Origin: Isurus oxyrinchus
Taxonomy: Eukaryota
Direction of reading: 5' to 3'
NCBI GenBank assembly: GCA_026770705.1
Contig: JANJGN010000021.1
Location: 98,518,001 to 98,582,000 of the forward strand
DNA: 64,000 nucleotides
Part shown: positions 1 to 64,000 of the stretch, in pieces
Layout: each line of letters starts with the position of its first letter
Numbering within the stretch: position 1 is the stretch's first letter
Made by a program: the position numbers and the translations under genes
The notes under the pieces: model-generated
What the model saw: the letters and a program-made list of their open reading frames with translations, nothing else
Told to the model about the DNA's origin: nothing
Database searches by the model: none

Positions 1-391
1 GAGAGAGAGAAGTGGAGGGGGTTGGTGTGGTTGTAGGGACAAACAAGCAGTGATAGAAGCAGATCATCAAAAGATGTCACAAACAACAGAACAAAAGAAC
101 ACATAGGTGTTAAACTGGTGATATTATCTAAACGAATGTGCTGATTAAGAATGGATGGTAGGGTACTCAAGGTATAGCTCTAGTGGGGGTGGGGAGAGCA
201 TAAAAGATTTTAAAATATTTAAAAATAATGGAAATAGGTGGGAAAAGAAAAATCTATATAATTTATTGGAAAAAACAAAAGGAAGGGGGAAACAGAAAGG
301 GGGTGGGGATGGAGGAGGGAGCTCAAGACCTAAAGTTGTTGAATTCAATATTCAGTCCGGAAGGCTGTAAAGTGCCTAGTCAGAAGATGAG
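1..391 (-). mobile_element. Penelope-like retroelement, 3' fragment (end of GIY-YIG ORF plus 3' UTR)
   Basis: Reverse complement matches 56967-57370 and 25915-26310 closely; the same spurious peptide MVG(Y/H)SRYSSSGGG..IKD.KIFKNNGNRWEKKN appears in the ORF track for all three copies. Confidence 0.9.
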
Positions 392-399
392 GTTATTAT

Positions 400-810
400 G
401 ATCTAGTGCCATAGCCCTGCATTTTCCCCATATCCCTGCACCTTGTTTCTTTTCAAATAATCATCTAATGTCCTCTTGAATGCCTCGATTGAACCTGCCT
501 CCACCACACTTCCAGGCAGGGCATTCCAGATCCAAACCACTCGTTGTGTGAAAAAGTTTTTTCTCACGTCATATTTGCTTCTTTTGCAAATACATTAAAT
601 CTATGCCCTCTCGTTCTTGATCCTTGAGTGGGAACAGCTTTTCCCTATCCACTCTGCCCTGCCCATCATGACTTTGAAATTTCTATCAAATCTCCTCTCA
701 GCCTTATCCTCTCCAAGGAAAACAGCCCCAACCTCTCCAATCTATCCTAATAGCTAAAGTTTCTCAGCCCCGGTACCGTTCTTACAAATCTCTTCTGCAC
801 TTTCTCCAAA
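400..810 (-). mobile_element. CR1-clade LINE, degraded 3' fragment
   Basis: Reverse complement resembles the 3' coding end of the other CR1 copies here (LGLFSLE.RRLRGDLIE region, e.g. 3200-3540). Confidence 0.75.
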
Positions 811-879
811 GTGCCTGCAGTTTAGCCAATCAGGGCATTATCTCCTTTAAAAAATCTGATATTTCTAATCAGAATTTTA

Positions 880-3800
880 TTAATGGTATCAAATGATAAG
901 AATCAAAGAGAAAAAAGAACACATTGTCTTAAAACTGCAAAGTCAATTTTCGTTCCCCTCTTGTCAAAGATTAAAAATCCTGCTAAAGGTGTGGTTGATA
1001 AGGAGAATACAAGGCTCAAAGAGATTAGTGCAAAATGTGAAATCTGTATAAAATATATAGGAGGGCACCTATTGTAAGCCTTTCGTGGTATGTGACTTTA
1101 GATCCATGGCAACTACCTTATTAAAGGTCTGAGACAAAGACAGAAATATTTTCATTTTACACTTGATAGACATGGCAACCAGATTTAATCTTTCAACTGC
1201 AATACATGGCAAGGACAAAAGGACAATTGTACGTAAGGTCATAGAGAAATGAATAAGGTTCAGATTTTGAGTACCAGCTAAGTTTCTGACTGATAATGGA
1301 GTCAAATTTGTTGATGACGTGTTTAAAGACGTGTGAAAATACGAACACTGTGGTTATGAATGCTGCAGCTCAACGTATTTTCAGCAATGGACTCTGTGAA
1401 AGAAAATCTTGTGATAATGGCTGAAATGCTGCACAAAATCTCAGCAGATCAACCAAATTGCAAGTTGACAATTGCATTAGCACGGAAGAATTTGCTTCAG
1501 ATAGTTGGAGTCTATAATCCATTTCAGTTGGTCTATGGGAGGAATCTCAAATTACCTACAATGCTGGGCAACTGTCCCCCAGCCCGAGAGGGGACTACGG
1601 TTAGTTTAATTTTTCTGCTTATTTGAATGTCATATATGCAGGGAAAAGAACTTTTCTCAAGGCTGAGGTCTCTGAGAAAATTCTCTGAGGTAGACTTTAA
1701 TTCTGGGGAATTGATGTATTACAAAAGAAAGGGCCATAAGAAATGGAAAGGTCCTGGTAAAGTAATGGGGCGTGAGGGTAAGACAGTGGTTATCAAAGAG
1801 GCAATCAAACCATTAAGGTTAATTCCTCACAGTTAACTAGGATTGATTACAGGGTGGTAAAAGGAGGAGTAAGGCCGATTAGGGACTTAAAAGGGAATTT
1901 ACACGTGGGCAAAGGGTCCATGGCTAAGGTATTAAATGAATACTTTGCATCCATCTTTACCAAGGAGGTAGATGGTACCCAGGCCATGGTGACAGATGAG
2001 GAAACTCTGTCACTAGAAGGGTTCAAAATTGATAAAGAGGAAGTGGTGAATAGACTGTCAGTACTTAAAGTTGACAAGACACTAGGACCAGATGAGATGC
2101 ATCCAAGGATATTGAAGGAAGGGAGGGTAGAAAGTGCAGGGGCACTGGCCAAAATCTTTCCATCTTCCCTAGACTCAGGGAGATACCAGAGGACTGGAGA
2201 ATTGCAAACATTACGCCCTTGTTCAAAAAAGATTGTAAAGATAAGCCCAGCAATTACAGACCAGTCAGTTTAACTTCAGTGATAGGCAAGATTCTAGAAA
2301 CAATTATTAGGGATAGAATTAGTAGTCATATGGAAAAATATGGTTGATATGGAAGAGCCAGCATGGATTTCTAAAGGGGAAATCTTGTTTAACAAATTTG
2401 CTGGAGTTTTTTGAAGAGGTAACAGAAAAGGTCAACAAGGGTAGTGCTGTTGCTTTATTAGTAGGGACATAGAGGGTAATGGTGTACATGGACTCTCAGA
2501 AGGCATTTGACACCATGCGACACAACCGACTTGTGAGAAAAGTTATTGCTCATGGAATAAAAGGGACAGTAGCAACATAGGTACAAAATTGGCTGAAAAA
2601 TAGGAAGCAGAGAGTAATAGTCAATGGATGTTTTTCGAGCTTGAGAAAGGTTTGTAGTGGAGTTCCCCAGGTGTCGGTTTGGATCCTTGCTTTTCCTGAT
2701 ATATATTAATGATCTAGATCTTGGCGCACAGGGGACAATTTCAAAGTTTATGGATGATACAAAGCTTGGGGGTGTTGTGAACTACAAGAGGACACATAGA
2801 CAAGTTGGTGGAGTGGGCAGATAGGTGGCAGATGAAGTTAAATGCCGAGAAGTGTCACGTGGTGCATTTTGGTAGGAAGAATATGGACAGACAATATAAA
2901 ATAAGGGATGAAATTTTGAAGGGGGTGCAAGAGCAGAAAGACCTGGGTGTATATGTGCATAGATCATTGAAGGTGGCAGGACAGGTGCAGAGAGTAATTA
3001 ATAAAGCATATAGTATCCTGGGCTTTATTAACAGGGATGTAGAGTACAAGAGCAAGGAGGTTATGCTGAATTTATATAAAACACTCGTTCGACGTTAGCT
3101 GGAATATTGTGTACAGTTCTGGGCACCAATGTGTTCACATCCTTCCAATAATAGTGCAGAAGAGGTTTACAAGAATGGTTCCAGGGATGAGAAACTTCAG
3201 CTATGAGGATGGATTGGAGAGGTTGGGACTGTTCTCCTTGGAGAGAAGGCTGAGAGGAGATTTGATAGAGATGTTCAAAATCATGAGGGGATTAGACAGA
3301 GTAGATAGGGAGAAGCTGTTCACACTCGTAAAAGGATCAAGAATGAGAGGGCACAGATTTAAAGTGTTTTGCAAAAGAAGCACATGTGACATGAGAAAAA
3401 CTTTTTCATGCAACGAGTGGTTTGGGTCTGGAATGAACTGCCTGGTAGTGTGGTGGAAGCAGGTTCAATCAAGGCATTCAAGAGGACATTAGATGATTAA
3501 TTGAAAAGAGATAATGTGCAAGAGTACAGGGAAAATGCAGGGCAATGGCAACAGGTCATAATGATCATTCTGGTGTAGACATGATGGGCCAAATAGCCTC
3601 CTTCTGTGCCATTAAGATTCTGTGATTCCGTGATTACAAACTCTCAGAATCTAAGCAGCTTTTAGAAAGTGATCAGGCACCCTGTACCTCAGGTACTCAA
3701 GTGTTTTGTGATGACAGTCCTGAGAAACAGAATACAACAGATCAGGGGCTGGACGGTGATAGTTTGAGCGATCATGATGCACAGGACAGGGCTATCACAT

Positions 3801-4950
3801 CCAAAGGCCACGTGCTTTAAATGGGGCCTTGGGTGACAAGTGTTCTAGAAGAGCCCAGTGAATGGAGGGATGGGACTATTGTAGAACGCGCTGGAAAAGC
3901 TACTGGCAAGTTTAAATACAGGTTAAATATTCAAGGCAATGGCCAAGAAGTGAGGTTCATTAACTGGCAGAATGGGGTAAAATAATGGAAAGTAAGAAAG
4001 CCCAGTGAGAGTTCTAATAGTGGGTGTGAGAGTGAATCTTGTGTTACAAAATGGCCACGTACTGGAGAAAGAGTATCTGACCACGTGAGAATGAGATCTT
4101 ACAGTAGTCATCCCGAAAGACATTGAAGTGCAAACAGTGGCCGCAGCTAAAATAGATTACACAATGAAAGTAGAGCTACAGAACAGTCTTGAGTTACGAC
4201 TAGAAGCTGAAGTCCTCATGACCGAAGTTTAGGTGACTGCAAATAAACAAAGAGTAAACTAATAAGAGAGGCAAAACAAAAGGGATTAGATAGCGGGAAG
4301 GAATTTGTAGTTTACTCTGAAGTACAAGATAGAAGACAGCCAGCCCTGTCACATGGATGGACGTGTATGGAAACGGTCCTTGCAAATGGGACTTATAAGA
4401 CTAAAGCAAGACAAGCTGCTTGGAATTTTGAAGGGCTACTAGTTGAAACAGATGTTAAGAGTAGACTCTACCACATTGGGAAAAGTAATTCTGAAAGTCT
4501 TTTTTAGCTCTATTGGTCCCATATTCATGGGAGCGTTGATCAATTGACATAAAAGCCACATTTTTGCATGGTGATCAATTTCAGGCAGAAAGGCTTTTGA
4601 AACCGCCTAGAGGCGAGCAATCCAGAAGTGAAATTTTGGAAACTAAACAAATGCATTTATGGCCTGAATGATGCCACGAGGGTGTGGTATTTTTCAGTGA
4701 GATCTGTTTTGCTGAAAGTAGGCTATGTTCAACTAAAAGCAGATCCTGCAATGTTTTATTGGCATCAAAAAGGGAAATTTCAGCATCTTCATGATGCATG
4801 TTGATGATTTCTAATGGGGTGGTACTGTGGAATTTTAGAAATGTGTTACTAACAAGATTAAAGTGGAATTCAAGATTGGAAGTTAGGTTTCAGTGGCTTT
4901 AAATATATTGATTTAAACATTAAGCAGAATAGGTCAGGAGTAACTAATTC
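880..4950 (+). mobile_element. Degraded Ty1/Copia-like LTR retrotransposon pol (integrase then RT), split by a CR1 insertion
   Basis: Integrase-like VPAKFLTDNG (~1271-1300) and NPFQLVYGRN; YYKRKGHKKWKGPGKVMG (ORF 1627-1836); RT motifs WKLNKCIYGLNDATRVWYF (~4637-4695) and IFMMHVDDF (~4785-4811). IN-before-RT order is Copia-type. Many stops and frameshifts; no LTRs seen. Confidence 0.75.
1852..3630 (+). mobile_element. 5'-truncated CR1 LINE (RT C-terminal half) inserted in the Copia remnant
   Basis: ORF fragments LNEYFASIFT, GPDEMHPRILKE, WADRWQMKLNAEKC, RRLRGDLIEMFKI; (GATTCTGT)-like tail; TGATTACA direct repeat at 1844-1851 and 3631-3638. Confidence 0.9.
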
Positions 4951-5281
4951 TATTGCCACCGCATCAAAATTGAGTTAAACATCCTCACCTAACAGGCTAA
5001 AGCTGAAGGATATTAATATGAGAGTGTTCTGAGAAGTGAATAGGATTAAAATATTGGCAGACCTCCGGGTCATCAAATTTACCCTTTCCATACACTGATC
5101 TACACCGATACAGATACAGTTCCATTGGTTTAAATGTGCTTTCAATCTGGGTCATTCATGCTGAGCAGAACGCACTAGCACATGTTGAAAGTTCTGGTTT
5201 TCTTTGTAAGAATAGAATATACACAACAATGGGATCAAGATTATTTCTCTTCCTTGGCTGCTGCCTCTATAGTATAATGTC

Positions 5282-5808
5282 TCACACTACTAAATGGCGC
5301 AACTTAAGAGGCTTGGCATTTTTATCAATATCAGTCAGAGCAAAATATGGAAAGAGTTTCTCAGTGAATGTGTCAGTGTAAGTGAAGAGATGAGACATGT
5401 CATCAGCATTGTAAAATGACAACTGTCCTCCCTCGTGGTCCAGGTAAACTCCGATGGTGCTGGGTTTCACACTCAATTTAAAAATCTCATCAGTCTCATA
5501 ATTATCTCCATTTGTCAACGACAGAGTCCAATATCCATTTTCAGGGAGAGGATTGATTTCCCCCTTTCGATTGGCTGACTCAGTGGCCACACCAATAAGC
5601 CAGTTAGGGATGTCCCCTACTTCCACCTCCCAGTAGTGTTTCCCTAATGTGAATCCCTCTGATCCCAGGACACAGGGAAACTCATCGAATCTCTCTAAAT
5701 TATTAAAAAGTGGTACTTCCATGTCACCGAGTTTCATGCTGGTTAGGTTGTCAGACAAGATAAGCTGAGGATGTGCTGTGTTTGGGTCGAGAATCAGTGG
5801 CACTGGAA
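5282..5808 (-). CDS. TRIM gene 1 exon 6 (PRY-SPRY/B30.2)
   Basis: LDPNTAHPQLILS, ERFD..PCVLGSEGF..GKHYWEVEV, IGVYLD.EGGQLSFYN, FTEKLFPYF motifs; an alternative in-frame acceptor lies 6 nt inside. Confidence 0.95.
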
Positions 5809-8800
5809 CTTGGAAGAAATAAAAATAACAAAGTTAAACGTGACACACTAACAAATACAAACAATGGTTACTCATTTTTAGTTACATGTAGATAATTCTC
5901 ATTTAATAGAAAATATGTATTTCCCATTATAAATGAATATTTCTATAATTTACATTCCTTGTGGAAATTAACTTGGGTTTAAAATGGGCATTATTGGATC
6001 TGTTATAGGCCCCCAACCAACTTCAATAGGACAGAGTATTGAACTCCATGTATAGCAGGTGGCTGATGCCCTAAGGCCTGTTTCATGTCCCTGCTTGAGA
6101 CAGGCTTTTGAAATTAAGAGAACAAATTCCTATTTCTTTACTTTGCACTGAATTTACAATGATGCGGAAAATCACTTTCTACAACCTACTACATGTGCAA
6201 AGTTTGAGCTCCTGAAGATAAAGAATATTGGGGATTGTGACATTTAGAATTTTGAACACCCTATGGTGGAGGTTTGTCCAGATTGTGGTGCTAGGTGAGC
6301 GATAATCCATGGACCAACTGTGATACACCTGGCCCAATATTCAATTCCATTCAAATTAATGCAGTTAGTATCTGAGCAATGTACTCACAGACACGGTAAG
6401 TAGCAAGTTCTTTCCTCCTAATTCAAACATATCACAGCCATTTTACATTAGGTTAAGCCGGTGCCATTTGGTAAATAGTAGGTCATGTCTCACCAGGAGA
6501 GATGATCTCCTTCATTTCTTTCCATATTGCATACAGTAAAGGTCCTCTGAACTCGCCCAGTGTCAGGACATTGAATCCCACCGTATCTTCATCATGTTCT
6601 TCAGATCCACTTCCACTTCCTTCATTTCCGCTTTCTTCACTTTCATCATCATCATTTTCACTATCATCTTCATCATCAGCATCATCTTCATCATCAGCAT
6701 CATCTTCATCATCATCTTCATCATCAGCATCATCTTCATCACTTCCCTCCTCTCCTTCATTCCCAAGGCATCTGAATTGGGTTGACAAATTGATTTAACT
6801 TCTGAAAATAATGTCATATCTTCAATATGTATAAAATTATGGGTCTAAATCATACACACCTTTCTGGCAATCTTTTCATTTCCTGTATACAAAAAATAAA
6901 TAAAATGTGAATTATATTGTTTTAGTATATGAAACAACTTCTACTTCACAATCACTGGGTAAGAAATTGTGATAAGGTCTACTGTGAAATCTGAATAAAT
7001 GGTTCTGGCAATCTGAAACTAGACATCTTGGTAGCAATAAAGCATACTGGACAATCACCCAGGTACCAGTTCCTTTGCATATAAATATTTATCTGTAATA
7101 TATTTATTTATGAACCGTCCAGAGAGAGCCAACACCGATTTGTAATGGTTAAGTGACATGTAGCTTACCTAACAGAATTTTAATAGGAAGTTACTGACAT
7201 GCGAGGTGAGGAGTGACTGTAGGCGCTATTTACATGGATTCCCTGAAGGCATTCAATAAAGTTCCACACAAGAGACTATTAGAAAATATGTAAGTGCATG
7301 AATCTGGAAGAACCTATTGAGATAGACAGGGAATTTGATTAGTGACTAGGAGACAGAGAGTCAGGATAATGTGTCTATATTTAAATTGTCAAGGTGTGAC
7401 TATTGTTTTTTTCTCCATGGGTCTGAACTTTTTAATCACATTTCTCATTGACATAGATGAAGGAATGAAGAGCATATATTCAAGCTTGCTGACAGCACTA
7501 AATTATGTGGCTCTGGAAGCAGTATGGCTGGGAGCAGGAAATTGCATTGGGACATTGATAGATTAAGTAAGTCGACTAAACTGTGATAGATGGAGCTCAA
7601 CGTGAGGAAATATGAGATCATCCACTTTACACCCGAGAAAGATAAATACAAATATTTTGAAAATAGTGAGAAGTTAGGAACCAGATGACTAGAAAGATTT
7701 ATGGAACTATGTACAGAACTCACATAAAAGTTAGCAGAGAGGTAGAAAACAATTTAAAAGACTAATGAAATGTTGGCCTTTATCTCCAAGGGGCTTCAAT
7801 ACAAAGGAAATTATGTTACACTTATATAAAGCTTTGGTTAGATCCCATTTACAGAATTAAGTTCAGTTATGGGCAAAGCATCTCAGGACAGATATTTTTT
7901 TTTTGGAGCAGGTGCAGCACACATTCTCCAGGATGATACTGGAGCTAAATGGGCAAATGATGAGGACTTAATCATGGTGTTCAATATGAGTACATGATTT
8001 GAAAGGGTAGATAGCTCAGAGCAAGGAGACATAAACATAACATTGATATTGACAGATTTCTGTTAGGCAAGGATGTTAAGGGACAAGCAGCCAAAGTGCA
8101 TGAATGGAGTTAAGTTGCAGATCAGCCCTGATCTAATTGAAGAGGCTCTCAGGGATGAATGGTCCACCCTGGTTCCTGTGTTCCTATTTGTAATCTCACA
8201 TCTGCACTCATTTCCTGCATACCACATTTTACTTTCTACTGTCGTGTTTTGGCACATTTCTATGTCACTTTTCTATTACAAATTCCTACATCCATATTTA
8301 TAGGGGAATTCTCCCCCATGTAAATGAGTCACAATGTGATTCCACCCTCCTTCCAGCGATGGCACTGCAGCACCTACATTTGTAACATCCAGTATCTCAG
8401 CCTGTACAGTGGAGAAATTCCTAGCCTCTGAAACATTCACTTTGTCTCAAATTGGTCTAATTGGTGTGGTTTAGTTATAAAGAATATTATTAACTATTGA
8501 TAATGCATCACCTTAAAATAGGATTGAATTACACCTGGAGGTCTTATGGCGCAGTGGGTAGTGTCCCTGCCTCTAAACCAGAAGCTCAGGGTTTGAGTCT
8601 CACTCCAGGACTTGATGGTCAAGGAAGGTGTGTTTATAACATCACAAACCAGGCTGAGTGTCAACCTGTATGTCTTTCCAACATGTGCCAATGGCAGGCG
8701 GCAAGAGTGGGAGAGATTACTGGTCAGCGATGTGATGGAAGGAATATTGTGCGTCTACCATCCAGACTACAAAAAGTGTATGCTGCTGCAGCAACCTGGA

Positions 8801-11800
8801 CTTCCTGAGTGAACTGTAATACCACCAAAGCATGGGCCAGTGTCTATTGCACTGTAACCCTGCTGCACCAGAAATCCATATTGCTAGGTTGGTTTTGACA
8901 GTTTCTCTGGAGAAACTGCAGATTTCAGTTTGTTTTTCACCTAGTCCACAGCAATTCATGGCCATGATAATTTTAATAACTAGGCCTCATTACATCAGCA
9001 GTCCATTGCCCAACTAAAAGCAGTTGCTGGCATCTGGGAAATTAGCTGCCCTTGACCACATGTTGGCACTTGGGCATTTGTCAGGTGGTGTTTGGAGGCT
9101 TGTGGTCAGGGATGGAGGCATCTGGAATAACGGGGCCTAAGTTTCCCTTGTGAGGCTAAAGCAGAGCACTTCTGAAATTTACTTCACCTTTAGCAATCCA
9201 ACACCTTCACCTAGTGGGAAATCAGCAGCAATGTTGCTGCTCTTGGGGGCATTTCTAATGGGGCTGATTATATCATTGGATGCCTATTAACAGAGGGGAA
9301 ATAAGATCCCACTGGCTTTGGGAAAACAGCCTGCCAACTGTCCAGGGGCATCTGTTAAAATAGAAAATGACCAAATCTTGGTGGCTTTCCAGCAAATGAG
9401 CAACCCAGGACATTTTAATTGCCTACCCGCAAACTTCTGCTGAATAGATATGGTTAAAATTTCTCCTCCTTAGATTTCTCCCAATATTTTGAACTATATT
9501 TTGATTACACATGCTCCCATCTTCCTATCCAAAAAGCCCAGTTTCAGCTTCCAATCTCTATATATTTGTTTTCTCTTCAATAAACTTGAATGTTTCTATA
9601 AATCTCAAGTGCACTTAACATTTACTGATCACATCCAGATCTGGTCAGCCTCTCTATTTAGTCGAGACTCTTGAGAGGGTTTCTGGATGTAGGATTCCCC
9701 AACTGTCTTCACAATGATGTTTGAACACACTGTTTCCTCACTTATTTACCAACATCCTCCTTAAATAGTCTGTTACCAATTATCATGAACATTATGAATT
9801 ATCAAGAACCTTAAAATGTTTAACCTGGATTAAGAAACTGGAATGTCTCAATTACTAAATTCTCAATGTGAAACTATCATGCAATTACTTCTTTGTGTTG
9901 AGGCAAACAAACTGACCTAAAGTAACAGCGAAGGCGTGTAAACTGTCTGTAAATTGGAGTGGCCAGAATATATCAGGGTTTTTAATCCTGATCACTATCA
10001 TTAACTGAAGGTATGGACAATTGCCATTTCACTGCAGCCCAGAAATATACTGGAGCTCATACAGACTCAAGCATGAAGATCTGCTGACCTTTGGCATTCA
10101 TGTAAATGTACCCAGTATCAATACTTAGCAAAATGTGATTCAGTTGGCTGTGATAGATACTCACTTCCACACTGTCTGCAGATTTGCATTATAGTCATGC
10201 GAAAACATGGCCACTTTAAAAAAACAGAAGCACTTGTCCCTTAACATTATCACCTAATCCCACTGATCATTTAAGTTGTCTACAAGAGCAGATGTGGTTA
10301 CCTTGAGAAAAATGATGTTGTCTTGCTGGTCAATGACAGCTTGAAGGTTAGATATATCCTCTTCAAGGGGCTTTAATTCTTCATCAATCACTGCTAAGTT
10401 TATCTTCATTAATTGAAAATCTTCCTCTCGGTGCATCGTGAGTTCTTCAATTAAGCAAGTTTCTTTGTCTTGAAGATATTGGTGAATTTTGGCAAATTGT
10501 TTGGAGATGTGTTGCTCCAGGGTTCCTGTGAGTTCCTAAGTTGGTGAGAGATAACATAAGAAATGGGTTGTATAACAGTCACACAGTATTGGGTGGTAGT
10601 GCTAAACTGGTGGCATTGCATTGGCCACCTGTTGATATTAAGTTCTGTTGAAGACTGGAAATGGAGATAGAGTGTAACAGTCAACAATACGATACTGCCA
10701 ATTCAGCATTATAGCCCAAGAGAGATTTTGACACAGCAATATCTAAAAGTTAGACTAATTGGACTTACATCCAGTTCTGAAATCTTCTCCTCCTGCTGAT
10801 GTTTTAATTCACTTTTGCATTTCTTTCTGTCCTCCAAAGAATCTAAGGAGGATTTCAGCTGGACCTGACAATGAAAACAGATCATTCAAAACTCATCCTT
10901 TTTCTAATTTGTTTCTTTGTTGTTTTTAAATAGGTGGAACTTAGAATGGGGGCAATGCATTAACTTAGCTTCAATCTCAAATATCAGAGGCACAAAGTGT
11001 CACTACCAAGTGATGATGTTAACTAGGAAACTGGCTAATATAAATATACTTTCCCAGCCAGAATGGAGATAAAAGAAAGGCTTGATTTTAAGCAGTGCTT
11101 TACCTAACCACACAGCATTCAGAGAACTTTACAGCCAAAGAAGTACATATGAGATTTAGTCACTGTTGTAATATAGTAAATGCAGCAGCCAACTGCCAAA
11201 CAGGCTGACCAACAGTTGGCGAAAAAAAATTGAGCAACACTTTGACACGGGAGATTGTATGACTAGGGCGGAGGTGGTGGTAGGTGCTGCTCAGCTTGTG
11301 AGATTTGGGTTGGTAGTGGGGTATGTTTGTGGACCTGTAAGAATGTGAGGTGGTGGGGGTGAGGGGGGGACGGGCTGGAGTGCTAGTGAACCTTCTAGCC
11401 ATGAGAAGGTTGCTGGCTAGCCCGATATGGCAGGCTGCCAGTGCGTACTGTACATGCCCTAAAAACCTTCAAAAATACAAGGCACACTATATGCCTGCAG
11501 CAAGCAACCCAAGATATGGGACAACTGCCTCAAAAAAGGGCAGTCCCATAAAATTCGGGATGGTTGGTCACCCTGCTTGCACACTCCAAACTTTCACAAG
11601 CAGCAATGTGATAATGACCAGATAACCTGTTCTTGTGATGCTGATTAAGGGATAAATGGTTAATGTCTTGTCAATTACATTATTAAGGTTAAGAGGAAAA
11701 GGTGATGAGTATTACGTGTCTTTGAGCACATATAAATAGCGGGCAGCTGGGACACTGGGTGGGAGGCAAGCTGTGAGACTGAACAAGTCAATAAACTCTC

Positions 11801-14800
11801 TCAATGAAGGAAACTCTGTGTCTTTGTTTCAGCTTCAACAACTGGCTTGGATCCTGTTAACAGCAATGTTGGTTGTGATCCCAGGGATAACTCCTCAGCT
11901 TTTCATCATGACAGTGTAATGGGTTCCTTTACATCCACTTGGGAGAGCAGATGGGGCCTTGGTTTGACATTTCATCTGAAAGACTGAGAAATATTCCCTC
12001 AGTAGTGCACTGGATGTCAGCCTTTACTTGTCTTTTTAAGTTCTGGAGTGGGTATCGGACCCACAACCTTATAATTCAGAAGCTCTCAATCGAACCACAA
12101 ATTGAATAATTTTCCCCACCAATCGCAACAGGACAACAATCATGACTGGAGCCATGCTGTTAGTGACTGAGATTGATGTGCACATAATATGTATTTATGT
12201 AACCATCTACTCATAAAATGTTGCTCGAGAACTCTGCTTTTATTCCATTTAGTTCATAAATTGTTCTATAAATACTCTTTTTGGATACTGTAGAGTGTTT
12301 GCCTTTATATAGTATATTCAACTACAGTATAAACAGATCTTGTTTACTGAGTAAATAGGCCTTGTTTCCTCATAGTCTTACTTGTAACTCTTTCGAGTGC
12401 AAACCCATTTCCATCTGTTTCAGATGAAGTTACATTGTTTCATAGTTTGCCATTGTGAGATTTGAACTCTTGAGGTTACAAACCCAGTACCATAACCATT
12501 TGGCTATTTAGGACGGTGGAAAGCAAAGCATGGGGCTGAAAGAATGTTGCTAAACTGGAAATGGCAGATGGTGTTCTGAAGAAATTCGTGTTGCTGAAGG
12601 CACCAAATTATACAAGAATTCCCAAAGGTCGTGGGTAGGCCATCAGGAAAGGCAAAAGGTGTCAGATGCAATTAAAGGAACAAAATCCAACATAGTACAA
12701 GCTCCACCTATTTGTTGGAAACTGACATGCGCTAAAGTGGAGCATAGGAGAAGAATGCTGTGTGGTCTAGAGGTTATTAAAGCAACAGTGCTTATAGATT
12801 GAAGGGTAAAACAACATCTTTGGTTTTGTGTTGATAGATGTAAAGTACAAAACAATTAGGCAACATTGAACTTCAGCTGCAATTTCTGTATTTTGTACCA
12901 GATTAAGGACCCAATTACAGGAAGAACATTAATTCATAATTCATTGGCAAAGGGGCAATGTTGCATATATGAGGAGGTTAACAGGGATGAAGCATTACAG
13001 GTGTGAATGGAAACTCAAGAGTTTTGGGCAATTTTCACAGCAGCTTCAACGGAACACATACATAGCTCTTCAACATTCCAAAAGGTTACGGTGGTAAACT
13101 AATACAATTGCCTCCACTGCTAGTCCAGACAGTGAAAAGATGATGGAACTGGAAGATAATCTCATAAACTGAGCTTGAAAATGCTTTGCTCCGAGTGTTG
13201 TCTGAATGTTTTAAACCAATTAAACTGGGTTTAAAACAGTTTGTAGATGTACACCCGACATGCGTGCCACAGAACCCCAGACCAGCAGTTGGTGATTTTT
13301 CATCAATTGATTTGAAATGATAAAGGTATCAAAAACCACTCAGATATTCAGACACTTACGAATAAAATAATATGTCAAGTTGGACAAACACCGAGTACTT
13401 CTCACATGTAGCACCATTGAATAATACAGCACAGGAGGAAGCCATTCAGTCCACATTGCCAACGCCAGTTCTTTAAAAGAGCTATTCAATTAATCCCATC
13501 TCCCAACACATTCTTCGTACTCCTGCAAATTTTCTTCCTTCCCTTTATTTATCCACTTCTCTTTTGAATGCTACAGTTAAACATTCTTCCACTGGCCTGC
13601 CAGTCAGTGCATTCCAGATCACAACAACTCTGTGCAAAAAAAAAATCTCATCTCTCCTCTGGTTCATTTGCCAATTGTCTGATAACTGGAAAGGATTTAC
13701 ATTTTAAAGTATGGGTTACAATATCACGTCAGTGAATTTAAGTAGGGCAAGGGCATTACTAGGAAGTTAAGAGACCACATATATGGAACCTTATGGAAAA
13801 TTTGTATGTTGCCAAAATAGTGCTAGAACAACCATTTTGATGTCTCAATGTATAAATCATACACTGCCATTAATGTTTCTGGGTCATGGTATAACTCTTG
13901 ATATGAAGTGAGCTTGGCTGGGGCACAATCAGTCCAGGCAGCAATGGAAGGATGCCAAGAATAACATATTGGAGTAAAGGATTCCAAAGTCCACACTAGT
14001 CAAACATCAGCTGAACTTTAGGACAGGATTCTTATACAATATTCCTCAATCTAATGAGGGTCATTGAAAGAATACATTATCCCTGAATAAAAACTTCTGA
14101 AGTATGACAGCACATTGGTAACTCAATCTTAACAGACTAACCCCATACAGGAGGTTGTGCAATCAAAGCAGTAAAGACAGGGGTTAGGCAAAAGTCTTTA
14201 AACAGGGGGTTGTTTGACTTAAAGAGTGGTTAAGGTAGGCCCTGTTGCAGATTCAATTGAAAGAGGAAATGCACTGTGCTGCTAATTGCATAAGATGAGG
14301 CAATGGGAGTCATCTTGTTCAGTCTGGATAGCCAGTGTAGAAACTCTAGCCAAATGGGCTCCTGCCCTGCTGCAAGATGCTTTGTTTGGGGTACAAGGAG
14401 CCATGCAAAGTCCAAACCAGTAGTTTTAACCTGAATAAAGCAATGTAGGTATTGATAGGGTTTCCTAACATATATGCTCCAGTAAACAATTTATTTGAGT
14501 TAATAGTTTTCTTCTTCTATGTTACAAAGATTCATAAATGTATCCCTTCTAGATTTTCCCTATTTTATTTTACTCACTGAACAGTATTTATATCAGTCCT
14601 GTAATTATCCATGTTACATATTTCTGCTTCTTGGCAAAGATTTGGCATTATACTATGACTTTATCTGTCATATCATACACTTTATTCAATATCTTTATAA
14701 ATTCAGTTTCACTCATTTTATTTTTGTATCAAAGCACTTTGAGGTACTAAGTATAAAAATATACTTATAGATATCCTTATGGTGAATCTAAAATTTAAAA

Positions 14801-17800
14801 TACTGAACAAAGATCCTGAAACTGGATCTGTCTGTAACTCCACAGTAAAAGAAACTACATTGCATTTTTGGAAATCTCACACCCGATTATCTCTGAGGAG
14901 CTACCAATGATCATCTGGTGACTGCACATCACAACTTCAAGTGGTTACACATCATTTGTCAAAGGTAGTGGAGAGATGGGAATCATGTGACATGGGCCTA
15001 CAGCTTGTGGTGTTTAACATCTGACTAGCAGGCAACATCAAAACAGCTCTGGCCCAGGTTGGACACCTGGCCCCATCTACACTGCCTCTGCTGGAAGTTC
15101 TGTGCTATTACCTATAAGATAGGTACGCAGAGCTGAATCAATCTCATCATGTGAAATTAATGCTACTGGAAAAATGAATTCTAAACCATCGGTTTTCAAC
15201 CTGCCAACCTCTGTGAAGGAATAGCTCATTGGACTTTGATTCTGGACTCTGGAACCCACGTGAAGCAATATTTCTTTTCTCTGTGGTCTATATACTGTAA
15301 ATCTTTCATTTCTTTACCCCTCTCTTTACCATCTGAAGGCGAGGGGGGCATTGCAAACCCAATTTTCACATTGAGTTTGTGCAAATAAACTAATCTATTG
15401 AGTTCATCCTATCTCAAGTTTGACGTGGGGTTATTGATAGAAAATTGGATTGCACCAAAACTAGGTGTTGGGAAATATGCCACCACTTATAAAAGGGGAA
15501 ACAAATCAAAACAGCTTTCTGTTTATGGATGGGTGGTGAGAGGAGAAATTAGCGCTGTTTAAATTAACTCCCCTCCTGTTTGTAACAGCAGCTCATGTAA
15601 AATTATGCACTTGTGACATTATGCCACATTCATAAATAAAAATGAATTTCTTCTGTGATATTGTTCACCACTCTTGTTCATGATGCACTCAGCTTATTCC
15701 ACAGTAATCAGACTGTTTTTCTGTTTATTAATTTCTTAACGGTCTTCACCACTGTTCAAAGTACAAACATACGAGCATATGAATTAGGAGCAGCGGTAGG
15801 CCATTTGGACCCTTGAGCCTGCTCTGCCATTCAATAAGGTCATGGCAGATCTGATTGTGGCCTCAACTCTGCTTTCCTGCCTATCCTCTATACTCTTTGA
15901 CTCCCTTGTCAATCAAGAACCTATCTACCTGTGCCTTAAAAATATTCAGTGTCCCCACCTCCACTGCTTTCTGGGGAAAAGGGTTCCACAGACAAAATGT
16001 GGCAAGCTGTTCAACTGCTCAATCGCTTCAGTGGGACTGGGAGATCTTGTCGCCTGGAGGAGCCATACAATTCTGCCAATGAAGAGGATTTTAGTACACT
16101 CTTGTTACCCTTCCCCTGTAGTCAAATGTTTTCTCTTTGGATAATTATCCATTTCCCATTTGAAAGCCACAACTGAACCAGCCTCCACCACACTCTTAGG
16201 CAGCGAATTCCAGATCCTAACTACTCACTGCATCAAACAGTTTTCCTCATGTCACCTTTTGTTCTTTGCCTTGCACCTTAAATCATGTCATCTGTTCTCA
16301 GCCCTTCTGTCAATGCCAGCAGTTTCCCATTTTCTACTTTGTCTAGACTCCTGAGATTTTCAAAACCTCTATTGAATCTTCAGTCAACCTTTGCTTCTCT
16401 AAGGAGAACAACCTCAATTTCCCCAATTTATCTAAATAACTGAAGCTCCTCATCCCTGGAACTATTCTTGTAAGTCACTGCTGCACCTTCTCTAACACTT
16501 TAATATCCTTCCTAAAATGCGGAGCCCAGAATTAGAAACAATATTCTAGTTAAGGCTGAACCAGTGTTTTATAAAGGTTCATTATATCCTTTGTTTCTGT
16601 GCATTATGTCTCTATTTATGAAGCCTAGGATTCAGAATGCCTTCTCAGCAACTCCCTCAATCTGCCCTGCCACCTTCAGTGATATGTGCATATATAAGCC
16701 AGGTCCCTTTGCTCCTGGTAGAATTATGTCCTTTATTTTACATTGCCTCTCCTCCATCTGCCTCTCCTCGTTCTTCCTACACCTCTCTGTATCAAGTTTC
16801 ATCAGCCAGGCATCCGTACATTCCACCAGGTATCTAGGTTCTCTTGAAGTCTACCTCCGTCCTTCTCACAGTTCACAATACTAGCAAGTTTTGTGGCATG
16901 TACATGTTTTTTTGAAATTGTGCCCTGTGCACGCAAGCCTAGGTAATTAATATAAAGCAAGAAAGGAATTGGTTCAAACATGGACCCTGGGCATCCACCA
17001 CCCCCAGCCCCAATGGTTCAGCACCAACTGCACTCCCCTTTTCCAGGGCCCAGCCTGGGGGACCCCACTACATACCTGACTCCAGTACGAAATTTCCTGT
17101 CACTCAACCAATTTCCTATCCATGCTGCCGCTGCCCCTTTTATTCCATTCAATAAATACAGGTTGCTGCTTTCCTTAATATGAAGTACGGGTGAAACAGG
17201 GCACACAGAGTACATGGGGATAACACAAACAGGTGGATACATAGAAGGGGGCAACAAAAATCTAGAGGTCTACATGCGGATACAGACAAGATAGCATTTA
17301 AAAAGGCCCAAAATATAGGGACAGTCAGATTATTAAGTGTCAGTCCAGCCCGACGTTCGTGACAATCCAACCTGACAGTCCTTAGTGTTCGCTTGCACTT
17401 TGTACAGTCTCTGTAATCATCTGCAGCGATCTTCAAAGTACAATTGCAGCAACATCCTGTACCATAAACTCAGGCCCATTTGAAAATCTTATTGCTACTG
17501 GAAAGACAGTCTTCCCAGTAAACATGATTAGTTCAACTGCCTCACTTCTAAAGAACCAGAACATCATAACCTCTACCCGCGGTCCCCAAAACACGCCTTG
17601 TGTCCCTTACCTTGTACTTTTTCACCGCATCCCCAACAGGCAGGAAGCTGTGCTCCGAATGTGCGGGTGAATCTCTACAAATGACACAGATCAGGGACAG
17701 ATCGTCCTCACAGAAGAGCTTCAGCTTCTCGTCGTGTTCCTCACAGTGAGACCCCACCGCCTCTCCGTCAGGCTGAGGGTCCGGCTTCAGGTCTAGCAGC

Positions 17801-18036
17801 CGGGCTTTCTCACAGAGATTGGCCAACACCCTGGCATTTTTATAGCACTTCTGGGAGAAAACAGCGCGGCATTCCGGGCAGGACACGACCTCACTCTGGT
17901 TTTCCCAACACTTCTGGATACAGGATTTACAGAAGTTGTGATCACAGTCCAGCCGCACCGGCTCCACAAACAGAGACAGGCAGATGGAGCAGGTTAAATC
18001 CTCGGCCAATGTTAACACCTGCTTGACGGTAGCCAT
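5282..18036 (-). CDS. TRIM E3 ligase (RING, B-box2, coiled coil, PRY-SPRY/B30.2; TRIM39/TRIM69/XNF7-like architecture), 6 exons, 527 aa, intact
   Basis: Exons 18036-17611 (426), 10864-10769 (96), 10535-10302 (234), 6882-6860 (23), 6771-6494 (278), 5808-5282 (527) total 1584 nt. All junctions GT/AG, phases 0,0,0,2,1, no internal stop. The 96/~231-234/23-nt exon series is typical of class IV TRIM genes. Confidence 0.92.
6494..6771 (-). CDS. TRIM gene 1 exon 5 (linker with D/E-rich expansion)
   Basis: CAG|A-CLGNEGEEGSDEDDADDEDD...LGEFRGPLLYAIWKEMKEIISP-G|GTGAG; the end matches the usual pre-PRY motif (F.GPL.Y..WKEM). Confidence 0.88.
6655..6741 (-). repeat. Coding (GAT/GAA/GCT)n repeat with 18-nt units GATGATGCTGATGATGAA encoding DDADDE
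   Basis: Plus strand reads (tcatcttcatcatcagca)n. Confidence 0.9.
6860..6882 (-). CDS. TRIM gene 1 exon 4 (23-nt microexon)
   Basis: CAG|GAAATGAAAAGATTGCCAGAAAG|GTGTGT = EMKRLPE(R); restores frame into exon 5. Confidence 0.85.
7180..8190 (+). mobile_element. Old degraded CR1 LINE in TRIM1 intron 3
   Basis: Residual YMD..KAFNKVPHKRLL, SSLLT (SKFAD-like) and LYKALVRSHL motifs. Confidence 0.7.
8540..8810 (+). mobile_element. tRNA-derived SINE
   Basis: Pol III A box TGGCGCAGTGG (8547-8557) and B-box-like GGTTTGAGTCT (~8590-8600); no complete cloverleaf. Confidence 0.6.
10302..10535 (-). CDS. TRIM gene 1 exon 3 (coiled coil, 234 nt)
   Basis: TAG|ELTGTLEQHISKQFAKIHQYLQDKETCLIEEL...QQDNIIFLK|GTAAC; open frame. 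Confidence 0.9.
10769..10864 (-). CDS. TRIM gene 1 exon 2 (coiled coil, 96 nt)
   Basis: CAG|VQLKSSLDSLEDRKKCKSELKHQQEEKISELD|GTAAG; about 82% nucleotide identity to paralog exon 61074-61169. Confidence 0.9.
11590..12090 (-). mobile_element. Deu-domain-type SINE interrupted by a ~200-bp LTR-like insert (~11658-11861)
   Basis: Contains gggagagcagatggggccttggtttgacatttcatctgaaaga and ccctcagtagtgcactgg, recalled as typical of shark Deu-SINEs; the insert has TATAAATA, AATAAA and an ..AACA end. Confidence 0.5.
15770..17150 (-). mobile_element. Degraded CR1 LINE fragments in TRIM1 intron 1
   Basis: ORF fragments HISLKVAGQIEGVAEKAF and GIKGAAAAWIGNWLSDRK; CR1-type 3' end near 15770-15850. Confidence 0.7.
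17611..18036 (-). CDS. TRIM gene 1 exon 1: C3HC4 RING + B-box2
   Basis: [31 protein letters not shown]...CPECR; CEEHDEKLKLFCEDDLSLICVICRDSPAHSEH; donor AAG|GTAAG at 17611/17610. Confidence 0.95.
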
Positions 18037-18056
18037 GTCATTGTCCTGGAGTCCAC

Positions 18057-18073
18057 GTTTTCACTTTCATTTC
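18057..18073 (-). promoter_or_regulatory. ISRE/IRF-binding element of TRIM gene 1
   Basis: GAAATGAAAGTGAAAAC on the minus strand, 20 nt before the ATG; an equivalent motif sits at the same place in the paralog; palindromic ATTGGCCAAT at 18099-18108. Confidence 0.7.
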
Positions 18074-18111
18074 TTCATCGATTGCTGATCAAAGAACAAT
18101 TGGCCAATAGA

Positions 18112-20840
18112 GATTCACTCACACTGTCACGTGATACTATACAACACGATGTCTTAAAGCTACTGTCACTGCATTCCTTAAAGCCACAATTACTACATTC
18201 CTTCCCCCTTTAAATTTTGTTGCACAGTTTGTATTTATAAGAACATCTACCTTCATGACATTACAAATATATACATGGGTCGTGGAATATAAGTCCAGTC
18301 TCTCAGGTCCGGTGGAGCGTTGTAGCTCCACCACTTGTGAATATCTTACAGGATCCGGAGCAATATCGGGTACTTCTTCAGGCACAGGCAGCTCAGTGCT
18401 ACCTACTCTGACAGAGACATCTGACGTGGCTTTCCTTGGCTGAACAATTTCAACAGGGAGCACAGGTTCTACAACGGTTACAGGTGGAACATCATTTTGT
18501 TGGGGTTTCTCCCTTCTTCTCAAATGATCCACTTGTTTGCAGGTGATCCAGCCCTCCATTTCTACGTGATAGGACAAGGGTCTGGCCACAGAAACTATTA
18601 CACCAGGTAACCACTGCATCTTGGAAAGTTCTATGACTTTTCCTTTTAAAGCCTCTTTAGCTTTATTCAGCCGATTCTTCAGCTGTTTGTTAGACAGCTA
18701 GCTTCACAGAGCTGGCACTGTCTTGGAGTTTCTCCGAACTCCGGTATCCAGTTTTATACAACTCCAGGGCTTCCCCCGAGCTCTCTCGGATTACCAGGGC
18801 TTCCCTTGAGCTCTCTCCGATTACCAGGGCTTCCCCTGAGCCGTCTCCGAATACCAGGGCTTCCCCTGAGCTCTCTCCGATTACCAGGGCTTCCCCGAGC
18901 TCTCTCCGATTACCAGGGCTTCCCCTGAGCTCTCTCCGATTACCAGAGCTTCCCCTGAGCTCTCACCGATTACCAGAGCTTCCCCTGAGCTCTCACCGAT
19001 TACCAGGGCTTCCCCTGAGCTCTCTCGGATTACCAGGGCTTCCCCTGAGCTCTCTCCGATTACCAGGGCTTCCCCTGAGCTCTCTCCAATTACCAGGTCT
19101 TCCCCTGAGACCTGTCCGATTACCAGGGCTTCCCCTGAGCCCTCTCCGATTACCGGGGCTTCCCCTGAGCCCTGTCCGATTACCAGGGCTTCCCCGAGCT
19201 CTCTCCAATTACCAGGGCTTCCCTGAGCTCTCTCCGATTACCAGGGCTTCCCCTGAGCTCTCTCCGATGACCAGGGCTTCCCCTGAGCCCTCTCCGATTA
19301 CCAGGGCTTCCCCTGAGCTCTCTCCGATGACCAGGGCTTCCCCTGAGCCCTCTCCGATTACCGGGGCTTCCCCTGAGCCCTCTCCGATTACCAGGGCTTC
19401 CCCGGGCTCTCTCCGATTACCAGGGCTTCCCCGAGCTCTCTCCGATTACCAGGCTTCCCCTGAGCCCGCTCCGATTACCAGGGCTTCCCCTGAGCCCTCT
19501 CTGATTACCAGGGCTTCCCCAAGCCCTTTTTGAGTTTCTTCTGTTGTGCTTCTATTCTACTGTTAAAGACAGACTTTATTTCTTCATGTTGCTGAATGGT
19601 TACACATTCCTTTTGCATTTGGTCTTGAAGGACAATCAACTGTTCTTTCAACTGTTTACTTTCTGGTTATCCTCCCTTTGGGGCTTCCTGTTGTCTTTGG
19701 CGGAGTTGTCTTCTCTCTGGGGTCTCTTGTTGTCTTCTGCTGGGTTGCTCCACCCAGGAATCTCTTCTTGCCAATGGACTTGCATTGTGAGTTTCCCTCT
19801 CACTGGGGTCTCTTCTAATTGTATGTCCATAGCAATTTTTCTTGTATTTAACCACTTTAAATGTTTTGCCACTTTAAGAGGAGTCACCTTTTTTTTAACA
19901 CCAGCTGTCTCTGCAGGTGTCAGCTTTTCTGTGCTGTTTTCAAGTTTCCTGTGCTTTTCATGTTTTGATGGGCTCACTGGAAAACAGGGCTGCGATTTTT
20001 TTCAACTCTATAAAACTTCCTTCATGTTCAAAAAACTCAGCAGTGAATTTTTCTCCCTTTTCTGGGCGATTCTGCAGGGTTTTTCTGTTTTTTTTTTACT
20101 AACTCCGCAGGATCATTTGACATTGGATGTCTCACACTTCAGGAGACCCAGTGGCCTCATGGTCCAATCTGAGCTAGAGTTTTTTTTAAATTTAAAACTA
20201 CAACACTGCTTTCTGCTCCAATTGCCTTTTAAAAAAAACTTGCAAGCTGTCTGCTCTCCAGCAAGCAATTTTTTTAAAACTCTGCAGTCTTTTTTTTAAC
20301 TGTGCACTGCAGGTTGTTTTTAAACCTTTCTTTACTTGCAGCAGCCGCCTATTTTACAATGATTCCCTTTTTTTTATTTTTATTTTTGCCTCTGCAGGTC
20401 CTTTTATTTAAATGCCGGGAGTGCTCCTGGAGATTCTTCAGCCATTTGGATCAGAGGCCTTTTTTTTTCTTTAACTTAAAACAACAGCACATCTGTTTTT
20501 TCTGTTTGAGCTCTGCAGCATACCTGGTGAGTATATTTTCCTTTTCTTCTGTTTAAACAAGATACTCACAGTCACTGGGCGAGGGACAACACCAGGCCCA
20601 ATCCCATTCTCATGTTATGAACTTGATTTTCCAGACAGGTTTCTCATTAGAAACATAGAACTTTATTTACAGGCTGCAGCAGCAGTTACATGTTTCCATC
20701 GAGCTCCACAACTAGAAGAACTTCCACTCTAAGGTTCCCTGTGCTTAAAGCTGATTCATTCACACTGTCACGTGATACTATAGAACACAATAAGTCTTAA
20801 AGCTACAGGCACTACATTCCTTAAAGCTACAATTACTACA
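18112..20840 (-). mobile_element. Deleted non-autonomous Gypsy-type LTR element (5' LTR ~20613-20840; truncated 3' LTR 18112-18197)
   Basis: Direct repeat 18112-18197 vs 20753-20840, starting TGTAGTAATTG on minus. Polypurine tract TTTAAAGGGGGAAGGAA abuts the 3' LTR. Integrase C-terminus WLPGVIV..PLSYHVE..QVDHLRRR and LQRSTGPERLDL (ORF 18137-18619). AATAAA inside the 5' LTR. Confidence 0.8.
18767..19525. repeat. ~30-bp minisatellite (CCGATTACCAGGGCTTCCCCTGAGCTCTCT), about 25 copies, inside the LTR element
   Basis: Directly visible tandem units; ORF track shows RELRGSPGNR and PITRASPEPS periodicity. Confidence 0.97.
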
Positions 20841-21859
20841 CAGTTCATCTTTATCTGCTGTATCAACACCCTTCATGATTTTAAACTCTCCAATTAAATC
20901 TCTTTTACCTTTTCTGTTCTAAAGAGAAAAATAACAGCTTCTTCAGTCTCTCCACATCACTCATCCCTATTGCCATTCTAATAAATTCCCTCTGCATGCT
21001 CTCCAAAGCGTCGATGTTTTAAAAATGGCAACATGCAATTGTTTTAGATAAATTAAATTGTTGTCGCCAGCCTGTGTGAAAATGGATGAGTGCAATTTGA
21101 TAAAGGAAGACAGAGGTGGTGAAGTAGCCACTAGAGGGCGTCCACATCCCATTTATTGGGCAAGATTTCCCCAGACCACAGAAACCACTGCCATTTATCT
21201 TGGCCCCTCATGTCTTCTAGCCTATTCTGGACTTTCAGTTATGAAGCAACCTGTCTCAGAGCAATCTGTGGTGTCCAACTGGTAGTCAGCCGGTCAAAGT
21301 TACTGTGGATTGCACTGAAGGTGCACAAGGAAGTAAAAGGAAGAACAAAAGGGAAGGTCCAGCACCTGCAGTATTTTTCTTTTGCTGCAATAAAGATGGA
21401 GGAACAAAAAGCACTGGAGATTGTTACATAAGGTCATGGCTTAAGGGGGTAATATGAGTTGAGTATTAGTTAGTGGGTAGCAACCAGAGTAGGGAACAAA
21501 GGGTAATTTGAGGGATCACAGAGTGAGAGCAGTAAGGTGCCACAAGGATCAGTGCCTGAGCCTCAGCTATTTGCATATTATATCAATGTATATCCAAGTT
21601 TGATGACGATATAAAGCTAGGTGGGAAAGTAAGCTATGAGAGGAGGCCACAAAGAGAAAGAGAAACAGACAGGGCAAGAAGATGGAGTATAAAATGGGGA
21701 AGCGTGAGGTGATTCGAAAGAAAGAAATGAAAAGCAGAATTTTTTTTGAACAGGAGAGGCAGCGCAATGTTGATATTCAACGAGATTTGGAGGTTGTTGC
21801 ACACAAATCACAGGAAGTTTACATGAGTATTGCTGAAAAAAATATACCTTTTTTGTAAA

Positions 21860-22451
21860 GCTCCCTATCCACTGTCCAATTAGACACTCCCAGGACAGGT
21901 ACAGCACTGGGTTAGATACAGAGTAAAGCTCCTCCTACGCTGTCCTCATCAAACACTCCCAGGTCAGGTACAGCACGGGGTTAGATACAGAGTAAAGCTC
22001 CCTCTACACTGTGCCCATCAAACACTCCCAGGTCAGGTACAGCACAGGTTAGATACAGAACAAAGGTCCCTCTACACTGTCCTCATCAAACACTCCCAGG
22101 ACAGGTACAGCACGGGGTTAGATACAGAGTAAAACTCCCTCTACACTGTTCCATCAAACACTCCCAGGTCAGGTACAGCACGAGGTTTGATACAGAATAA
22201 AGGTCCCTCTACACTGTTCCATTAAACACTCCCAGGACAGGTACAGCACAGGTTAGATACAGAGTAAAGCTCCCTCTACACTGTGCCCATCAAACACTCC
22301 CAGGTCAGGTACAGCACGGGGTTAGATACAGAGTAAAACTCCCTCTACACTGTCCCCATCAAACACTCCCAGGACAGGTACAGCACAGGTTAGATACGGA
22401 ACAAAGGTCCCTCTACACTGTTCCATCAAACACTCCCAGGTCAGGTACAGG
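21860..22451. repeat. ~67-70-bp minisatellite (ACACTCCCAGGACAGGTACAGCACGGGGTTAGATACAGAGTAAAGCTCCCTCTACACTGTCCCCATCAA), 8-9 copies
   Basis: Directly visible tandem units. Confidence 0.97.
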
Positions 22452-22692
22452 ATGGACAAATACACAATAACACTAGCTCCACAGAGCTCCATCAAATATC
22501 TGAAGAAGGAACACAGGATCTGTTCTGGAGGGTGCTGGCATGATCCCCAGTAAAGTGTTCGGAATCTGAGGAGAATGTGGGAAGAGAATGGAAGAAAATA
22601 AATTATTCCCGGGCATTGGCTACTGGGAATGGAAACACAGTCGGTTAGCAGTTAGGAACTTGTCAGTCTCAGCAGCATGTATTTTTTGAAGA

Positions 22693-22698
22693 TTTATT
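22693..22698 (-). terminator. Candidate polyadenylation signal of the MHC class I gene
   Basis: AATAAA on the minus strand about 160 nt after the stop at 22858. Confidence 0.5.
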
Positions 22699-22758
22699 TT
22701 ACATTTACAAATAACATTTAAGAAGCAGATGCACAATCTTTGCCCTATGAATGTATGA

Positions 22759-23048
22759 ATCTCTGCTGATCGCTGCTAGTCTCTGCCATTCTCTGATGGT
22801 TTCCGCCAGTCTCTCTGATCTCTGCCATTCTCAACTGTCTCGGACAGTTGCTGCTGGTCATTGCTGCTCTCTGCCACTATCTGCTGGACTCTGCCAGTGC
22901 TTGCTCGTCTCCCACCAGTCTCTGCATATCCTCCGCCAGTTGCACCAGTTTCTAATGGTCTCTGTCAACCTCTGCTGGCCTCCGTCAGTCTCTGTTAGTG
23001 CCTGTTGGTCTCTGCAAGTGTCTGCCAGTCTCTGCTGGTTGCTGCCTG
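22759..23048 (-). repeat. Degenerate 10-nt minisatellite (consensus YRGCAGAGAC), about 28 units, spanning the MHC tail and 3' UTR
   Basis: CAGCAGAGAC TGGCAGACAC TTGCAGAGAC CAACAGGCAC TAACAGAGAC ... TGGCAGAGAC TAGCAGCGAT CAGCAGAGAT. Confidence 0.8.
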
Positions 23049-23171
23049 TCACATCACTTGGCCTCTGCCTCCAGAAACCAAAGCCAATGATGATGCCAAG
23101 AAGAGTGAGTGAGAGGGCTGCTGCTCCAATCACAATTCTGACCTTCATGCCTCCTTGTGTCACTCTCTCTG
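22858..23171 (-). CDS. MHC class I connecting peptide, TM and cytoplasmic tail exon
   Basis: NAGNAG acceptor (TCAG|CAG|) in phase 1; hydrophobic IVIGAAALSLTLLGIIIGFGFW followed by basic RQR and a 70-aa tail. Confidence 0.75.
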
Positions 23172-26100
23172 CTGACACATAACGGTGTTATTAAAATGAT
23201 ATTGATAAATAATAATTTACTACCAATTCTGTACTTCATTAAGCCACAAACTAGTACTGTCCATGTCTGATATTCGAGAAATAATATTTTACATTTATGT
23301 GCAACCTTTCATGAACACAAGATTAGTTTGAGATTGGTGTAGGACTATGGGGGGAAGAGTGGGACAATGGACCAGTTTGAGATTGATACAGGGCTATGAG
23401 GTCAGAGGAGGACAATAGGATTAGTTTGGGATCAATACAGGGCCACGGGGAGAGAACAGGACTGTGGGATTAGTCTGGGATTGCTACAGGGCTATGCAAA
23501 GTGAGTGGGAGAGCAGAATTATTTTGCAATTGATATAGGGCTATGTGAAGATAGTGAGACAGTGGGATCAGTTTGGGATTGAGAAAGGGATATGGGGGGA
23601 GAGTGGGGCAATGGGGTTAATTTGGGATTACTCTAGCAAACAGCACAATCACAAAGGGCCAAATGTCTGTTCCATAGACTTGATCACTCGTTCAATCAAA
23701 TATTGTTTTTGCAGTATACATCCTACTCACATCCCAGCTCAACAGTCCTGTTCTCCTCCTGTTGTGGGCCAAGTGAAACAGCTTAATCCAGTCTACATTG
23801 TAGCAGCAAAGAATATTGTAAAAACATAAGAAACAGGAGCAGAAGTAGGTGATATGGTCTCTCAAGCCTGACCCATCATTCAATAAAATCATTGCTGAAC
23901 CTCTACATCAATCCTCTTTTGCATCTTACTCTAGACATAATGTGACTGGAGTCCACAGGGATCAGTGTTGTGGCCTCAACTATTCACTATTTATTTAAAA
24001 CAGAGTTGATGGGATGGAAAGCTGTATATCCAAATTTGCTGAGGAGACAAAGAAATTAGTTAGCAGTGTAGATGGAAACTTAGAACCCACAAGAGTTACT
24101 GATAGATTAAGTGAACGGACAAAACTATGGCAAATGCATTTCAATGTAGGTCATTCACTTATGATCTAAAAAGGATAGAACAGCCTATTTTCTAAATGGG
24201 GAAAGGGTAAAACAGCAGCAGTCCAAAAAGTACTTGGGAGTCCAGGTACACAGGTCATTAAAATGTCCTGAATAGGTTCAGAAAATAATCAAAGTGGGTT
24301 CATCAAGCCATTGTTTCCAGGACTGTCACTGACCTCATCTCCTCTGGGGATCTTCCTCCCACAGCTTCCAACCTGATAGTCGCCCAAACTCAAATGGCCT
24401 GCTTCTACCTCCTACCCAAAATCCACAAACAGAACTGTCCCGGTAGACCGATCATGTCAGTTTGCTCCTGCCCCACAGAACTCATTTCTCGTTATCTTGA
24501 CTCCCTTCTCTCTCCCCTTGTCCAGTCCCTCCCCACCTACATCCGTGATTCCTCTGACACCTTACGTCACATCAACAATTTCCACTTCCCTGGCCCAGAC
24601 CGCTTCCTCTTCACCACGGACATCCAATCCCTCTACACCTCCATTCCCCACCAGGATGGTCTGAGGGCCCTTAGCTTCTTCCTTGAACAGAGGCCTGAAC
24701 AATCCCTATCCACCACTACTCTCCTCCGTCTGGCTGAACTTGTTCTCACACTGACCAATTTTTCCTTCAACTCCTCTCACTTCCTCCAAATAAAAGGTGT
24801 GACTATGGGTACCCGCATGTGCCCCAGCTATGCCTGTCTCTTTATGATGTTTGTGGAACATTCCTTGTTCCAGTCCTACTCCGGCCCCCTACCAAAACTC
24901 TTTCTCCGGTACATCGATGATTACTTCGGTGCGGCTTCATGCTCTCATCGGGACTTGGAAAAATTTATTAATTTTGCTTCCAATCTCCACCCCTCCATCA
25001 TTTTCACATGGTCCATCTCTGACACTTCCCTTCCCTTCCTTGACCTCTCTGTCTCAATCTCTGGTGATAGACTGTCCACCAATATCCATTACAAACCTAC
25101 CGACTCCCACAGCTACCTCGACGACAGCTCCTCACACCTCGCTTCCTGTAAGGACTCCATCCCATTCTCTCAGTTCCTTCGCCTCCGTCGCATCTGTTCT
25201 GATGATGCTACCTTCAAAAACAGTTCCTCTGACATGTCCTCCTTCTTCTTTAACCGAGGTTTTCCACCCACGGTCGTTTGACAGGGCCCTCAACCGTGTC
25301 CGGCCCATCTCCCGTGCATCCGCCCTCATGCCTTCTCCTCCCTCCCAGAAACATTATAGGGTCCCCCTTGTCCTCACTTATCACCCCACCAGCCTCCGCA
25401 TTCAAAGGATCATCCTCTGCCATTTCCGCCAACTCCAGCATGATGCCACCACCAAACACATCTTCCCTTCACCCCCGGCCCCGGCGGCATTCCATCGGGA
25501 TCGTTCCCTCCGGGACACCTTGGTCCACTCCTCCATCACCCTCTACTCCTCAACCCCTACCTATGGCAGCTCCCCATGCCCATGCAAAAGATGTAACACC
25601 TGCCCCTTCACTTACTCTCTCCTCACCGTCCAAGGGCCCAAACACTCCTTTCATGTGAAGCAGCAGTTCACTTGCATTTCCCCCAACTTAGTCTACTGTA
25701 TTCGTTGCTCCCAATGTGGTCTCCTCTACATGGGAGAGACCAAACGTAAACTGAGCGACCGCTTTGCAGAACACCTGCGGTCTGTCTGCAAGAATGACCC
25801 AAACCTCCCTGTCGCTTGCCATTTTAACACTCCACCCTGTTCTCTTGCCCACATGTCTGTCCTTGGCTTGCTGCATTGTTACAGTGAAGCCCAACACAAA
25901 CTGGAGGAATAGCACCTTATCTTCCGACTAGGCACTTTACAGCCCTCTGTACTGAATATTGAATTCAACAACTTTAGATCTTGACCTCCCTCCTCCATCC
26001 CCACCCCCTTTCTGTTTCTTCCCCCTTCCTTTTGTTTTTTCCAATAATTTATATAGATTTTTCTTTTCCCACCTATTTCCATTATTTTTAAATATTTTTA

Positions 26101-29100
26101 AATCTTTTATGCTCCCCCCACCCCCACTAGAGCTGTACCTTGAGTGCCCTACCATCCATTCTTAATTAGCACATTCGTTTAGATAATATCACCAACTTCA
26201 ACACCTATGTGTTCTTTTGTTCTTTTGTCTGTGACATCTTTTGATGATCTGCTTCTATCACTGCTTGCTTGTCCCTACAACCACACCACCCCCCTCCACT
26301 TCTCTCCCCCCACCCAACCCCACCACCGCCCTGACTTTAAACCAGCTTATATTTCAACCATCTCCTTGGATTCACCTAGTTCTGTTGAAGGGTCATGAGG
26401 ACTCGAAACGTCAACTCTTTTCTTCTCCGCCAATGCTGCCATACCAGCTGAGTTTTTCCAGGTAATTCTGTTTTTGTTTTGGGTTAATGGAATGCTGGCA
26501 CTTATATCTAGAGGGCTATAATACAAGAAAGTAGAAGTCTTACTTCAGCTGTACAAAGCCCCAATTGAGGCCACATCTGGAGTGCTGAGAGCAGATGTGG
26601 GTGCCACATCATTGGAAGGGTATGTTGGCCTTGGAGTGCACGTAGCATGGATTCACCTTCTACAAGAAGAGCTTGACAAAAAAAGTGTAGCTACGAGGAG
26701 AGGTTGGATAGGTTGGGGTTATTTTCCTTAGAACAAAGAAGGCTGAGAGGTGACTTGATTGAGGTGTACAAAATTATGAGGGGAATAGATAGAGTGAACA
26801 GGATAAAATTGTTTCCCTTGGTGGAGAATTCTAGAACCAGGGGACATAGATTCAAGATAAGTGGCAGGAGGTGTAGGGGGGACATGAGGAAGAACTTTTT
26901 TATGCAGAGGGCAGTGGGTGTCTGGAATTCGCTGCCCAAGTTGGTGGTAGAGGCAGAAACTCTAAACTCTTTTAAAAAGTTCCTCATATGTTAAGCCTTT
27001 CATTCCTGGGATCGTTCTCGTGAGCCTCCTCTGGACCCTCTCCAGGGCCAGAATATCCTTCCTGAGATACAGGGCCCAAAATTGCTCACAATATTCTAAA
27101 TGTGGTCTGACCAGAGCCGTATAAAAGTACCTTAAGTGCTGTAAGGTGCAGGGATATGGGCTGGGTGTAGGAAGGTGGGATTAGAAAGGGTGCCTGGGTG
27201 TCCTTGGGCGAGCATGGACAAGATGGGCCGAATGACCTCCTTCTGTGCTGTAACTTTTCTATGGTTTTATGGTTTGGAAGTCTCTTCTGCAAAAGGTGGT
27301 TGATGCTACATCGATGGTTAATTTTTAAAAAATTACATTGATAGATTTTTGTTCACCATATTTATAAGGGATTTGGGACAAAGGAGGGTAACTGGAGTTG
27401 AGTCATGGCTCAATCACTGGATGGTGAAACAGGCTGGTGAGGCCTATATCCCTCATTGTTTAGGGATGCCTCAATCCTCTGACTACCAACACTTAGCAGT
27501 CTCTCTCCTTTTAAAAAATAAACAGGCAAGACCAGCTAACCTAACCCTGGGGCTTCTTGCTCTGAATGAGCAAACCAAGTGATAAGACCATAAGACATAG
27601 GAGCAGAAATTAGGCCCTTCGGCCCATCGAGTCTGCTCCACCATTCAATCATGGCTGATAAGTTTCTCAACCCCATTCTCCTGCCTTCTCCCCATAACCT
27701 TTGATCCCCTTACCAATCAAGAACATATCTATCTCGGTCTTAAATACACACAATGACCCGGCCTCCACAGCCTTCTGCGGCAATGAATTCCATAGATTCA
27801 CCACTCTCTGGTTAAAGAAGTTTCTCCTTATCTCTGTTCTAAAAGGTCTTCCCTTTACTCTGAGGCTGTGCCCTCGGGTCCTAGTCTCTCCTACTAATGG
27901 AAACATCTTCCCCATGTCCACTCTGTCCAGGCCTTTCAATATTCTGTAAGTTTCAATCAGATCCCCCTTCATCCTTCTAAACTCCATCGAGTATAGACCC
28001 AGAGTCCTCAAACCTTCCTCATATGTTAAGCCTTTCATTCCTGGGATCATTCTCGTGAACCTCCTCTGGACCCTCTCCAGAGCCAGAACATCCTTCCTGA
28101 GATACGGGGCCAAAAATTGCTCACAATATTCTAAATGTGGTCTGACCAGAGCCTTATAAAGCCTCAGCAGCACATCTCTGCTTTTAAATTCTAGTCCTCT
28201 CAAAATAAATGCCAACATTGCATTTGCCTTCCTAACTACTGACTCAACCTGCAAGTTAACCTTAAGAGAATCCTGGACTAGAACTCCCAAATCCCTTTAC
28301 ACTCCAGATTTCTGAATTCTCTCCCCATTTAGAAAATAGTCTATGTCTCTATTCTTCCTACCAAAGTGCATGACCTCACACTTCCCCACATTGTATTCCA
28401 TCTGCCACTTCTTTGCCCGTTCTGCTAAACAGTCCAAATCCTTCTGCAGCCTCCCCGCCTCCTCAATACTACCTGTCCCTCCACCTATCTTTGTATCATC
28501 TGAAAACTTAGCCAGGATGCCCTCAGTTCCTTCATCTAGATCATTAATGTATAAAGTGAAAAGTTGTGGTCCCAACACTGACCCCTGTGGAACTCCACTA
28601 GTCACCGGCCACCATCCTGAGAAGGACCCCCTTATCCCCACTCTCTGCCTCCTGACAGACAGCCAATCTTCTATCCATGCTAGTATCTTGCCTCTAACAC
28701 CATGGGCTCTTATCTTACTGAGCAGCCTCCTGTGCGGCACCTTGTCAATGGCCTTCTGGAAGTCTAAGTAGATAACATCCATTGGCTCTCCTTTGTCTAA
28801 CCTACTCGTTACCTCCTCAAAGAATTCTAACAGATTTGTCAGGCATGACCTCCCCTTGATGAAACCATGCTGACTTTGCCCTATTTTACCATGCACTTCC
28901 AAGTATTCTGAAATCTCATCCTTAATAATGGACTCTAAAATCTTACCAATGACCAAGGTCAGGCTAATCGGCCTGTAATTTCCCGTCTTTTGCCACACTC
29001 CCTTCTTAAACAGGGGGGTTACATTAGCAATTTTCCAGTCCTCTGGGACCCTCCCTGACTCCAGTGATTCCTGAAAGATCATCACTAACACCTCCACTAT

Positions 29101-32100
29101 CTCTTCAGCTATCTCCTTCAGAGCTCTGGGGTGTAAACCATCTGGTCCAGGTGATTTATCCACCTTCAGACCTTTCAGTTTTTCTATCACCTTTTCCTTG
29201 TTAATGGCCACCATACTCACCTCTGCCCCCCGACTCTCTTGAACTTTGGGGATGTTACTTGTGTCTTCCACTGTGAAGACTGAAGCAAAGTACCTATTCA
29301 GTTCTTCCACCATTTCTTTGTTCCCCACTACTACTTCTCCAGCGTCATTTTTCAGTGGCCCAATATCTACTTTTGCCTCTCTCTTACCCTTTATATTTCT
29401 AAAAAACTCTTGCAATCTTTTTTTATATTACTGGCTAGTTTACCCTCACTTTTAATCTTCTCCCTCCTTATTTCTTTTTTAGTTGTCCTCTGTTGGTCTT
29501 TGTAGGCTTCCCAATCCCCTGGCTTCCCACTGCTCTTCGCCACGTTGTATGCTTCCTCTTTCGCTTTTATGCTGTCCCTGACTTCCTTTGTCAGCCATGG
29601 TTGCCTCGTCCTCCCTTTAGTATGCTTCTTCTTCCTTGGGATGAATTTTTGCCGAGTCTCCAAAATTACTCCCAGAAACTCATGCCACTGCTGTTCCACT
29701 GACTTTCCTGCTAGGCTCATCTCCCAGGAAATTCTGGCCAGCTCCTCCCTCACGCCTCTGTAGTTGCCTTTATTCAACTGTAATACCATTACATCTGATT
29801 CCAGCTTTTTCCTCTCAAATTGCAGGGTAAATTCTATCATATTATTGTCACTTCCCCCTAAGGGTTCCTTCACCTTAATCTCCCTTATAATACCTGCCTC
29901 ATTAAACATCACTAAATCTAGAATTGCCTGTTCCCTAGTGGGCTCCACCACAAGCTGCTCCAAAAAGCCATCTCGTAGACATTCCGCAAATTCCTTTTCT
30001 TGGGATCCACTACCAACCTGATTTTCCCAGTTTACCTGCATATTGAAATCCCCCATGATCACTGTAATCTTGCCTTTCTTACATGCCCTTTCTATCTCCT
30101 GGTGTATCTTGTGCCCCATATCCTGACTACTGTTCGGAGGCCTGTACATAACTCCCATTATGGTTTTGCGGTTCCTCAACTCTACCCACACAGATTCTAC
30201 ATCATCTGACCCTACGTCATTTCTTGCTATCGATTTAATTTCATTTCTTACTAACAAAGCAACCCCACTCCCTCTGCCAACCTGCCTATCTTTTCGATAG
30301 GATGTATATCCTTGGATATTTAGCTCCCAGTCCTGATCCCCTTGTAGCCCTGTCTCCGTGATGCCCACCACATCATACCTGCCAATTTCAATCTGCGCCA
30401 CAAGCTCATTTACCTTATTTCATATACTGCGTGCATTCAGATACAACACCTTCAGTCCTGTATTTCCCGTCCCCTTTCTCATTGTCATCCTGTTATCTGA
30501 TGTGCTTGAAGTTAGATTCCTAGCCCTTTCCAAACACTCTGTCCTATTTTCTACCAGGGCTGGTGGAAGGACCCTGCCACCATGTAACTAGTCACTTACC
30601 CCAGGGCACGTCAAGGCCCTGCAGGAGGCTGGCATGCTCGACATGACAGGAATATCTCTCCCCATCATCTCCACTTAGCTCAATCGTTTTCATCACCCGG
30701 TATGTCTCATCCTGGTTGGGCAGCGTGCCACTGGTTTCACTGTCGGAGACCTCCTCGCCATTCCTCAGCCATGTCACATCGATGGGCCATGGATAAAAGC
30801 CCGTCACAAGGCAGGAGAGCCTCAGCCCTCGCTCAGCCTTGGTCTTATTCCCAATGAACACCTCCGGGGTGGCTGCCAGAGTGAAACAAAGACTAAAATC
30901 ACTGATCTTATAGTTCTGATGAGAGATCATCAACCTTAACCATTAACCCCCTTTCTCTCTCCACAGGTGCTGCCAAGAATTACCTGCCTTTTCTAGTTCT
31001 TTCAGATCTCCAGCACCTGTCGGATTTTGCCTTTCTATTCATGACAAATTCTCTTTTCATTCCTTTATCGTTTCCCTGTCCATCAACCTTCTCAGCTGAA
31101 GGCAGGTGACTGGTGCTGTGACATACAACATAAGGAAAGAAAAGCTGAGGGGGTGACCGACTAGATGTTTTTAAAATTATGAAGGGGTTCAGTATGGAGA
31201 TGTAGAGAAGATGGGGGAGTGGGTGGTGGTGGTGGGGTTACAGTGGTTGGTGGGGATGTTGGCATTGTGGTAGCTTCACTGGACTAATAATCTAGAAGCC
31301 CAGGCTAACGCTCTGGGAACATGGGTTCAAATCCCATCACAGCAGCTGGTGGAATTTAAATTCAATGAATAAAATCTGGAATTATGAAGCATATGAAAAA
31401 TTGCTGGTCTTGCCAGCAATGTCCAAATCCTATGAAAGAATAAAGAAAAATGTTGTTTCCACTTGGGCAGATGACAAAGACCATAAATATACAATAGTCA
31501 TGAATAAATACTTCAGGAGAAACTTCCTTACCCAGAGAGTGGTGAGAATATGACATTTGCACCTAGAGTGGTTGAGGTGAATAGTAGAGCTACATTGTAC
31601 TAGCTGAATACATGAGGGAGAAAGGAATAGAAGGACCTACTGATAGGGTGAGATGAAGTCAGCTGGGAAACAGCTTGTGTGGAACATAAATGCCTGCATA
31701 GACCAGTTGGGCCAAATGGCCTCTTTCTGCGCTTTGAATTCTCTAAAATTCGACACAAAGCCACACTTTTGCATGGCACACAGGTACCCATTATTACACA
31801 ATGAGACCCAGGAAGCCATTCAACAAGTGAGGTATTATAGCTTAGGCCAATCCTATCCCATCCTGACATGGTTACTAGGTAAAAAAATTGAATTTAGCTC
31901 AGCTGCCGAAATCCTACCCCCTCCCCACCTCACACCCTACAGCAGGCACTGCTGTGTATTGCGGCCAGTTGCAGCACCAACTCACTTGTACCCTGTCCAG
32001 GAACAGCTAAGGAGAGACCCGGGTATAAAATTTAGTCTGTACCACTTGGGGGTGCTCCCTCTGGTCACCATTCCCATGACGTACCTCTCCTCTGCAAAAC

Positions 32101-35100
32101 CCCTTGCCCATACTCGAGATAAATCAGCAGCCATTTCACACAGTCCTTTTCCAACAGAGCCTTGAAGTACTTGTTCATGAAGGAGTTGGCATTCCATCGG
32201 GCTGCTAACCTCTGGAACTCTGGATTTAGCGGATTCCAACTTCTTCTGTCCTTGTCAAAAACAAATGCATCCTCTCCATCGTATCCCAGCTTTATAAAGC
32301 CATCCGTGGAATTATCGCTGGATATTTTGCAGCCACATGTTCCCTGGACAAAGAAAATACCTGGAAAGTGCATTAGTATTCAAATCAATCCACAACGTGA
32401 AAAGGGTTCAGTCAGGTAGTTTGCATTTATACAGCAAATTTAACAGCATAAAATGTTCCAAGGCGTTGCACAGCGGCATCATTGAACACGATTTGACCTT
32501 GGGCCACATGAAAGTATATCAGGGCAGGCGATCGAGAGCTTTTATAAAGGGGTCAGTTTTCAGTAACACCTCAAAGAGAGAAAGAGAGGTGGAGAGCTTA
32601 ATGGAAGGAATTCCACAGAAACAATTTCCCCTAACTGGGGGGGAATCAAGGACAATCAGGATTGAAATGTCCTCAGGGCTCTGCCCTGCAGTGAAAAGAG
32701 ATGGTGGCTCCTGTTGAATGATTCCTTGAGCAGACTGTCAAAGTTATTTGGAAGAATACCTCATCGCCAGGACTTTCAAACAAGCCGCAAGGCGTAGCTT
32801 GACGAGAAAGATCCTCCTTGATCAGATCCTCTCTGCAAGTCCGGAGTCACACCCTCTCTGCAGACTGCTCTTGAGGTGGCTGTGTTGGGGAAGAGACCAT
32901 CACCCACCTCCCTCTGCATTATGCCTTTTTGCTAAGCAGGTCTGGAATAAGATGCAGCAGCTTTTGTCGAGATCCATCCAGAGCAGCTTCATAATGTAGG
33001 GCCCTGTGCTCTGCGGGCTGTTCCCAGGGACACATCCAGAGATAAACGTCATCTGCTGCTGGAGGACCATGAACTCAGGTGAACAGCACGCTCTGTCCTG
33101 CCTGAAACTTGTTGGTCTTCCAGTGCCAAGAGCTGTCAATGATCCAGTGTTGCAGACTGGCACATCCCAAAGTCCAGGACTGCGTGCCCATGGACGCAGT
33201 AACATTTGGAACAGCCATTGCAGAGACTCAATGGGGAAAGCCCACTGTCTAAGGCCCTCCTGCCATTGTAAACTCAGAGGCTGGAAACCGTGTAAAACCC
33301 TTTGGGCCACATGTTTGACATATAAATGTACATTATAAGTATAACCTGTAATTATAAGTGTAGTGAGGCACCTCAGATTGCCACTGCATTGAATGAAACT
33401 GATCCATTTTGCATGTTATATGATGTCAAATTTGAAATGTTTTGTTAATGTACTTCTTTAAATGTTAGAAATAAAGTTTAATTTGGGGGGAAAAAAACCA
33501 AGGACAATCGCATCATCTTAAAATTAGAGCCAGCACATCTGGGAGCGAAATCAGGAAGCACTTTTCCACAGAAAGGGTGAAATAAGATGGAACACTTTCT
33601 GTCTCTGTCCCTCTCTCTCCCTCTAAAAGTCCATGGATGTTGGGGGACAATTGGAACATAAAAGGCGGAAATCAAAAGATTTTCTACTTCTCTTTAGCTC
33701 TGAAGAAGAGCCATACAGACTCGAAACTTTAACTCTGTTTCCCTCTCCGCAGATGCTGCCAGACCTGCTGAGTTTTTCAAGCATTTTTCATTTTTATTTC
33801 AGCATCCGCAGTATTTTGCTTTCATCAAAAGATTTTTGTTGGGTAAGGATATCAAACGATAAGCGAAGTCAGGTCGATGGGTCAAAATGCAAATCAGTTG
33901 TTAACTAACTGAATGATGGAGTAGACTTGAGGGACTGAGAAATATTATCCAGTTCCTACATTCCTAGTTACGTTCAACTGAGACTCCATCCACCTGGCTC
34001 ATCACCACTGTCTCATCATTTTATAAAGGGCAATAAGTACTGGCCTTGCCAGCGATGCCCATATCTCAAGAAATTTTTTTTTTAGAAGTCCCGCTGTGCA
34101 GAACTTTTAACTTAGTAGAAGCTTACATAGTATTTACAACAGAGAAAGAAGCCATTTGGCCCAAGCAGTCCATGGGTTAGAAGACAAGAGGACCATCTTG
34201 TGACAAGGAATCACTGATCTCGGGAACAATTTGTCAGGATATGCAGTGAGTGTGGACTGGAGTGTTTGAAAGGAAGCTGGATGATATCTCGAGTTATCAA
34301 GGGTTTGTGAAGTTAACAGGGACCAGTCTAGTCTTCTGCACCTTCCTCAATTCACCAGAGGAAGTTTTCAGAGATATTGTTTTCCTATATTGCCCAACGT
34401 TTAGTTCATATTTTTTGCCTGTCCAATCAGATTCCATAACTCTGACAGTGAGCTAATACTATCACTGTGCCAAAGTAATATGTTGGGCTGACGGTACTGA
34501 AGGAGGGCTGCACTGTCAGAGGGTCAGTGCTGAGGGAATGCTGCACTGTCAGAGGGTCAGTACTGAGGGAGTGTTGCACGGTCGGAGGATCAATACTGAA
34601 GGAGTGCTGCACTGTCACAGGGTCAGTACAGAGGGAGTGCTGCACTGTCACAGGGTCAGTACTGAAGGAGTGCTGCACTGTCACAGGGTCAGTACTGAGG
34701 GAATGCTGCACTGTCACAGGGTCAGTACTGAAGGATTGCTGCACTGTCAGAGGGTTGCCAAGTTATTCCAGAAAGTGACAATGAACAGCTAATTTCAAGT
34801 CATTTATTGGGCGTGAAGTGGTTCATAAATTTCTAAGGCTCTGTATCAATACAAACCTTTTCCTCCAGTCATGGTCACTGCACTGTCACTGTGAGGACAC
34901 CTACCTGAAGCTCCACGGCGCTGCCGGTAAAATATCTCGATGTTTCCTCTGACGAGACCGTGGAATCCTGCCATTGTGATAGTCATGGCAGCCCAGTGAT
35001 CCCTCTGGAAGGACTCAGCCATCCATCGCTGTCTGGGTACAATCTGCTGCAGAGTGCTGTCGAAGTAGGCTATCTGACAGTTGTCCAGCATCGCCACCAA

Positions 35101-38100
35101 ACTGTACTCAGGCAGCTCAGCCTGGCCAAAATTCAATAAGTAGTAGAACGCGAGGATGTGAAAATCTGCAGGGTCACAAACAGGAACCTGACTCAAAATT
35201 GTCATCGATTGCAAACTAACTGAAATTGAGAATGGCACATGTTAATACTAAACTAGAGCACAAGACATAGGAGCAGGAATAGACCACAAGGCCCCTCGAG
35301 CCTGCTCTGCCATTCAATAAGGTCATGGCTAACCTTCTAGCTCAACTCCATTATCCTGCCCAATCCCCATATTGCTCGATCCCCTTACTGCTCTAGAATC
35401 TATCAAGTTCATTCCCAAATATATCTGTTATAGAACTGCCTTGTCACCAGTTTGTTACAGAGTTGCTCTTTAGACAGACTTCGCTAATGGAAATATTTGG
35501 TTTATTTACAAGACAGCCAGCAGCAACTACATGTGTGCTTTCAACTCCATAACTTCATCTCTACTGTCTGTGGAGGTAACCCACACTGTTAACACATTGG
35601 TTTACAGAGGTCATGCAATCTTACATCACAGGATATTCTTAAAGCTGCAGTCCAACATTTCCCAAAACTATAATTACTACAATATCCATGAATAGGCATC
35701 CACAACTTTCTGGGATAGAGAATTCCAAAGATCACAGTTACAATATTGTGTCCAAGTTTGGATCCTGTCAAGATCAGGGAGTGGTTGTGGAAGAGATTTG
35801 CCCAGGTCATTCCCTTGGTCTGAGAGGATTGAGCAACGAGGAGAGACTGGGATTCTTTCCACTGAGACAGACAAGGTCAAGAAGATCTTATTGATGTGGC
35901 AAAGCTATTGGTGGGGGCAGTAATGAGAATCAACATTTCTTATTGTTTGATGAGTCAGTAACAATAGGGGCATAAGCTAAACATCATCATTAAAGGAGCA
36001 AAGGGAGCGTTTATTTTCACGGAGAGGAATATTGGAATATGGAAGCCGGGGTTTTCTGCCACCTCTCAAAATGGATGCCAGCAATCCTGACTGGAAAATT
36101 CCTCCCGTGATTCTCCCGCCACAGGTGGGTACACTGGCATTGTCCGATATGCCAATTTATTCAAATTAACAACACAGTAAGATGATTTATTTTTATATTC
36201 ACTCACGGGATATGGGCGTTGCTGGCAAGGTCAGCATTTGTTGCCAATCCCTAATTGCCCTTGAATTGGGTGGCTTGCTAGGCCATTTCAGCAGGCAGTT
36301 AACAGTCAACCACATTGACTGGAGGCACATGTAGGCCAGACCAGGTAAAGATGGCAGCTTTCCTTCCCTAAGAGACATTAGTGAACCAGATGGATTTTTA
36401 CGACACGCGATGATAATTTAATGATCAACTCACCTGAGACTAGCTTTATATTCCACATTTATGAATTGAATTAAAATTCCACCAGCTGCCTTGGTGGGAT
36501 TTGAACCGAGTGTACCCAAAAGCTTTAGCTTGGCCTCTGGATTACTAGGCCAGTGATATTACCACTACACCACCACCTCCCCATATCTCAGGAACGTGTT
36601 GAATTATTGTAAAGTCAGCAGCAAATTATCTCCATAATCAGACACATTGTTCACTTTGGCCTTGACTCATCAGACTATAATAAACCTGTAGTTTGCTCAG
36701 AAAAAAATTCATTCTTTGGCAGAGCGGCAGCTTGGACAGTGCCAAAGTTCATTGTGTTTCTGTGAGGCGAAGGTGGAGCCGGAGGGCAGGGTTAGACTCT
36801 ACACCGACTTCAGTATCTCCCGATTGATGGAGGAGGAGGTTCAGAAAGAATTTACATTTATATAGCGCCTGTCACAACCTCAAGACATCCCAAAAGGCTT
36901 CAAGCCAATGAAGTAGTTTTGAAGTGTAATCACTGGTGTCTTGAAGGAAACTGCATTCATTATGTGAGGTGGTTTGAACCCAGGGCTAAGGCTGTTAAAA
37001 TATGAGGATATGTTGCATTGATTAGTGTATGCTCCATTAAATAGTGAAGAGTAAGGGACTGTGTAATTTAGATGGTTAAAGAATTTGAAATGCTGGATAG
37101 AGGAAAACTGTTAGGGATGGACAATAAATGTGGTTTTGCCAGTGATGCCCACGTCCCATAAACAAATAAAACTAAATTTTAGTGGGGAATTGCAGGACAA
37201 GGGGGCAGTGACATCAGAAAGCACTTCTTCACAAAAAGATGATGGAAATCTGGAACTATCTGTCTCAAAGAGTTATTGAAGTTGGGAGAGTCAGGTGAAT
37301 TTTTTGAAACAGATGGTTGGGATTTTTGTTAGGCAAAGAAGTTAAGGGTAATGGAAGCAAGAAGGATTGATGGAGTGAAGATAGAAGTCAGCCACAATAT
37401 AATTGAATGGTGGAATAGGTTCCAGGAGTTGAATAGCAACCTCCTGTTTCTATGAGATGCTTTGACTGGGTACAGCAGCTTACATCAATATAGATAGACA
37501 CCTCAGAGCACCTAGCAGGAGGGAAAGCCAAGAATAAGGAGCATAAGCAGATTCAAAATTACAGTTCACATAGAAGGATCTACAGCAACTTCTGGAGGGT
37601 GGGAAGATACAAGGCAGACATACTGAGGAAGAGTGCTGTAGAGGACTGGGGCATGAGAGACTGAGACTCAAGAGCTACCAGAACAGAGGCAATGGAGGTG
37701 GAGAATAAGCCAGAGTGGAGCAGCATGTGGCAAATACGACTGGAAGAGATTGCATAGGCAGGAAGGATGGAGGCCACGGAGGGCTTTAAAATGTAGAAAT
37801 GAACTTTAAGATCAGTTCCATGGAGTGAGAGGAGCTGATGGGGTTTGACAAGGGATGGGGAGTGGGGGAGGAGGAAGAATAATCCACCCCAATGCAATAT
37901 CAGGCGTGGCTGTAGCTGAGTGAGATCGGGGCAGATTTCCACCTTCGCCACCTGAATGTTAAGTAGCAACTGGGAGGAGAGCAGGAAGCAAAACGTGGAG
38001 CGGAGGATCACACAAGGGAGAAAAAAAAGCTGCTGCACTTTCCTGTGATTGAGATCCAACCCACCTCCAGAAAATCCCCATACCCAGGCCAGGTCTCCTT

Positions 38101-38701
38101 TCTGTTCCTCAGCTCAGCTGATGTTTAATATCCAGGAGGTCAAGCAAAAATCTGGTCCATTACGTGAGAGAGAAAAGAAGAAACCTACTTCAAACACCCA
38201 CCGAGGGAAGGGCATACATATTGCTCAAAGAAATTCTCTCCCTGCCCTTCCCCTTTGCATTCTCCATTCCTATTCCCTCCCATTCTCATCCCTTCCTTTC
38301 AGTTCCATTGCCTTTCCCAATCCTCATCCCCACCCCTCACCTTCCCTTCTTTTCCCTTCCAAGTTATAGCTCTAATTCACGCCATCTCAATTACTATTAT
38401 TTGTATGCCCATTTTGACAATAATTGTCAGGCCATCTAACAGCTGCCCCATTGAAAAACTTTGCAAACAAATCTTTGACACAACTTCTCACAGTGACCCT
38501 CTCCTGCAGGGATCACCCTTACCCTGAATCACTGACACACCCAGGGCAAAGAAAATGCTCCCGGCCCAGGGGACTCTTGACACTACCTTGTGACACTGCG
38601 GGGCTCCCCCTAATACTGTCCACAAATATAAGCTCTTTAAATTGCTTACCAGAGGAGACTGAGGACACACAGCAAACATTCAGTAAAGTAACAAGCAGCA
38701 T
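22858..38701 (-). CDS. Divergent (nonclassical) MHC class I heavy chain, 5 exons, 391 aa, intact
   Basis: Leader 38701-38650 (52), alpha1 35165-34905 (261), alpha2 32360-32085 (276), alpha3 30872-30600 (273), TM/cytoplasmic 23171-22858 (314) total 1176 nt. All introns are phase 1 GT/AG as in class I genes; alpha2 and alpha3 disulfide cysteines present. Confidence 0.9.
23320..23630 (+). repeat. G-rich ~47-50-bp degenerate tandem repeat (GGGATTAGTTTGGGATTGATACAGGGCTATGGGGAGAG...)
   Basis: About 6 units; same family at 40545-40930 and 54020-54428. Confidence 0.85.
24301..26480 (+). mobile_element. Penelope-like element (RT + GIY-YIG), 5'-truncated, with one frameshift and one stop, inserted into an older CR1
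   Basis: FLRYIDD and LVYCIRCSQCGLLYMGETKR motifs; extra T at ~25277 and TAG at ~25910 relative to copy 55254-57582; TGGGTT repeated at 24295-24300 and 26480-26485. Confidence 0.95.
26690..27270 (+). mobile_element. CR1 3' fragment carrying a ~145-bp opposite-strand insert from another CR1 subfamily
   Basis: DRLGLFSLEQRRLRGDLIEVYKI (ORF 26704-26994); segment ~26981-27125 matches ~28016-28160. Confidence 0.85.
27583..30546 (-). mobile_element. Relatively young CR1 LINE, near-complete ORF2 (APE endonuclease + RT) broken into three ORFs
   Basis: ORFs 29391-30401 (YDVVGITET, GVMYRPP, MGDFN), 28297-29415 (YRPISL, YLDFQKA.DKV, GVPQGSVLGP, FSDD) and 27667-28290; microsatellite-like tail at ~27583-27600. 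Confidence 0.96.
30600..30872 (-). CDS. MHC class I alpha3 exon (C1-set Ig)
   Basis: PEVF..LSCLVTGFYPWPIDVTWLRNG..LPNQDETY..YSCHVEHASL..VPW-G|GTAAGT. Confidence 0.96.
31255..31440 (+). mobile_element. tRNA-derived SINE fragment
   Basis: A box TGGCATTGTGG and B box GGTTCAAATCC; same family as 36190-36580. Confidence 0.65.
32085..32360 (-). CDS. MHC class I alpha2 exon
   Basis: VQGTCGC..GYDGEDAFVFDKDRRSW..RW..LEKDCVKWLLIYLEYG; boundaries TTCCAG| and G|GTACGT. Confidence 0.95.
32750..33497 (+). mobile_element. Tx1/L1-clade LINE 3' fragment in MHC intron 3 (alpha1-alpha2 intron), antisense to the gene
   Basis: FAKQVWNKMQ..LSR and VLCGLFPGTHPEINVICCWRTMNS resemble Tx1 ORF2 C-termini; ends with AATAAA and a short poly(A). 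Confidence 0.65.
33696..33734 (+). ncRNA. Minimal type I hammerhead ribozyme-like motif in a Penelope tail fragment
   Basis: AGCT-CTGAAGA-A-GAGCC ataca GACTC-GAAA-CTTT-AACT. Confidence 0.5.
34493..34753. repeat. 33-bp minisatellite (CAGTACTGAGGGAGTGCTGCACTGTCAGAGGGT), about 8 copies
   Basis: Directly visible; 11-aa periodicity in the ORF track; unit resembles part of the Deu-type SINE body. Confidence 0.95.
34905..35165 (-). CDS. MHC class I alpha1 exon
   Basis: FHILAFYY..LPEYSLVAMLDNCQIAYFDS..IVPRQRWM..DHW; boundaries CTGCAG| and G|GTAGGT. Confidence 0.92.
35426..35681 (-). mobile_element. Solo LTR (256 bp) related to the LTR at 20613-20840
   Basis: TG...CA termini; perfect 5-bp TSD ATATC (35421-35425 and 35682-35686); shares tttatttaca..gcagca..tacatgt and cttaaagct..aattactaca with 20613-20840. 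Confidence 0.88.
36190..36580 (-). mobile_element. Full-length tRNA-derived SINE with LINE-derived 3' tail
   Basis: Head GGTGGTGTAGTGG..GGTTCAAATCC; the tail matches LINE 3' ends at 48640-48705 and 60898-60960. Further copies at ~44415-44605 and ~49190-49492. Confidence 0.75.
37680..38050 (-). mobile_element. Degraded L2-like LINE fragment
   Basis: HFYILKPSVAS..AISSSRICH translation and similarity to the L2 fragments near 61700. Confidence 0.45.
38650..38701 (-). CDS. MHC class I leader exon
   Basis: ACAACATG context; MLLVTLLNVCCVSSVSS-G|GTAAGC; phase 1 joins to give mature DFHILAF. Confidence 0.78.
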
Positions 38702-39614
38702 GTTGTAAAGACACACAGGACACTGATTAACCAGGAGAGAAGCTGCTGTAACAGTAATGTAATCTCTTGTGCTTTTGAACACCAAGCTGGAGTGAAGCTA
38801 CTTATTGGTCGTCGTGCAGCAGATCTGATAACCAAGCCCAGTGAAGCTGAAAGAATTGTTCTGGTCACTGGTTACCTGGAGCTGGAGACTACTTGGATTC
38901 AATTTCAAAGGTGGATTTGAAGGATTACATGAAGTAACTCTGCATGATGAAGTAACTTGTTGCTTACCAGTAAATTAAATATGTATCAAAAATATAGAGA
39001 ATGAGTGTTTTTTGAGATTTAACCCTTCCCCTCTCAGGTTGCTGTACAATACCCTTGTGCAAAGCATTGCTCGGATCTGAAATACAGCATTCAGTTCTGG
39101 GCATTGCACCTCAGGAAGGATGCATTTGCCACCAAAGAGTTTCTGTGAAGGTTTACTACCATGATTCAATGAAGCCTGCTTAACTTCAACCCCAATGGAC
39201 AACCCCGTAAATTCCAATGAAATGGGTATTTACAAAAATAAAGGTGAGTAACAACCTTCATTTGTCTGAATTTCTTATACTATCTTACATCAGGGAGAAT
39301 ACAGTATCCCTTACCAACTGAAGAGAAATGCTCACCTCCCAGGAGTATTTATAATGCTCCAAAGAAGTCAGTGACTGTTAGGTGCAGATCAGAAGTCATC
39401 AAAACCTCGCCCTATCTCACCCACTGCATAAGCTTCCTCAAATGTTTCACTAGCTTTCGACTTGATGAATCACCGCTGAGATCACAGTGCAGAATCTACC
39501 TCTCCACCTTCTGCAACCTCCAGCTCTGACCCATCTTCATTTGCACCTTCTGTGGCCTCTGTTTCCACTGTGTGCATCAGTCACCTCTATGCACTTTTCA
39601 CATCCTAATGTCAA

Positions 39615-40230
39615 CTCCAAAGCAAAATACAGCGTGTTTAGGAAATCAGACCTAAAAGAAGAGAAGCTGGAAATACTCAATGGGTCAGGCAACATCTGTG
39701 AAAAGTGAGAGTTAATATTTCAGGTCAATGACCTTTCATCAGAACTGGATGTTGCAGATGAACAACTTTTAAGCAAGTACAGAGGGAGGGAAAGTGGGAG
39801 CAGGATGGAAACAAAGAGAATTATTGATGAAGGTGAAAGAGGGTGATGAAGAAATAAGATTAGAATCAAAAGATGGATCCAGGAAACCTTTGGTGGTCAG
39901 CATCTAAACTTTTAATAGCCATTGCCAGGGCCAAAAGGCAGTAAAGTGCCTAACTGAAAGTTAAGAGTTTCATTGGATCAGTGTCAGATGCTGAGGACAG
40001 AGAGGTCAGAGTGTGAATGGGGTGAAGAATTGAAATGATGGGTGACCAGAAACTCAATGGTCATTGCTTACGGACTGAATGCTGGTGTTAGCAAAAGAAA
40101 GACCCAATCTGCTATTGGCCTCCACAGTGCAGAGGAGAACATGTCGTGAGCAGCAAGATGAAAGAAATTAAGAAAATCACTATTTTGTCGAGATGCAATG
40201 TTTGGGACCCTGGGCAGTGGGAAGGGCAAC
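39615..40230 (-). mobile_element. Old Penelope-like remnant (GIY-YIG region and 3' tail)
   Basis: 40020-40130 aligns by eye to the reverse complement of 56780-56890; tail at 39615-39750 matches Penelope 3' ends. Confidence 0.7.
39710..39746 (-). ncRNA. Minimal type I hammerhead ribozyme with canonical core
   Basis: AGTT-CTGATGA-A-AGGTC att GACCT-GAAA-TATT-AACT: stem I AGTT/AACT, perfect 5-bp stem II, palindromic stem III stub. Confidence 0.65.
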
Positions 40231-40544
40231 ATGAAAGGATCAAATGCATCAACGTGAAACACCACACACCTGCTCCCCCTCTGTCCCATAAGGAATGGTT
40301 GCTGACCCTGTAACTGATTACTATTTCAGCACCATTCGGTTATTTGATTAGTAATCAAGGTCCTTATTACAAAGTTGGCTAAACAGAGAACTGCAGCATT
40401 AAATAGAGTCGGGGGCACAGATCCCATTTCCTCACCTAAGGATCAGGACCGTGAGCAGAGAGAATGGAAGGAAATGGCGGGATCTGAAATTCTCGGCAGC
40501 TCTGTCCTGAACACCTGGCTGCACTGCAGGAATTCAATGGCATT

Positions 40545-40930
40545 GGCAGTGGGATTAGTTTTGGATTGACTCAGGGCTATGGGGAAGAGAGCAGGGCAGT
40601 GGGATTAAATTGGGTTTGATACAGGACAATGTGGGGATTAAGTGAGACAGTGAGATTAGTTTAGGATCAATATGGAGCTATGGGAAGCAAGCAAAGGAAT
40701 GGGAATAGTTTGGGATTGATACAGGGCTATGGGAAGAGAGTGAGGCAGTGGGATTGGTTTGGGATTGATACAGGGCTATGGGAAGAGAGTGAGGCAGTGG
40801 GATTGGTTTGGGATTGATACAGGACTATGGGAAGAGAGTGAGGCTGTGGGGTTAGTTTGGGATTCAGGTCTATGTGGAAAGAGCAGGGGCAGCAGGATTT
40901 GCAGAGGAATATGGGGATTGAGTAGGACAT
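40545..40930 (+). repeat. G-rich ~48-bp tandem repeat, about 8 units
   Basis: GGGCTATGGGAAGAGAGTGAGGCAGTGGGATTGGTTTGGGATTGATACA repeated. Confidence 0.9.
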
Positions 40931-41009
40931 TGGGATGAATTTGCTTTATTTTCCTCTCAAATTTTATTTTTGGATATCCAAAGTTACAGATTAAGGTGTC
41001 TGTCCGTCT

Positions 41010-42100
41010 CCATAGAGCCATAGAAAAGTTACAGTGCAGAAAGAGGCCATAAAGCCCATCATGTCTGCGCTGGCCAAAACAAGAGAAAAAAATAAACTAG
41101 CCGCTCATTTTACTCTCAACTCTCCAGCATGTGGTCCGGAGCCTTGCAGGATACAGCACTTGAGATGCAGATCCAGGTACCTTTTAAATGAGTTGAGCAT
41201 TTGAGCCTCAACTACCAACTTGGGCAGTGAATCCAAATACGCACAACCGTCTGGGAAAAATAAAATTTTCCTCATGTCCACTCTAATCCTTCTACCAATC
41301 ACCTTAAATCTATGTTCCCTGGTAATTGACCCCTCAGCTAGGAGAAACAAGTCTTTCCTGTTTACCCAATCCAGGCCCCTCGTAATTTTGAATGCCTCAA
41401 TTAGGTCATCTCTTAGCCTCCTCTGTTCTAAGGAAAGCAACCCGAGCCTATCCAATCTCTCCTCATAGCTGCAATTTTCATGCCCTGACAGCATTTTTAT
41501 AAACAAAAACAGAAAATGCTGGAAAAACTCAGCAGGTTTAACACCATCTGTGGAGAAAAAGAAAAACAGAGTTAACGTTTTGAGTCTGGATGACTCTTCT
41601 TCAGAGCTCTGAAGAAGAATCACATGGATTCGAAACATTAACTCTTTTTTTTTCTCTCCACAGCTGCTATTAGACCTGTTGAGTTTTTCCAGCATTTTCT
41701 GCTTTTGTTTCAGATTTCCAGCATCTGCAATATTTTGCTTTTATCTTAACATTCCTGTAAATCTTTTCTGTACTCTCTCCAGAGCAATTATATCCTTCCT
41801 GTAATGTTGTGACCAGAACTGTACACAAAATTCTAGCTGTGGCCTAACCAGCATTTTATACAGTTCCATAATTACATCCCCGCTTTTGCATTCAATACCT
41901 CACCCAATAAAGGAAAGCATTCCATATGCTTTCTTGACCACCTTGTCTGTCTGTCCTGCCACCTTCAAGGACCTGTATACATACACTCCAAGGTCACTCA
42001 GTTCCTCAACCCCTCTCAATAACTTCTCGTTTATTGACTATTCCCTTGTCCTGTTTGTCCTCCCCAAATGTATGATGTCACACTTTTCCAGATTGAATAC
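41010..42100 (-). mobile_element. CR1 3' fragment interrupted by a palindromic Penelope-tail insert
   Basis: YEERLDRLGLLSLEQRRLRDDLIEAFKI (ORF 41105-41695); CR1 sequence resumes after ~41748. Confidence 0.85.
41501..41710. repeat. ~210-bp inverted repeat of two head-to-head Penelope 3' tails, each with a hammerhead-like motif
   Basis: Centre TCTTCTTCAGAGCTCTGAAGAAGA (GAGCTC at 41604-41609); arms AAACAAAAACAGAAAATGCTGGAAAAACTCAGCAGG and CCTGTTGAGTTTTTCCAGCATTTTCTGCTTTTGTTT. Confidence 0.88.
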
Positions 42101-42164
42101 AACTAATTTTGTTTAATTCAGAAATAGAGTCAGGAATTTTTTTATTAATTTATGGAATGTGCTG

Positions 42165-43685
42165 GTGAAGCCAGCATTTATTACCCATCCTAAATGCCCT
42201 TGAGCAGGTGATGACGAGCTGCCTTCTTGAACCACTGCAGTCTCTGTGGTTTAGGTACACCCAGAGTGCTGTTAGGGAGGGAGTTCCAGGATCTTGACCC
42301 AGCGACTGTGTAAAAACGATGATATATTTCCAAGTCAGTAATGCCATTGAATGTCAAGAGGCGAGGGTTAGATTCTCTCTTGTTGGAGACAGTCATTGCC
42401 TGGCACTTGTGTGGCATGATGTTACTTGCCACTTGTCAGCCCAAAACTGGATATTGTCCAGATATTGTTGAATTTGGACATGGACTGCTTCAGTATCTGA
42501 GGAGTTGCGAATGGTGCTGAACATTGTGCAATTATCAGTGAACATCCCCACTTCTAACCTTACAATGCAAAGAAGGTCATTGCTGAAGTCACTGAAGATG
42601 GTCGGGCCTAGAACACTACGCTAAGGAACTCCTGCAGTGGTGTCCTGGAACTGAGATAATTGACCTCCAACAACCACAACCATCTTCCTTTGTGCTAGGT
42701 ATGACTCCAACTAATGGTGTGTTTTCCCGATTCCCATTGACTTCTATTTGGCAAGGGCTCCTTGATGCCACAATTAATATCACATGGAGTGAATCAAACT
42801 GCAGAAGATCAGCATCTGTGATAGAGGGGACCTTTGGAGGAGGCTGAAATGGATCATCCACTTGGCACTTCTGGCTGAAGTTTTTTGTAAATGCTTAAGC
42901 CTCATCTTTTGCACTGATATGCTGGGCTCCCTCATCATTGAGAATGGGGGTATTTGTGGAGCCTCCTCCTCCAGTGAGTTACTTAACTGTCCACCACATT
43001 CACAACCGGGTGTGGCAGGACTGCAGAGTTTAGATCTGATCTATTGGTCATGGAATTGCTTAGCTTTATCACTTGCTACTTTTGCTATTTGACATGCATG
43101 TAGTCCTGTGTTACAGCTTCACCAGGTTGAGACCTCATTTTTAGGTATGCCTGGTGCTGCTCCTGGCATGCTCTGCTGCACTCTTCAGTGAACCTGGGTT
43201 GATCCCCTGGCATGGTGGTAATTGTACAATGGGTGATATACCAGGCCATGAGGTTACAGATTGTGGTTGCTGCTGCTGATGAGGCTCACAGTGCCTCATG
43301 GTTGCCCAGGCTTGAGTTGCTAGGTCTATTCAAAATCTATCCCATTTAGCATGGTGGTAGTGCCGCACACAATGGAGGGTATCCTCATTGTGAAGGTGGG
43401 ACTTTGTCTCCACAATAACTGTGTAGTGGTCACTCCTACTGATACTGTTATGGACAGATGCATCTATGGTAGGCAGATTGATGGGGATGAGGCCAAGTAT
43501 ATTTTTCCCTCTTGTTGGTTCCCTCACCACCTTCTGCAGATCCAGTCTAGCAGTTATGCTCCTTAGACTCAGCCAGCTCAGTCTGTAGTGGTTCTAGCAA
43601 GCCACTATTGTTGATGGACATTGAAGCTCCCACCCAGAGTACATTCTGTGTCCCACCAACCTCAGTGCTTCCTCCAAATAGTGTT
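42165..43685 (-). mobile_element. Degraded CR1-group LINE (second family), internally deleted, continuing at ~44120-44410
   Basis: VREPTRGKNILGL..SRSDHYTV (endonuclease end), PHKCQAMTVSNKRES, LQWFKKAARHHLLKG; other 3' ends at 48280-48705, 60555-60960 and a piece at 63290-63850. Confidence 0.75.
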
Positions 43686-44120
43686 CATAGAAACATAGAA
43701 AAATTGAAGCAGGAGTAGGTCATTCGGCCCTTTGAGCCTGCTCTGCCATTCAATATGATCATGGCTGATCCTCTATCTCAATGCCGGTCTTCCATTCTCT
43801 CCTCATACCCCTTGATGCCTTTAGAATCTAGAAATTTATCTATTTCCTTCTTGAATATACTCAGTAACTTGCCCTCCACAGCCCTCTGTGGTAGAGAATC
43901 CCACAGGCTCACCACCCTCTGAGAGAAGAAGTTTCTCCTCATCTCAGTACTAAATAGCCTACCCTGCTTCCTGCGATTGTGACCTCTTCTTCTAGACCGC
44001 CCAGCCAGAGGAAACATCATCCCTGTATCCAGTTCTGTCAGGATTTTATATGTTTCAATAAGATCCCCTCTCATTCTTCTGAGCTCCAGTGAATACAAGC
44101 CTTGTCAGCCCAATCTCTCA
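43686..44120 (-). mobile_element. CR1 3' fragment nested in the LINE above
   Basis: YSLELRRMRGDLIETYKIL..RRNFFSQRVVSLW (ORF 43778-44098); (CATAGAAA)n tail. Confidence 0.88.
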
Positions 44121-47100
44121 TGAAGGAGTACTGATTCATTGGCTGAAGTGGGTGCGGTACATGGTAATCAGCAGGAGGTTTCTTTGCCCATATCTGACCT
44201 GATGCCATGAGACTTCATGGGCTCCAGAGTCAATGTTGAGAACTTCCAGGGAACTCCCTCCTGAGTGTTTACCATTGTACTGTCACCTCTGCTAGGTCTA
44301 TCCTGCTGGTGGGATGGTGGTGTCTGGGATGTTGTCTGTAAGGTACATTTCCGAGAGTATGTGGGATACTTCTTCCAGTTTGGCACTAGCCCCCACATGT
44401 TAATAAAGAGACCCAGGTAGGGACGGCAGATTTAATGTACCAAATAGGTTTTTACCACAATTGACAATGGTTTCATGGTCATCATTAGACTTTTAATTCC
44501 AGATTTTTATTGGATTCAAATTTCACCATCTGCCGTGCTAGGATTTCAACCCTAAATCTCTGGATTATTCAACAAGTGACAATAACATTACTCCACCGCC
44601 TCTCCCCTCCTACACCCACTTTAGAATCAGACATATCTGAATGAAAACCTTTTCTTAATTTAATTTTCTTAATGTTTCTCCAGTCGATCACATCCTGCTA
44701 TTGTGTGATTCGTCAATCTTCTGCATTTTTATCCTATCTGGAGCTCCAATTGTTCAAGTTTTTAACAGATTAACTGAGCAAATCAGTCTCGGCAGTCTCT
44801 ATATACAGTCTGAGTCACAGAACCGGTTGCACCACTTGTCTCCGCGTCTCTTTTGGATTTCAATGTAACACAAGAAGAGAGAGGCCAGAGACTTGAATTT
44901 CTTTTACTTCTGCATTGAGTTACACATTATATCCGTCCTCCTTCTCACTGTCCTCGAGATACAACGAAAGGTCTGCCTCCTCTTCAGTTCTGATCATCCA
45001 GCCCTGCTATTGGCAGCCCTTGTCTTGTGGCAGAAATATGCTTTTGCAACTTTTATACTGTTGCTGCTCATTTTAAACTTTGATACTCTTTGATCTTTTT
45101 TTGACCCCTCCTCATTGCCTTTTTACCTGTTTTAACCGCCCTAAGGTCTGATTTATCCCAGCTTGAACAATCTTCAACAGATGCTGCTCACTGCGGTTTA
45201 GCAGCTAATTAATTTCATATTCCGTGAGTCATCACAACTGTAACCCACATCCGTCCTCTGCAGACATGTTTCAATTAGCATAGGTATTTAACCCTTTCCA
45301 TGCAGTTCAATTCGACAGAAACTACCAATTTTTTCAACATAGCTTGTTAAATCATAAACTTAGATATAACAGAATGAACTTACGATTAAAGCTAGTACGT
45401 ACTGCGTGCAGTGCTGAAAGCATACAGATGCACTGGAGAGGGTGCCAAGAAGATTTACAAGGTGATACCAAAACTGCATGGGTATAACTATAAGAAAAGG
45501 ATTAACAGGCTGGGTCTCTTTTTCCCCGTTGTAGCCACTTTGCTATGGTTTCCTCCGTGAAGAGGAACGTTCGCAGTAATGGAGACTTTGGTGTGGGCTA
45601 ACAGAGCTTAGGTATCCAAATGTCAAATGGTGATTAAGTGGGAAAATGTGGACCAAACACAACTTTATAGAACGCCATAATGCAAAAGTGGCAAAAAAAA
45701 TCATTGAATCATAGAACAGGTACAGCACAAGAGGTTTCTATACCCCTATTTATAAAGCTCAGATCCCATATTCTTTATTTGACTGCTTTCTCAACCTGCC
45801 CTACTACCTTCAGTGCTTTGTGCTCATATATCCCCAGGTACCTCTGCTCCAACACCCACTTTAAAACTGTACCGTTTAGTTTAGATTGCCTCTCCTAGTT
45901 CTTCTAGCCAAGCTTCATACTTCTCTTCATTAAAATTCATCTGCCATGTGTGCACCAATTGTAGTTTATTGCTATCCTCACAGTTCACAATAGTTCTAAG
46001 TTTTGCATCATCCGCAAATTTTGAAATTATGCCCTGTACACCAAAGTCTACATCATTAATACATTTCAGAAAGAGCCATCCTAACATGAAGAAAAACATA
46101 AGGAATACACAGCCAGTCTGTATTGTCTATGTTGGAGCATCAGAACAATTGAGGAGAATACAATCAGGAGACTACTTCTGTTCTTAATGAATATATCACA
46201 TACACTTGTTTAGAAAGAAAGGGCTTTAAGTGGTTTCCATTGTGACACTGATCACACGCATATGAATATATGAACAAGTGAGTGAAAATATACACATATT
46301 GGAAGAAGTATAGCTGCAGCATAGAGCTGAGCGCTCATTATAAGAGCTATGGATACAATGTGGTGCTATGTTCAATGCGGACATCCTCATAAAAAGGCAG
46401 AGGGTAACTAGTTCAAAGAGAAAAACTTGGGCCAGCTAAGCAAACCAGATTAAACAGCAGGACAACACAATATAAATTATCTGTGAATTTATCAGTCATC
46501 TAAGTATGAACCAGAAAGGGGTGTTTTAACACTTACTGACTTGTTTAAACAGCTGTAAAAACAAAATTAATGCCATCATAAGTTTAAGATGGACTTTCCA
46601 GTAATAGCAAGGGGATTGGGGAACCTCAACCACTATTGGGTTCAACAGTATCTCAGTATTGTAACAGTGTAAGTTAGAGACTTGGCAAGGCTAAAGTGAC
46701 ACTATTTTCGCTGCTCAGTTTCTGGTGGTATAACTGTTCTTCCAGGATATCACTCAAGATATGCAACCTATCATGTAGGAAGGAAGCTGCTGTGATATTG
46801 GGCAGTTCCTGCCGAGCTGTTCAGTCTCCATTCCTGGGAAACCTGGAGCAGATCATCATCTATTGTCATTGTCAACTTTCTTCAGTCCTTTTCTAGTTTC
46901 AGCTAACCCAGTCAGTGCTGGAATTCTCTCTTCTGTTTCACTACTGCATTCCTTGCTTTTGTTCAGCTAAACACAGCCAGAAGACTTCCAAATTCTGCTT
47001 TTAAACTGCTTCTAACTACTGAAGAATGGTCCAAAGCTCTTTACAGCTTTCTGTATCATCTTTGAGCCTGCCTGAAAGCTCTTGGCTTCAGAATGTCTTC

Positions 47101-47182
47101 TGACTTCAGAGGAGTGAAATATGACTACATTTAAATATGACAAAAAGAGTACTTCTCTAACTAGCTGTTTGGGTATTGCTTG

Positions 47183-47357
47183 AGTATTGCTAAAAAAAGA
47201 GATATGTCGAAGTTTTTCATCTTGCACTCATCAGGACATTTTGCAAGAATACCAATATGAAGGGGAAGCAATTTTCCCCTTATATTGGTATTCTTGCGAA
47301 GTGTCCTGTTGAGTGCAAGATGAAAAGCTTCGACATGTCTCTTTTATCAGCAATACT
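47183..47357. ncRNA. 175-bp palindrome with a minimal hammerhead motif in each arm, pointing outward
   Basis: Minus 47205-47238: TGTC-CTGATGA-GTGCAAGAT-GAAA-AACT-TC-GACA. Plus 47302-47335: TGTC-CTGTTGA-GTGCAAGAT-GAAA-AGCT-TC-GACA. Arms ~85 bp. Confidence 0.7.
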
Positions 47358-49521
47358 TCTTTAGCTCTTTGTTTTTATCTGTCTCTCTTCTCTATGGGGG
47401 AAAGAAGCATCTGTGCTTGCTTTATTTGTCTCTCTGGAGGATGGAAGCATCATGTCTGAAAAAGCATTGCCAAATTGTGGATAAATGAGTTTCCCCAGTG
47501 TTAGCAATCTTTTTTAACTTTATTCAGTCTCTCCCAAGACTTTTCCACCCCAGTGGAAATAATCCCTGATGTATTATTAATCAAGAAAAAAATCTGCTCC
47601 ATTGTCCATGGTTTTACTGTAGGTTAAGTGGAGATCTGTACAAACCACTGCTGAGACACCAGCTTGCAGTGATCTGATCAGTCAAAACTGAACATCTATT
47701 CAGCCAGAGGCAATAATTAACAAGCATGATGTGCCTTTGAGAAGGGGATAAGGACAAATCAGACTGCAGTGAAGAATGAGAATCAATGCTGAACATGGTA
47801 TAAAGAATAGCTGAAAGAATTGGGGCTTCTTTACTATTGAATCTCAGTAATTTACAAAGTTCTGTCAGGACACAAGGCAAGCGATGGTTACATTGGACAG
47901 TGAGGCAATAATAAAAGTGCACAGACTCAGGGGAGTCAGTGGAACAAGGAGGGGGAAGTTGGAGAGCTTATTATTATTGAAATCAGGCAACAATGAAAAA
48001 GGCCACTCAGCCCATTGTGTTCAGGGTGAGCTCTTTGAAAGAATTATGCAATCAGAAGTTTTCTTTTTCAAATATATATCCAATTTCTTTTGAAAGTTGG
48101 AATTGAATCTACTTCCATCACTCTTTCAGGCATCACATTCCAGATTCTAACACTTTGCTGTGTTAAAAACGTTCCTCATTTCTCCCTTGGTTCTTTTACT
48201 AATTATCTTAAATCTCTGCGCTCTGATAACTAACCCTTATTTACTCAATTAAATCCTCACATGATATTAAAGCAGCCCCCTTGATCGGCATCCCATCCAC
48301 TATCTTAAATATTCACTCTCACCACCACCAATGCAAAGTGGCAGCAGTGTGTACCATCTACAAGATGCACTTCAACAACTCACCAAGGTTCCTTCGATAG
48401 CACCTTCCAAACCTGCGACCTCTACCACTTTGAAGGACAAGGGCAGCAGATACATGGGAACACCACCACCAACAAGTTCTCCTCCAAGACACACGCCATC
48501 CTGACTTGGAATTATATTGCTGTTCTTTCACTGTCACTGGGTCAAAAGCCTGGAAAATCCTCCCTAACAGCACTGTGGGTGTACCTACACCACATGGACT
48601 GCAGCGGTTCAAGAAGGCAGCTCACCACCATCTTCCAGAGGGCAAATAGTGATGAGCAATAAATGCTGGCCTAGCCAGCGATGCCCACATCCCAGGAATG
48701 AATAAAACAAACACTTCTATTCAGTCTTCCCATAACCTTCACTGCTCTTATGATAACAATACTAACTTCTCTAGCCTCACCAAAGGTATGAAATGCTTTG
48801 CAAGGGGTGGATGTTGGATCAGAGATTATAAAAATACTGATAGGGGAATAGGATGGATTCTGGGCACCTGCACGTCAGGAAGGGAATATTGGCTTTGGAT
48901 GGGGTGCAGTGCATATTCACTATAATTTAAAGAGGATAGGTTTCATAAAATTACTTTGTATTCCCATGAGTTTAGAAGCTCGAAGGGACAATCTAACAGA
49001 AGAATAGATAACAGGTTTCGCTAGGTTAGATACAAAGAAACCTCAACAAGCGGCCAAAGTCTTAAAATTAGAGTTAGGACATTCACGAATGAAATCAGGA
49101 AGTGCTTTTTCACACACTCTTAAACCACTGCAGTCCACATGGCGTGGGTACACATGCACTGTTTATTTACTGCAGCAGTTTGATAACATTGAATGGTTTG
49201 CTAGGCCATTTCAGAGTCAGCCACATTGCTGTGGGTCTGCTGTCATGTGTAGGCCAGGCCAGGTAGGCAGATTTCCTCCCCTGAAGGTCATTAGTGAAAC
49301 CAATAGACTTTTGCACCAATTCAGTAGTTTCACGATCATTATTAATTGAGACTAGCGTTTTGTTCAGGTTTATTAATTAATTGAATTTAAATTCCCCCAA
49401 CTGCCATGGTAGGATTTGAACCCATGTCTCCAGGACATGAGTAAGGACACCTAGGTTACTAGTCCAATAACATTACCACAATGCTACCACCCAATTAAGT
49501 TAAGATAACAGAAGAAATATA

Positions 49522-51014
49522 GGGCAGAATTTTGAGGTCAGCGGGTGGGCACAGCCGGCAATCCCGGTGGGGAGGGGGGGTGGGGGGGGGGGGGGGGGTG
49601 GTGGCTGGGAAACAGGCTGCCGCCCGCGATTGGCCCCCAACCACAATTTCACGCTAGCGAATCAATTAAGGCCTGCCCAGCGTGAAACACGGCTCCTCAC
49701 TGGTCAGGAAGGGCCGAGCGGGGGCGGGGCCTGTCGACCGCCAGGTCCAATGGCGACCCGGCAGCCAGTTTAAAAACAGCCCAGGCAGCCCCAGCAATGA
49801 AGACATCTTTGGTGCTGTCTACAGGAAATGATGGCTTCCAGTGAGGCTGCAGACACCAGGCTGGGGGGAGGGGGCAGGTCAAATGGGCACTTGGTCCCCC
49901 GGTTTTCTGATGCGTGCCTCACGGTTCTCCTGGAGGAGGTGGCTGCCAGGAGGGGGCCATCGCACTTTACAAAAAAAGCTTGAGAGTAGGTGGCAGCGCT
50001 GGTCAGCAACCATGATGCTGTGCTGCACACTGGGGTCCAGTGCCGCAAGAGGTTTAATGACCTGTTGCGCTCAAGAAAGGCGAGTACTGTGTTGGTATGG
50101 ATCAGCGTTTTGAAGTGTTAAGGCCTGGCTGTTCTCCCCCGTGGAGCTCAGAGGTGTTAGAGTCTGCATGCCCACCATTAATGATGCCGGAGCTGGCCAA
50201 GGGGTGCTTGGACTGAGTGCCTTGCGGCTTGAGGGCCACGATTCGGATGTCCAGAGCGACCTCACATTGGTGCACAAGCTGCCTAAGAGGCAGAGCCTCC
50301 TTCGGCATTGCATCGCACCTGTAAACCCTGGCAGCAGGGTAGTGGCGTTTTCTGCAGCCCCTAACACCTTGGACTACATGTTGGCCCTGTACCCCTTGTG
50401 CCTGTGCCTCCCCTGGAAGCTGCATTGGAACAGCTGGCCTCCTCTCCCTTCTGTCCCTCTCTTCTTCCTCAGAGGAAGTGCCTCTAGTGGAGACCACAAT
50501 CCCCATTACCAGGGTTACAGAAGTTATCTGATACCTGGAAGGGTCCACCTGGTCTGAATCCTCCGGGGTCCGTGGAGACAACAAGGAGGCCTGAAATGAA
50601 GCCTGGAATGCTAAGAATGAAGACCCGAACAGAGATGAAGCTGCCAATAGGTCACCAGCAGCAAACTATCTACCAAGCTCCTCACTACTTGCACTGGCAA
50701 TGCTGCTGACCCTTTTTATCCTGCCCGTGGATGAGGTTTTGCAAATTGTCGGCTGGCTGACTGCCCATTTTTCCCGTGCAATGAGCGTGAAATCGCATGG
50801 GCAACATAAAATCGGCGCCAATTGCCTTTTTAATGGCCTTAGCTGGCCTCTTAATTAATGGCGGGTGCGGCTCCAGCTCCCACTCGTGCCCGCCAACTCG
50901 AGATATCGCGTGAGTGTGTGATGACATCGGGACGCTCGCATGACATCATCATGTGCTATTTTACATTCCAGCAGATCGGGCGTGCGCCCACCCACTCAGC
51001 GAAAAATTCTGCCC
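49522..51014. mobile_element. PIF/Harbinger-type non-autonomous DNA transposon
   Basis: TIRs GGGCAGAATTTT...AAAATTCTGCCC (imperfect to ~35 bp); 3-bp TSD ATA; Myb/SANT-like remnants PRFSDACLTVLLEEVAARR (~49898) and VQCRKRFNDLL (~50035) on plus; RKRHYPAARVYR transposase-like remnant on minus. Confidence 0.8.
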
Positions 51015-51289
51015 ATAGAAAATTTATGCTACAGGAGGAGCTGTGACTGCTTTTTCACCAATATAGTTCCTTTTTCAAAACCCCATTCTCTATCCTGTCT
51101 GAATACTCTGTAACCAGCAATGCAGTGCTGCCATTCTTGCCTTTAAGCTACATTTCAGTAATAGCTATGATATCATTCTTCCAAGCGTCTATCTGACCCT
51201 TGGTTAGCTTTATCAACTACACTCCTTGCATTGAACTACATACTACTAATCACTGAATACCTCTTGTTGTCTGCTTTCGGGCCTTTGTT

Positions 51290-51620
51290 TCCTCGGCCTC
51301 CCATACATGCTTACCAATTTCCTGCCCTCTATTTCCAGCTTTGCTTATCTCCCTGCTGAACCTATGCTCAGTCTTCCATCCCCCTGTCAAATCTGTTTTA
51401 AAGCCTCCCCAACTGCCCTAACAAATCTGCCGGCCAATATGTTGCTCCAGCCCTGTCAGGTTGCAACCCGTCTGGCTTGCACAGGTTCCAACTCACCCAG
51501 ATCTGGTTCCAATGCCCCAGAAATCTAAAGCCTTCACTCCTGCACCAGTTGTCCAGCCATACATTCATCTGCGTTATCCTCCCATTTCTATCTTCACTAT
51601 CACATGCCACCGGGAATACA
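51290..51620 (-). mobile_element. CR1 ORF1 (SGNH esterase-like) remnant
   Basis: RITQMNVWLDNWCRSEGFRFLGHW..KPDGLQP in ORF 51398-51709. Confidence 0.7.
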
Positions 51621-54019
51621 TAGATCAGCCATGATCTAATAAAATGGTGGAACAGGCATAAAGGGCCTATTCCTATGCCACAGTTTAGCACTTGTTGACC
51701 ACTTTCCAAAAGTATGATTTGGAGAAAAAAAATGTGTCTTAAGGACTGGTTTAAGAATAAAGTAAAGCCACATCAATTGCAAAAGAGGCTGTAGGTATTT
51801 GTGGAATAGGCATTGGAAACTCAGACATTAAATCTCTTCCCCATGATCATTCAGAACAAGAGAAGCATGATCTCAACTAGGGCTCCAGAGAAACATTCCC
51901 ACCATGACATTTTGGAATGTCCCTTCTTATTCAGCTTTACATGGAGCTTGTTTCAAAATGGGGAGGGAGATAGGCAAAAATAGCCTTGAATAGCAGGTTA
52001 AAACAAGAGACAGAAAATACTGAAAACACAAAAGGCCACACACACCAGTAGGGTGGCGAGAACAGAAATCTACCTTTCCACACATCCAAGAACAGTTCTG
52101 CTCTCTTCATTGATGCTGGCTGACTTGTTGTTCCAATTTTCAAACTAACCCCCAGGCTTAAGGACAAGTCAGGAACCAAGCCCAACTTCTTGATGGACAG
52201 GAGACAAGAGTACAAAGACCCACAGGTCAACAGGCAGTATTTTAAATAGAGAAAGCTAGAGGTGACACAAGGAAAAAGAAATTTGCACAGTGTGTTGCTG
52301 TGATCTGGAAAACGCTGCCTGAAAATGTGTTAGGAGCAGATTCAATCATAAATTTCAGAAGGAAATTGGATAAATACCTGAAGGGAAAAAAATACAGGAG
52401 TATAAGGGCAGAGCTGGGGAGGGGGACTAACTGGATCGCTCTTTCACAGACCGATCACAGACATGATGGGCCAAATGGCCACTTCCTGTACTGTGTCATT
52501 CTGTGAACTATGATGGCTCTTACTGAGATTCAGTAGGTTAGGAATTAAATTATTTGGTTTAACTCAAGCAGGGCAATAGGGCAGCATAGTGTGATTGTTA
52601 TTCTATATTAATATGTGAGCGCATTGTACTGATTGAAGTGAGCCCCTTTGGAACTACTGCTTTGTATGTTCACTTACTATAAATAATGCTGTTTAACGAG
52701 TTTCCCAAGTGTTTTTGTGCACTTCATTTGGAAAGACTGGAGAGGCATTTTGCAAAAGACTGGGATATCTGCTTCAGCTCACAAAGGGCTATTCGTGTTA
52801 CACATGCAGGCGACACTACTGTAGGATAGGGTATCAGGCAGTTAGGGCAATCGCTGAAACATAAGGCACTGATTCCTTACAGAAGTGATAACAACTGCTG
52901 TACTCAAGAGAATATCTAACAGCAGAATCAGATCATAGAATCATGGAACATTTATGACACAGGAGGCCATTCTACCTATCTTTTCTGTGCCTGTCAATGA
53001 AGAGTTACCCAGCCTAACCCCACCTTCCTGCCCTAGATCCGTAACCTGCAGGTCATTGCTCTTCAAATAGGCATCAAATGCTTTTTAAAAGTGATGAGAA
53101 TTTCTGCCTCTGCCGCCCTTTCAGGCAGTGTTCCAGGTCCCAACATCCTCCCGTTTCATCCAAAAAATGTTTCTTCACTCTAATCCTTCCTCTAATTATT
53201 TAAAATCTATGGCCCCTGGTTTTTGACTTTCCCTGTTTACTCAATCCAGGCCCCTCATAATCTTATACAACTCAATTAAATCACTCCTCAGCCTCAGGGT
53301 TTCAGATGATCCAGGTTGACCATTCATCAACACTGCAGTGCTTTTCAGTGTTACCACGGTGATCATTTGCCCCAGGGTATCCAAGCAGGCTCTGTCTATC
53401 AAAACCGAACAAAATTCTGTGGCTCACCCCACAGCAACAACCCCCTCAATCCCTCTGAATCGGGCCCAGGTTTAATTTATCACCAGCAAAGCTGAAAATA
53501 TCTTTCCACAGAAGAGTCAGATTGGATACAAAACCTTAACTCTGTTCCTCTTTCCAAGAATGCTGCCAGACCTGCTGAGCTTTACCAGTGCTTTTTGTTT
53601 TTATATTGAAAATATCTTTTGCCAGGTTCTCCTATATCAGGTGCAGGAAAAGTCATGGTGGTAAATTCAGGGGTGCCCACACGGTGTCAATGTCATTACC
53701 CATGCCAGCTCTTCTGTAACCTCTCAGAGCCAAGCTGCTGAGTTTAAAAAATCACTGCTCAATTAGCAACCACCGCAGAGCAGAGAAACCATCCATTCAT
53801 GACGGACCACAGCCTCATCACATCAGATATCCATCAATCAGCTTGGGCTTAATTCAATTCCAGAGGCGATTGTTTCCCAAGCTCTAAAGCAGGATTTTTA
53901 TTTCATTGGGCGGGCGCGGTGGACAGGCCTGGCAAGGGTCGCAAAGCCAACTGCGATTGGACCCTGAAATAGATTTCATGGTCGCTGGCCAATTAACAAC
54001 CAGCCAGCCAGGTACCAGA

Positions 54020-54428
54020 TTGGAACTCGATATCAGAGAGACAGTGGGACAATGGGATTAGTTTGGGATCGATACACAGCTACAGGGAGACAGTGGGGCA
54101 GTGGGGTTGGTTTGGGATTGATACAGATTTACAGTGTGGGGGAGTGGGATTACTTTGGGATTGATACAGGGCTATGGGGAGAAAGCGCAGCAATGGGATT
54201 AGTTTGGAATTGATACTGAGTTATGGAGTGTGTGGGGGAGTGGGGTTAGTTTGGGATTGATACCAAGTTATGGAAAGCCTGTGGGGGAGTGGGGTTAGTT
54301 TGGGATTGATACAGGGCTATGCAGGGGAAAGCGAGGCAGTGGGATTAGTTTGGAATTAATACTGAGTTATGGAGTGTGCGTGGGGGAGTGGGGTTAGTTT
54401 GGGATTGATACAGGGCTATGGGGAGAAA
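54020..54428 (+). repeat. G-rich ~48-bp tandem repeat, about 9 units, just upstream of the TRIM pseudogene
   Basis: GGGGAGTGGGGTTAGTTTGGGATTGATACAGGGCTATG repeated. Confidence 0.9.
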
Positions 54429-54554
54429 CCTCAGTGCCATTGTATTTTACATGAATTGGTACTCAGGGAAATAGAGATTTGCCAGACACTTTTGTCTGAT
54501 GACAATGTTCCTTTAAGAGGATGGATTTGGAAGTGAGTTTCACAATAAACTGGA

Positions 54555-54571
54555 GAAATGAAACTGAAACT
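54555..54571 (+). promoter_or_regulatory. ISRE of TRIM paralog 2
   Basis: GAAATGAAACTGAAACT (consensus GAAANNGAAACT), 34 nt before the ATG at 54606; GGAAGTGAGTTTCAC lies just upstream. Confidence 0.72.
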
Positions 54572-55253
54572 CAGGTGAGTGACAGAATAAGGAGCAGCAA
54601 CTGAGATGGCTGTCAGTAAATCAATTTTATCCCTGACTGAGGATTTAACCTGCTCCATCTGCCTGTCTCTGTTTGTGGAGCCTGTGCGGCTGGACTGTGA
54701 ACACAACTTCTGTAAATCCTGTATCCAGAAGTGTTGGGAAAACCAATGGTTTGCTGTGTCTTGCCCAGAAAGTCGAGTGGTTCTCCCCCGGGGATGTTTC
54801 ACCAGTAACAGGGTGTTGGCCAATCTCTGAGAAAGCTCGACAAATGGAACTGAATCTAAAGCTGGAGGATTGTCTGCCTCACTGTGAGGAACACGGGGAG
54901 AAGCTGGTGCTGTTCTGCGAAGAGGATGAGATTCTGATCTGTGCCGGTTGTGTAGGTTCTCCCCCACATTCAGCCCACAGGTTCCTCCCTCTACAAACAG
55001 CACTTCAAAAGTACAAGGTATGGGGACACAGGGAGTTACTCGTCTCCATTGCTCATTGTGTTATTAGGGCTGTTTCGAGTTAGTGGACAAAATTTCATCG
55101 CATGACCTTGTTTGTAAACATCCCACCAGCAGGCTACCCCCTTTGGTTGCCCAACCTGTCCATCCTCACGAGTACAGACTTCCCAACCAATTGGAAAATA
55201 AACACTCATTATCTGATTGGACGACTATTGCCTCTCAGTCAAACAGTATCCTT

Positions 55254-57582
55254 TGCTGTTGTTGTCTGGCGCACTGACCTCTACCTCGCAGAGGCTGAGC
55301 GCCAACTCGCAGACACTTCCTCCTACCTCTCCCTGGACCATGACCCCACCACTGAACATCAAGCCATTGTTTCCAGGACTGTCACTGACCTCATCTCCTC
55401 TGGGGATCTCCCTCCCACAGCTTCCAACCTGATAGTCGCCCAACCTCGGACGGCCCGCTTCTATCTCCTACCCAAAATCCACAAACAGAACTGCCCCGGT
55501 AGACCGATCGTCTCAGCTTGCTCCTGCCCCACAGAACTCATTTCTCGTTATCTTGACTCCCTTCTCTCTCCCCTTGTCCAGTCCCTTCCCACCTACATCC
55601 GTGATTCCTCTGACACCTTACGTCACATCAACAATTTCCAGTTCCCTGGCCCCAACCGCTTCCTCTTCACCATGGACGTCCAAGCCCTCTACACCTCCAT
55701 CTCCCACCAGGATGGTCTGAGGGCCCTTAGCTTCTTCCTCGAACAGAGGCCCGAACAATCCCCATCCACCACTACTCTCCTCCGTCTGGCTGAACTTGTT
55801 CTCACGTTGAACAATTTCTCCTTCAACTCCTCTCACTTCCTCCAAATAAAAGGTGTGGCTATGGGTACCCGCATGGGCTCCAGCTATGCCTGTCTCTTTA
55901 TGGGGTATGTGGAACATTCCTTGTTGCAGCCCTACTCCAGCCCCCTTCCACAACTTTTTCTCCGGTACATCGATGATTACTTCGGTGCCGCTTCATGCTC
56001 TCGTCGGGACTTGGAAAAATTTATTAATTTTGCTTCCAATCTCCACCCCTCCATCATTTTCACGTGGTCCATCTCTGACACTTCCCTTCCCTTCCTTGAC
56101 CTCTCTGTCTCAATCTCTGGTGATAGACTGTCCACCAATATCCATTACAAACCCACCGACTCCCACAGCTACCTCGACTACAGCTCCTCACACCCCGCTT
56201 CCTGTAAGGACTCCATCCCATTCTCCCAGTTCCTTCGCCTTCGTCGCATCTGTTCCGATGATGCTACCTTCAAAAACGGTTCCTCTGACATGACCTCCTT
56301 CTTCCTTAACCGAGGTTTTCCACCCACGGTCGTTGACAGGGCCCTCAACCGTGTCCAGCCCATCTCCCGCGCATCCGCCCTCACGCCTTCTCCTCCCTCC
56401 CAGAAACATGATAGGGTCCCCCTTGTCCTCACTTATCACCCCACCAGCCTCCACATTCAAAGGATCATCCTCCGCCATTTCCGCCAACTCCAGCATGATG
56501 CCACCACCAAACACATCTTCCCTTCACCCCCCTTATCGGCATTCCGTAGGGATCGTTCCCTCCGGGACACCCTGGTCCACTCCTCCATCACCCCCTACTC
56601 CTCAACCCCCTCCTATGGCACCACCCCATGCCCACACAAAAGATGTAACACCTGCCCCTTCACTTACTCTCTCCTCACCGTCCAAGGGCCCAAACACTCC
56701 TTTCAAGTGAAGCAGCATTTCGCTTGCATTTCCCCCAACTTAGTCTACTGCATTCGTTGCTCCCAATGTGGTCTCCTCTACATTGGAGAGACCAAACGTA
56801 AACTGGGCGACCGCTTTGCAGAACACCTGCGGTCTGTCCGCAAGAATGACCCAAACCTCCCTGTCGCTTGCCATTTTAACACTCCACCCTGCTCTCTTGC
56901 CCACATGTCTGTCCTTGGCTTGCTGCATTGTTCCAGTGAAGCCCAACGCAAACTGGAGGAACAACACCTCATCTTCCGACTAGGCACCTTACAGCCTTCT
57001 GTACTGAATATTGAATTCAACAACTTTAGATCGTGAGCTCCCTCCCCCATCCCCACCCCCTTTCTGTTTCCCCCTTTTTTTTTCTTCCCCAATAAATTAT
57101 AGAAATTTTTCTTTTCCCACCTATTTCCATTATTTTTAAATATTTTAAAATCTTTTATGCTCCCCCCACCCCCACTAGAGCTGTACCTTGAGTGCCCTAC
57201 CATCCATTCATAATTAGCACATTCGTTTAGATAATATCACCAACTTTAACTTTAACACCTATGTGTTCTATTGTACCATTGTCGCTGACATCTTTTGATG
57301 ATCTGCTTCTATCACTGCTTGTTTGTCCACACAACCACACACCCCGCCCCCCCCCCCCCACCTCTCTCTCTCTCTATTTCTCCGCCCCCCACACACACAC
57401 CTTAAACCAGCTTATATTTCAACTCTTTCTTGGACTCGAAATCAAGTTCTGTTGAAGGGTCATGAGGACTCGAAACGTCAACTCTTTTCTTCTCCGCCGA
57501 TGCTGCCAGACCTGCTGAGTTTTTCCAGGTAATTCTGTTTTTTTTTTGGATTTCCAGCATTCGCAGTTTTTTTTTGTTTTTA
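55254..57582 (+). mobile_element. Young Penelope-like element, 5'-truncated, uninterrupted ~590-codon RT + GIY-YIG ORF, in TRIM2 intron 1
   Basis: YLLPKIHK, GRPIVS, GVAMG, YIDD, LVYCIRC..YIGET..RFAEH; perfect 15-bp TSD TCAAACAGTATCCTT at 55239-55253 and 57583-57597; hammerhead-like motif at 57445-57483. Confidence 0.97.
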
Positions 57583-58388
57583 TCAAACAGTATCCTTCCC
57601 CATTGACAATATATTGATAACCAGAAAAACAAATATGTGTTCAAAGAAAATAAAAGAAAAACCCATTTTTTAAAATTATGTTTTCTCAGGTTGCTCTCAG
57701 CAGAGTCCTGCAGATTAATCTTCAATTCCTGGAGACTCCAGGACATAATGGGGGAGTTGGTAACTCTAGCTGTTGCATAATGTAGCTTGAAGAAATTTTC
57801 CTTCATCACACACTTTGGGCAGAATTTAATGCCTTCTCCTGGGGCAGGGGGTGGACAGGAGGGGACCCGGCCACCTTGCCCTGATTAAGCACGTTACGGG
57901 AAGGCCGCCTCGCCGCCAACTGAGGCTCTAAAGTGGGCAATTAATGCGGAGCACGACAAGCAAACTCGTGCGGGTTATCTGCAAGCTCCTGGGTGCCGGG
58001 AGAGCAGCCGGTCGGGGCCGGGAGAGCAGCGAGTGGGAGCTGGGGAGGGGAAATGCGATTGTATTTCCACAGACTTTAATGGAGGCAGTAATCGGGCCTC
58101 GGAGCACATTTCCGCCACCGAACCACAGCAGAAAAAAAAATAATCGTTCTCAGACCTGTTGTCTGGCCTCTGATCTGATCGCAAGGCTGTCCTGCCCGAC
58201 ACTCCCCTTTGCTGCCTCGGAGCTTGCGACGCGATCGGGCGACCCATGGTTTGGGAATCCCCGCTGCAGTGTCATGGAGCTTTTAATAAGTTTCTTTAAT
58301 TACACACCATGGTAATAATATTACTGTGGTGTAATGTAGCTGTCAATCAGTTTCTTCCATTACATATTGGTCCTACTATTACTGTGGT

Positions 58389-58950
58389 CTTCTTATCGTG
58401 TCCACGGACAGTCTAGAGTCGGCCCAGCCAGAACTGGACACATTTTTGCTCCTTGTTGAATTCGGCAAGATCTGCAACAGTGCAGAGTACCTCTAACGAT
58501 AGGCATTGCAGGAGATGTTGCATAGTCTGTGGCTCAGTTCCACATTCACAAGTTGTCGGGCTGGTTGTATATCCCCATTTGCTTAGTGACACCTTTGGAT
58601 GACCTACACCAGTCCTAAGACTGTTAAGGCACTTCCATGTTGCCCAGTTGCAATTAGCTCCTGGGGGAAGGCTTTCATCTGGTAAAATTTTCATCACTGG
58701 GGGTTGTTGGAGACTGGTGAGCCAGTCTTTCCACAAGGTGATGTGGGCTTCAGATGGGGTTGATTGTAATGGAACAACACTGTTCATGAAGCTCTTCCTT
58801 GACTTTAGACGGCTGGGTGTAGGTGTATGACCATGTAGAGGGTGTCTCTCATCTGATGTTTGACGGAGTCGCTCTTTCTTGCTGGCTACTGTTCTTCTTA
58901 TATCAGGGGGAGTGATACCTGCCAGGATATATAGGCTGTTGGTGTTTGTA
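58389..58950 (-). mobile_element. Vingi/Ingi-like LINE 3' fragment
   Basis: WKCLNSLRTGVG..KWGY..CECG..QTMQHLLQC zinc-knuckle C-terminus; 12-bp TSD TATTACTGTGGT at 58377-58388 and 58957-58968. Clade assignment is from motif recall. Confidence 0.7.
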
Positions 58951-59179
58951 TTACTGTATTACTGTGGTGCAATGTAGCTTTAATTCAGGCATCCATTTTC
59001 AGTGAGGTACAGGCTACAACTCCACAATAACAAGAAGCTAGGAGATGCTCAGTTCATTCGCCATATTGACAGATTCAGCAACACTGTGCATTTAATATTC
59101 TTATCCATATGTTCAAAGCCTTCATACACTCACCCCTCCCATATATCAGCCATTTTCCCTGGCCCCACAACAATCAAAA

Positions 59180-59760
59180 ACAACAGCAGCAATAACTTGT
59201 ATTTACAGAGCACTTTTATTGCCCTAAAATGTCCAAAGACATTTCACAGGGGCATTATAAAACAAAATGTGACACTGAGCCACATAAAGGAGTCTAGGGC
59301 AGATGACCAAAAGCTTCGCCAAAGAGAGAAGTTTTAAGGAGGGTCCGACTGGAGAATTTCAGAGTTTAGGGCTGAGGCAACTGAAATCATGGCTACAGTA
59401 TGAAAGCATAGAGCAGCTGAAATCAGGGATGCTCAAAAGACTACAATTAGAGGAGCGCAGATATCTCTTGAGGGTTGTAGAGCTGGTGGTGGAGGAGTTT
59501 AGAGATAGGCTGGGGCAAGGTCATGGAGGAATTTAAAAACAAGGATGAGAATTTTAAACAACAAGGAACCAATGTAGGACAGTGAGCACAGAGGTGACAG
59601 GTGAACAGGACTTTGTGAGAGTGAAAAAGGCAGCAGAGTTTTGGATGACCTCCAGTTTACAGGGGGTAGAATGTGAGAGACCAACCAGGAGCATGTCAGA
59701 ATAGGTGAGCGTAACGGTAACAAAAGGGATGAATGGGGGCTTCAGATGGGTTGAGTAGGA
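59180..59760 (-). mobile_element. L2-like LINE 3' fragment
   Basis: KLEVIQNSAA..SPVTSVLTVLHW and FKILILVFKFLHDLAPAYL. Confidence 0.75.
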
Positions 59761-59889
59761 AAAAAAAAAGTAAAACTTGGAAATAACTGGCCAAACTGGT
59801 CCTGTATAACTGACCATGGGACTTCAGTAGACTTACTGGTGCTAACACTATTGGTTTTTGACAATTTCAAACTGTTTTTTTCCTTCTGG

Positions 59890-60280
59890 AGTCTGAGTAA
59901 ATTGGGCCTATACTGTCTGGAATTTAGAGGAATGAGAGGTGATCTCACTGAAACATACAAGATTCTGAAGGGCAGTGACAGAATAGACACAGGTTATTTC
60001 ATCTGGATGGGGCACAGTGTCAGGATAAGGGAGCAATCATTTAGGACTGAGATGAGAAATTTCTTCACTCAAAGGCTTGTGAATCTTTGGAATTCTCTAT
60101 CCAGAGGGTTGTGGATTCCCCATCGTTGAGTATATTCAAGACTGAGATCGATAAATTCTCGATTTCTCAGAGAATTAAGGGAAATGGAGAGCAGGCAGGA
60201 AACTGGAAATCACATTGAATGGCGGAGCAGGCTTGAGGGGTTCAACAGACTGCCCCTGCCCCTATTTCTTATGTTCTTAG
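59890..60280 (+). mobile_element. CR1 3' fragment
   Basis: LGLYCLEFRGMRGDLTETYKILKG..RNFFTQRLVNLWNSL. Confidence 0.85.
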
Positions 60281-61689
60281 GCTCTTAACTACCCTTAACG
60301 TAGCAAAGTCCACATTTTACTCACGGAGTAAAGAGGTTCATCTTGAATGCGCTATTGGTTGTATCAGTGACTATCTTAATCTGGTGTCACTTTTGTTATA
60401 GTGGCCTCCCAAGTTGAAACATCTTCCCTCAACATTTACCTTATCAAACCCATTCATATTTTTTATATACCAGAAACCTCTTGTAGGTTTCAAGCTATGC
60501 TTGGTTTAATTCAATACTTTTCACTCTGCCTTTTATAAAAGTACGCTCCTTTGCAGCCCGCTTGATTGGCACCCCATCCATTCCCTCCATCATCGATACA
60601 CAGTGGCGGCAGTGTGTACCATCTACTAGTTGCACTGCAGAAACTCCACAATGGCTCCTTCAAAACCTTCTAAACCCAAACTGCTACCATCTAGAAGGAC
60701 AAGGGCAGCAGACACATGGCAACACCACCACCTGGAAGATCCCCTCCAAGCCACTCATTGTCCTGACTTGGAAATAAATTGTTGTTCCTTCACTGTCACT
60801 GGGTCAAAATCCTAAACCTCCCTAACAGCACTGTGGCTGTACCTACACTGCATGGACTGCTGTGGTTCAAGAAGACAGCTCACCACTGCCTTCTCAATGG
60901 CAATTAGTGATGAGCAATAAATGCTGGCCCAGCCAGCGAAGCCCACATCCTATGAAAGAATTAAACAAAAACACTAGTGCCACATAGAACATTCCCTGAA
61001 CACCAGTCCCCACAGTGTGTGATATAACAGCAAACATTACAATGATCATGGTGAGGTCTGATTCCATTTTTAGGACCAGCTGAAATTATCCTTGGATTCC
61101 ATGGAGAATCAAAAGAAAAATAAAAGTGAATTAAAACAGCAGCAGGAGAGGAAGATTTCCGAACTGGATGTGAGTATTACTTCAGTTCCCTTTAAACACT
61201 GCGATCCTTTAACAATCCACTGTTTAAATGATCTCTCCCAACTTTAGGAACTCATTGGATCCCTGGAGCAAAACATCTCCACACAATTTGCTAAAATCCA
61301 TCAATAACTTGAAGACAAAGAAAAACATTTAATCGAAGAGCTGAGGAGACAAAAGGAGGAAGATCTGAGACTAATGGAGGAGAACTTGAAAAGAATTGAA
61401 GAGGAACTGACGTCACTTGAGGAGAAGACATTGAGTCTTTGTGTAGACATCGAGCAGCAGGACAGTAGCTCCTTTCTCAAGGTGACCCTTTATAACCTAA
61501 TGCCCAAGCTGTTGATCTAAGTGTAAACAAAATTTTATTATAGGGCTTAAATCCCATCACAACAATGCCCAATGCGCAGTATGACTGAGGACAAACAGGT
61601 ATCAATCATGATTGAGCTCGAAGTGTCAGGGATATAGTCCCACATGGTCAGCGCTTCACACCGGCTGCAGTATAACTGGAACCAAAGTG

Positions 61690-62920
61690 CATTGCACCTT
61701 AAACCATCTTCTTAAACTGATCTCTTCTGTCTCCTCCACCCTCACCTCCGACAAGGAGCTCATGGATTTGTCATCAAGACTGAGGCCATCTGATCAGCTG
61801 CCTCTACCATCTCTCTCCCTTCTCCTAGCCCACCTGGCAAAATTTCCAATAAGTCTCCCCACTTCCCTAAGCCCTGAACATTTTTCTTTCTCTAGTTTCT
61901 CTCCAAACTCCACTTAGGCCTCTCCAAATGCACTTTGTCCCTGAGACCCACCTCCTGCGCCCTCGACCCTATTAATACTGGACTGCTAACCGCCCACCTT
62001 CCCCTCTTGGCCCCATGTTGGCTGATCATATTAAATACAGATATTGTTCCCACCTGACTTCACCCCTCTCCTACAAAATAAAATCCTTGGCCCTCCATCC
62101 TTGCAAAGTATACTACCTCCAACCTCCCTTTCTTCTCCAAATTCCTTGAACATGTTGTCAGCTCCCAAATTCACGCCCATCTTTCCTGGATTCAATGTCT
62201 GAATCCCTTCATCAGGCTTCTGTCCCTGCCACGGTACCAAAACAACTCTTATCACAATTACAAATACCATCCTATAGTTCTGTGAAAATGATAGACTGCC
62301 CCGCTGTGACCTTCTTGAATAGCTTTTCAACTTTGACATGGCTGACTACACCATGCTCCTCCAGTGCCTCTCCAAAGTCATCCAGTTGAGTAGGACTGCA
62401 CTCGCCTGGTTCCGTTCTTACCTATATAATTATAGCCAGGGAGTGACGATCGATGTCTTCTCTTCCAGCTCTTGGTTCATCACGTCTGCTGTTCCCTAAG
62501 GATATATCCCTACCATTCCCCCCCCACCTCCTATTTCTCATCCAAATGCTGGCCCCTTAATGGTCCCCTTTAACCCAGCTGCCCCATCTCATTCCCAAAA
62601 GTGTCAGTTTTCACGTGTACACTGATGACACCCACCTCTACCACCTTTCTCAACCCCTCCTGTGTCGTTAACTCACCAGGTGGCTAGTCTAAATTCCACT
62701 ACTAGTTGAGCAGAATTTTTCTCCAATTAAATATTGGGGAGACCAAAGGTATTGCCTTCAGTCCCTGCCAAAATCTCCGCTCACTAGCCACCATCCCTCT
62801 CCCTAGAAACTGTCTGAGGCTGGACCAGACTGTTCATAACCTTGGTGCCATATTTGGCCTGAGTTGATCTTCCGACCTCATATTCTTGCTATCGGTGATA
62901 TTGCCTATTCCCACCCATGC
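61690..62920 (+). mobile_element. Degraded L2-like LINE RT fragment
   Basis: TSCALDPI, SNLPFFSKFLEHVV, SGFCPCHGTKTTL and YTDDTHLY motifs. Confidence 0.75.
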
Positions 62921-64000
62921 AACATGATGGGGTGGGGAATGGGGGAGGAGGTGCAGTTAGTTCAGTTGGCGTGATGGCTAGTGTAAGGATTGGATTAGTG
63001 CCAACAGCATGGAGTTCAATCCCTATTCTGGCTGACATAGGCCAGGGACCTGCCTTGCTGGCCTACCTATCGTAAAATCAAGGCATAAAGCAATGGTTCA
63101 GCGACCCTTGAATTGAGGGTGCTACGTGGAGAAGAAAGAACATGATGAGAACTCTGATGAAAGGGTCACAAATCTGAAACATTACCTCTGTTTCACTCTC
63201 CGCAGATGCTCCTGAACTGCTGAGCATTTCCAGCATTTTTCTGTTTTTATTTCAGGTGTCCAGCTCATGCATTATTTTGCTTTTGTACTAGCTTCTGTGA
63301 AGCTGGGGACCTGAGGAGGAGCCAGAGGTGGATCTTCCATTTGGCATTTCTGGCTAAAGATGGTTGCAAATCCTTCAGCGCTCATGGTTTTCGCTCCGCA
63401 ATCTTTGAGGATGGGAATATTCATGGAACCTCCCCATCTCACTATTTGTTTAATTGTCCACCATATTCATGACTGGATGTGACAGGACTGCAGAGCTTTG
63501 ATCTGATGCATTGGTCGTAGGACATTGAAGTCCACTAGCAAGAGTACATTATCTGTCCTTGCTCTCCTCAGTGCTTCTTCCAACTGGCTTTCAACATGGA
63601 GGAGTATTGATTCATCAACTGAAGGAGGGCAGTGGGTGGTAATCAGCAGGCAGTGTCCTTGCCCATGTTTGACCTGATGCCATGAGTCTTCATGGGATTC
63701 CTAGTCGCTGTTGATTGTGTGCCACTACATCTGGTGGATGTGTCCTGCTGACCGACAGCAGGTGATAGTGGCATCTGAGACATTGTCTGTAAGGTATGAT
63801 TTGGTGGGTATAACTATGTCAGGCTGTTGTTTGACTGGTCTGTGGGTATGAACCCTGAGAGCAGTGACATGTGGTAATTCAGTCCCATAGGTACTAGCTA
63901 GGTCCTTTCCAAAAAGTGATACAATACAAAGAGTAGGCTACTTAGTCCCTCAAGACTGTTCCACCAGTCATTCAGATTGTGGCTGATCTGTGACCTAACT

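Follow-up and report, generated by a model that had tools for sequence, protein, structure and literature searches.

The proposal that class IV TRIM genes belonged to the ancestral MHC was made more than a decade ago (Boudinot et al. 2011, PMC3137616). A 64-kb stretch of the genome of the shark Isurus oxyrinchus, referred to herein as the window, carries an MHC class I gene between two TRIM genes. The question is whether such an arrangement is an ancient antiviral module, a unit that duplicates as a whole, or simply the order in which the genes were inherited. The evidence points quite strongly to the last: the window is part of the shark MHC class Ib cluster, where a small array of TRIM genes lies among class Ib genes, and its order is most likely inherited, being neither functional nor co-duplicating as a unit.

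An intact and a disrupted TRIM gene

Exon mapping gave three genes, TRIM1, the class I gene and TRIM2, in the orientation first described. The stop codon of the class I gene lies 4,822 bp from the ATG of TRIM1 on the same strand, and the ATG of TRIM2 (54606) lies 15.9 kb from that of the class I gene (38701) in the divergent direction. Order, orientation and spacing (about 4.8 and 16 kb) are as stated in an initial annotation of this DNA, which did not notice that TRIM2 is broken.

TRIM1 (5282..18036, minus strand; 527 aa) is intact, with an open frame from the ATG at 18036 to the stop at 5282 and GT/AG sites at its introns. Its six coding exons (18036-17611, 10864-10769, 10535-10302, 6882-6860, 6771-6494 and 5808-5282) encode a RING, a B-box, a coiled coil, an acidic linker and a B30.2 domain. 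RING, B-box, PRY and SPRY are matched in Pfam, so that the RING, B-box, coiled coil and PRY-SPRY of a class IV TRIM are all present in a single spliced frame. The linker, encoded by exon 5 (6494..6771, minus strand), is rich in Asp and Glu and made of a short tandem repeat. All five introns (5/5) are spliced out in RNA contigs X18/X20, which come from one sample, and the protein matches a basking shark "zinc-binding protein A33-like" at 94%.

The part of TRIM2 within the window (54606..61481, plus strand) consists of exon 1 (54606-55017), exon 2 (61074-61169) and exon 3 (61248-61481); later exons lie outside, among them the B30.2 exon about 6 kb past the window end (contig 98587888-98588420). 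In comparison with the intact basking shark ortholog P0083, four lesions are present in this assembly: a frameshift in exon 1 with a TGA near 54828, absence of the final RING Cys, a premature stop in exon 3 (61305-61307), and a frameshift in the B30.2 exon. The intact reading frame of a class IV TRIM is therefore missing from this copy, while being retained in P0083 and in the catshark orthologs P0132 and P0163.

Retroelements occupy some of the introns. Intron 4 of the class I gene contains a decayed element with a reverse transcriptase (24289..25909, plus strand) and a LINE-type element with endonuclease-like and reverse transcriptase frames (27670..30419, minus strand), both recognized by Pfam. 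Intron 1 of TRIM2 contains a putative Penelope-like element (55084..57033, plus strand), whose reverse transcriptase match and weak GIY-YIG match are both below the Pfam cut-off.

A class Ib gene related to UGA

The class I gene (22858..38701, minus strand) encodes 390 aa in an open frame from the ATG at 38701 to the stop at 22858. Its exons, for which covering contigs were found, are the leader (38701-38650), alpha1 (35165-34905), alpha2 (32360-32085), alpha3 (30872-30600), and the transmembrane (TM) segment with the cytoplasmic tail (23168-22858), and the protein matches MHC_I and C1-set in Pfam. It is a nonclassical class I gene, a paralog of the CD1-like class Ib gene UGA, and is conserved in sharks and rays. 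Classical class Ia molecules carry the peptide-end anchors Y7, Y59, R/Y84, T143, K146, W147, Y159 and Y171. Here the corresponding series reads F7, H59, Q84, A123, L143, R146, W147, L159 and Y171, so that with HLA-A2 as the reference row only W147 and Y171 are kept, F7 and R146 being conservative changes. Nor is the gene linked closely to the antigen-processing genes: proteasome and TAP-like exons lie at 65.5-70.5 Mb and a class Ia-like gene at 66.1 Mb, as against 98.55 Mb for the window gene. A classical identity was rejected on these two grounds. Class I domains, lost anchors and a position in the class Ib cluster together place the gene among the elasmobranch class Ib genes.

The best PDB match of the protein is 9CH4, nurse shark UGA (E 1.6e-71), with which it has helix motifs of alpha1 and alpha2 in common. 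The best stand-alone MR1 chain gave E 2.7e-49; the RefSeq name of the gene mirrors its best human match, and with UGA scoring far higher an MR1 ortholog was rejected. UDA, UEA, UFA and UBA were likewise rejected, with identities of 24-39% in alpha1 and 27-33% in alpha2 and each having its own gene nearby. UGA itself is also a different gene: a separate UGA-matching gene, at 98.45-98.47 Mb, is the adjacent class I locus at a distance of about 70 kb. The window gene and this UGA are 39% identical in alpha1, 42% in alpha2 and 48% in alpha3, and the N86 glycan site kept in UGA is lost in the window gene. In quick trees, for which SH-aLRT support alone was computed, the gene and its orthologs form a clade of their own across sharks and rays (support 99); neither the sequence search nor the tree yielded members from outside these two groups. 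The gene matches no lineage named in the papers covered, and literature searches yielded no named sister of UGA, although papers on UDA and UEA could give such a name.

Across 18 shark and ray sequences, 22/40 groove positions are invariant, and a hand count on the sequence gave 33/40 as hydrophobic. A structure prediction for the catshark ortholog from a 17-row alignment had a mean pLDDT of 36.7 and was rejected as unusable. The gene would represent a low-copy lineage evolving apart from the TRIM genes, with a conserved, mostly hydrophobic groove and most peptide-end anchors lost. The predicted role of its product is to display on the cell a ligand that is invariant and probably lipid-like, as its paralog UGA may do. 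Lipid binding by UFA and UGA was mentioned in a review as a personal communication (PMC12562908). Being conserved and UGA-like, the gene offers a clean case in which to study how the presentation of lipids or invariant ligands arose.

The TRIM array on the MHC chromosome

The window lies in the class Ib cluster already described for the shark MHC (UGA, UFA, UDA and UEA); classical class I is about 32 Mb away. MHC linkage, which the initial annotation proposed to check through flanking genes, was borne out, as the chromosome also carries class Ia, class II (exons identified through alpha3-like matches), a BET gene, and proteasome-beta and TAP-like exons. A Pfam MHC_II_beta search gave no match, a result that carries no weight as to class II. 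A map of 884 kb reads UGA, TRIM1, the window class I gene, TRIM2, six more TRIM heads with stray B30.2 exons, UFA, UDA and a UEA cluster. Several heads and stray exons of this array are broken, and no TRIM exon occurs among the UFA, UDA and UEA genes at 98.89-99.28 Mb, the 884-kb region having been examined in full. Elsewhere the TRIM counts are lower bounds, because the genome searches scored 150/324 and 150/285 candidates; even so, 144/150 scored B30.2 matches and 118/128 RING-B-box matches lie on the MHC chromosome within 82.9-118.2 Mb.

Within this TRIM-rich region, TRIM flanking of the class I gene is not above chance. Judged by scored matches, only 1 of the chromosome's 25 class I loci has a TRIM within 30 kb on both sides, and 9% of all positions in 82.8-118.3 Mb are flanked in the same manner. 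For classical class I, the nearest scored TRIM lies 16.8 Mb away.

The same map bears on the suggestion that TRIM and class I genes duplicate together, which is contradicted in this genome and which we regard as unlikely overall. A class I remnant, a partial duplicate at 98.81 Mb (leader 97% identical, TM exon 74%), does lie inside the TRIM array, but no TRIM1 head follows it, UEA and UBA expanded without TRIMs, TRIM arrays occur without intact class I genes, and repeated units with matching trees are lacking. A case for co-duplication comes from Heptranchias, in which 11 near-identical class I proteins have TRIMs numbered among them on two scaffolds: class I XP_067834402/403/405 with TRIM XP_067834406 on one, and class I 333/334/337 with TRIM 335 (XP_067834 series) on the other. 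However, these TRIMs are of the TRIM2-type clade rather than TRIM1, bear a low-quality (frameshifted) label and are outnumbered by the class I copies, and the unplaced scaffolds may be uncollapsed haplotypes.

The numbering in Heptranchias nevertheless hints at joint amplification, an observation that runs counter to a purely inherited order.

TRIM1 and TRIM2 each have an ISRE/IRF-type motif at the start, 32 bases upstream of the ATG in TRIM1 (18059..18068, minus strand) and 46 bases upstream in TRIM2 (54560..54569, plus strand), and these are the only two matches in the window. Such a motif lies within 100 bases of the ATG in 6/7 TRIMs tested, the expectation being 0.0009 per 100 bases. Judged by these motif matches, the TRIM promoters carry the putative response element of interferon-induced antiviral TRIMs, and the array is likely interferon-inducible. 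The class I gene has none in the 4 kb preceding its ATG, a distance counted from the ATG and not from the transcription start, and a distant shared enhancer is possible. A bidirectional ISRE shared by the class I gene and TRIM2 was rejected, the motif lying at the TRIM2 start, 15.9 kb from class I. The antiviral module of the initial annotation is weakened by the nonclassical nature of the class I gene and by the pseudogene on one flank.

Under the preferred reading of an inherited order, the TRIMs would expand and die through local tandem duplication, each with its own interferon-response motif. By analogy with their family, their expected role is that of cytosolic E3 ubiquitin ligases with B30.2 as the target-binding domain. 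The layout is then ordinary, and the new leads, a class Ib lineage and a TRIM expansion, are modest. A bolder version, which we offer tentatively, is that an unnamed nonclassical class I lineage, sister to UGA, predates the divergence of sharks and rays and uses a near-invariant hydrophobic groove to present a lipid-like ligand that is fixed; that the TRIM array in which it lies responds to interferon, on an MHC chromosome with well over 100 TRIM-B30.2 genes; and that it was co-amplified with TRIMs in hexanchiform sharks.

Age of the neighbourhood and comparison with known systems

Orthologs of TRIM1 and the class I gene carry consecutive accessions in 4 of the 7 species having both, which suggests that the two adjoin in galeomorph sharks. 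From this accession order we infer a neighbourhood that is old within sharks; the adjacency, whose absence in relatives was part of what would count against the initial annotation, appears to be present in them. Both trees follow the species groups; this agreement was to be checked, and it is found, yet any two single-copy neighbours would show it. In a ray, TRIMs lie on only one side of the class I gene.

Common regulation, or transcription that reads through from one gene to the other, might hold TRIM1 and the class I gene together, as they are on the same strand, 4.8 kb apart and apparently conserved in order in galeomorph sharks. This appears improbable, given that TRIM1 has its own ISRE-type motif and the class I start has none, that the gene 3' of the likely sawfish ortholog of class I is another class Ib gene, and that the 538 kb behind the likely white shark ortholog contain no gene in the table for that species.

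The apparent retention of the pair over several shark orders is also what selection on the pair could give.

Improbable, too, is a relic of an antiviral TRIM/class I module of the jawed-vertebrate ancestor, sharing its origin with the arrangements seen in mammals and chicken. TRIMs do occur on the MHC chromosome of sawfish (27 "A33-like" rows on chr34), as in I. oxyrinchus, and as single genes in the MHC of reedfish and lungfish, and for zebrafish an enrichment of class IV TRIMs in the vicinity of MHC paralogs has been published (PMC3137616). However, the sequence search retrieved TRIM1 orthologs from galeomorph sharks only and the class I lineage from elasmobranchs only, leaving the proposed age of the cassette unsupported. 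Among the bony vertebrates sampled, the closest relative is lungfish P0094, which lies on a record of 1.842 Gb, whereas MHC chromosome 9 of lungfish exceeds 1.973 Gb. In the white shark, about 10 Mb separate the class Ib cluster from the homologs of the framework genes of human class I (gnl1, ppp1r10, abcf1 and ppp1r11). The class I position in placentals is viewed as derived (PMC10751288), and MHC TRIMs are reported to have expanded independently in birds, reptiles and mammals (PMC10445537).

The elasmobranch class Ib cluster of UDA, UEA, UFA and UGA (Verissimo et al. 2023, PMC10751288) is on the same chromosome and is the same cluster, the window neighbours resembling, by eye, its UGA, UFA, UDA and UEA-type queries. 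The window gene is absent from the query lineages named there, and the tables tag its likely white shark and sawfish orthologs "MHC-Ib". The main text makes no mention of TRIM, tripartite or B30.2, and our literature searches found no shark TRIM-MHC cluster. The class IV TRIM-B30.2 genes of mammalian and bird MHCs (TRIM10/15/26/31/39/40; the chicken cluster) resemble the shark genes in RING-B-box-coiled coil-B30.2 architecture, MHC location and local expansion. The shark genes differ in their RefSeq names ("zinc-binding protein A33-like" and "nuclear factor 7-like"), in copy number (about 140 on the chromosome, a lower bound) and in having nonclassical class I neighbours; no TRIM10/15/26/31/39/40 name is among the best 60 PDB matches. 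One TRIM/class I adjacency is in itself no evidence of an ancient module. The proto-MHC hypothesis (PMC3137616) is a claim about a region, without a TRIM/class I cassette, and at that level the present locus provides what the 2011 proposal asked for, namely shark evidence for class IV TRIMs crowding the MHC chromosome.

Gene structures and the MHC neighborhood

TRIM1 (window 5282..18036, minus strand), an intact class IV TRIM gene, has a 527-aa open frame over six coding exons, and all five of its introns are joined out at GT/AG sites in RNA contigs from a single sample (runs X18 and X20). The nonclassical MHC class I gene (22858..38701, minus strand), a paralog of the shark UGA lineage, has a 390-aa open frame over five exons. 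Its alpha3 exon is matched exactly by contigs from two studies (X18 and X19), which end the exon match at the predicted donor 30600 and then carry 39 and 58 extra letters, a pattern that suggests splicing at this donor. The cytoplasmic tail (22858-23070) is long, with repeated Gln-Gln-Arg-type units whose number differs among species. TRIM2 (54606..61481, plus strand), which is divergent from the class I gene, is broken in this assembly relative to its intact basking shark ortholog (P0083): exon 1 and the B30.2 exon (~6 kb beyond the window end) are frameshifted, the last RING cysteine is lost, and exon 3 contains a stop. Two of these lesions, both short-repeat indels, may stem from assembly errors; substitutions account for the remaining two. 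The TRIM / class I / TRIM layout described in the initial annotation is real, and its distances (4,822 bp from the class I stop to the TRIM1 ATG and 15.9 kb from TRIM2 to the class I gene) are correct.

Contig C21 (118.3 Mb) of this 4.98-Gb genome, which contains the window (98518001-98582000), is the MHC chromosome: it carries a class Ia-like gene (66.1 Mb) and a BET domain (80.3 Mb), together with exons of proteasome-beta (65.5 and 70.2 Mb), TAP-family (69.6 and 70.5 Mb), and class II (79.6-80.9 Mb) genes. Throughout the 884 kb around the window, scanned completely, the gene order is UGA, TRIM1, the window class I gene, TRIM2, a TRIM array (six more TRIM heads and additional isolated B30.2 exons, of which several contain stops), UFA, UDA, and the UEA cluster; UBA-like genes come next, at 99.6-100.3 Mb. 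Lineage names were given by eye, comparing translations with the query files of PMC10751288, and the neighborhood corresponds to the class Ib cluster of that paper. Because the locus lies in the class Ib cluster of the MHC chromosome, it is not unlinked to the MHC, and the linkage proposed at the outset stands.

The class Ib cluster (98.4-100.3 Mb) is reversed, and ~18 Mb separates it from the BET gene and class II, while a white shark table places its start 1.4 Mb from BRD2 (PMC10751288); this points to either a large inversion or a difference in scaffolding. In the single UDA gene (L007, C21:98942580), the assembled reading frame shifts close to where alpha1 begins, which may reflect an assembly indel. 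Contig C16, which is not the MHC chromosome, carries a class Ib gene of UEA type (L109, 53768380-53775200); PMC10751288 reports no class Ib genes outside the MHC, and translocation or misassembly may explain this copy. Several divergent MHC-like C1-set exons lie on the unplaced contig C102 (240-301 kb; L110-L112), one of which resembles, by eye, the UHA alpha3 query.

A class I lineage of sharks and rays

A search with the alpha2 exon retrieved 13 proteins, 70-96% identical and mostly one per species, from 12 species of sharks and rays. The per-domain identity to the white shark ortholog is 99%, which identifies the animal as a lamniform shark. The window gene and 14 orthologs form one clade (support 99) that leaves out the UGA, UFA, UDA, UEA, UBA, and UAA genes of this genome. 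Because shark and ray orthologs share this clade without the named lineages, the lineage is older than the divergence of sharks and rays; the search recovered no member from chimaera or bony fish. In HLA-A2 numbering, W147 and Y171 are the only peptide-end anchors retained, and the N86 glycan site is missing. Hand counts place hydrophobic residues at 33 of 40 groove positions and invariant residues at 22 of 40 among 18 sequences, four of which are near-identical Heptranchias copies. Among solved structures the best match, 9CH4, has the sequence given for nurse shark UGA in the PMC10751288 supplement, and a review passage states, as a personal communication, that UFA and UGA bind lipid (PMC12562908). 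Judged from its sequence, the window gene product may likewise bind a lipid-like ligand. This UGA sister lineage, which has no name in the papers reached by the literature search, is modestly new.

Age of the adjacency and the TRIM expansion

Adjacency in other species was judged by RefSeq accession order, an indirect proxy, in the seven species with both class I and TRIM1 orthologs retrieved. The numbers are consecutive in four (two catsharks, the epaulette shark, and one bamboo shark, where they are GenBank locus tags on a single scaffold), at most three apart in one, and far apart in two, though the records are of equal length. For example, in Scyliorhinus torazame the TRIM2 ortholog is 293, the class I gene 294, and TRIM1 295-297. 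In a tree of top search matches, the TRIM1 ortholog clade comprises galeomorph sharks only. Tables of PMC10751288 show, in sawfish, three TRIM-named genes 86 kb 5' of the ortholog, whose assignment follows gene names and numbering, and a further class Ib gene as its 3' neighbor, and, in white shark, a divergent gene 17.7 kb upstream of the likely ortholog and 538 kb downstream without any gene, which is either counter to strict conservation or a gap. From accession order, the TRIM1 clade, and these two tables, the common ancestor of sharks and rays likely already had a TRIM array beside the class I gene, and the exact triad likely goes back to galeomorph sharks.

Of the 150 B30.2 matches scored among 324 candidates, 144 fall in the stretch of C21 at 82.9-118.2 Mb, as do 118 of the 128 RING-B-box matches obtained by scoring 150 of 285 candidates. 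Several tandem TRIM arrays in this stretch contain at least 144 B30.2 and at least 118 RING-B-box exons, with at least 48 B30.2 matches at 112-114 Mb and at least 18 at 86-88 Mb. The size of this expansion, which the main text of PMC10751288 does not mention, is modestly new. A TRIM fragment at C21:98866262-98872608 has a RING-B-box exon 82% identical to that of TRIM1 and upstream sequence of TRIM2-type appearance, a possible exon conversion.

The initial annotation also raised the possibility that TRIM and class I genes duplicate together as a unit. Among scored matches, a TRIM within 30 kb on both sides is found at 9% of positions in the TRIM-rich stretch and at only one of 25 C21 class I loci, the window gene itself; the nearest scored TRIM is 16.8 Mb from the class Ia gene, and the completely scanned UEA expansion contains no TRIM exon. 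At 98.81 Mb, within the TRIM array, a class I remnant (C21:98807521-98813660, L046-L047) shares flanking tandem repeats with the window gene and retains a leader (97% identity) and a TM exon (74%); neither alpha domains nor a TRIM1 head behind it was found. The sole contrary hint comes from Heptranchias, where 11 class I proteins of this lineage (P0006, P0144-P0153; 98-100% identical) occupy several scaffolds, on two of which TRIM2-type genes fall within the class I numbering. Trees of TRIM1 and of class I each track shark orders, as would those of any two single-copy neighbors. A co-duplicating cassette is therefore unsupported in this genome.

Regulation and comparison with bony vertebrates

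An ISRE-type 10-mer occurs twice in the whole window, each time just before a TRIM ATG (TRIM1 and TRIM2), a count unremarkable in itself (13 of 100 shuffles). The motif lies within 100 bases of six of seven tested TRIM starts, which are paralogs and hence not independent, with 0.0009 expected per 100 bases; this supports a putative interferon-linked role for the TRIMs. Its presence at TRIM starts and absence within 4 kb of the class I ATG argue against TRIM/class I co-regulation through this motif.

The layout, real and old among sharks, is best explained as gene order inherited in a part of the MHC that is rich in TRIM genes. In reedfish and lungfish, the MHC contains single A33/NF7-like genes, the reedfish one not adjoining class I genes among the rows examined (PMC10751288). 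The nearest bony-vertebrate relative of the local TRIMs among the sequences in the tree is a lungfish protein (P0094), whose record size is inconsistent with lungfish chromosome 9. According to the tables of PMC10751288, the white shark class Ib cluster is separated by ~10 Mb from homologs of the framework genes of the human class I region.

Follow-up and report, generated by a model that had tools for sequence, protein, structure and literature searches.

An intact nonclassical MHC class I lineage of sharks and rays with a probable hydrophobic-ligand groove

The window (the whole 64,000-nucleotide stretch of Isurus oxyrinchus DNA analyzed here) carries an intact nonclassical MHC class I gene on its minus strand. 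In our preferred reading, which we consider rather probable, this gene belongs to a lineage that has been kept across sharks and rays, apart from UGA and UFA, and its product binds a lipid or another hydrophobic ligand, not peptide.

When its five exons are joined by coordinates, the gene encodes 390 amino acids with a single terminal stop and none internal. Exon ends are AG/GT (GT-AG introns), and all introns are in phase 1, which bears out the preliminary description of an intact MHC class I gene. Residues are numbered in HLA-A2 style, with landmarks checked against the HLA-A2 row of the alignment. The features are as follows.

38650..38701, minus strand: exon 1, ATG and 17-aa signal peptide, with a GT donor; the orthologue models of Heptranchias and Pristiophorus have almost the same leader
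34905..35165, minus strand: exon 2, alpha1 domain with F7, C31, H59 and Q84 and without the N86 sequon; Pfam MHC_I weak
32085..32360, minus strand: exon 3, alpha2 domain with G97, C99, C101-C164, NST sequon, A123, L143, R146, W147, F156, L159 and Y171; Pfam MHC_I E 1.2e-16
30600..30872, minus strand: exon 4, alpha3 C1-set Ig domain; Pfam C1-set E 2.9e-19
22858..23168, minus strand: exon 5, connecting peptide, transmembrane helix, 70-aa tail and stop codon
22693..22698, minus strand: AATAAA, probable polyadenylation signal about 160 bases 3' of the stop, the sole such hexamer in 21501-22857

The leader, alpha1, alpha2, alpha3 and transmembrane exons, the C101-C164 pair and the C1-set Ig domain identify the product as an MHC class I heavy chain. 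The best PDB match of alpha1 is 9CH4, that is, UGA (E 7.8e-23). The tail is partly encoded by degenerate 10-bp repeats and contains neither a YxxPhi nor a dileucine motif. A second sequon, NKT, is present in alpha3. The exon junctions are predicted from the sequence: no exon-exon joint appeared among the 15 listed of 87 sequencing-contig joints (19 runs covered, none labelled RNA). Contigs of runs X4, X5 and X8 continue through introns; in run X1, which is RNA by guess only, one contig matches 30600-30873 and carries 39 more letters without a placement, and another continues past alpha2 for 19 intron bases. An NF-kB-like pattern was dropped as a regulatory clue, with 7 matches in the window versus 5.7 expected.

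Orthologues were found in 15 named shark and ray species. Of the three trees, all computed without CD1 sequences, the first came from a quick search (61 rows less 8 dropped), and the other two hold 34 rows each. The orthologues form their own clade with support of 100 in two trees, apart from UGA, each clade at 100/100. Because this supported clade includes both sharks and rays, the lineage is older than the shark-ray split. As the preliminary description had predicted, the gene does not cluster with classical UAA. It also falls outside the clades of nurse shark UGA (9CH4) and 8GM8 (UFA) orthologues, and outside those of UDA and UEA, where the UEA label is our own inference, based on resemblance to the supplement row Gcirratum_UCA and on position and copy number. 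The same description had left the choice between a known and a new shark lineage; the gene proves to sit in a separate clade, matching no lineage placed in the tree (UAA, UDA, UEA, UFA and UGA). For UBA, Squalus UCA and UHA, which the trees do not include, a comparison purely by eye with the supplement rows showed no common signature. Among the matches for Heterodontus, Rhincodon, Hemitrygon, Rhinoraja, Narcine and nurse shark, there was no orthologue, which is not proof of loss (two 2-member clusters lay outside the search). In RefSeq, the orthologues are called "class I-related". A literature search that did not reach the primary UFA/UGA paper yielded no name for the lineage, which is apparently unnamed and separate from UGA and UFA.

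The genome's own UAA, UDA, UEA, UFA and UGA copies are other loci on the same contig. UGA lies about 69 kb downstream on the same strand, in tandem and within the same class Ib cluster, which also holds UFA about 360 kb away. The UAA-like gene is at 66.1 Mb of the contig, 32 Mb off, so the gene is not at the class Ia locus. A single copy was found in the genome, and the next-best matches are 41% (alpha1), 42% (alpha2) and about 50% (alpha3) identical.

These relations bear on a doubtful but serious alternative: that we see here another member of the UGA family, a second copy redundant in function with UGA and already counted as "low-copy UGA" in the primary work. The tandem arrangement on one strand is consistent with this, as is the best tree, which sets the gene beside UGA with no more than moderate support (86/79 over three domains, 34 rows). 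A review (PMC12562908) terms UFA and UGA "single- or low-copy". The two lineages nevertheless stand on separate long stems, and alpha3 alone does not group ours with UGA; in the alpha1-2 tree, the lineage, UGA and UFA join at 94/87 without a resolved order among them. Identity to the UGA of the same species is 37-47% across 10 species, all of which have both genes, and in the genome studied here the two are 41% identical over alpha1-2. Orthology to a chimaera protein labelled UGA, which has a long branch and groups with the lineage in alpha3 (88/78), was rejected over three domains (p-AU 0.028).

As the UGA reference, we used PDB 9CH4 and the Gcirratum_UGA row of supplementary file 10 of PMC10751288. 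UGA is the best match in both sequence and structure, with L5, Y9, T66, G72, G76, G97, F156, L159, L160 and D163 in common. The gene differs in floor, glycan site and tail: it has C99 where UGA has F99, H59 for Y59, N77 for Q77, F81 for W81 and F93 for H93, and lacks the N86 sequon; its groove is also more apolar, its helix tops vary less, and its long tail has no YxxPhi. The H93-to-F substitution was absent from the preliminary description. YxxPhi is the tail endosomal motif of CD1b, CD1c and CD1d. Among the compared tails, which are predicted gene models possibly missing exons, it occurs in 0 of 15 from this lineage (and not in the window gene) but in 11 of 17 from UGA. Whether the gene counts as a second UGA copy is a question of naming more than of mechanism.

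The groove itself argues for a hydrophobic ligand. At the nine peptide-anchoring positions, the gene has F7, H59, Q84, A123, L143, R146, W147, L159 and Y171, of which only W147 and Y171 are classical; the resulting string, FHQALRWLY, compares with YYRSTKWYY in Triakis UAA and is not that of a class Ia molecule. This residue readout agrees at every position with the preliminary description, whose groove residues (L24, M63, M67, F70, L73, V74, I80, F81, V95, G97, C99, I114, L116, F156 and L159) were likewise recovered, as were the loss of the N86 sequon and the gain of NST, here placed in an alpha2 loop. Over 37 positions that we take to form the groove in HLA-A2 numbering, mean hydropathy is 1.40 for this lineage (16 rows), 0.74 for UGA (18), 0.72 for UFA (2), 0.21 for UEA (4), 0.10 for classical-type sequences (5) and -0.56 for UDA (5). 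The groove is therefore the most apolar among the shark lineages compared, exceeding those of UGA and UFA, and in sequence it is CD1-like, that is, hydrophobic and without the peptide anchors. Its positions also exceed random position sets in conservation (0.896 versus 0.840), with a p value of 0.023 that is modest, and the species compared are related. In Triakis, by contrast, 13 classical alleles differ from one another at 14 of these 37 positions.

The structure predicted for the orthologue in white shark has pLDDT 92.8 (54 for a full-length orthologue model) and best matches UGA 9CH4, with TM 0.91, Z 28.2 and rmsd 2.1 over 267 aligned residues. The preliminary reading of a nonclassical molecule with a hydrophobic groove is thus upheld by both the apolarity of the groove and the nearest solved structure, shark UGA. 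Chicken CD1-1 (3JVG) is second (Z 26.5, rmsd 2.3, 261 aligned), and the hydrophobic groove is likewise shared with CD1, including human CD1d; identity across CD1 is 23-28%, however, and the gene lacks CD1's endosomal tail motif. UFA (PDB 8GM8) resembles the gene in its apolar groove without peptide anchors, its place in the same cluster and its alpha1-2 grouping, but not in its alpha1-2 identity of 25% (27-32% for UDA and UEA) or its Z of 23.5. Because HFE (25.6), ZAG (25.3), FcRn (25.2) and a peptide-binding marsupial class I molecule (25.1) score similarly, fold scores do not separate functions.

Under our preferred reading, the gene is presumably expressed, and its heavy chain would pair with beta2-microglobulin. 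With G97, C99 and A123, the floor has small residues that may make room for a cavity, whose lining would be L5, F7, L24, M63, M67, F70, L73, V74, F81, I114, L116, F156, L159 and L160. Display of lipid is likely on grounds of kinship: section 2.1 of the review cites a personal communication according to which CD1d-like lipids are bound by UFA and UGA (PMC12562908). Since no endosomal sorting motif is present in the tail, loading would take place in the ER or secretory route or at the surface, unlike in UGA. The conserved helix tops, with small residues A68, G69, G72 and G76 and charged residues K154, E161, K162 and K166, may then serve as the docking site for a single conserved receptor on innate-like T or NK cells.

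The same bulky apolar residues could alternatively fill and close the groove. The molecule would then be ligand-free, as are HFE, FcRn or MIC, and act through its conserved top, either marking stress or self or partnering another protein. Closure could be allowed by the small alpha1-helix residues A68, G69, G72 and G76, and the Z scores of about 25 for HFE and FcRn fit this model, as does the invariance of 14 of 26 helix-top positions in 10 matched species (5 of 26 in UGA). We nonetheless regard it as unlikely, since the small floor residues suggest a cavity, pairwise conservation is no lower in the groove (0.81) than on the top (0.77), and the review cited above reports lipid in the closest relative.

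The cysteines raise a further alternative, which we consider quite improbable: an MR1-like presenter carrying a small reactive metabolite or electrophilic lipid covalently on C99. The preliminary description had pointed to extra cysteines at 31 and 99 and proposed that C99 tethers a ligand or closes the groove. Both residues are present, and C99 is invariant (16 of 16 lineage rows, versus F99 in 18 of 18 UGA rows); C31 is not lineage-wide, occurring in 3 of 16 rows versus 16 of 18 for UGA. Carpet sharks have an additional C45 (4 of 16 rows), H59 aligns with an MR1 histidine, MR1 gives the top alpha2 sequence score, and the RefSeq name of the orthologues is reminiscent of MR1. In MR1, ligand is contacted by K43, the Schiff-base lysine, and by R9 and R94. 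Where MR1 has K43, the window gene has I and the lineage rows have I, T, C, A or V, never K, and equivalents of R9 and R94 are lacking. The whole ectodomain is nearer to UGA than to MR1. A cysteine at 99 is also found outside the lineage, in the supplement's row for classical nurse shark UAA and, within a set of 238 proteins, in 4 unrelated class I sequences, so C99 may be just a small residue. Given this classical occurrence of C99 and the restriction of C31 to part of the lineage, covalent tethering through C99 is speculative.

Very improbable is a narrow presenter of hydrophobic peptides such as H2-M3 or Qa-1. The classical groove residues W133, W167 and Y171 are retained, as is W147 except in 4 of 16 lineage rows, where it is L, and R146 is a conservative change. 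Yet no lineage row that covers these positions keeps Y7, Y59, Y159, R84 or T143, and with them both terminal hydrogen-bond networks are gone.

The boldest version of our preferred reading, and a long shot, is an undescribed lineage, the third of CD1-like type, that already existed when sharks and rays diverged and is loaded outside endosomes, in which C99 covalently holds a reactive lipid or metabolite for one invariant receptor. If this is true, the oldest adaptive immune system would have in C99 a thiol-based equivalent of the lysine chemistry of MR1.

Sharks are reported to have two CD1-like class I genes, UFA and UGA; this gene would be the third, more conserved, more hydrophobic and with a different tail. 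A third such gene would mean that the CD1-style split between endosomal and non-endosomal lipid sampling predates the divergence of sharks and rays. With its conserved top surface, the product would also be a good tetramer bait with which to identify innate-like T cells in cartilaginous fish.

The minus-strand class I gene at 22858..38701 is a real, intact gene. Each of its four introns is phase 1 with GT-AG ends, the joined frame encodes 390 amino acids with a single terminal stop, and an AATAAA lies about 160 bases past the stop. The exons, in window coordinates, are as follows.

38701-38650, minus strand: exon 1, leader (GT donor; agrees with the leader in two orthologue models)
35165-34905, minus strand: exon 2, alpha1 (weak Pfam MHC_I match)
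32360-32085, minus strand: exon 3, alpha2 (Pfam MHC_I)
30872-30600, minus strand: exon 4, alpha3 (Pfam C1-set)
23168-22858, minus strand: exon 5, transmembrane segment, tail and stop (joined reading frame)

Residues were numbered in HLA-A2 style, as fixed by conserved landmarks and the HLA-A2 row of a paper supplement. On re-reading, all residue claims of the preliminary description, which had noted a hydrophobic groove, lost peptide anchors and extra cysteines, proved correct. The last intron carries remnants of retrotransposons that look, by eye, Penelope-like and LINE-like (24289-25980, plus strand; 27670-30419, minus strand), and degenerate 10-bp repeats encode the cytoplasmic tail (22760-23035). 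Minisatellites with periods of 30, 68, 49 and 33 bases occupy 18764-19520, 21855-22450, 23321-23629 and 34494-34755, respectively. In three unlabelled sequencing runs (X4, X5 and X8), contig depth is very high around the three ectodomain exons and continues through the introns (30300-35500), as targeted DNA capture would produce; repeats add depth too.

Among PDB entries, alpha1 best matches 9CH4, followed by 8GM8 and 6LUP. The entry titles identify 9CH4, released 2026-03-18, as shark UGA and 8GM8 as shark UFA, and the UGA- and UFA-labelled rows in supplementary file 10 of PMC10751288 agree by eye with these chains. Exon-by-exon searches of this genome, in which copy counts are lower bounds, found one copy of the window gene, on contig C21. 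On C21, alpha1 of the UGA orthologue lies at 98.47 Mb; it has the strand of the window gene and is about 69 kb past that gene's stop. Exon searches and translation placed UFA at 98.91 Mb, UDA at 98.94 Mb and many UEA-like copies at 98.97-99.33 Mb on C21, and a gene of classical type at 66.1 Mb. Because UFA and UGA of this genome occupy other loci, the window gene is the orthologue of neither. Its alpha1-2 identity is 41% to UGA, 32% to UDA, 27-30% to UEA, 29% to UAA and 25% to UFA. The arrangement on C21 agrees with the class Ib cluster in section 9 of PMC10751288. A TRIM gene with RING, B-box, coiled coil and PRY-SPRY (5285-18060, minus strand) lies between the window gene and UGA on the same strand, and TRIM39-like genes also occur near the corresponding sawfish cluster. 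A second TRIM-like gene has a B-box exon (54649-55080, plus strand) and no detected RING; that exon is followed by a long Penelope-like element that matches reverse transcriptase and GIY-YIG (55084-57033). A UEA-like gene with open alpha1, alpha2 and alpha3 exons was found at 53.77 Mb on C16 (loci L003, L017 and L030), a contig other than that of the MHC.

Protein searches for the lineage of the window gene gave 11 matches among 30 candidates and 14 among 2189 (13 lineage, 1 UGA). Including cluster members, orthologues come from 11 named sharks and four rays, with domain identities of about 57% to 99%; because both groups carry the gene, the lineage is older than the shark-ray split. Nine named species plus this genome, 10 matched species in all, carry both the gene and UGA, at 37-47% alpha1-2 identity. 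In trees built without UBA, Squalus UCA, UHA, CD1 and MR1, the lineage forms its own clade (SH-aLRT 100 for 15 lineage rows in a quick 53-row tree; 100/100 for nine in a careful 34-row tree) and falls beside UGA at 86/79 in the latter. The alpha1-2 tree joins the lineage, UGA and UFA at 94/87, and the alpha3 tree does not join the lineage and UGA. The chimaera protein P0096, which matches the supplement row 'Cmilii_UGA', stands beside the lineage in alpha3 only, and their pairing was rejected over three domains (p-AU 0.028). Heptranchias perlo has 11 near-identical lineage proteins (P0008, P0017-P0026), which differ at 0-3 positions in alpha1-3 and are spread over several small contigs; either a recent expansion or unmerged haplotypes would account for them.

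Groove and helix-top positions were taken from general class I background. Over 37 groove positions, mean hydropathy is 1.40 in the lineage (range 1.08-1.59; 16 rows), 0.74 in UGA, 0.72 in UFA, 0.21 in UEA, 0.10 in classical-type proteins and -0.56 in UDA. R146 and D163 are the only charged groove residues of the lineage. Its groove is invariant at 20 of 37 positions and is slightly more conserved than random position sets (p 0.023). Among 13 classical Triakis alleles, by contrast, 14 of the 37 vary. All 16 lineage rows have C99 and an alpha2 NST/NTT sequon, none has the N86 sequon, and only three have C31; F99 is present in 18/18 UGA rows. C45 and L147 mark the four carpet-shark rows within the lineage. 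Helix tops are invariant at 14 of 26 positions, versus 5 of 26 for UGA (10 matched species). Among tails taken from gene models, a YxxPhi motif occurs in none of 15 from the lineage, whose predicted lengths run from 15 to 98 amino acids, and a CD1-like YxxPhi motif occurs in 11 of 17 from UGA (proteins P0030-P0047), which suggests endosomal sorting of UGA.

The white shark orthologue, with three differences from the window protein in 269 modelled residues, gave a model with pLDDT 92.8. Its best structural match is UGA (TM 0.91, rmsd 2.1, Z 28.2), followed by chicken CD1-1 (Z 26.5), HFE (25.6), ZAG (25.3), FcRn (25.2), marsupial class I (25.1), CD1d (24.4) and UFA (23.5). Scores of this kind confirm the fold; they do not identify a function.

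The residue pattern of the lineage, together with its kinship with UGA and UFA, points to presentation of a lipid-like ligand. UFA and UGA are reported, as a personal communication, to bind CD1d-like lipids (PMC12562908, section 2.1), and UFA is termed CD1-like, as unpublished data, in PMC10751288. On this basis, the product is most likely, at moderate confidence, a beta2m-associated, non-polymorphic heavy chain whose lipid-like ligand would be loaded outside the endosome and whose complex would be read by a conserved receptor. A closed, ligand-free groove is unlikely, though it deserves more weight than covalent capture of a ligand by C99. The latter seems improbable: C99 also occurs in the classical nurse shark UAA row of the PMC10751288 supplement and in four unrelated class I molecules in a set of 238 proteins. 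Hydrophobic peptides are a still more implausible ligand.

The literature we searched gave no name for the lineage. A name is conceivable, if rather doubtful, in sources beyond it: the primary UFA/UGA paper, a thesis and the papers on UDA and UEA. No labelled query row in the PMC10751288 supplement belongs to the lineage. In that paper's sawfish table, one 'class I-related' gene precedes three genes called 'F10-like', and MHC-Ib is the only label that any of the four carries. Judging by their names and order, the four are probably a lineage member and three UGA copies, and therefore the locus has probably been mapped but not distinguished. The window gene would belong to the shark CD1-like class Ib kind, as a variant that has probably not been told apart before.
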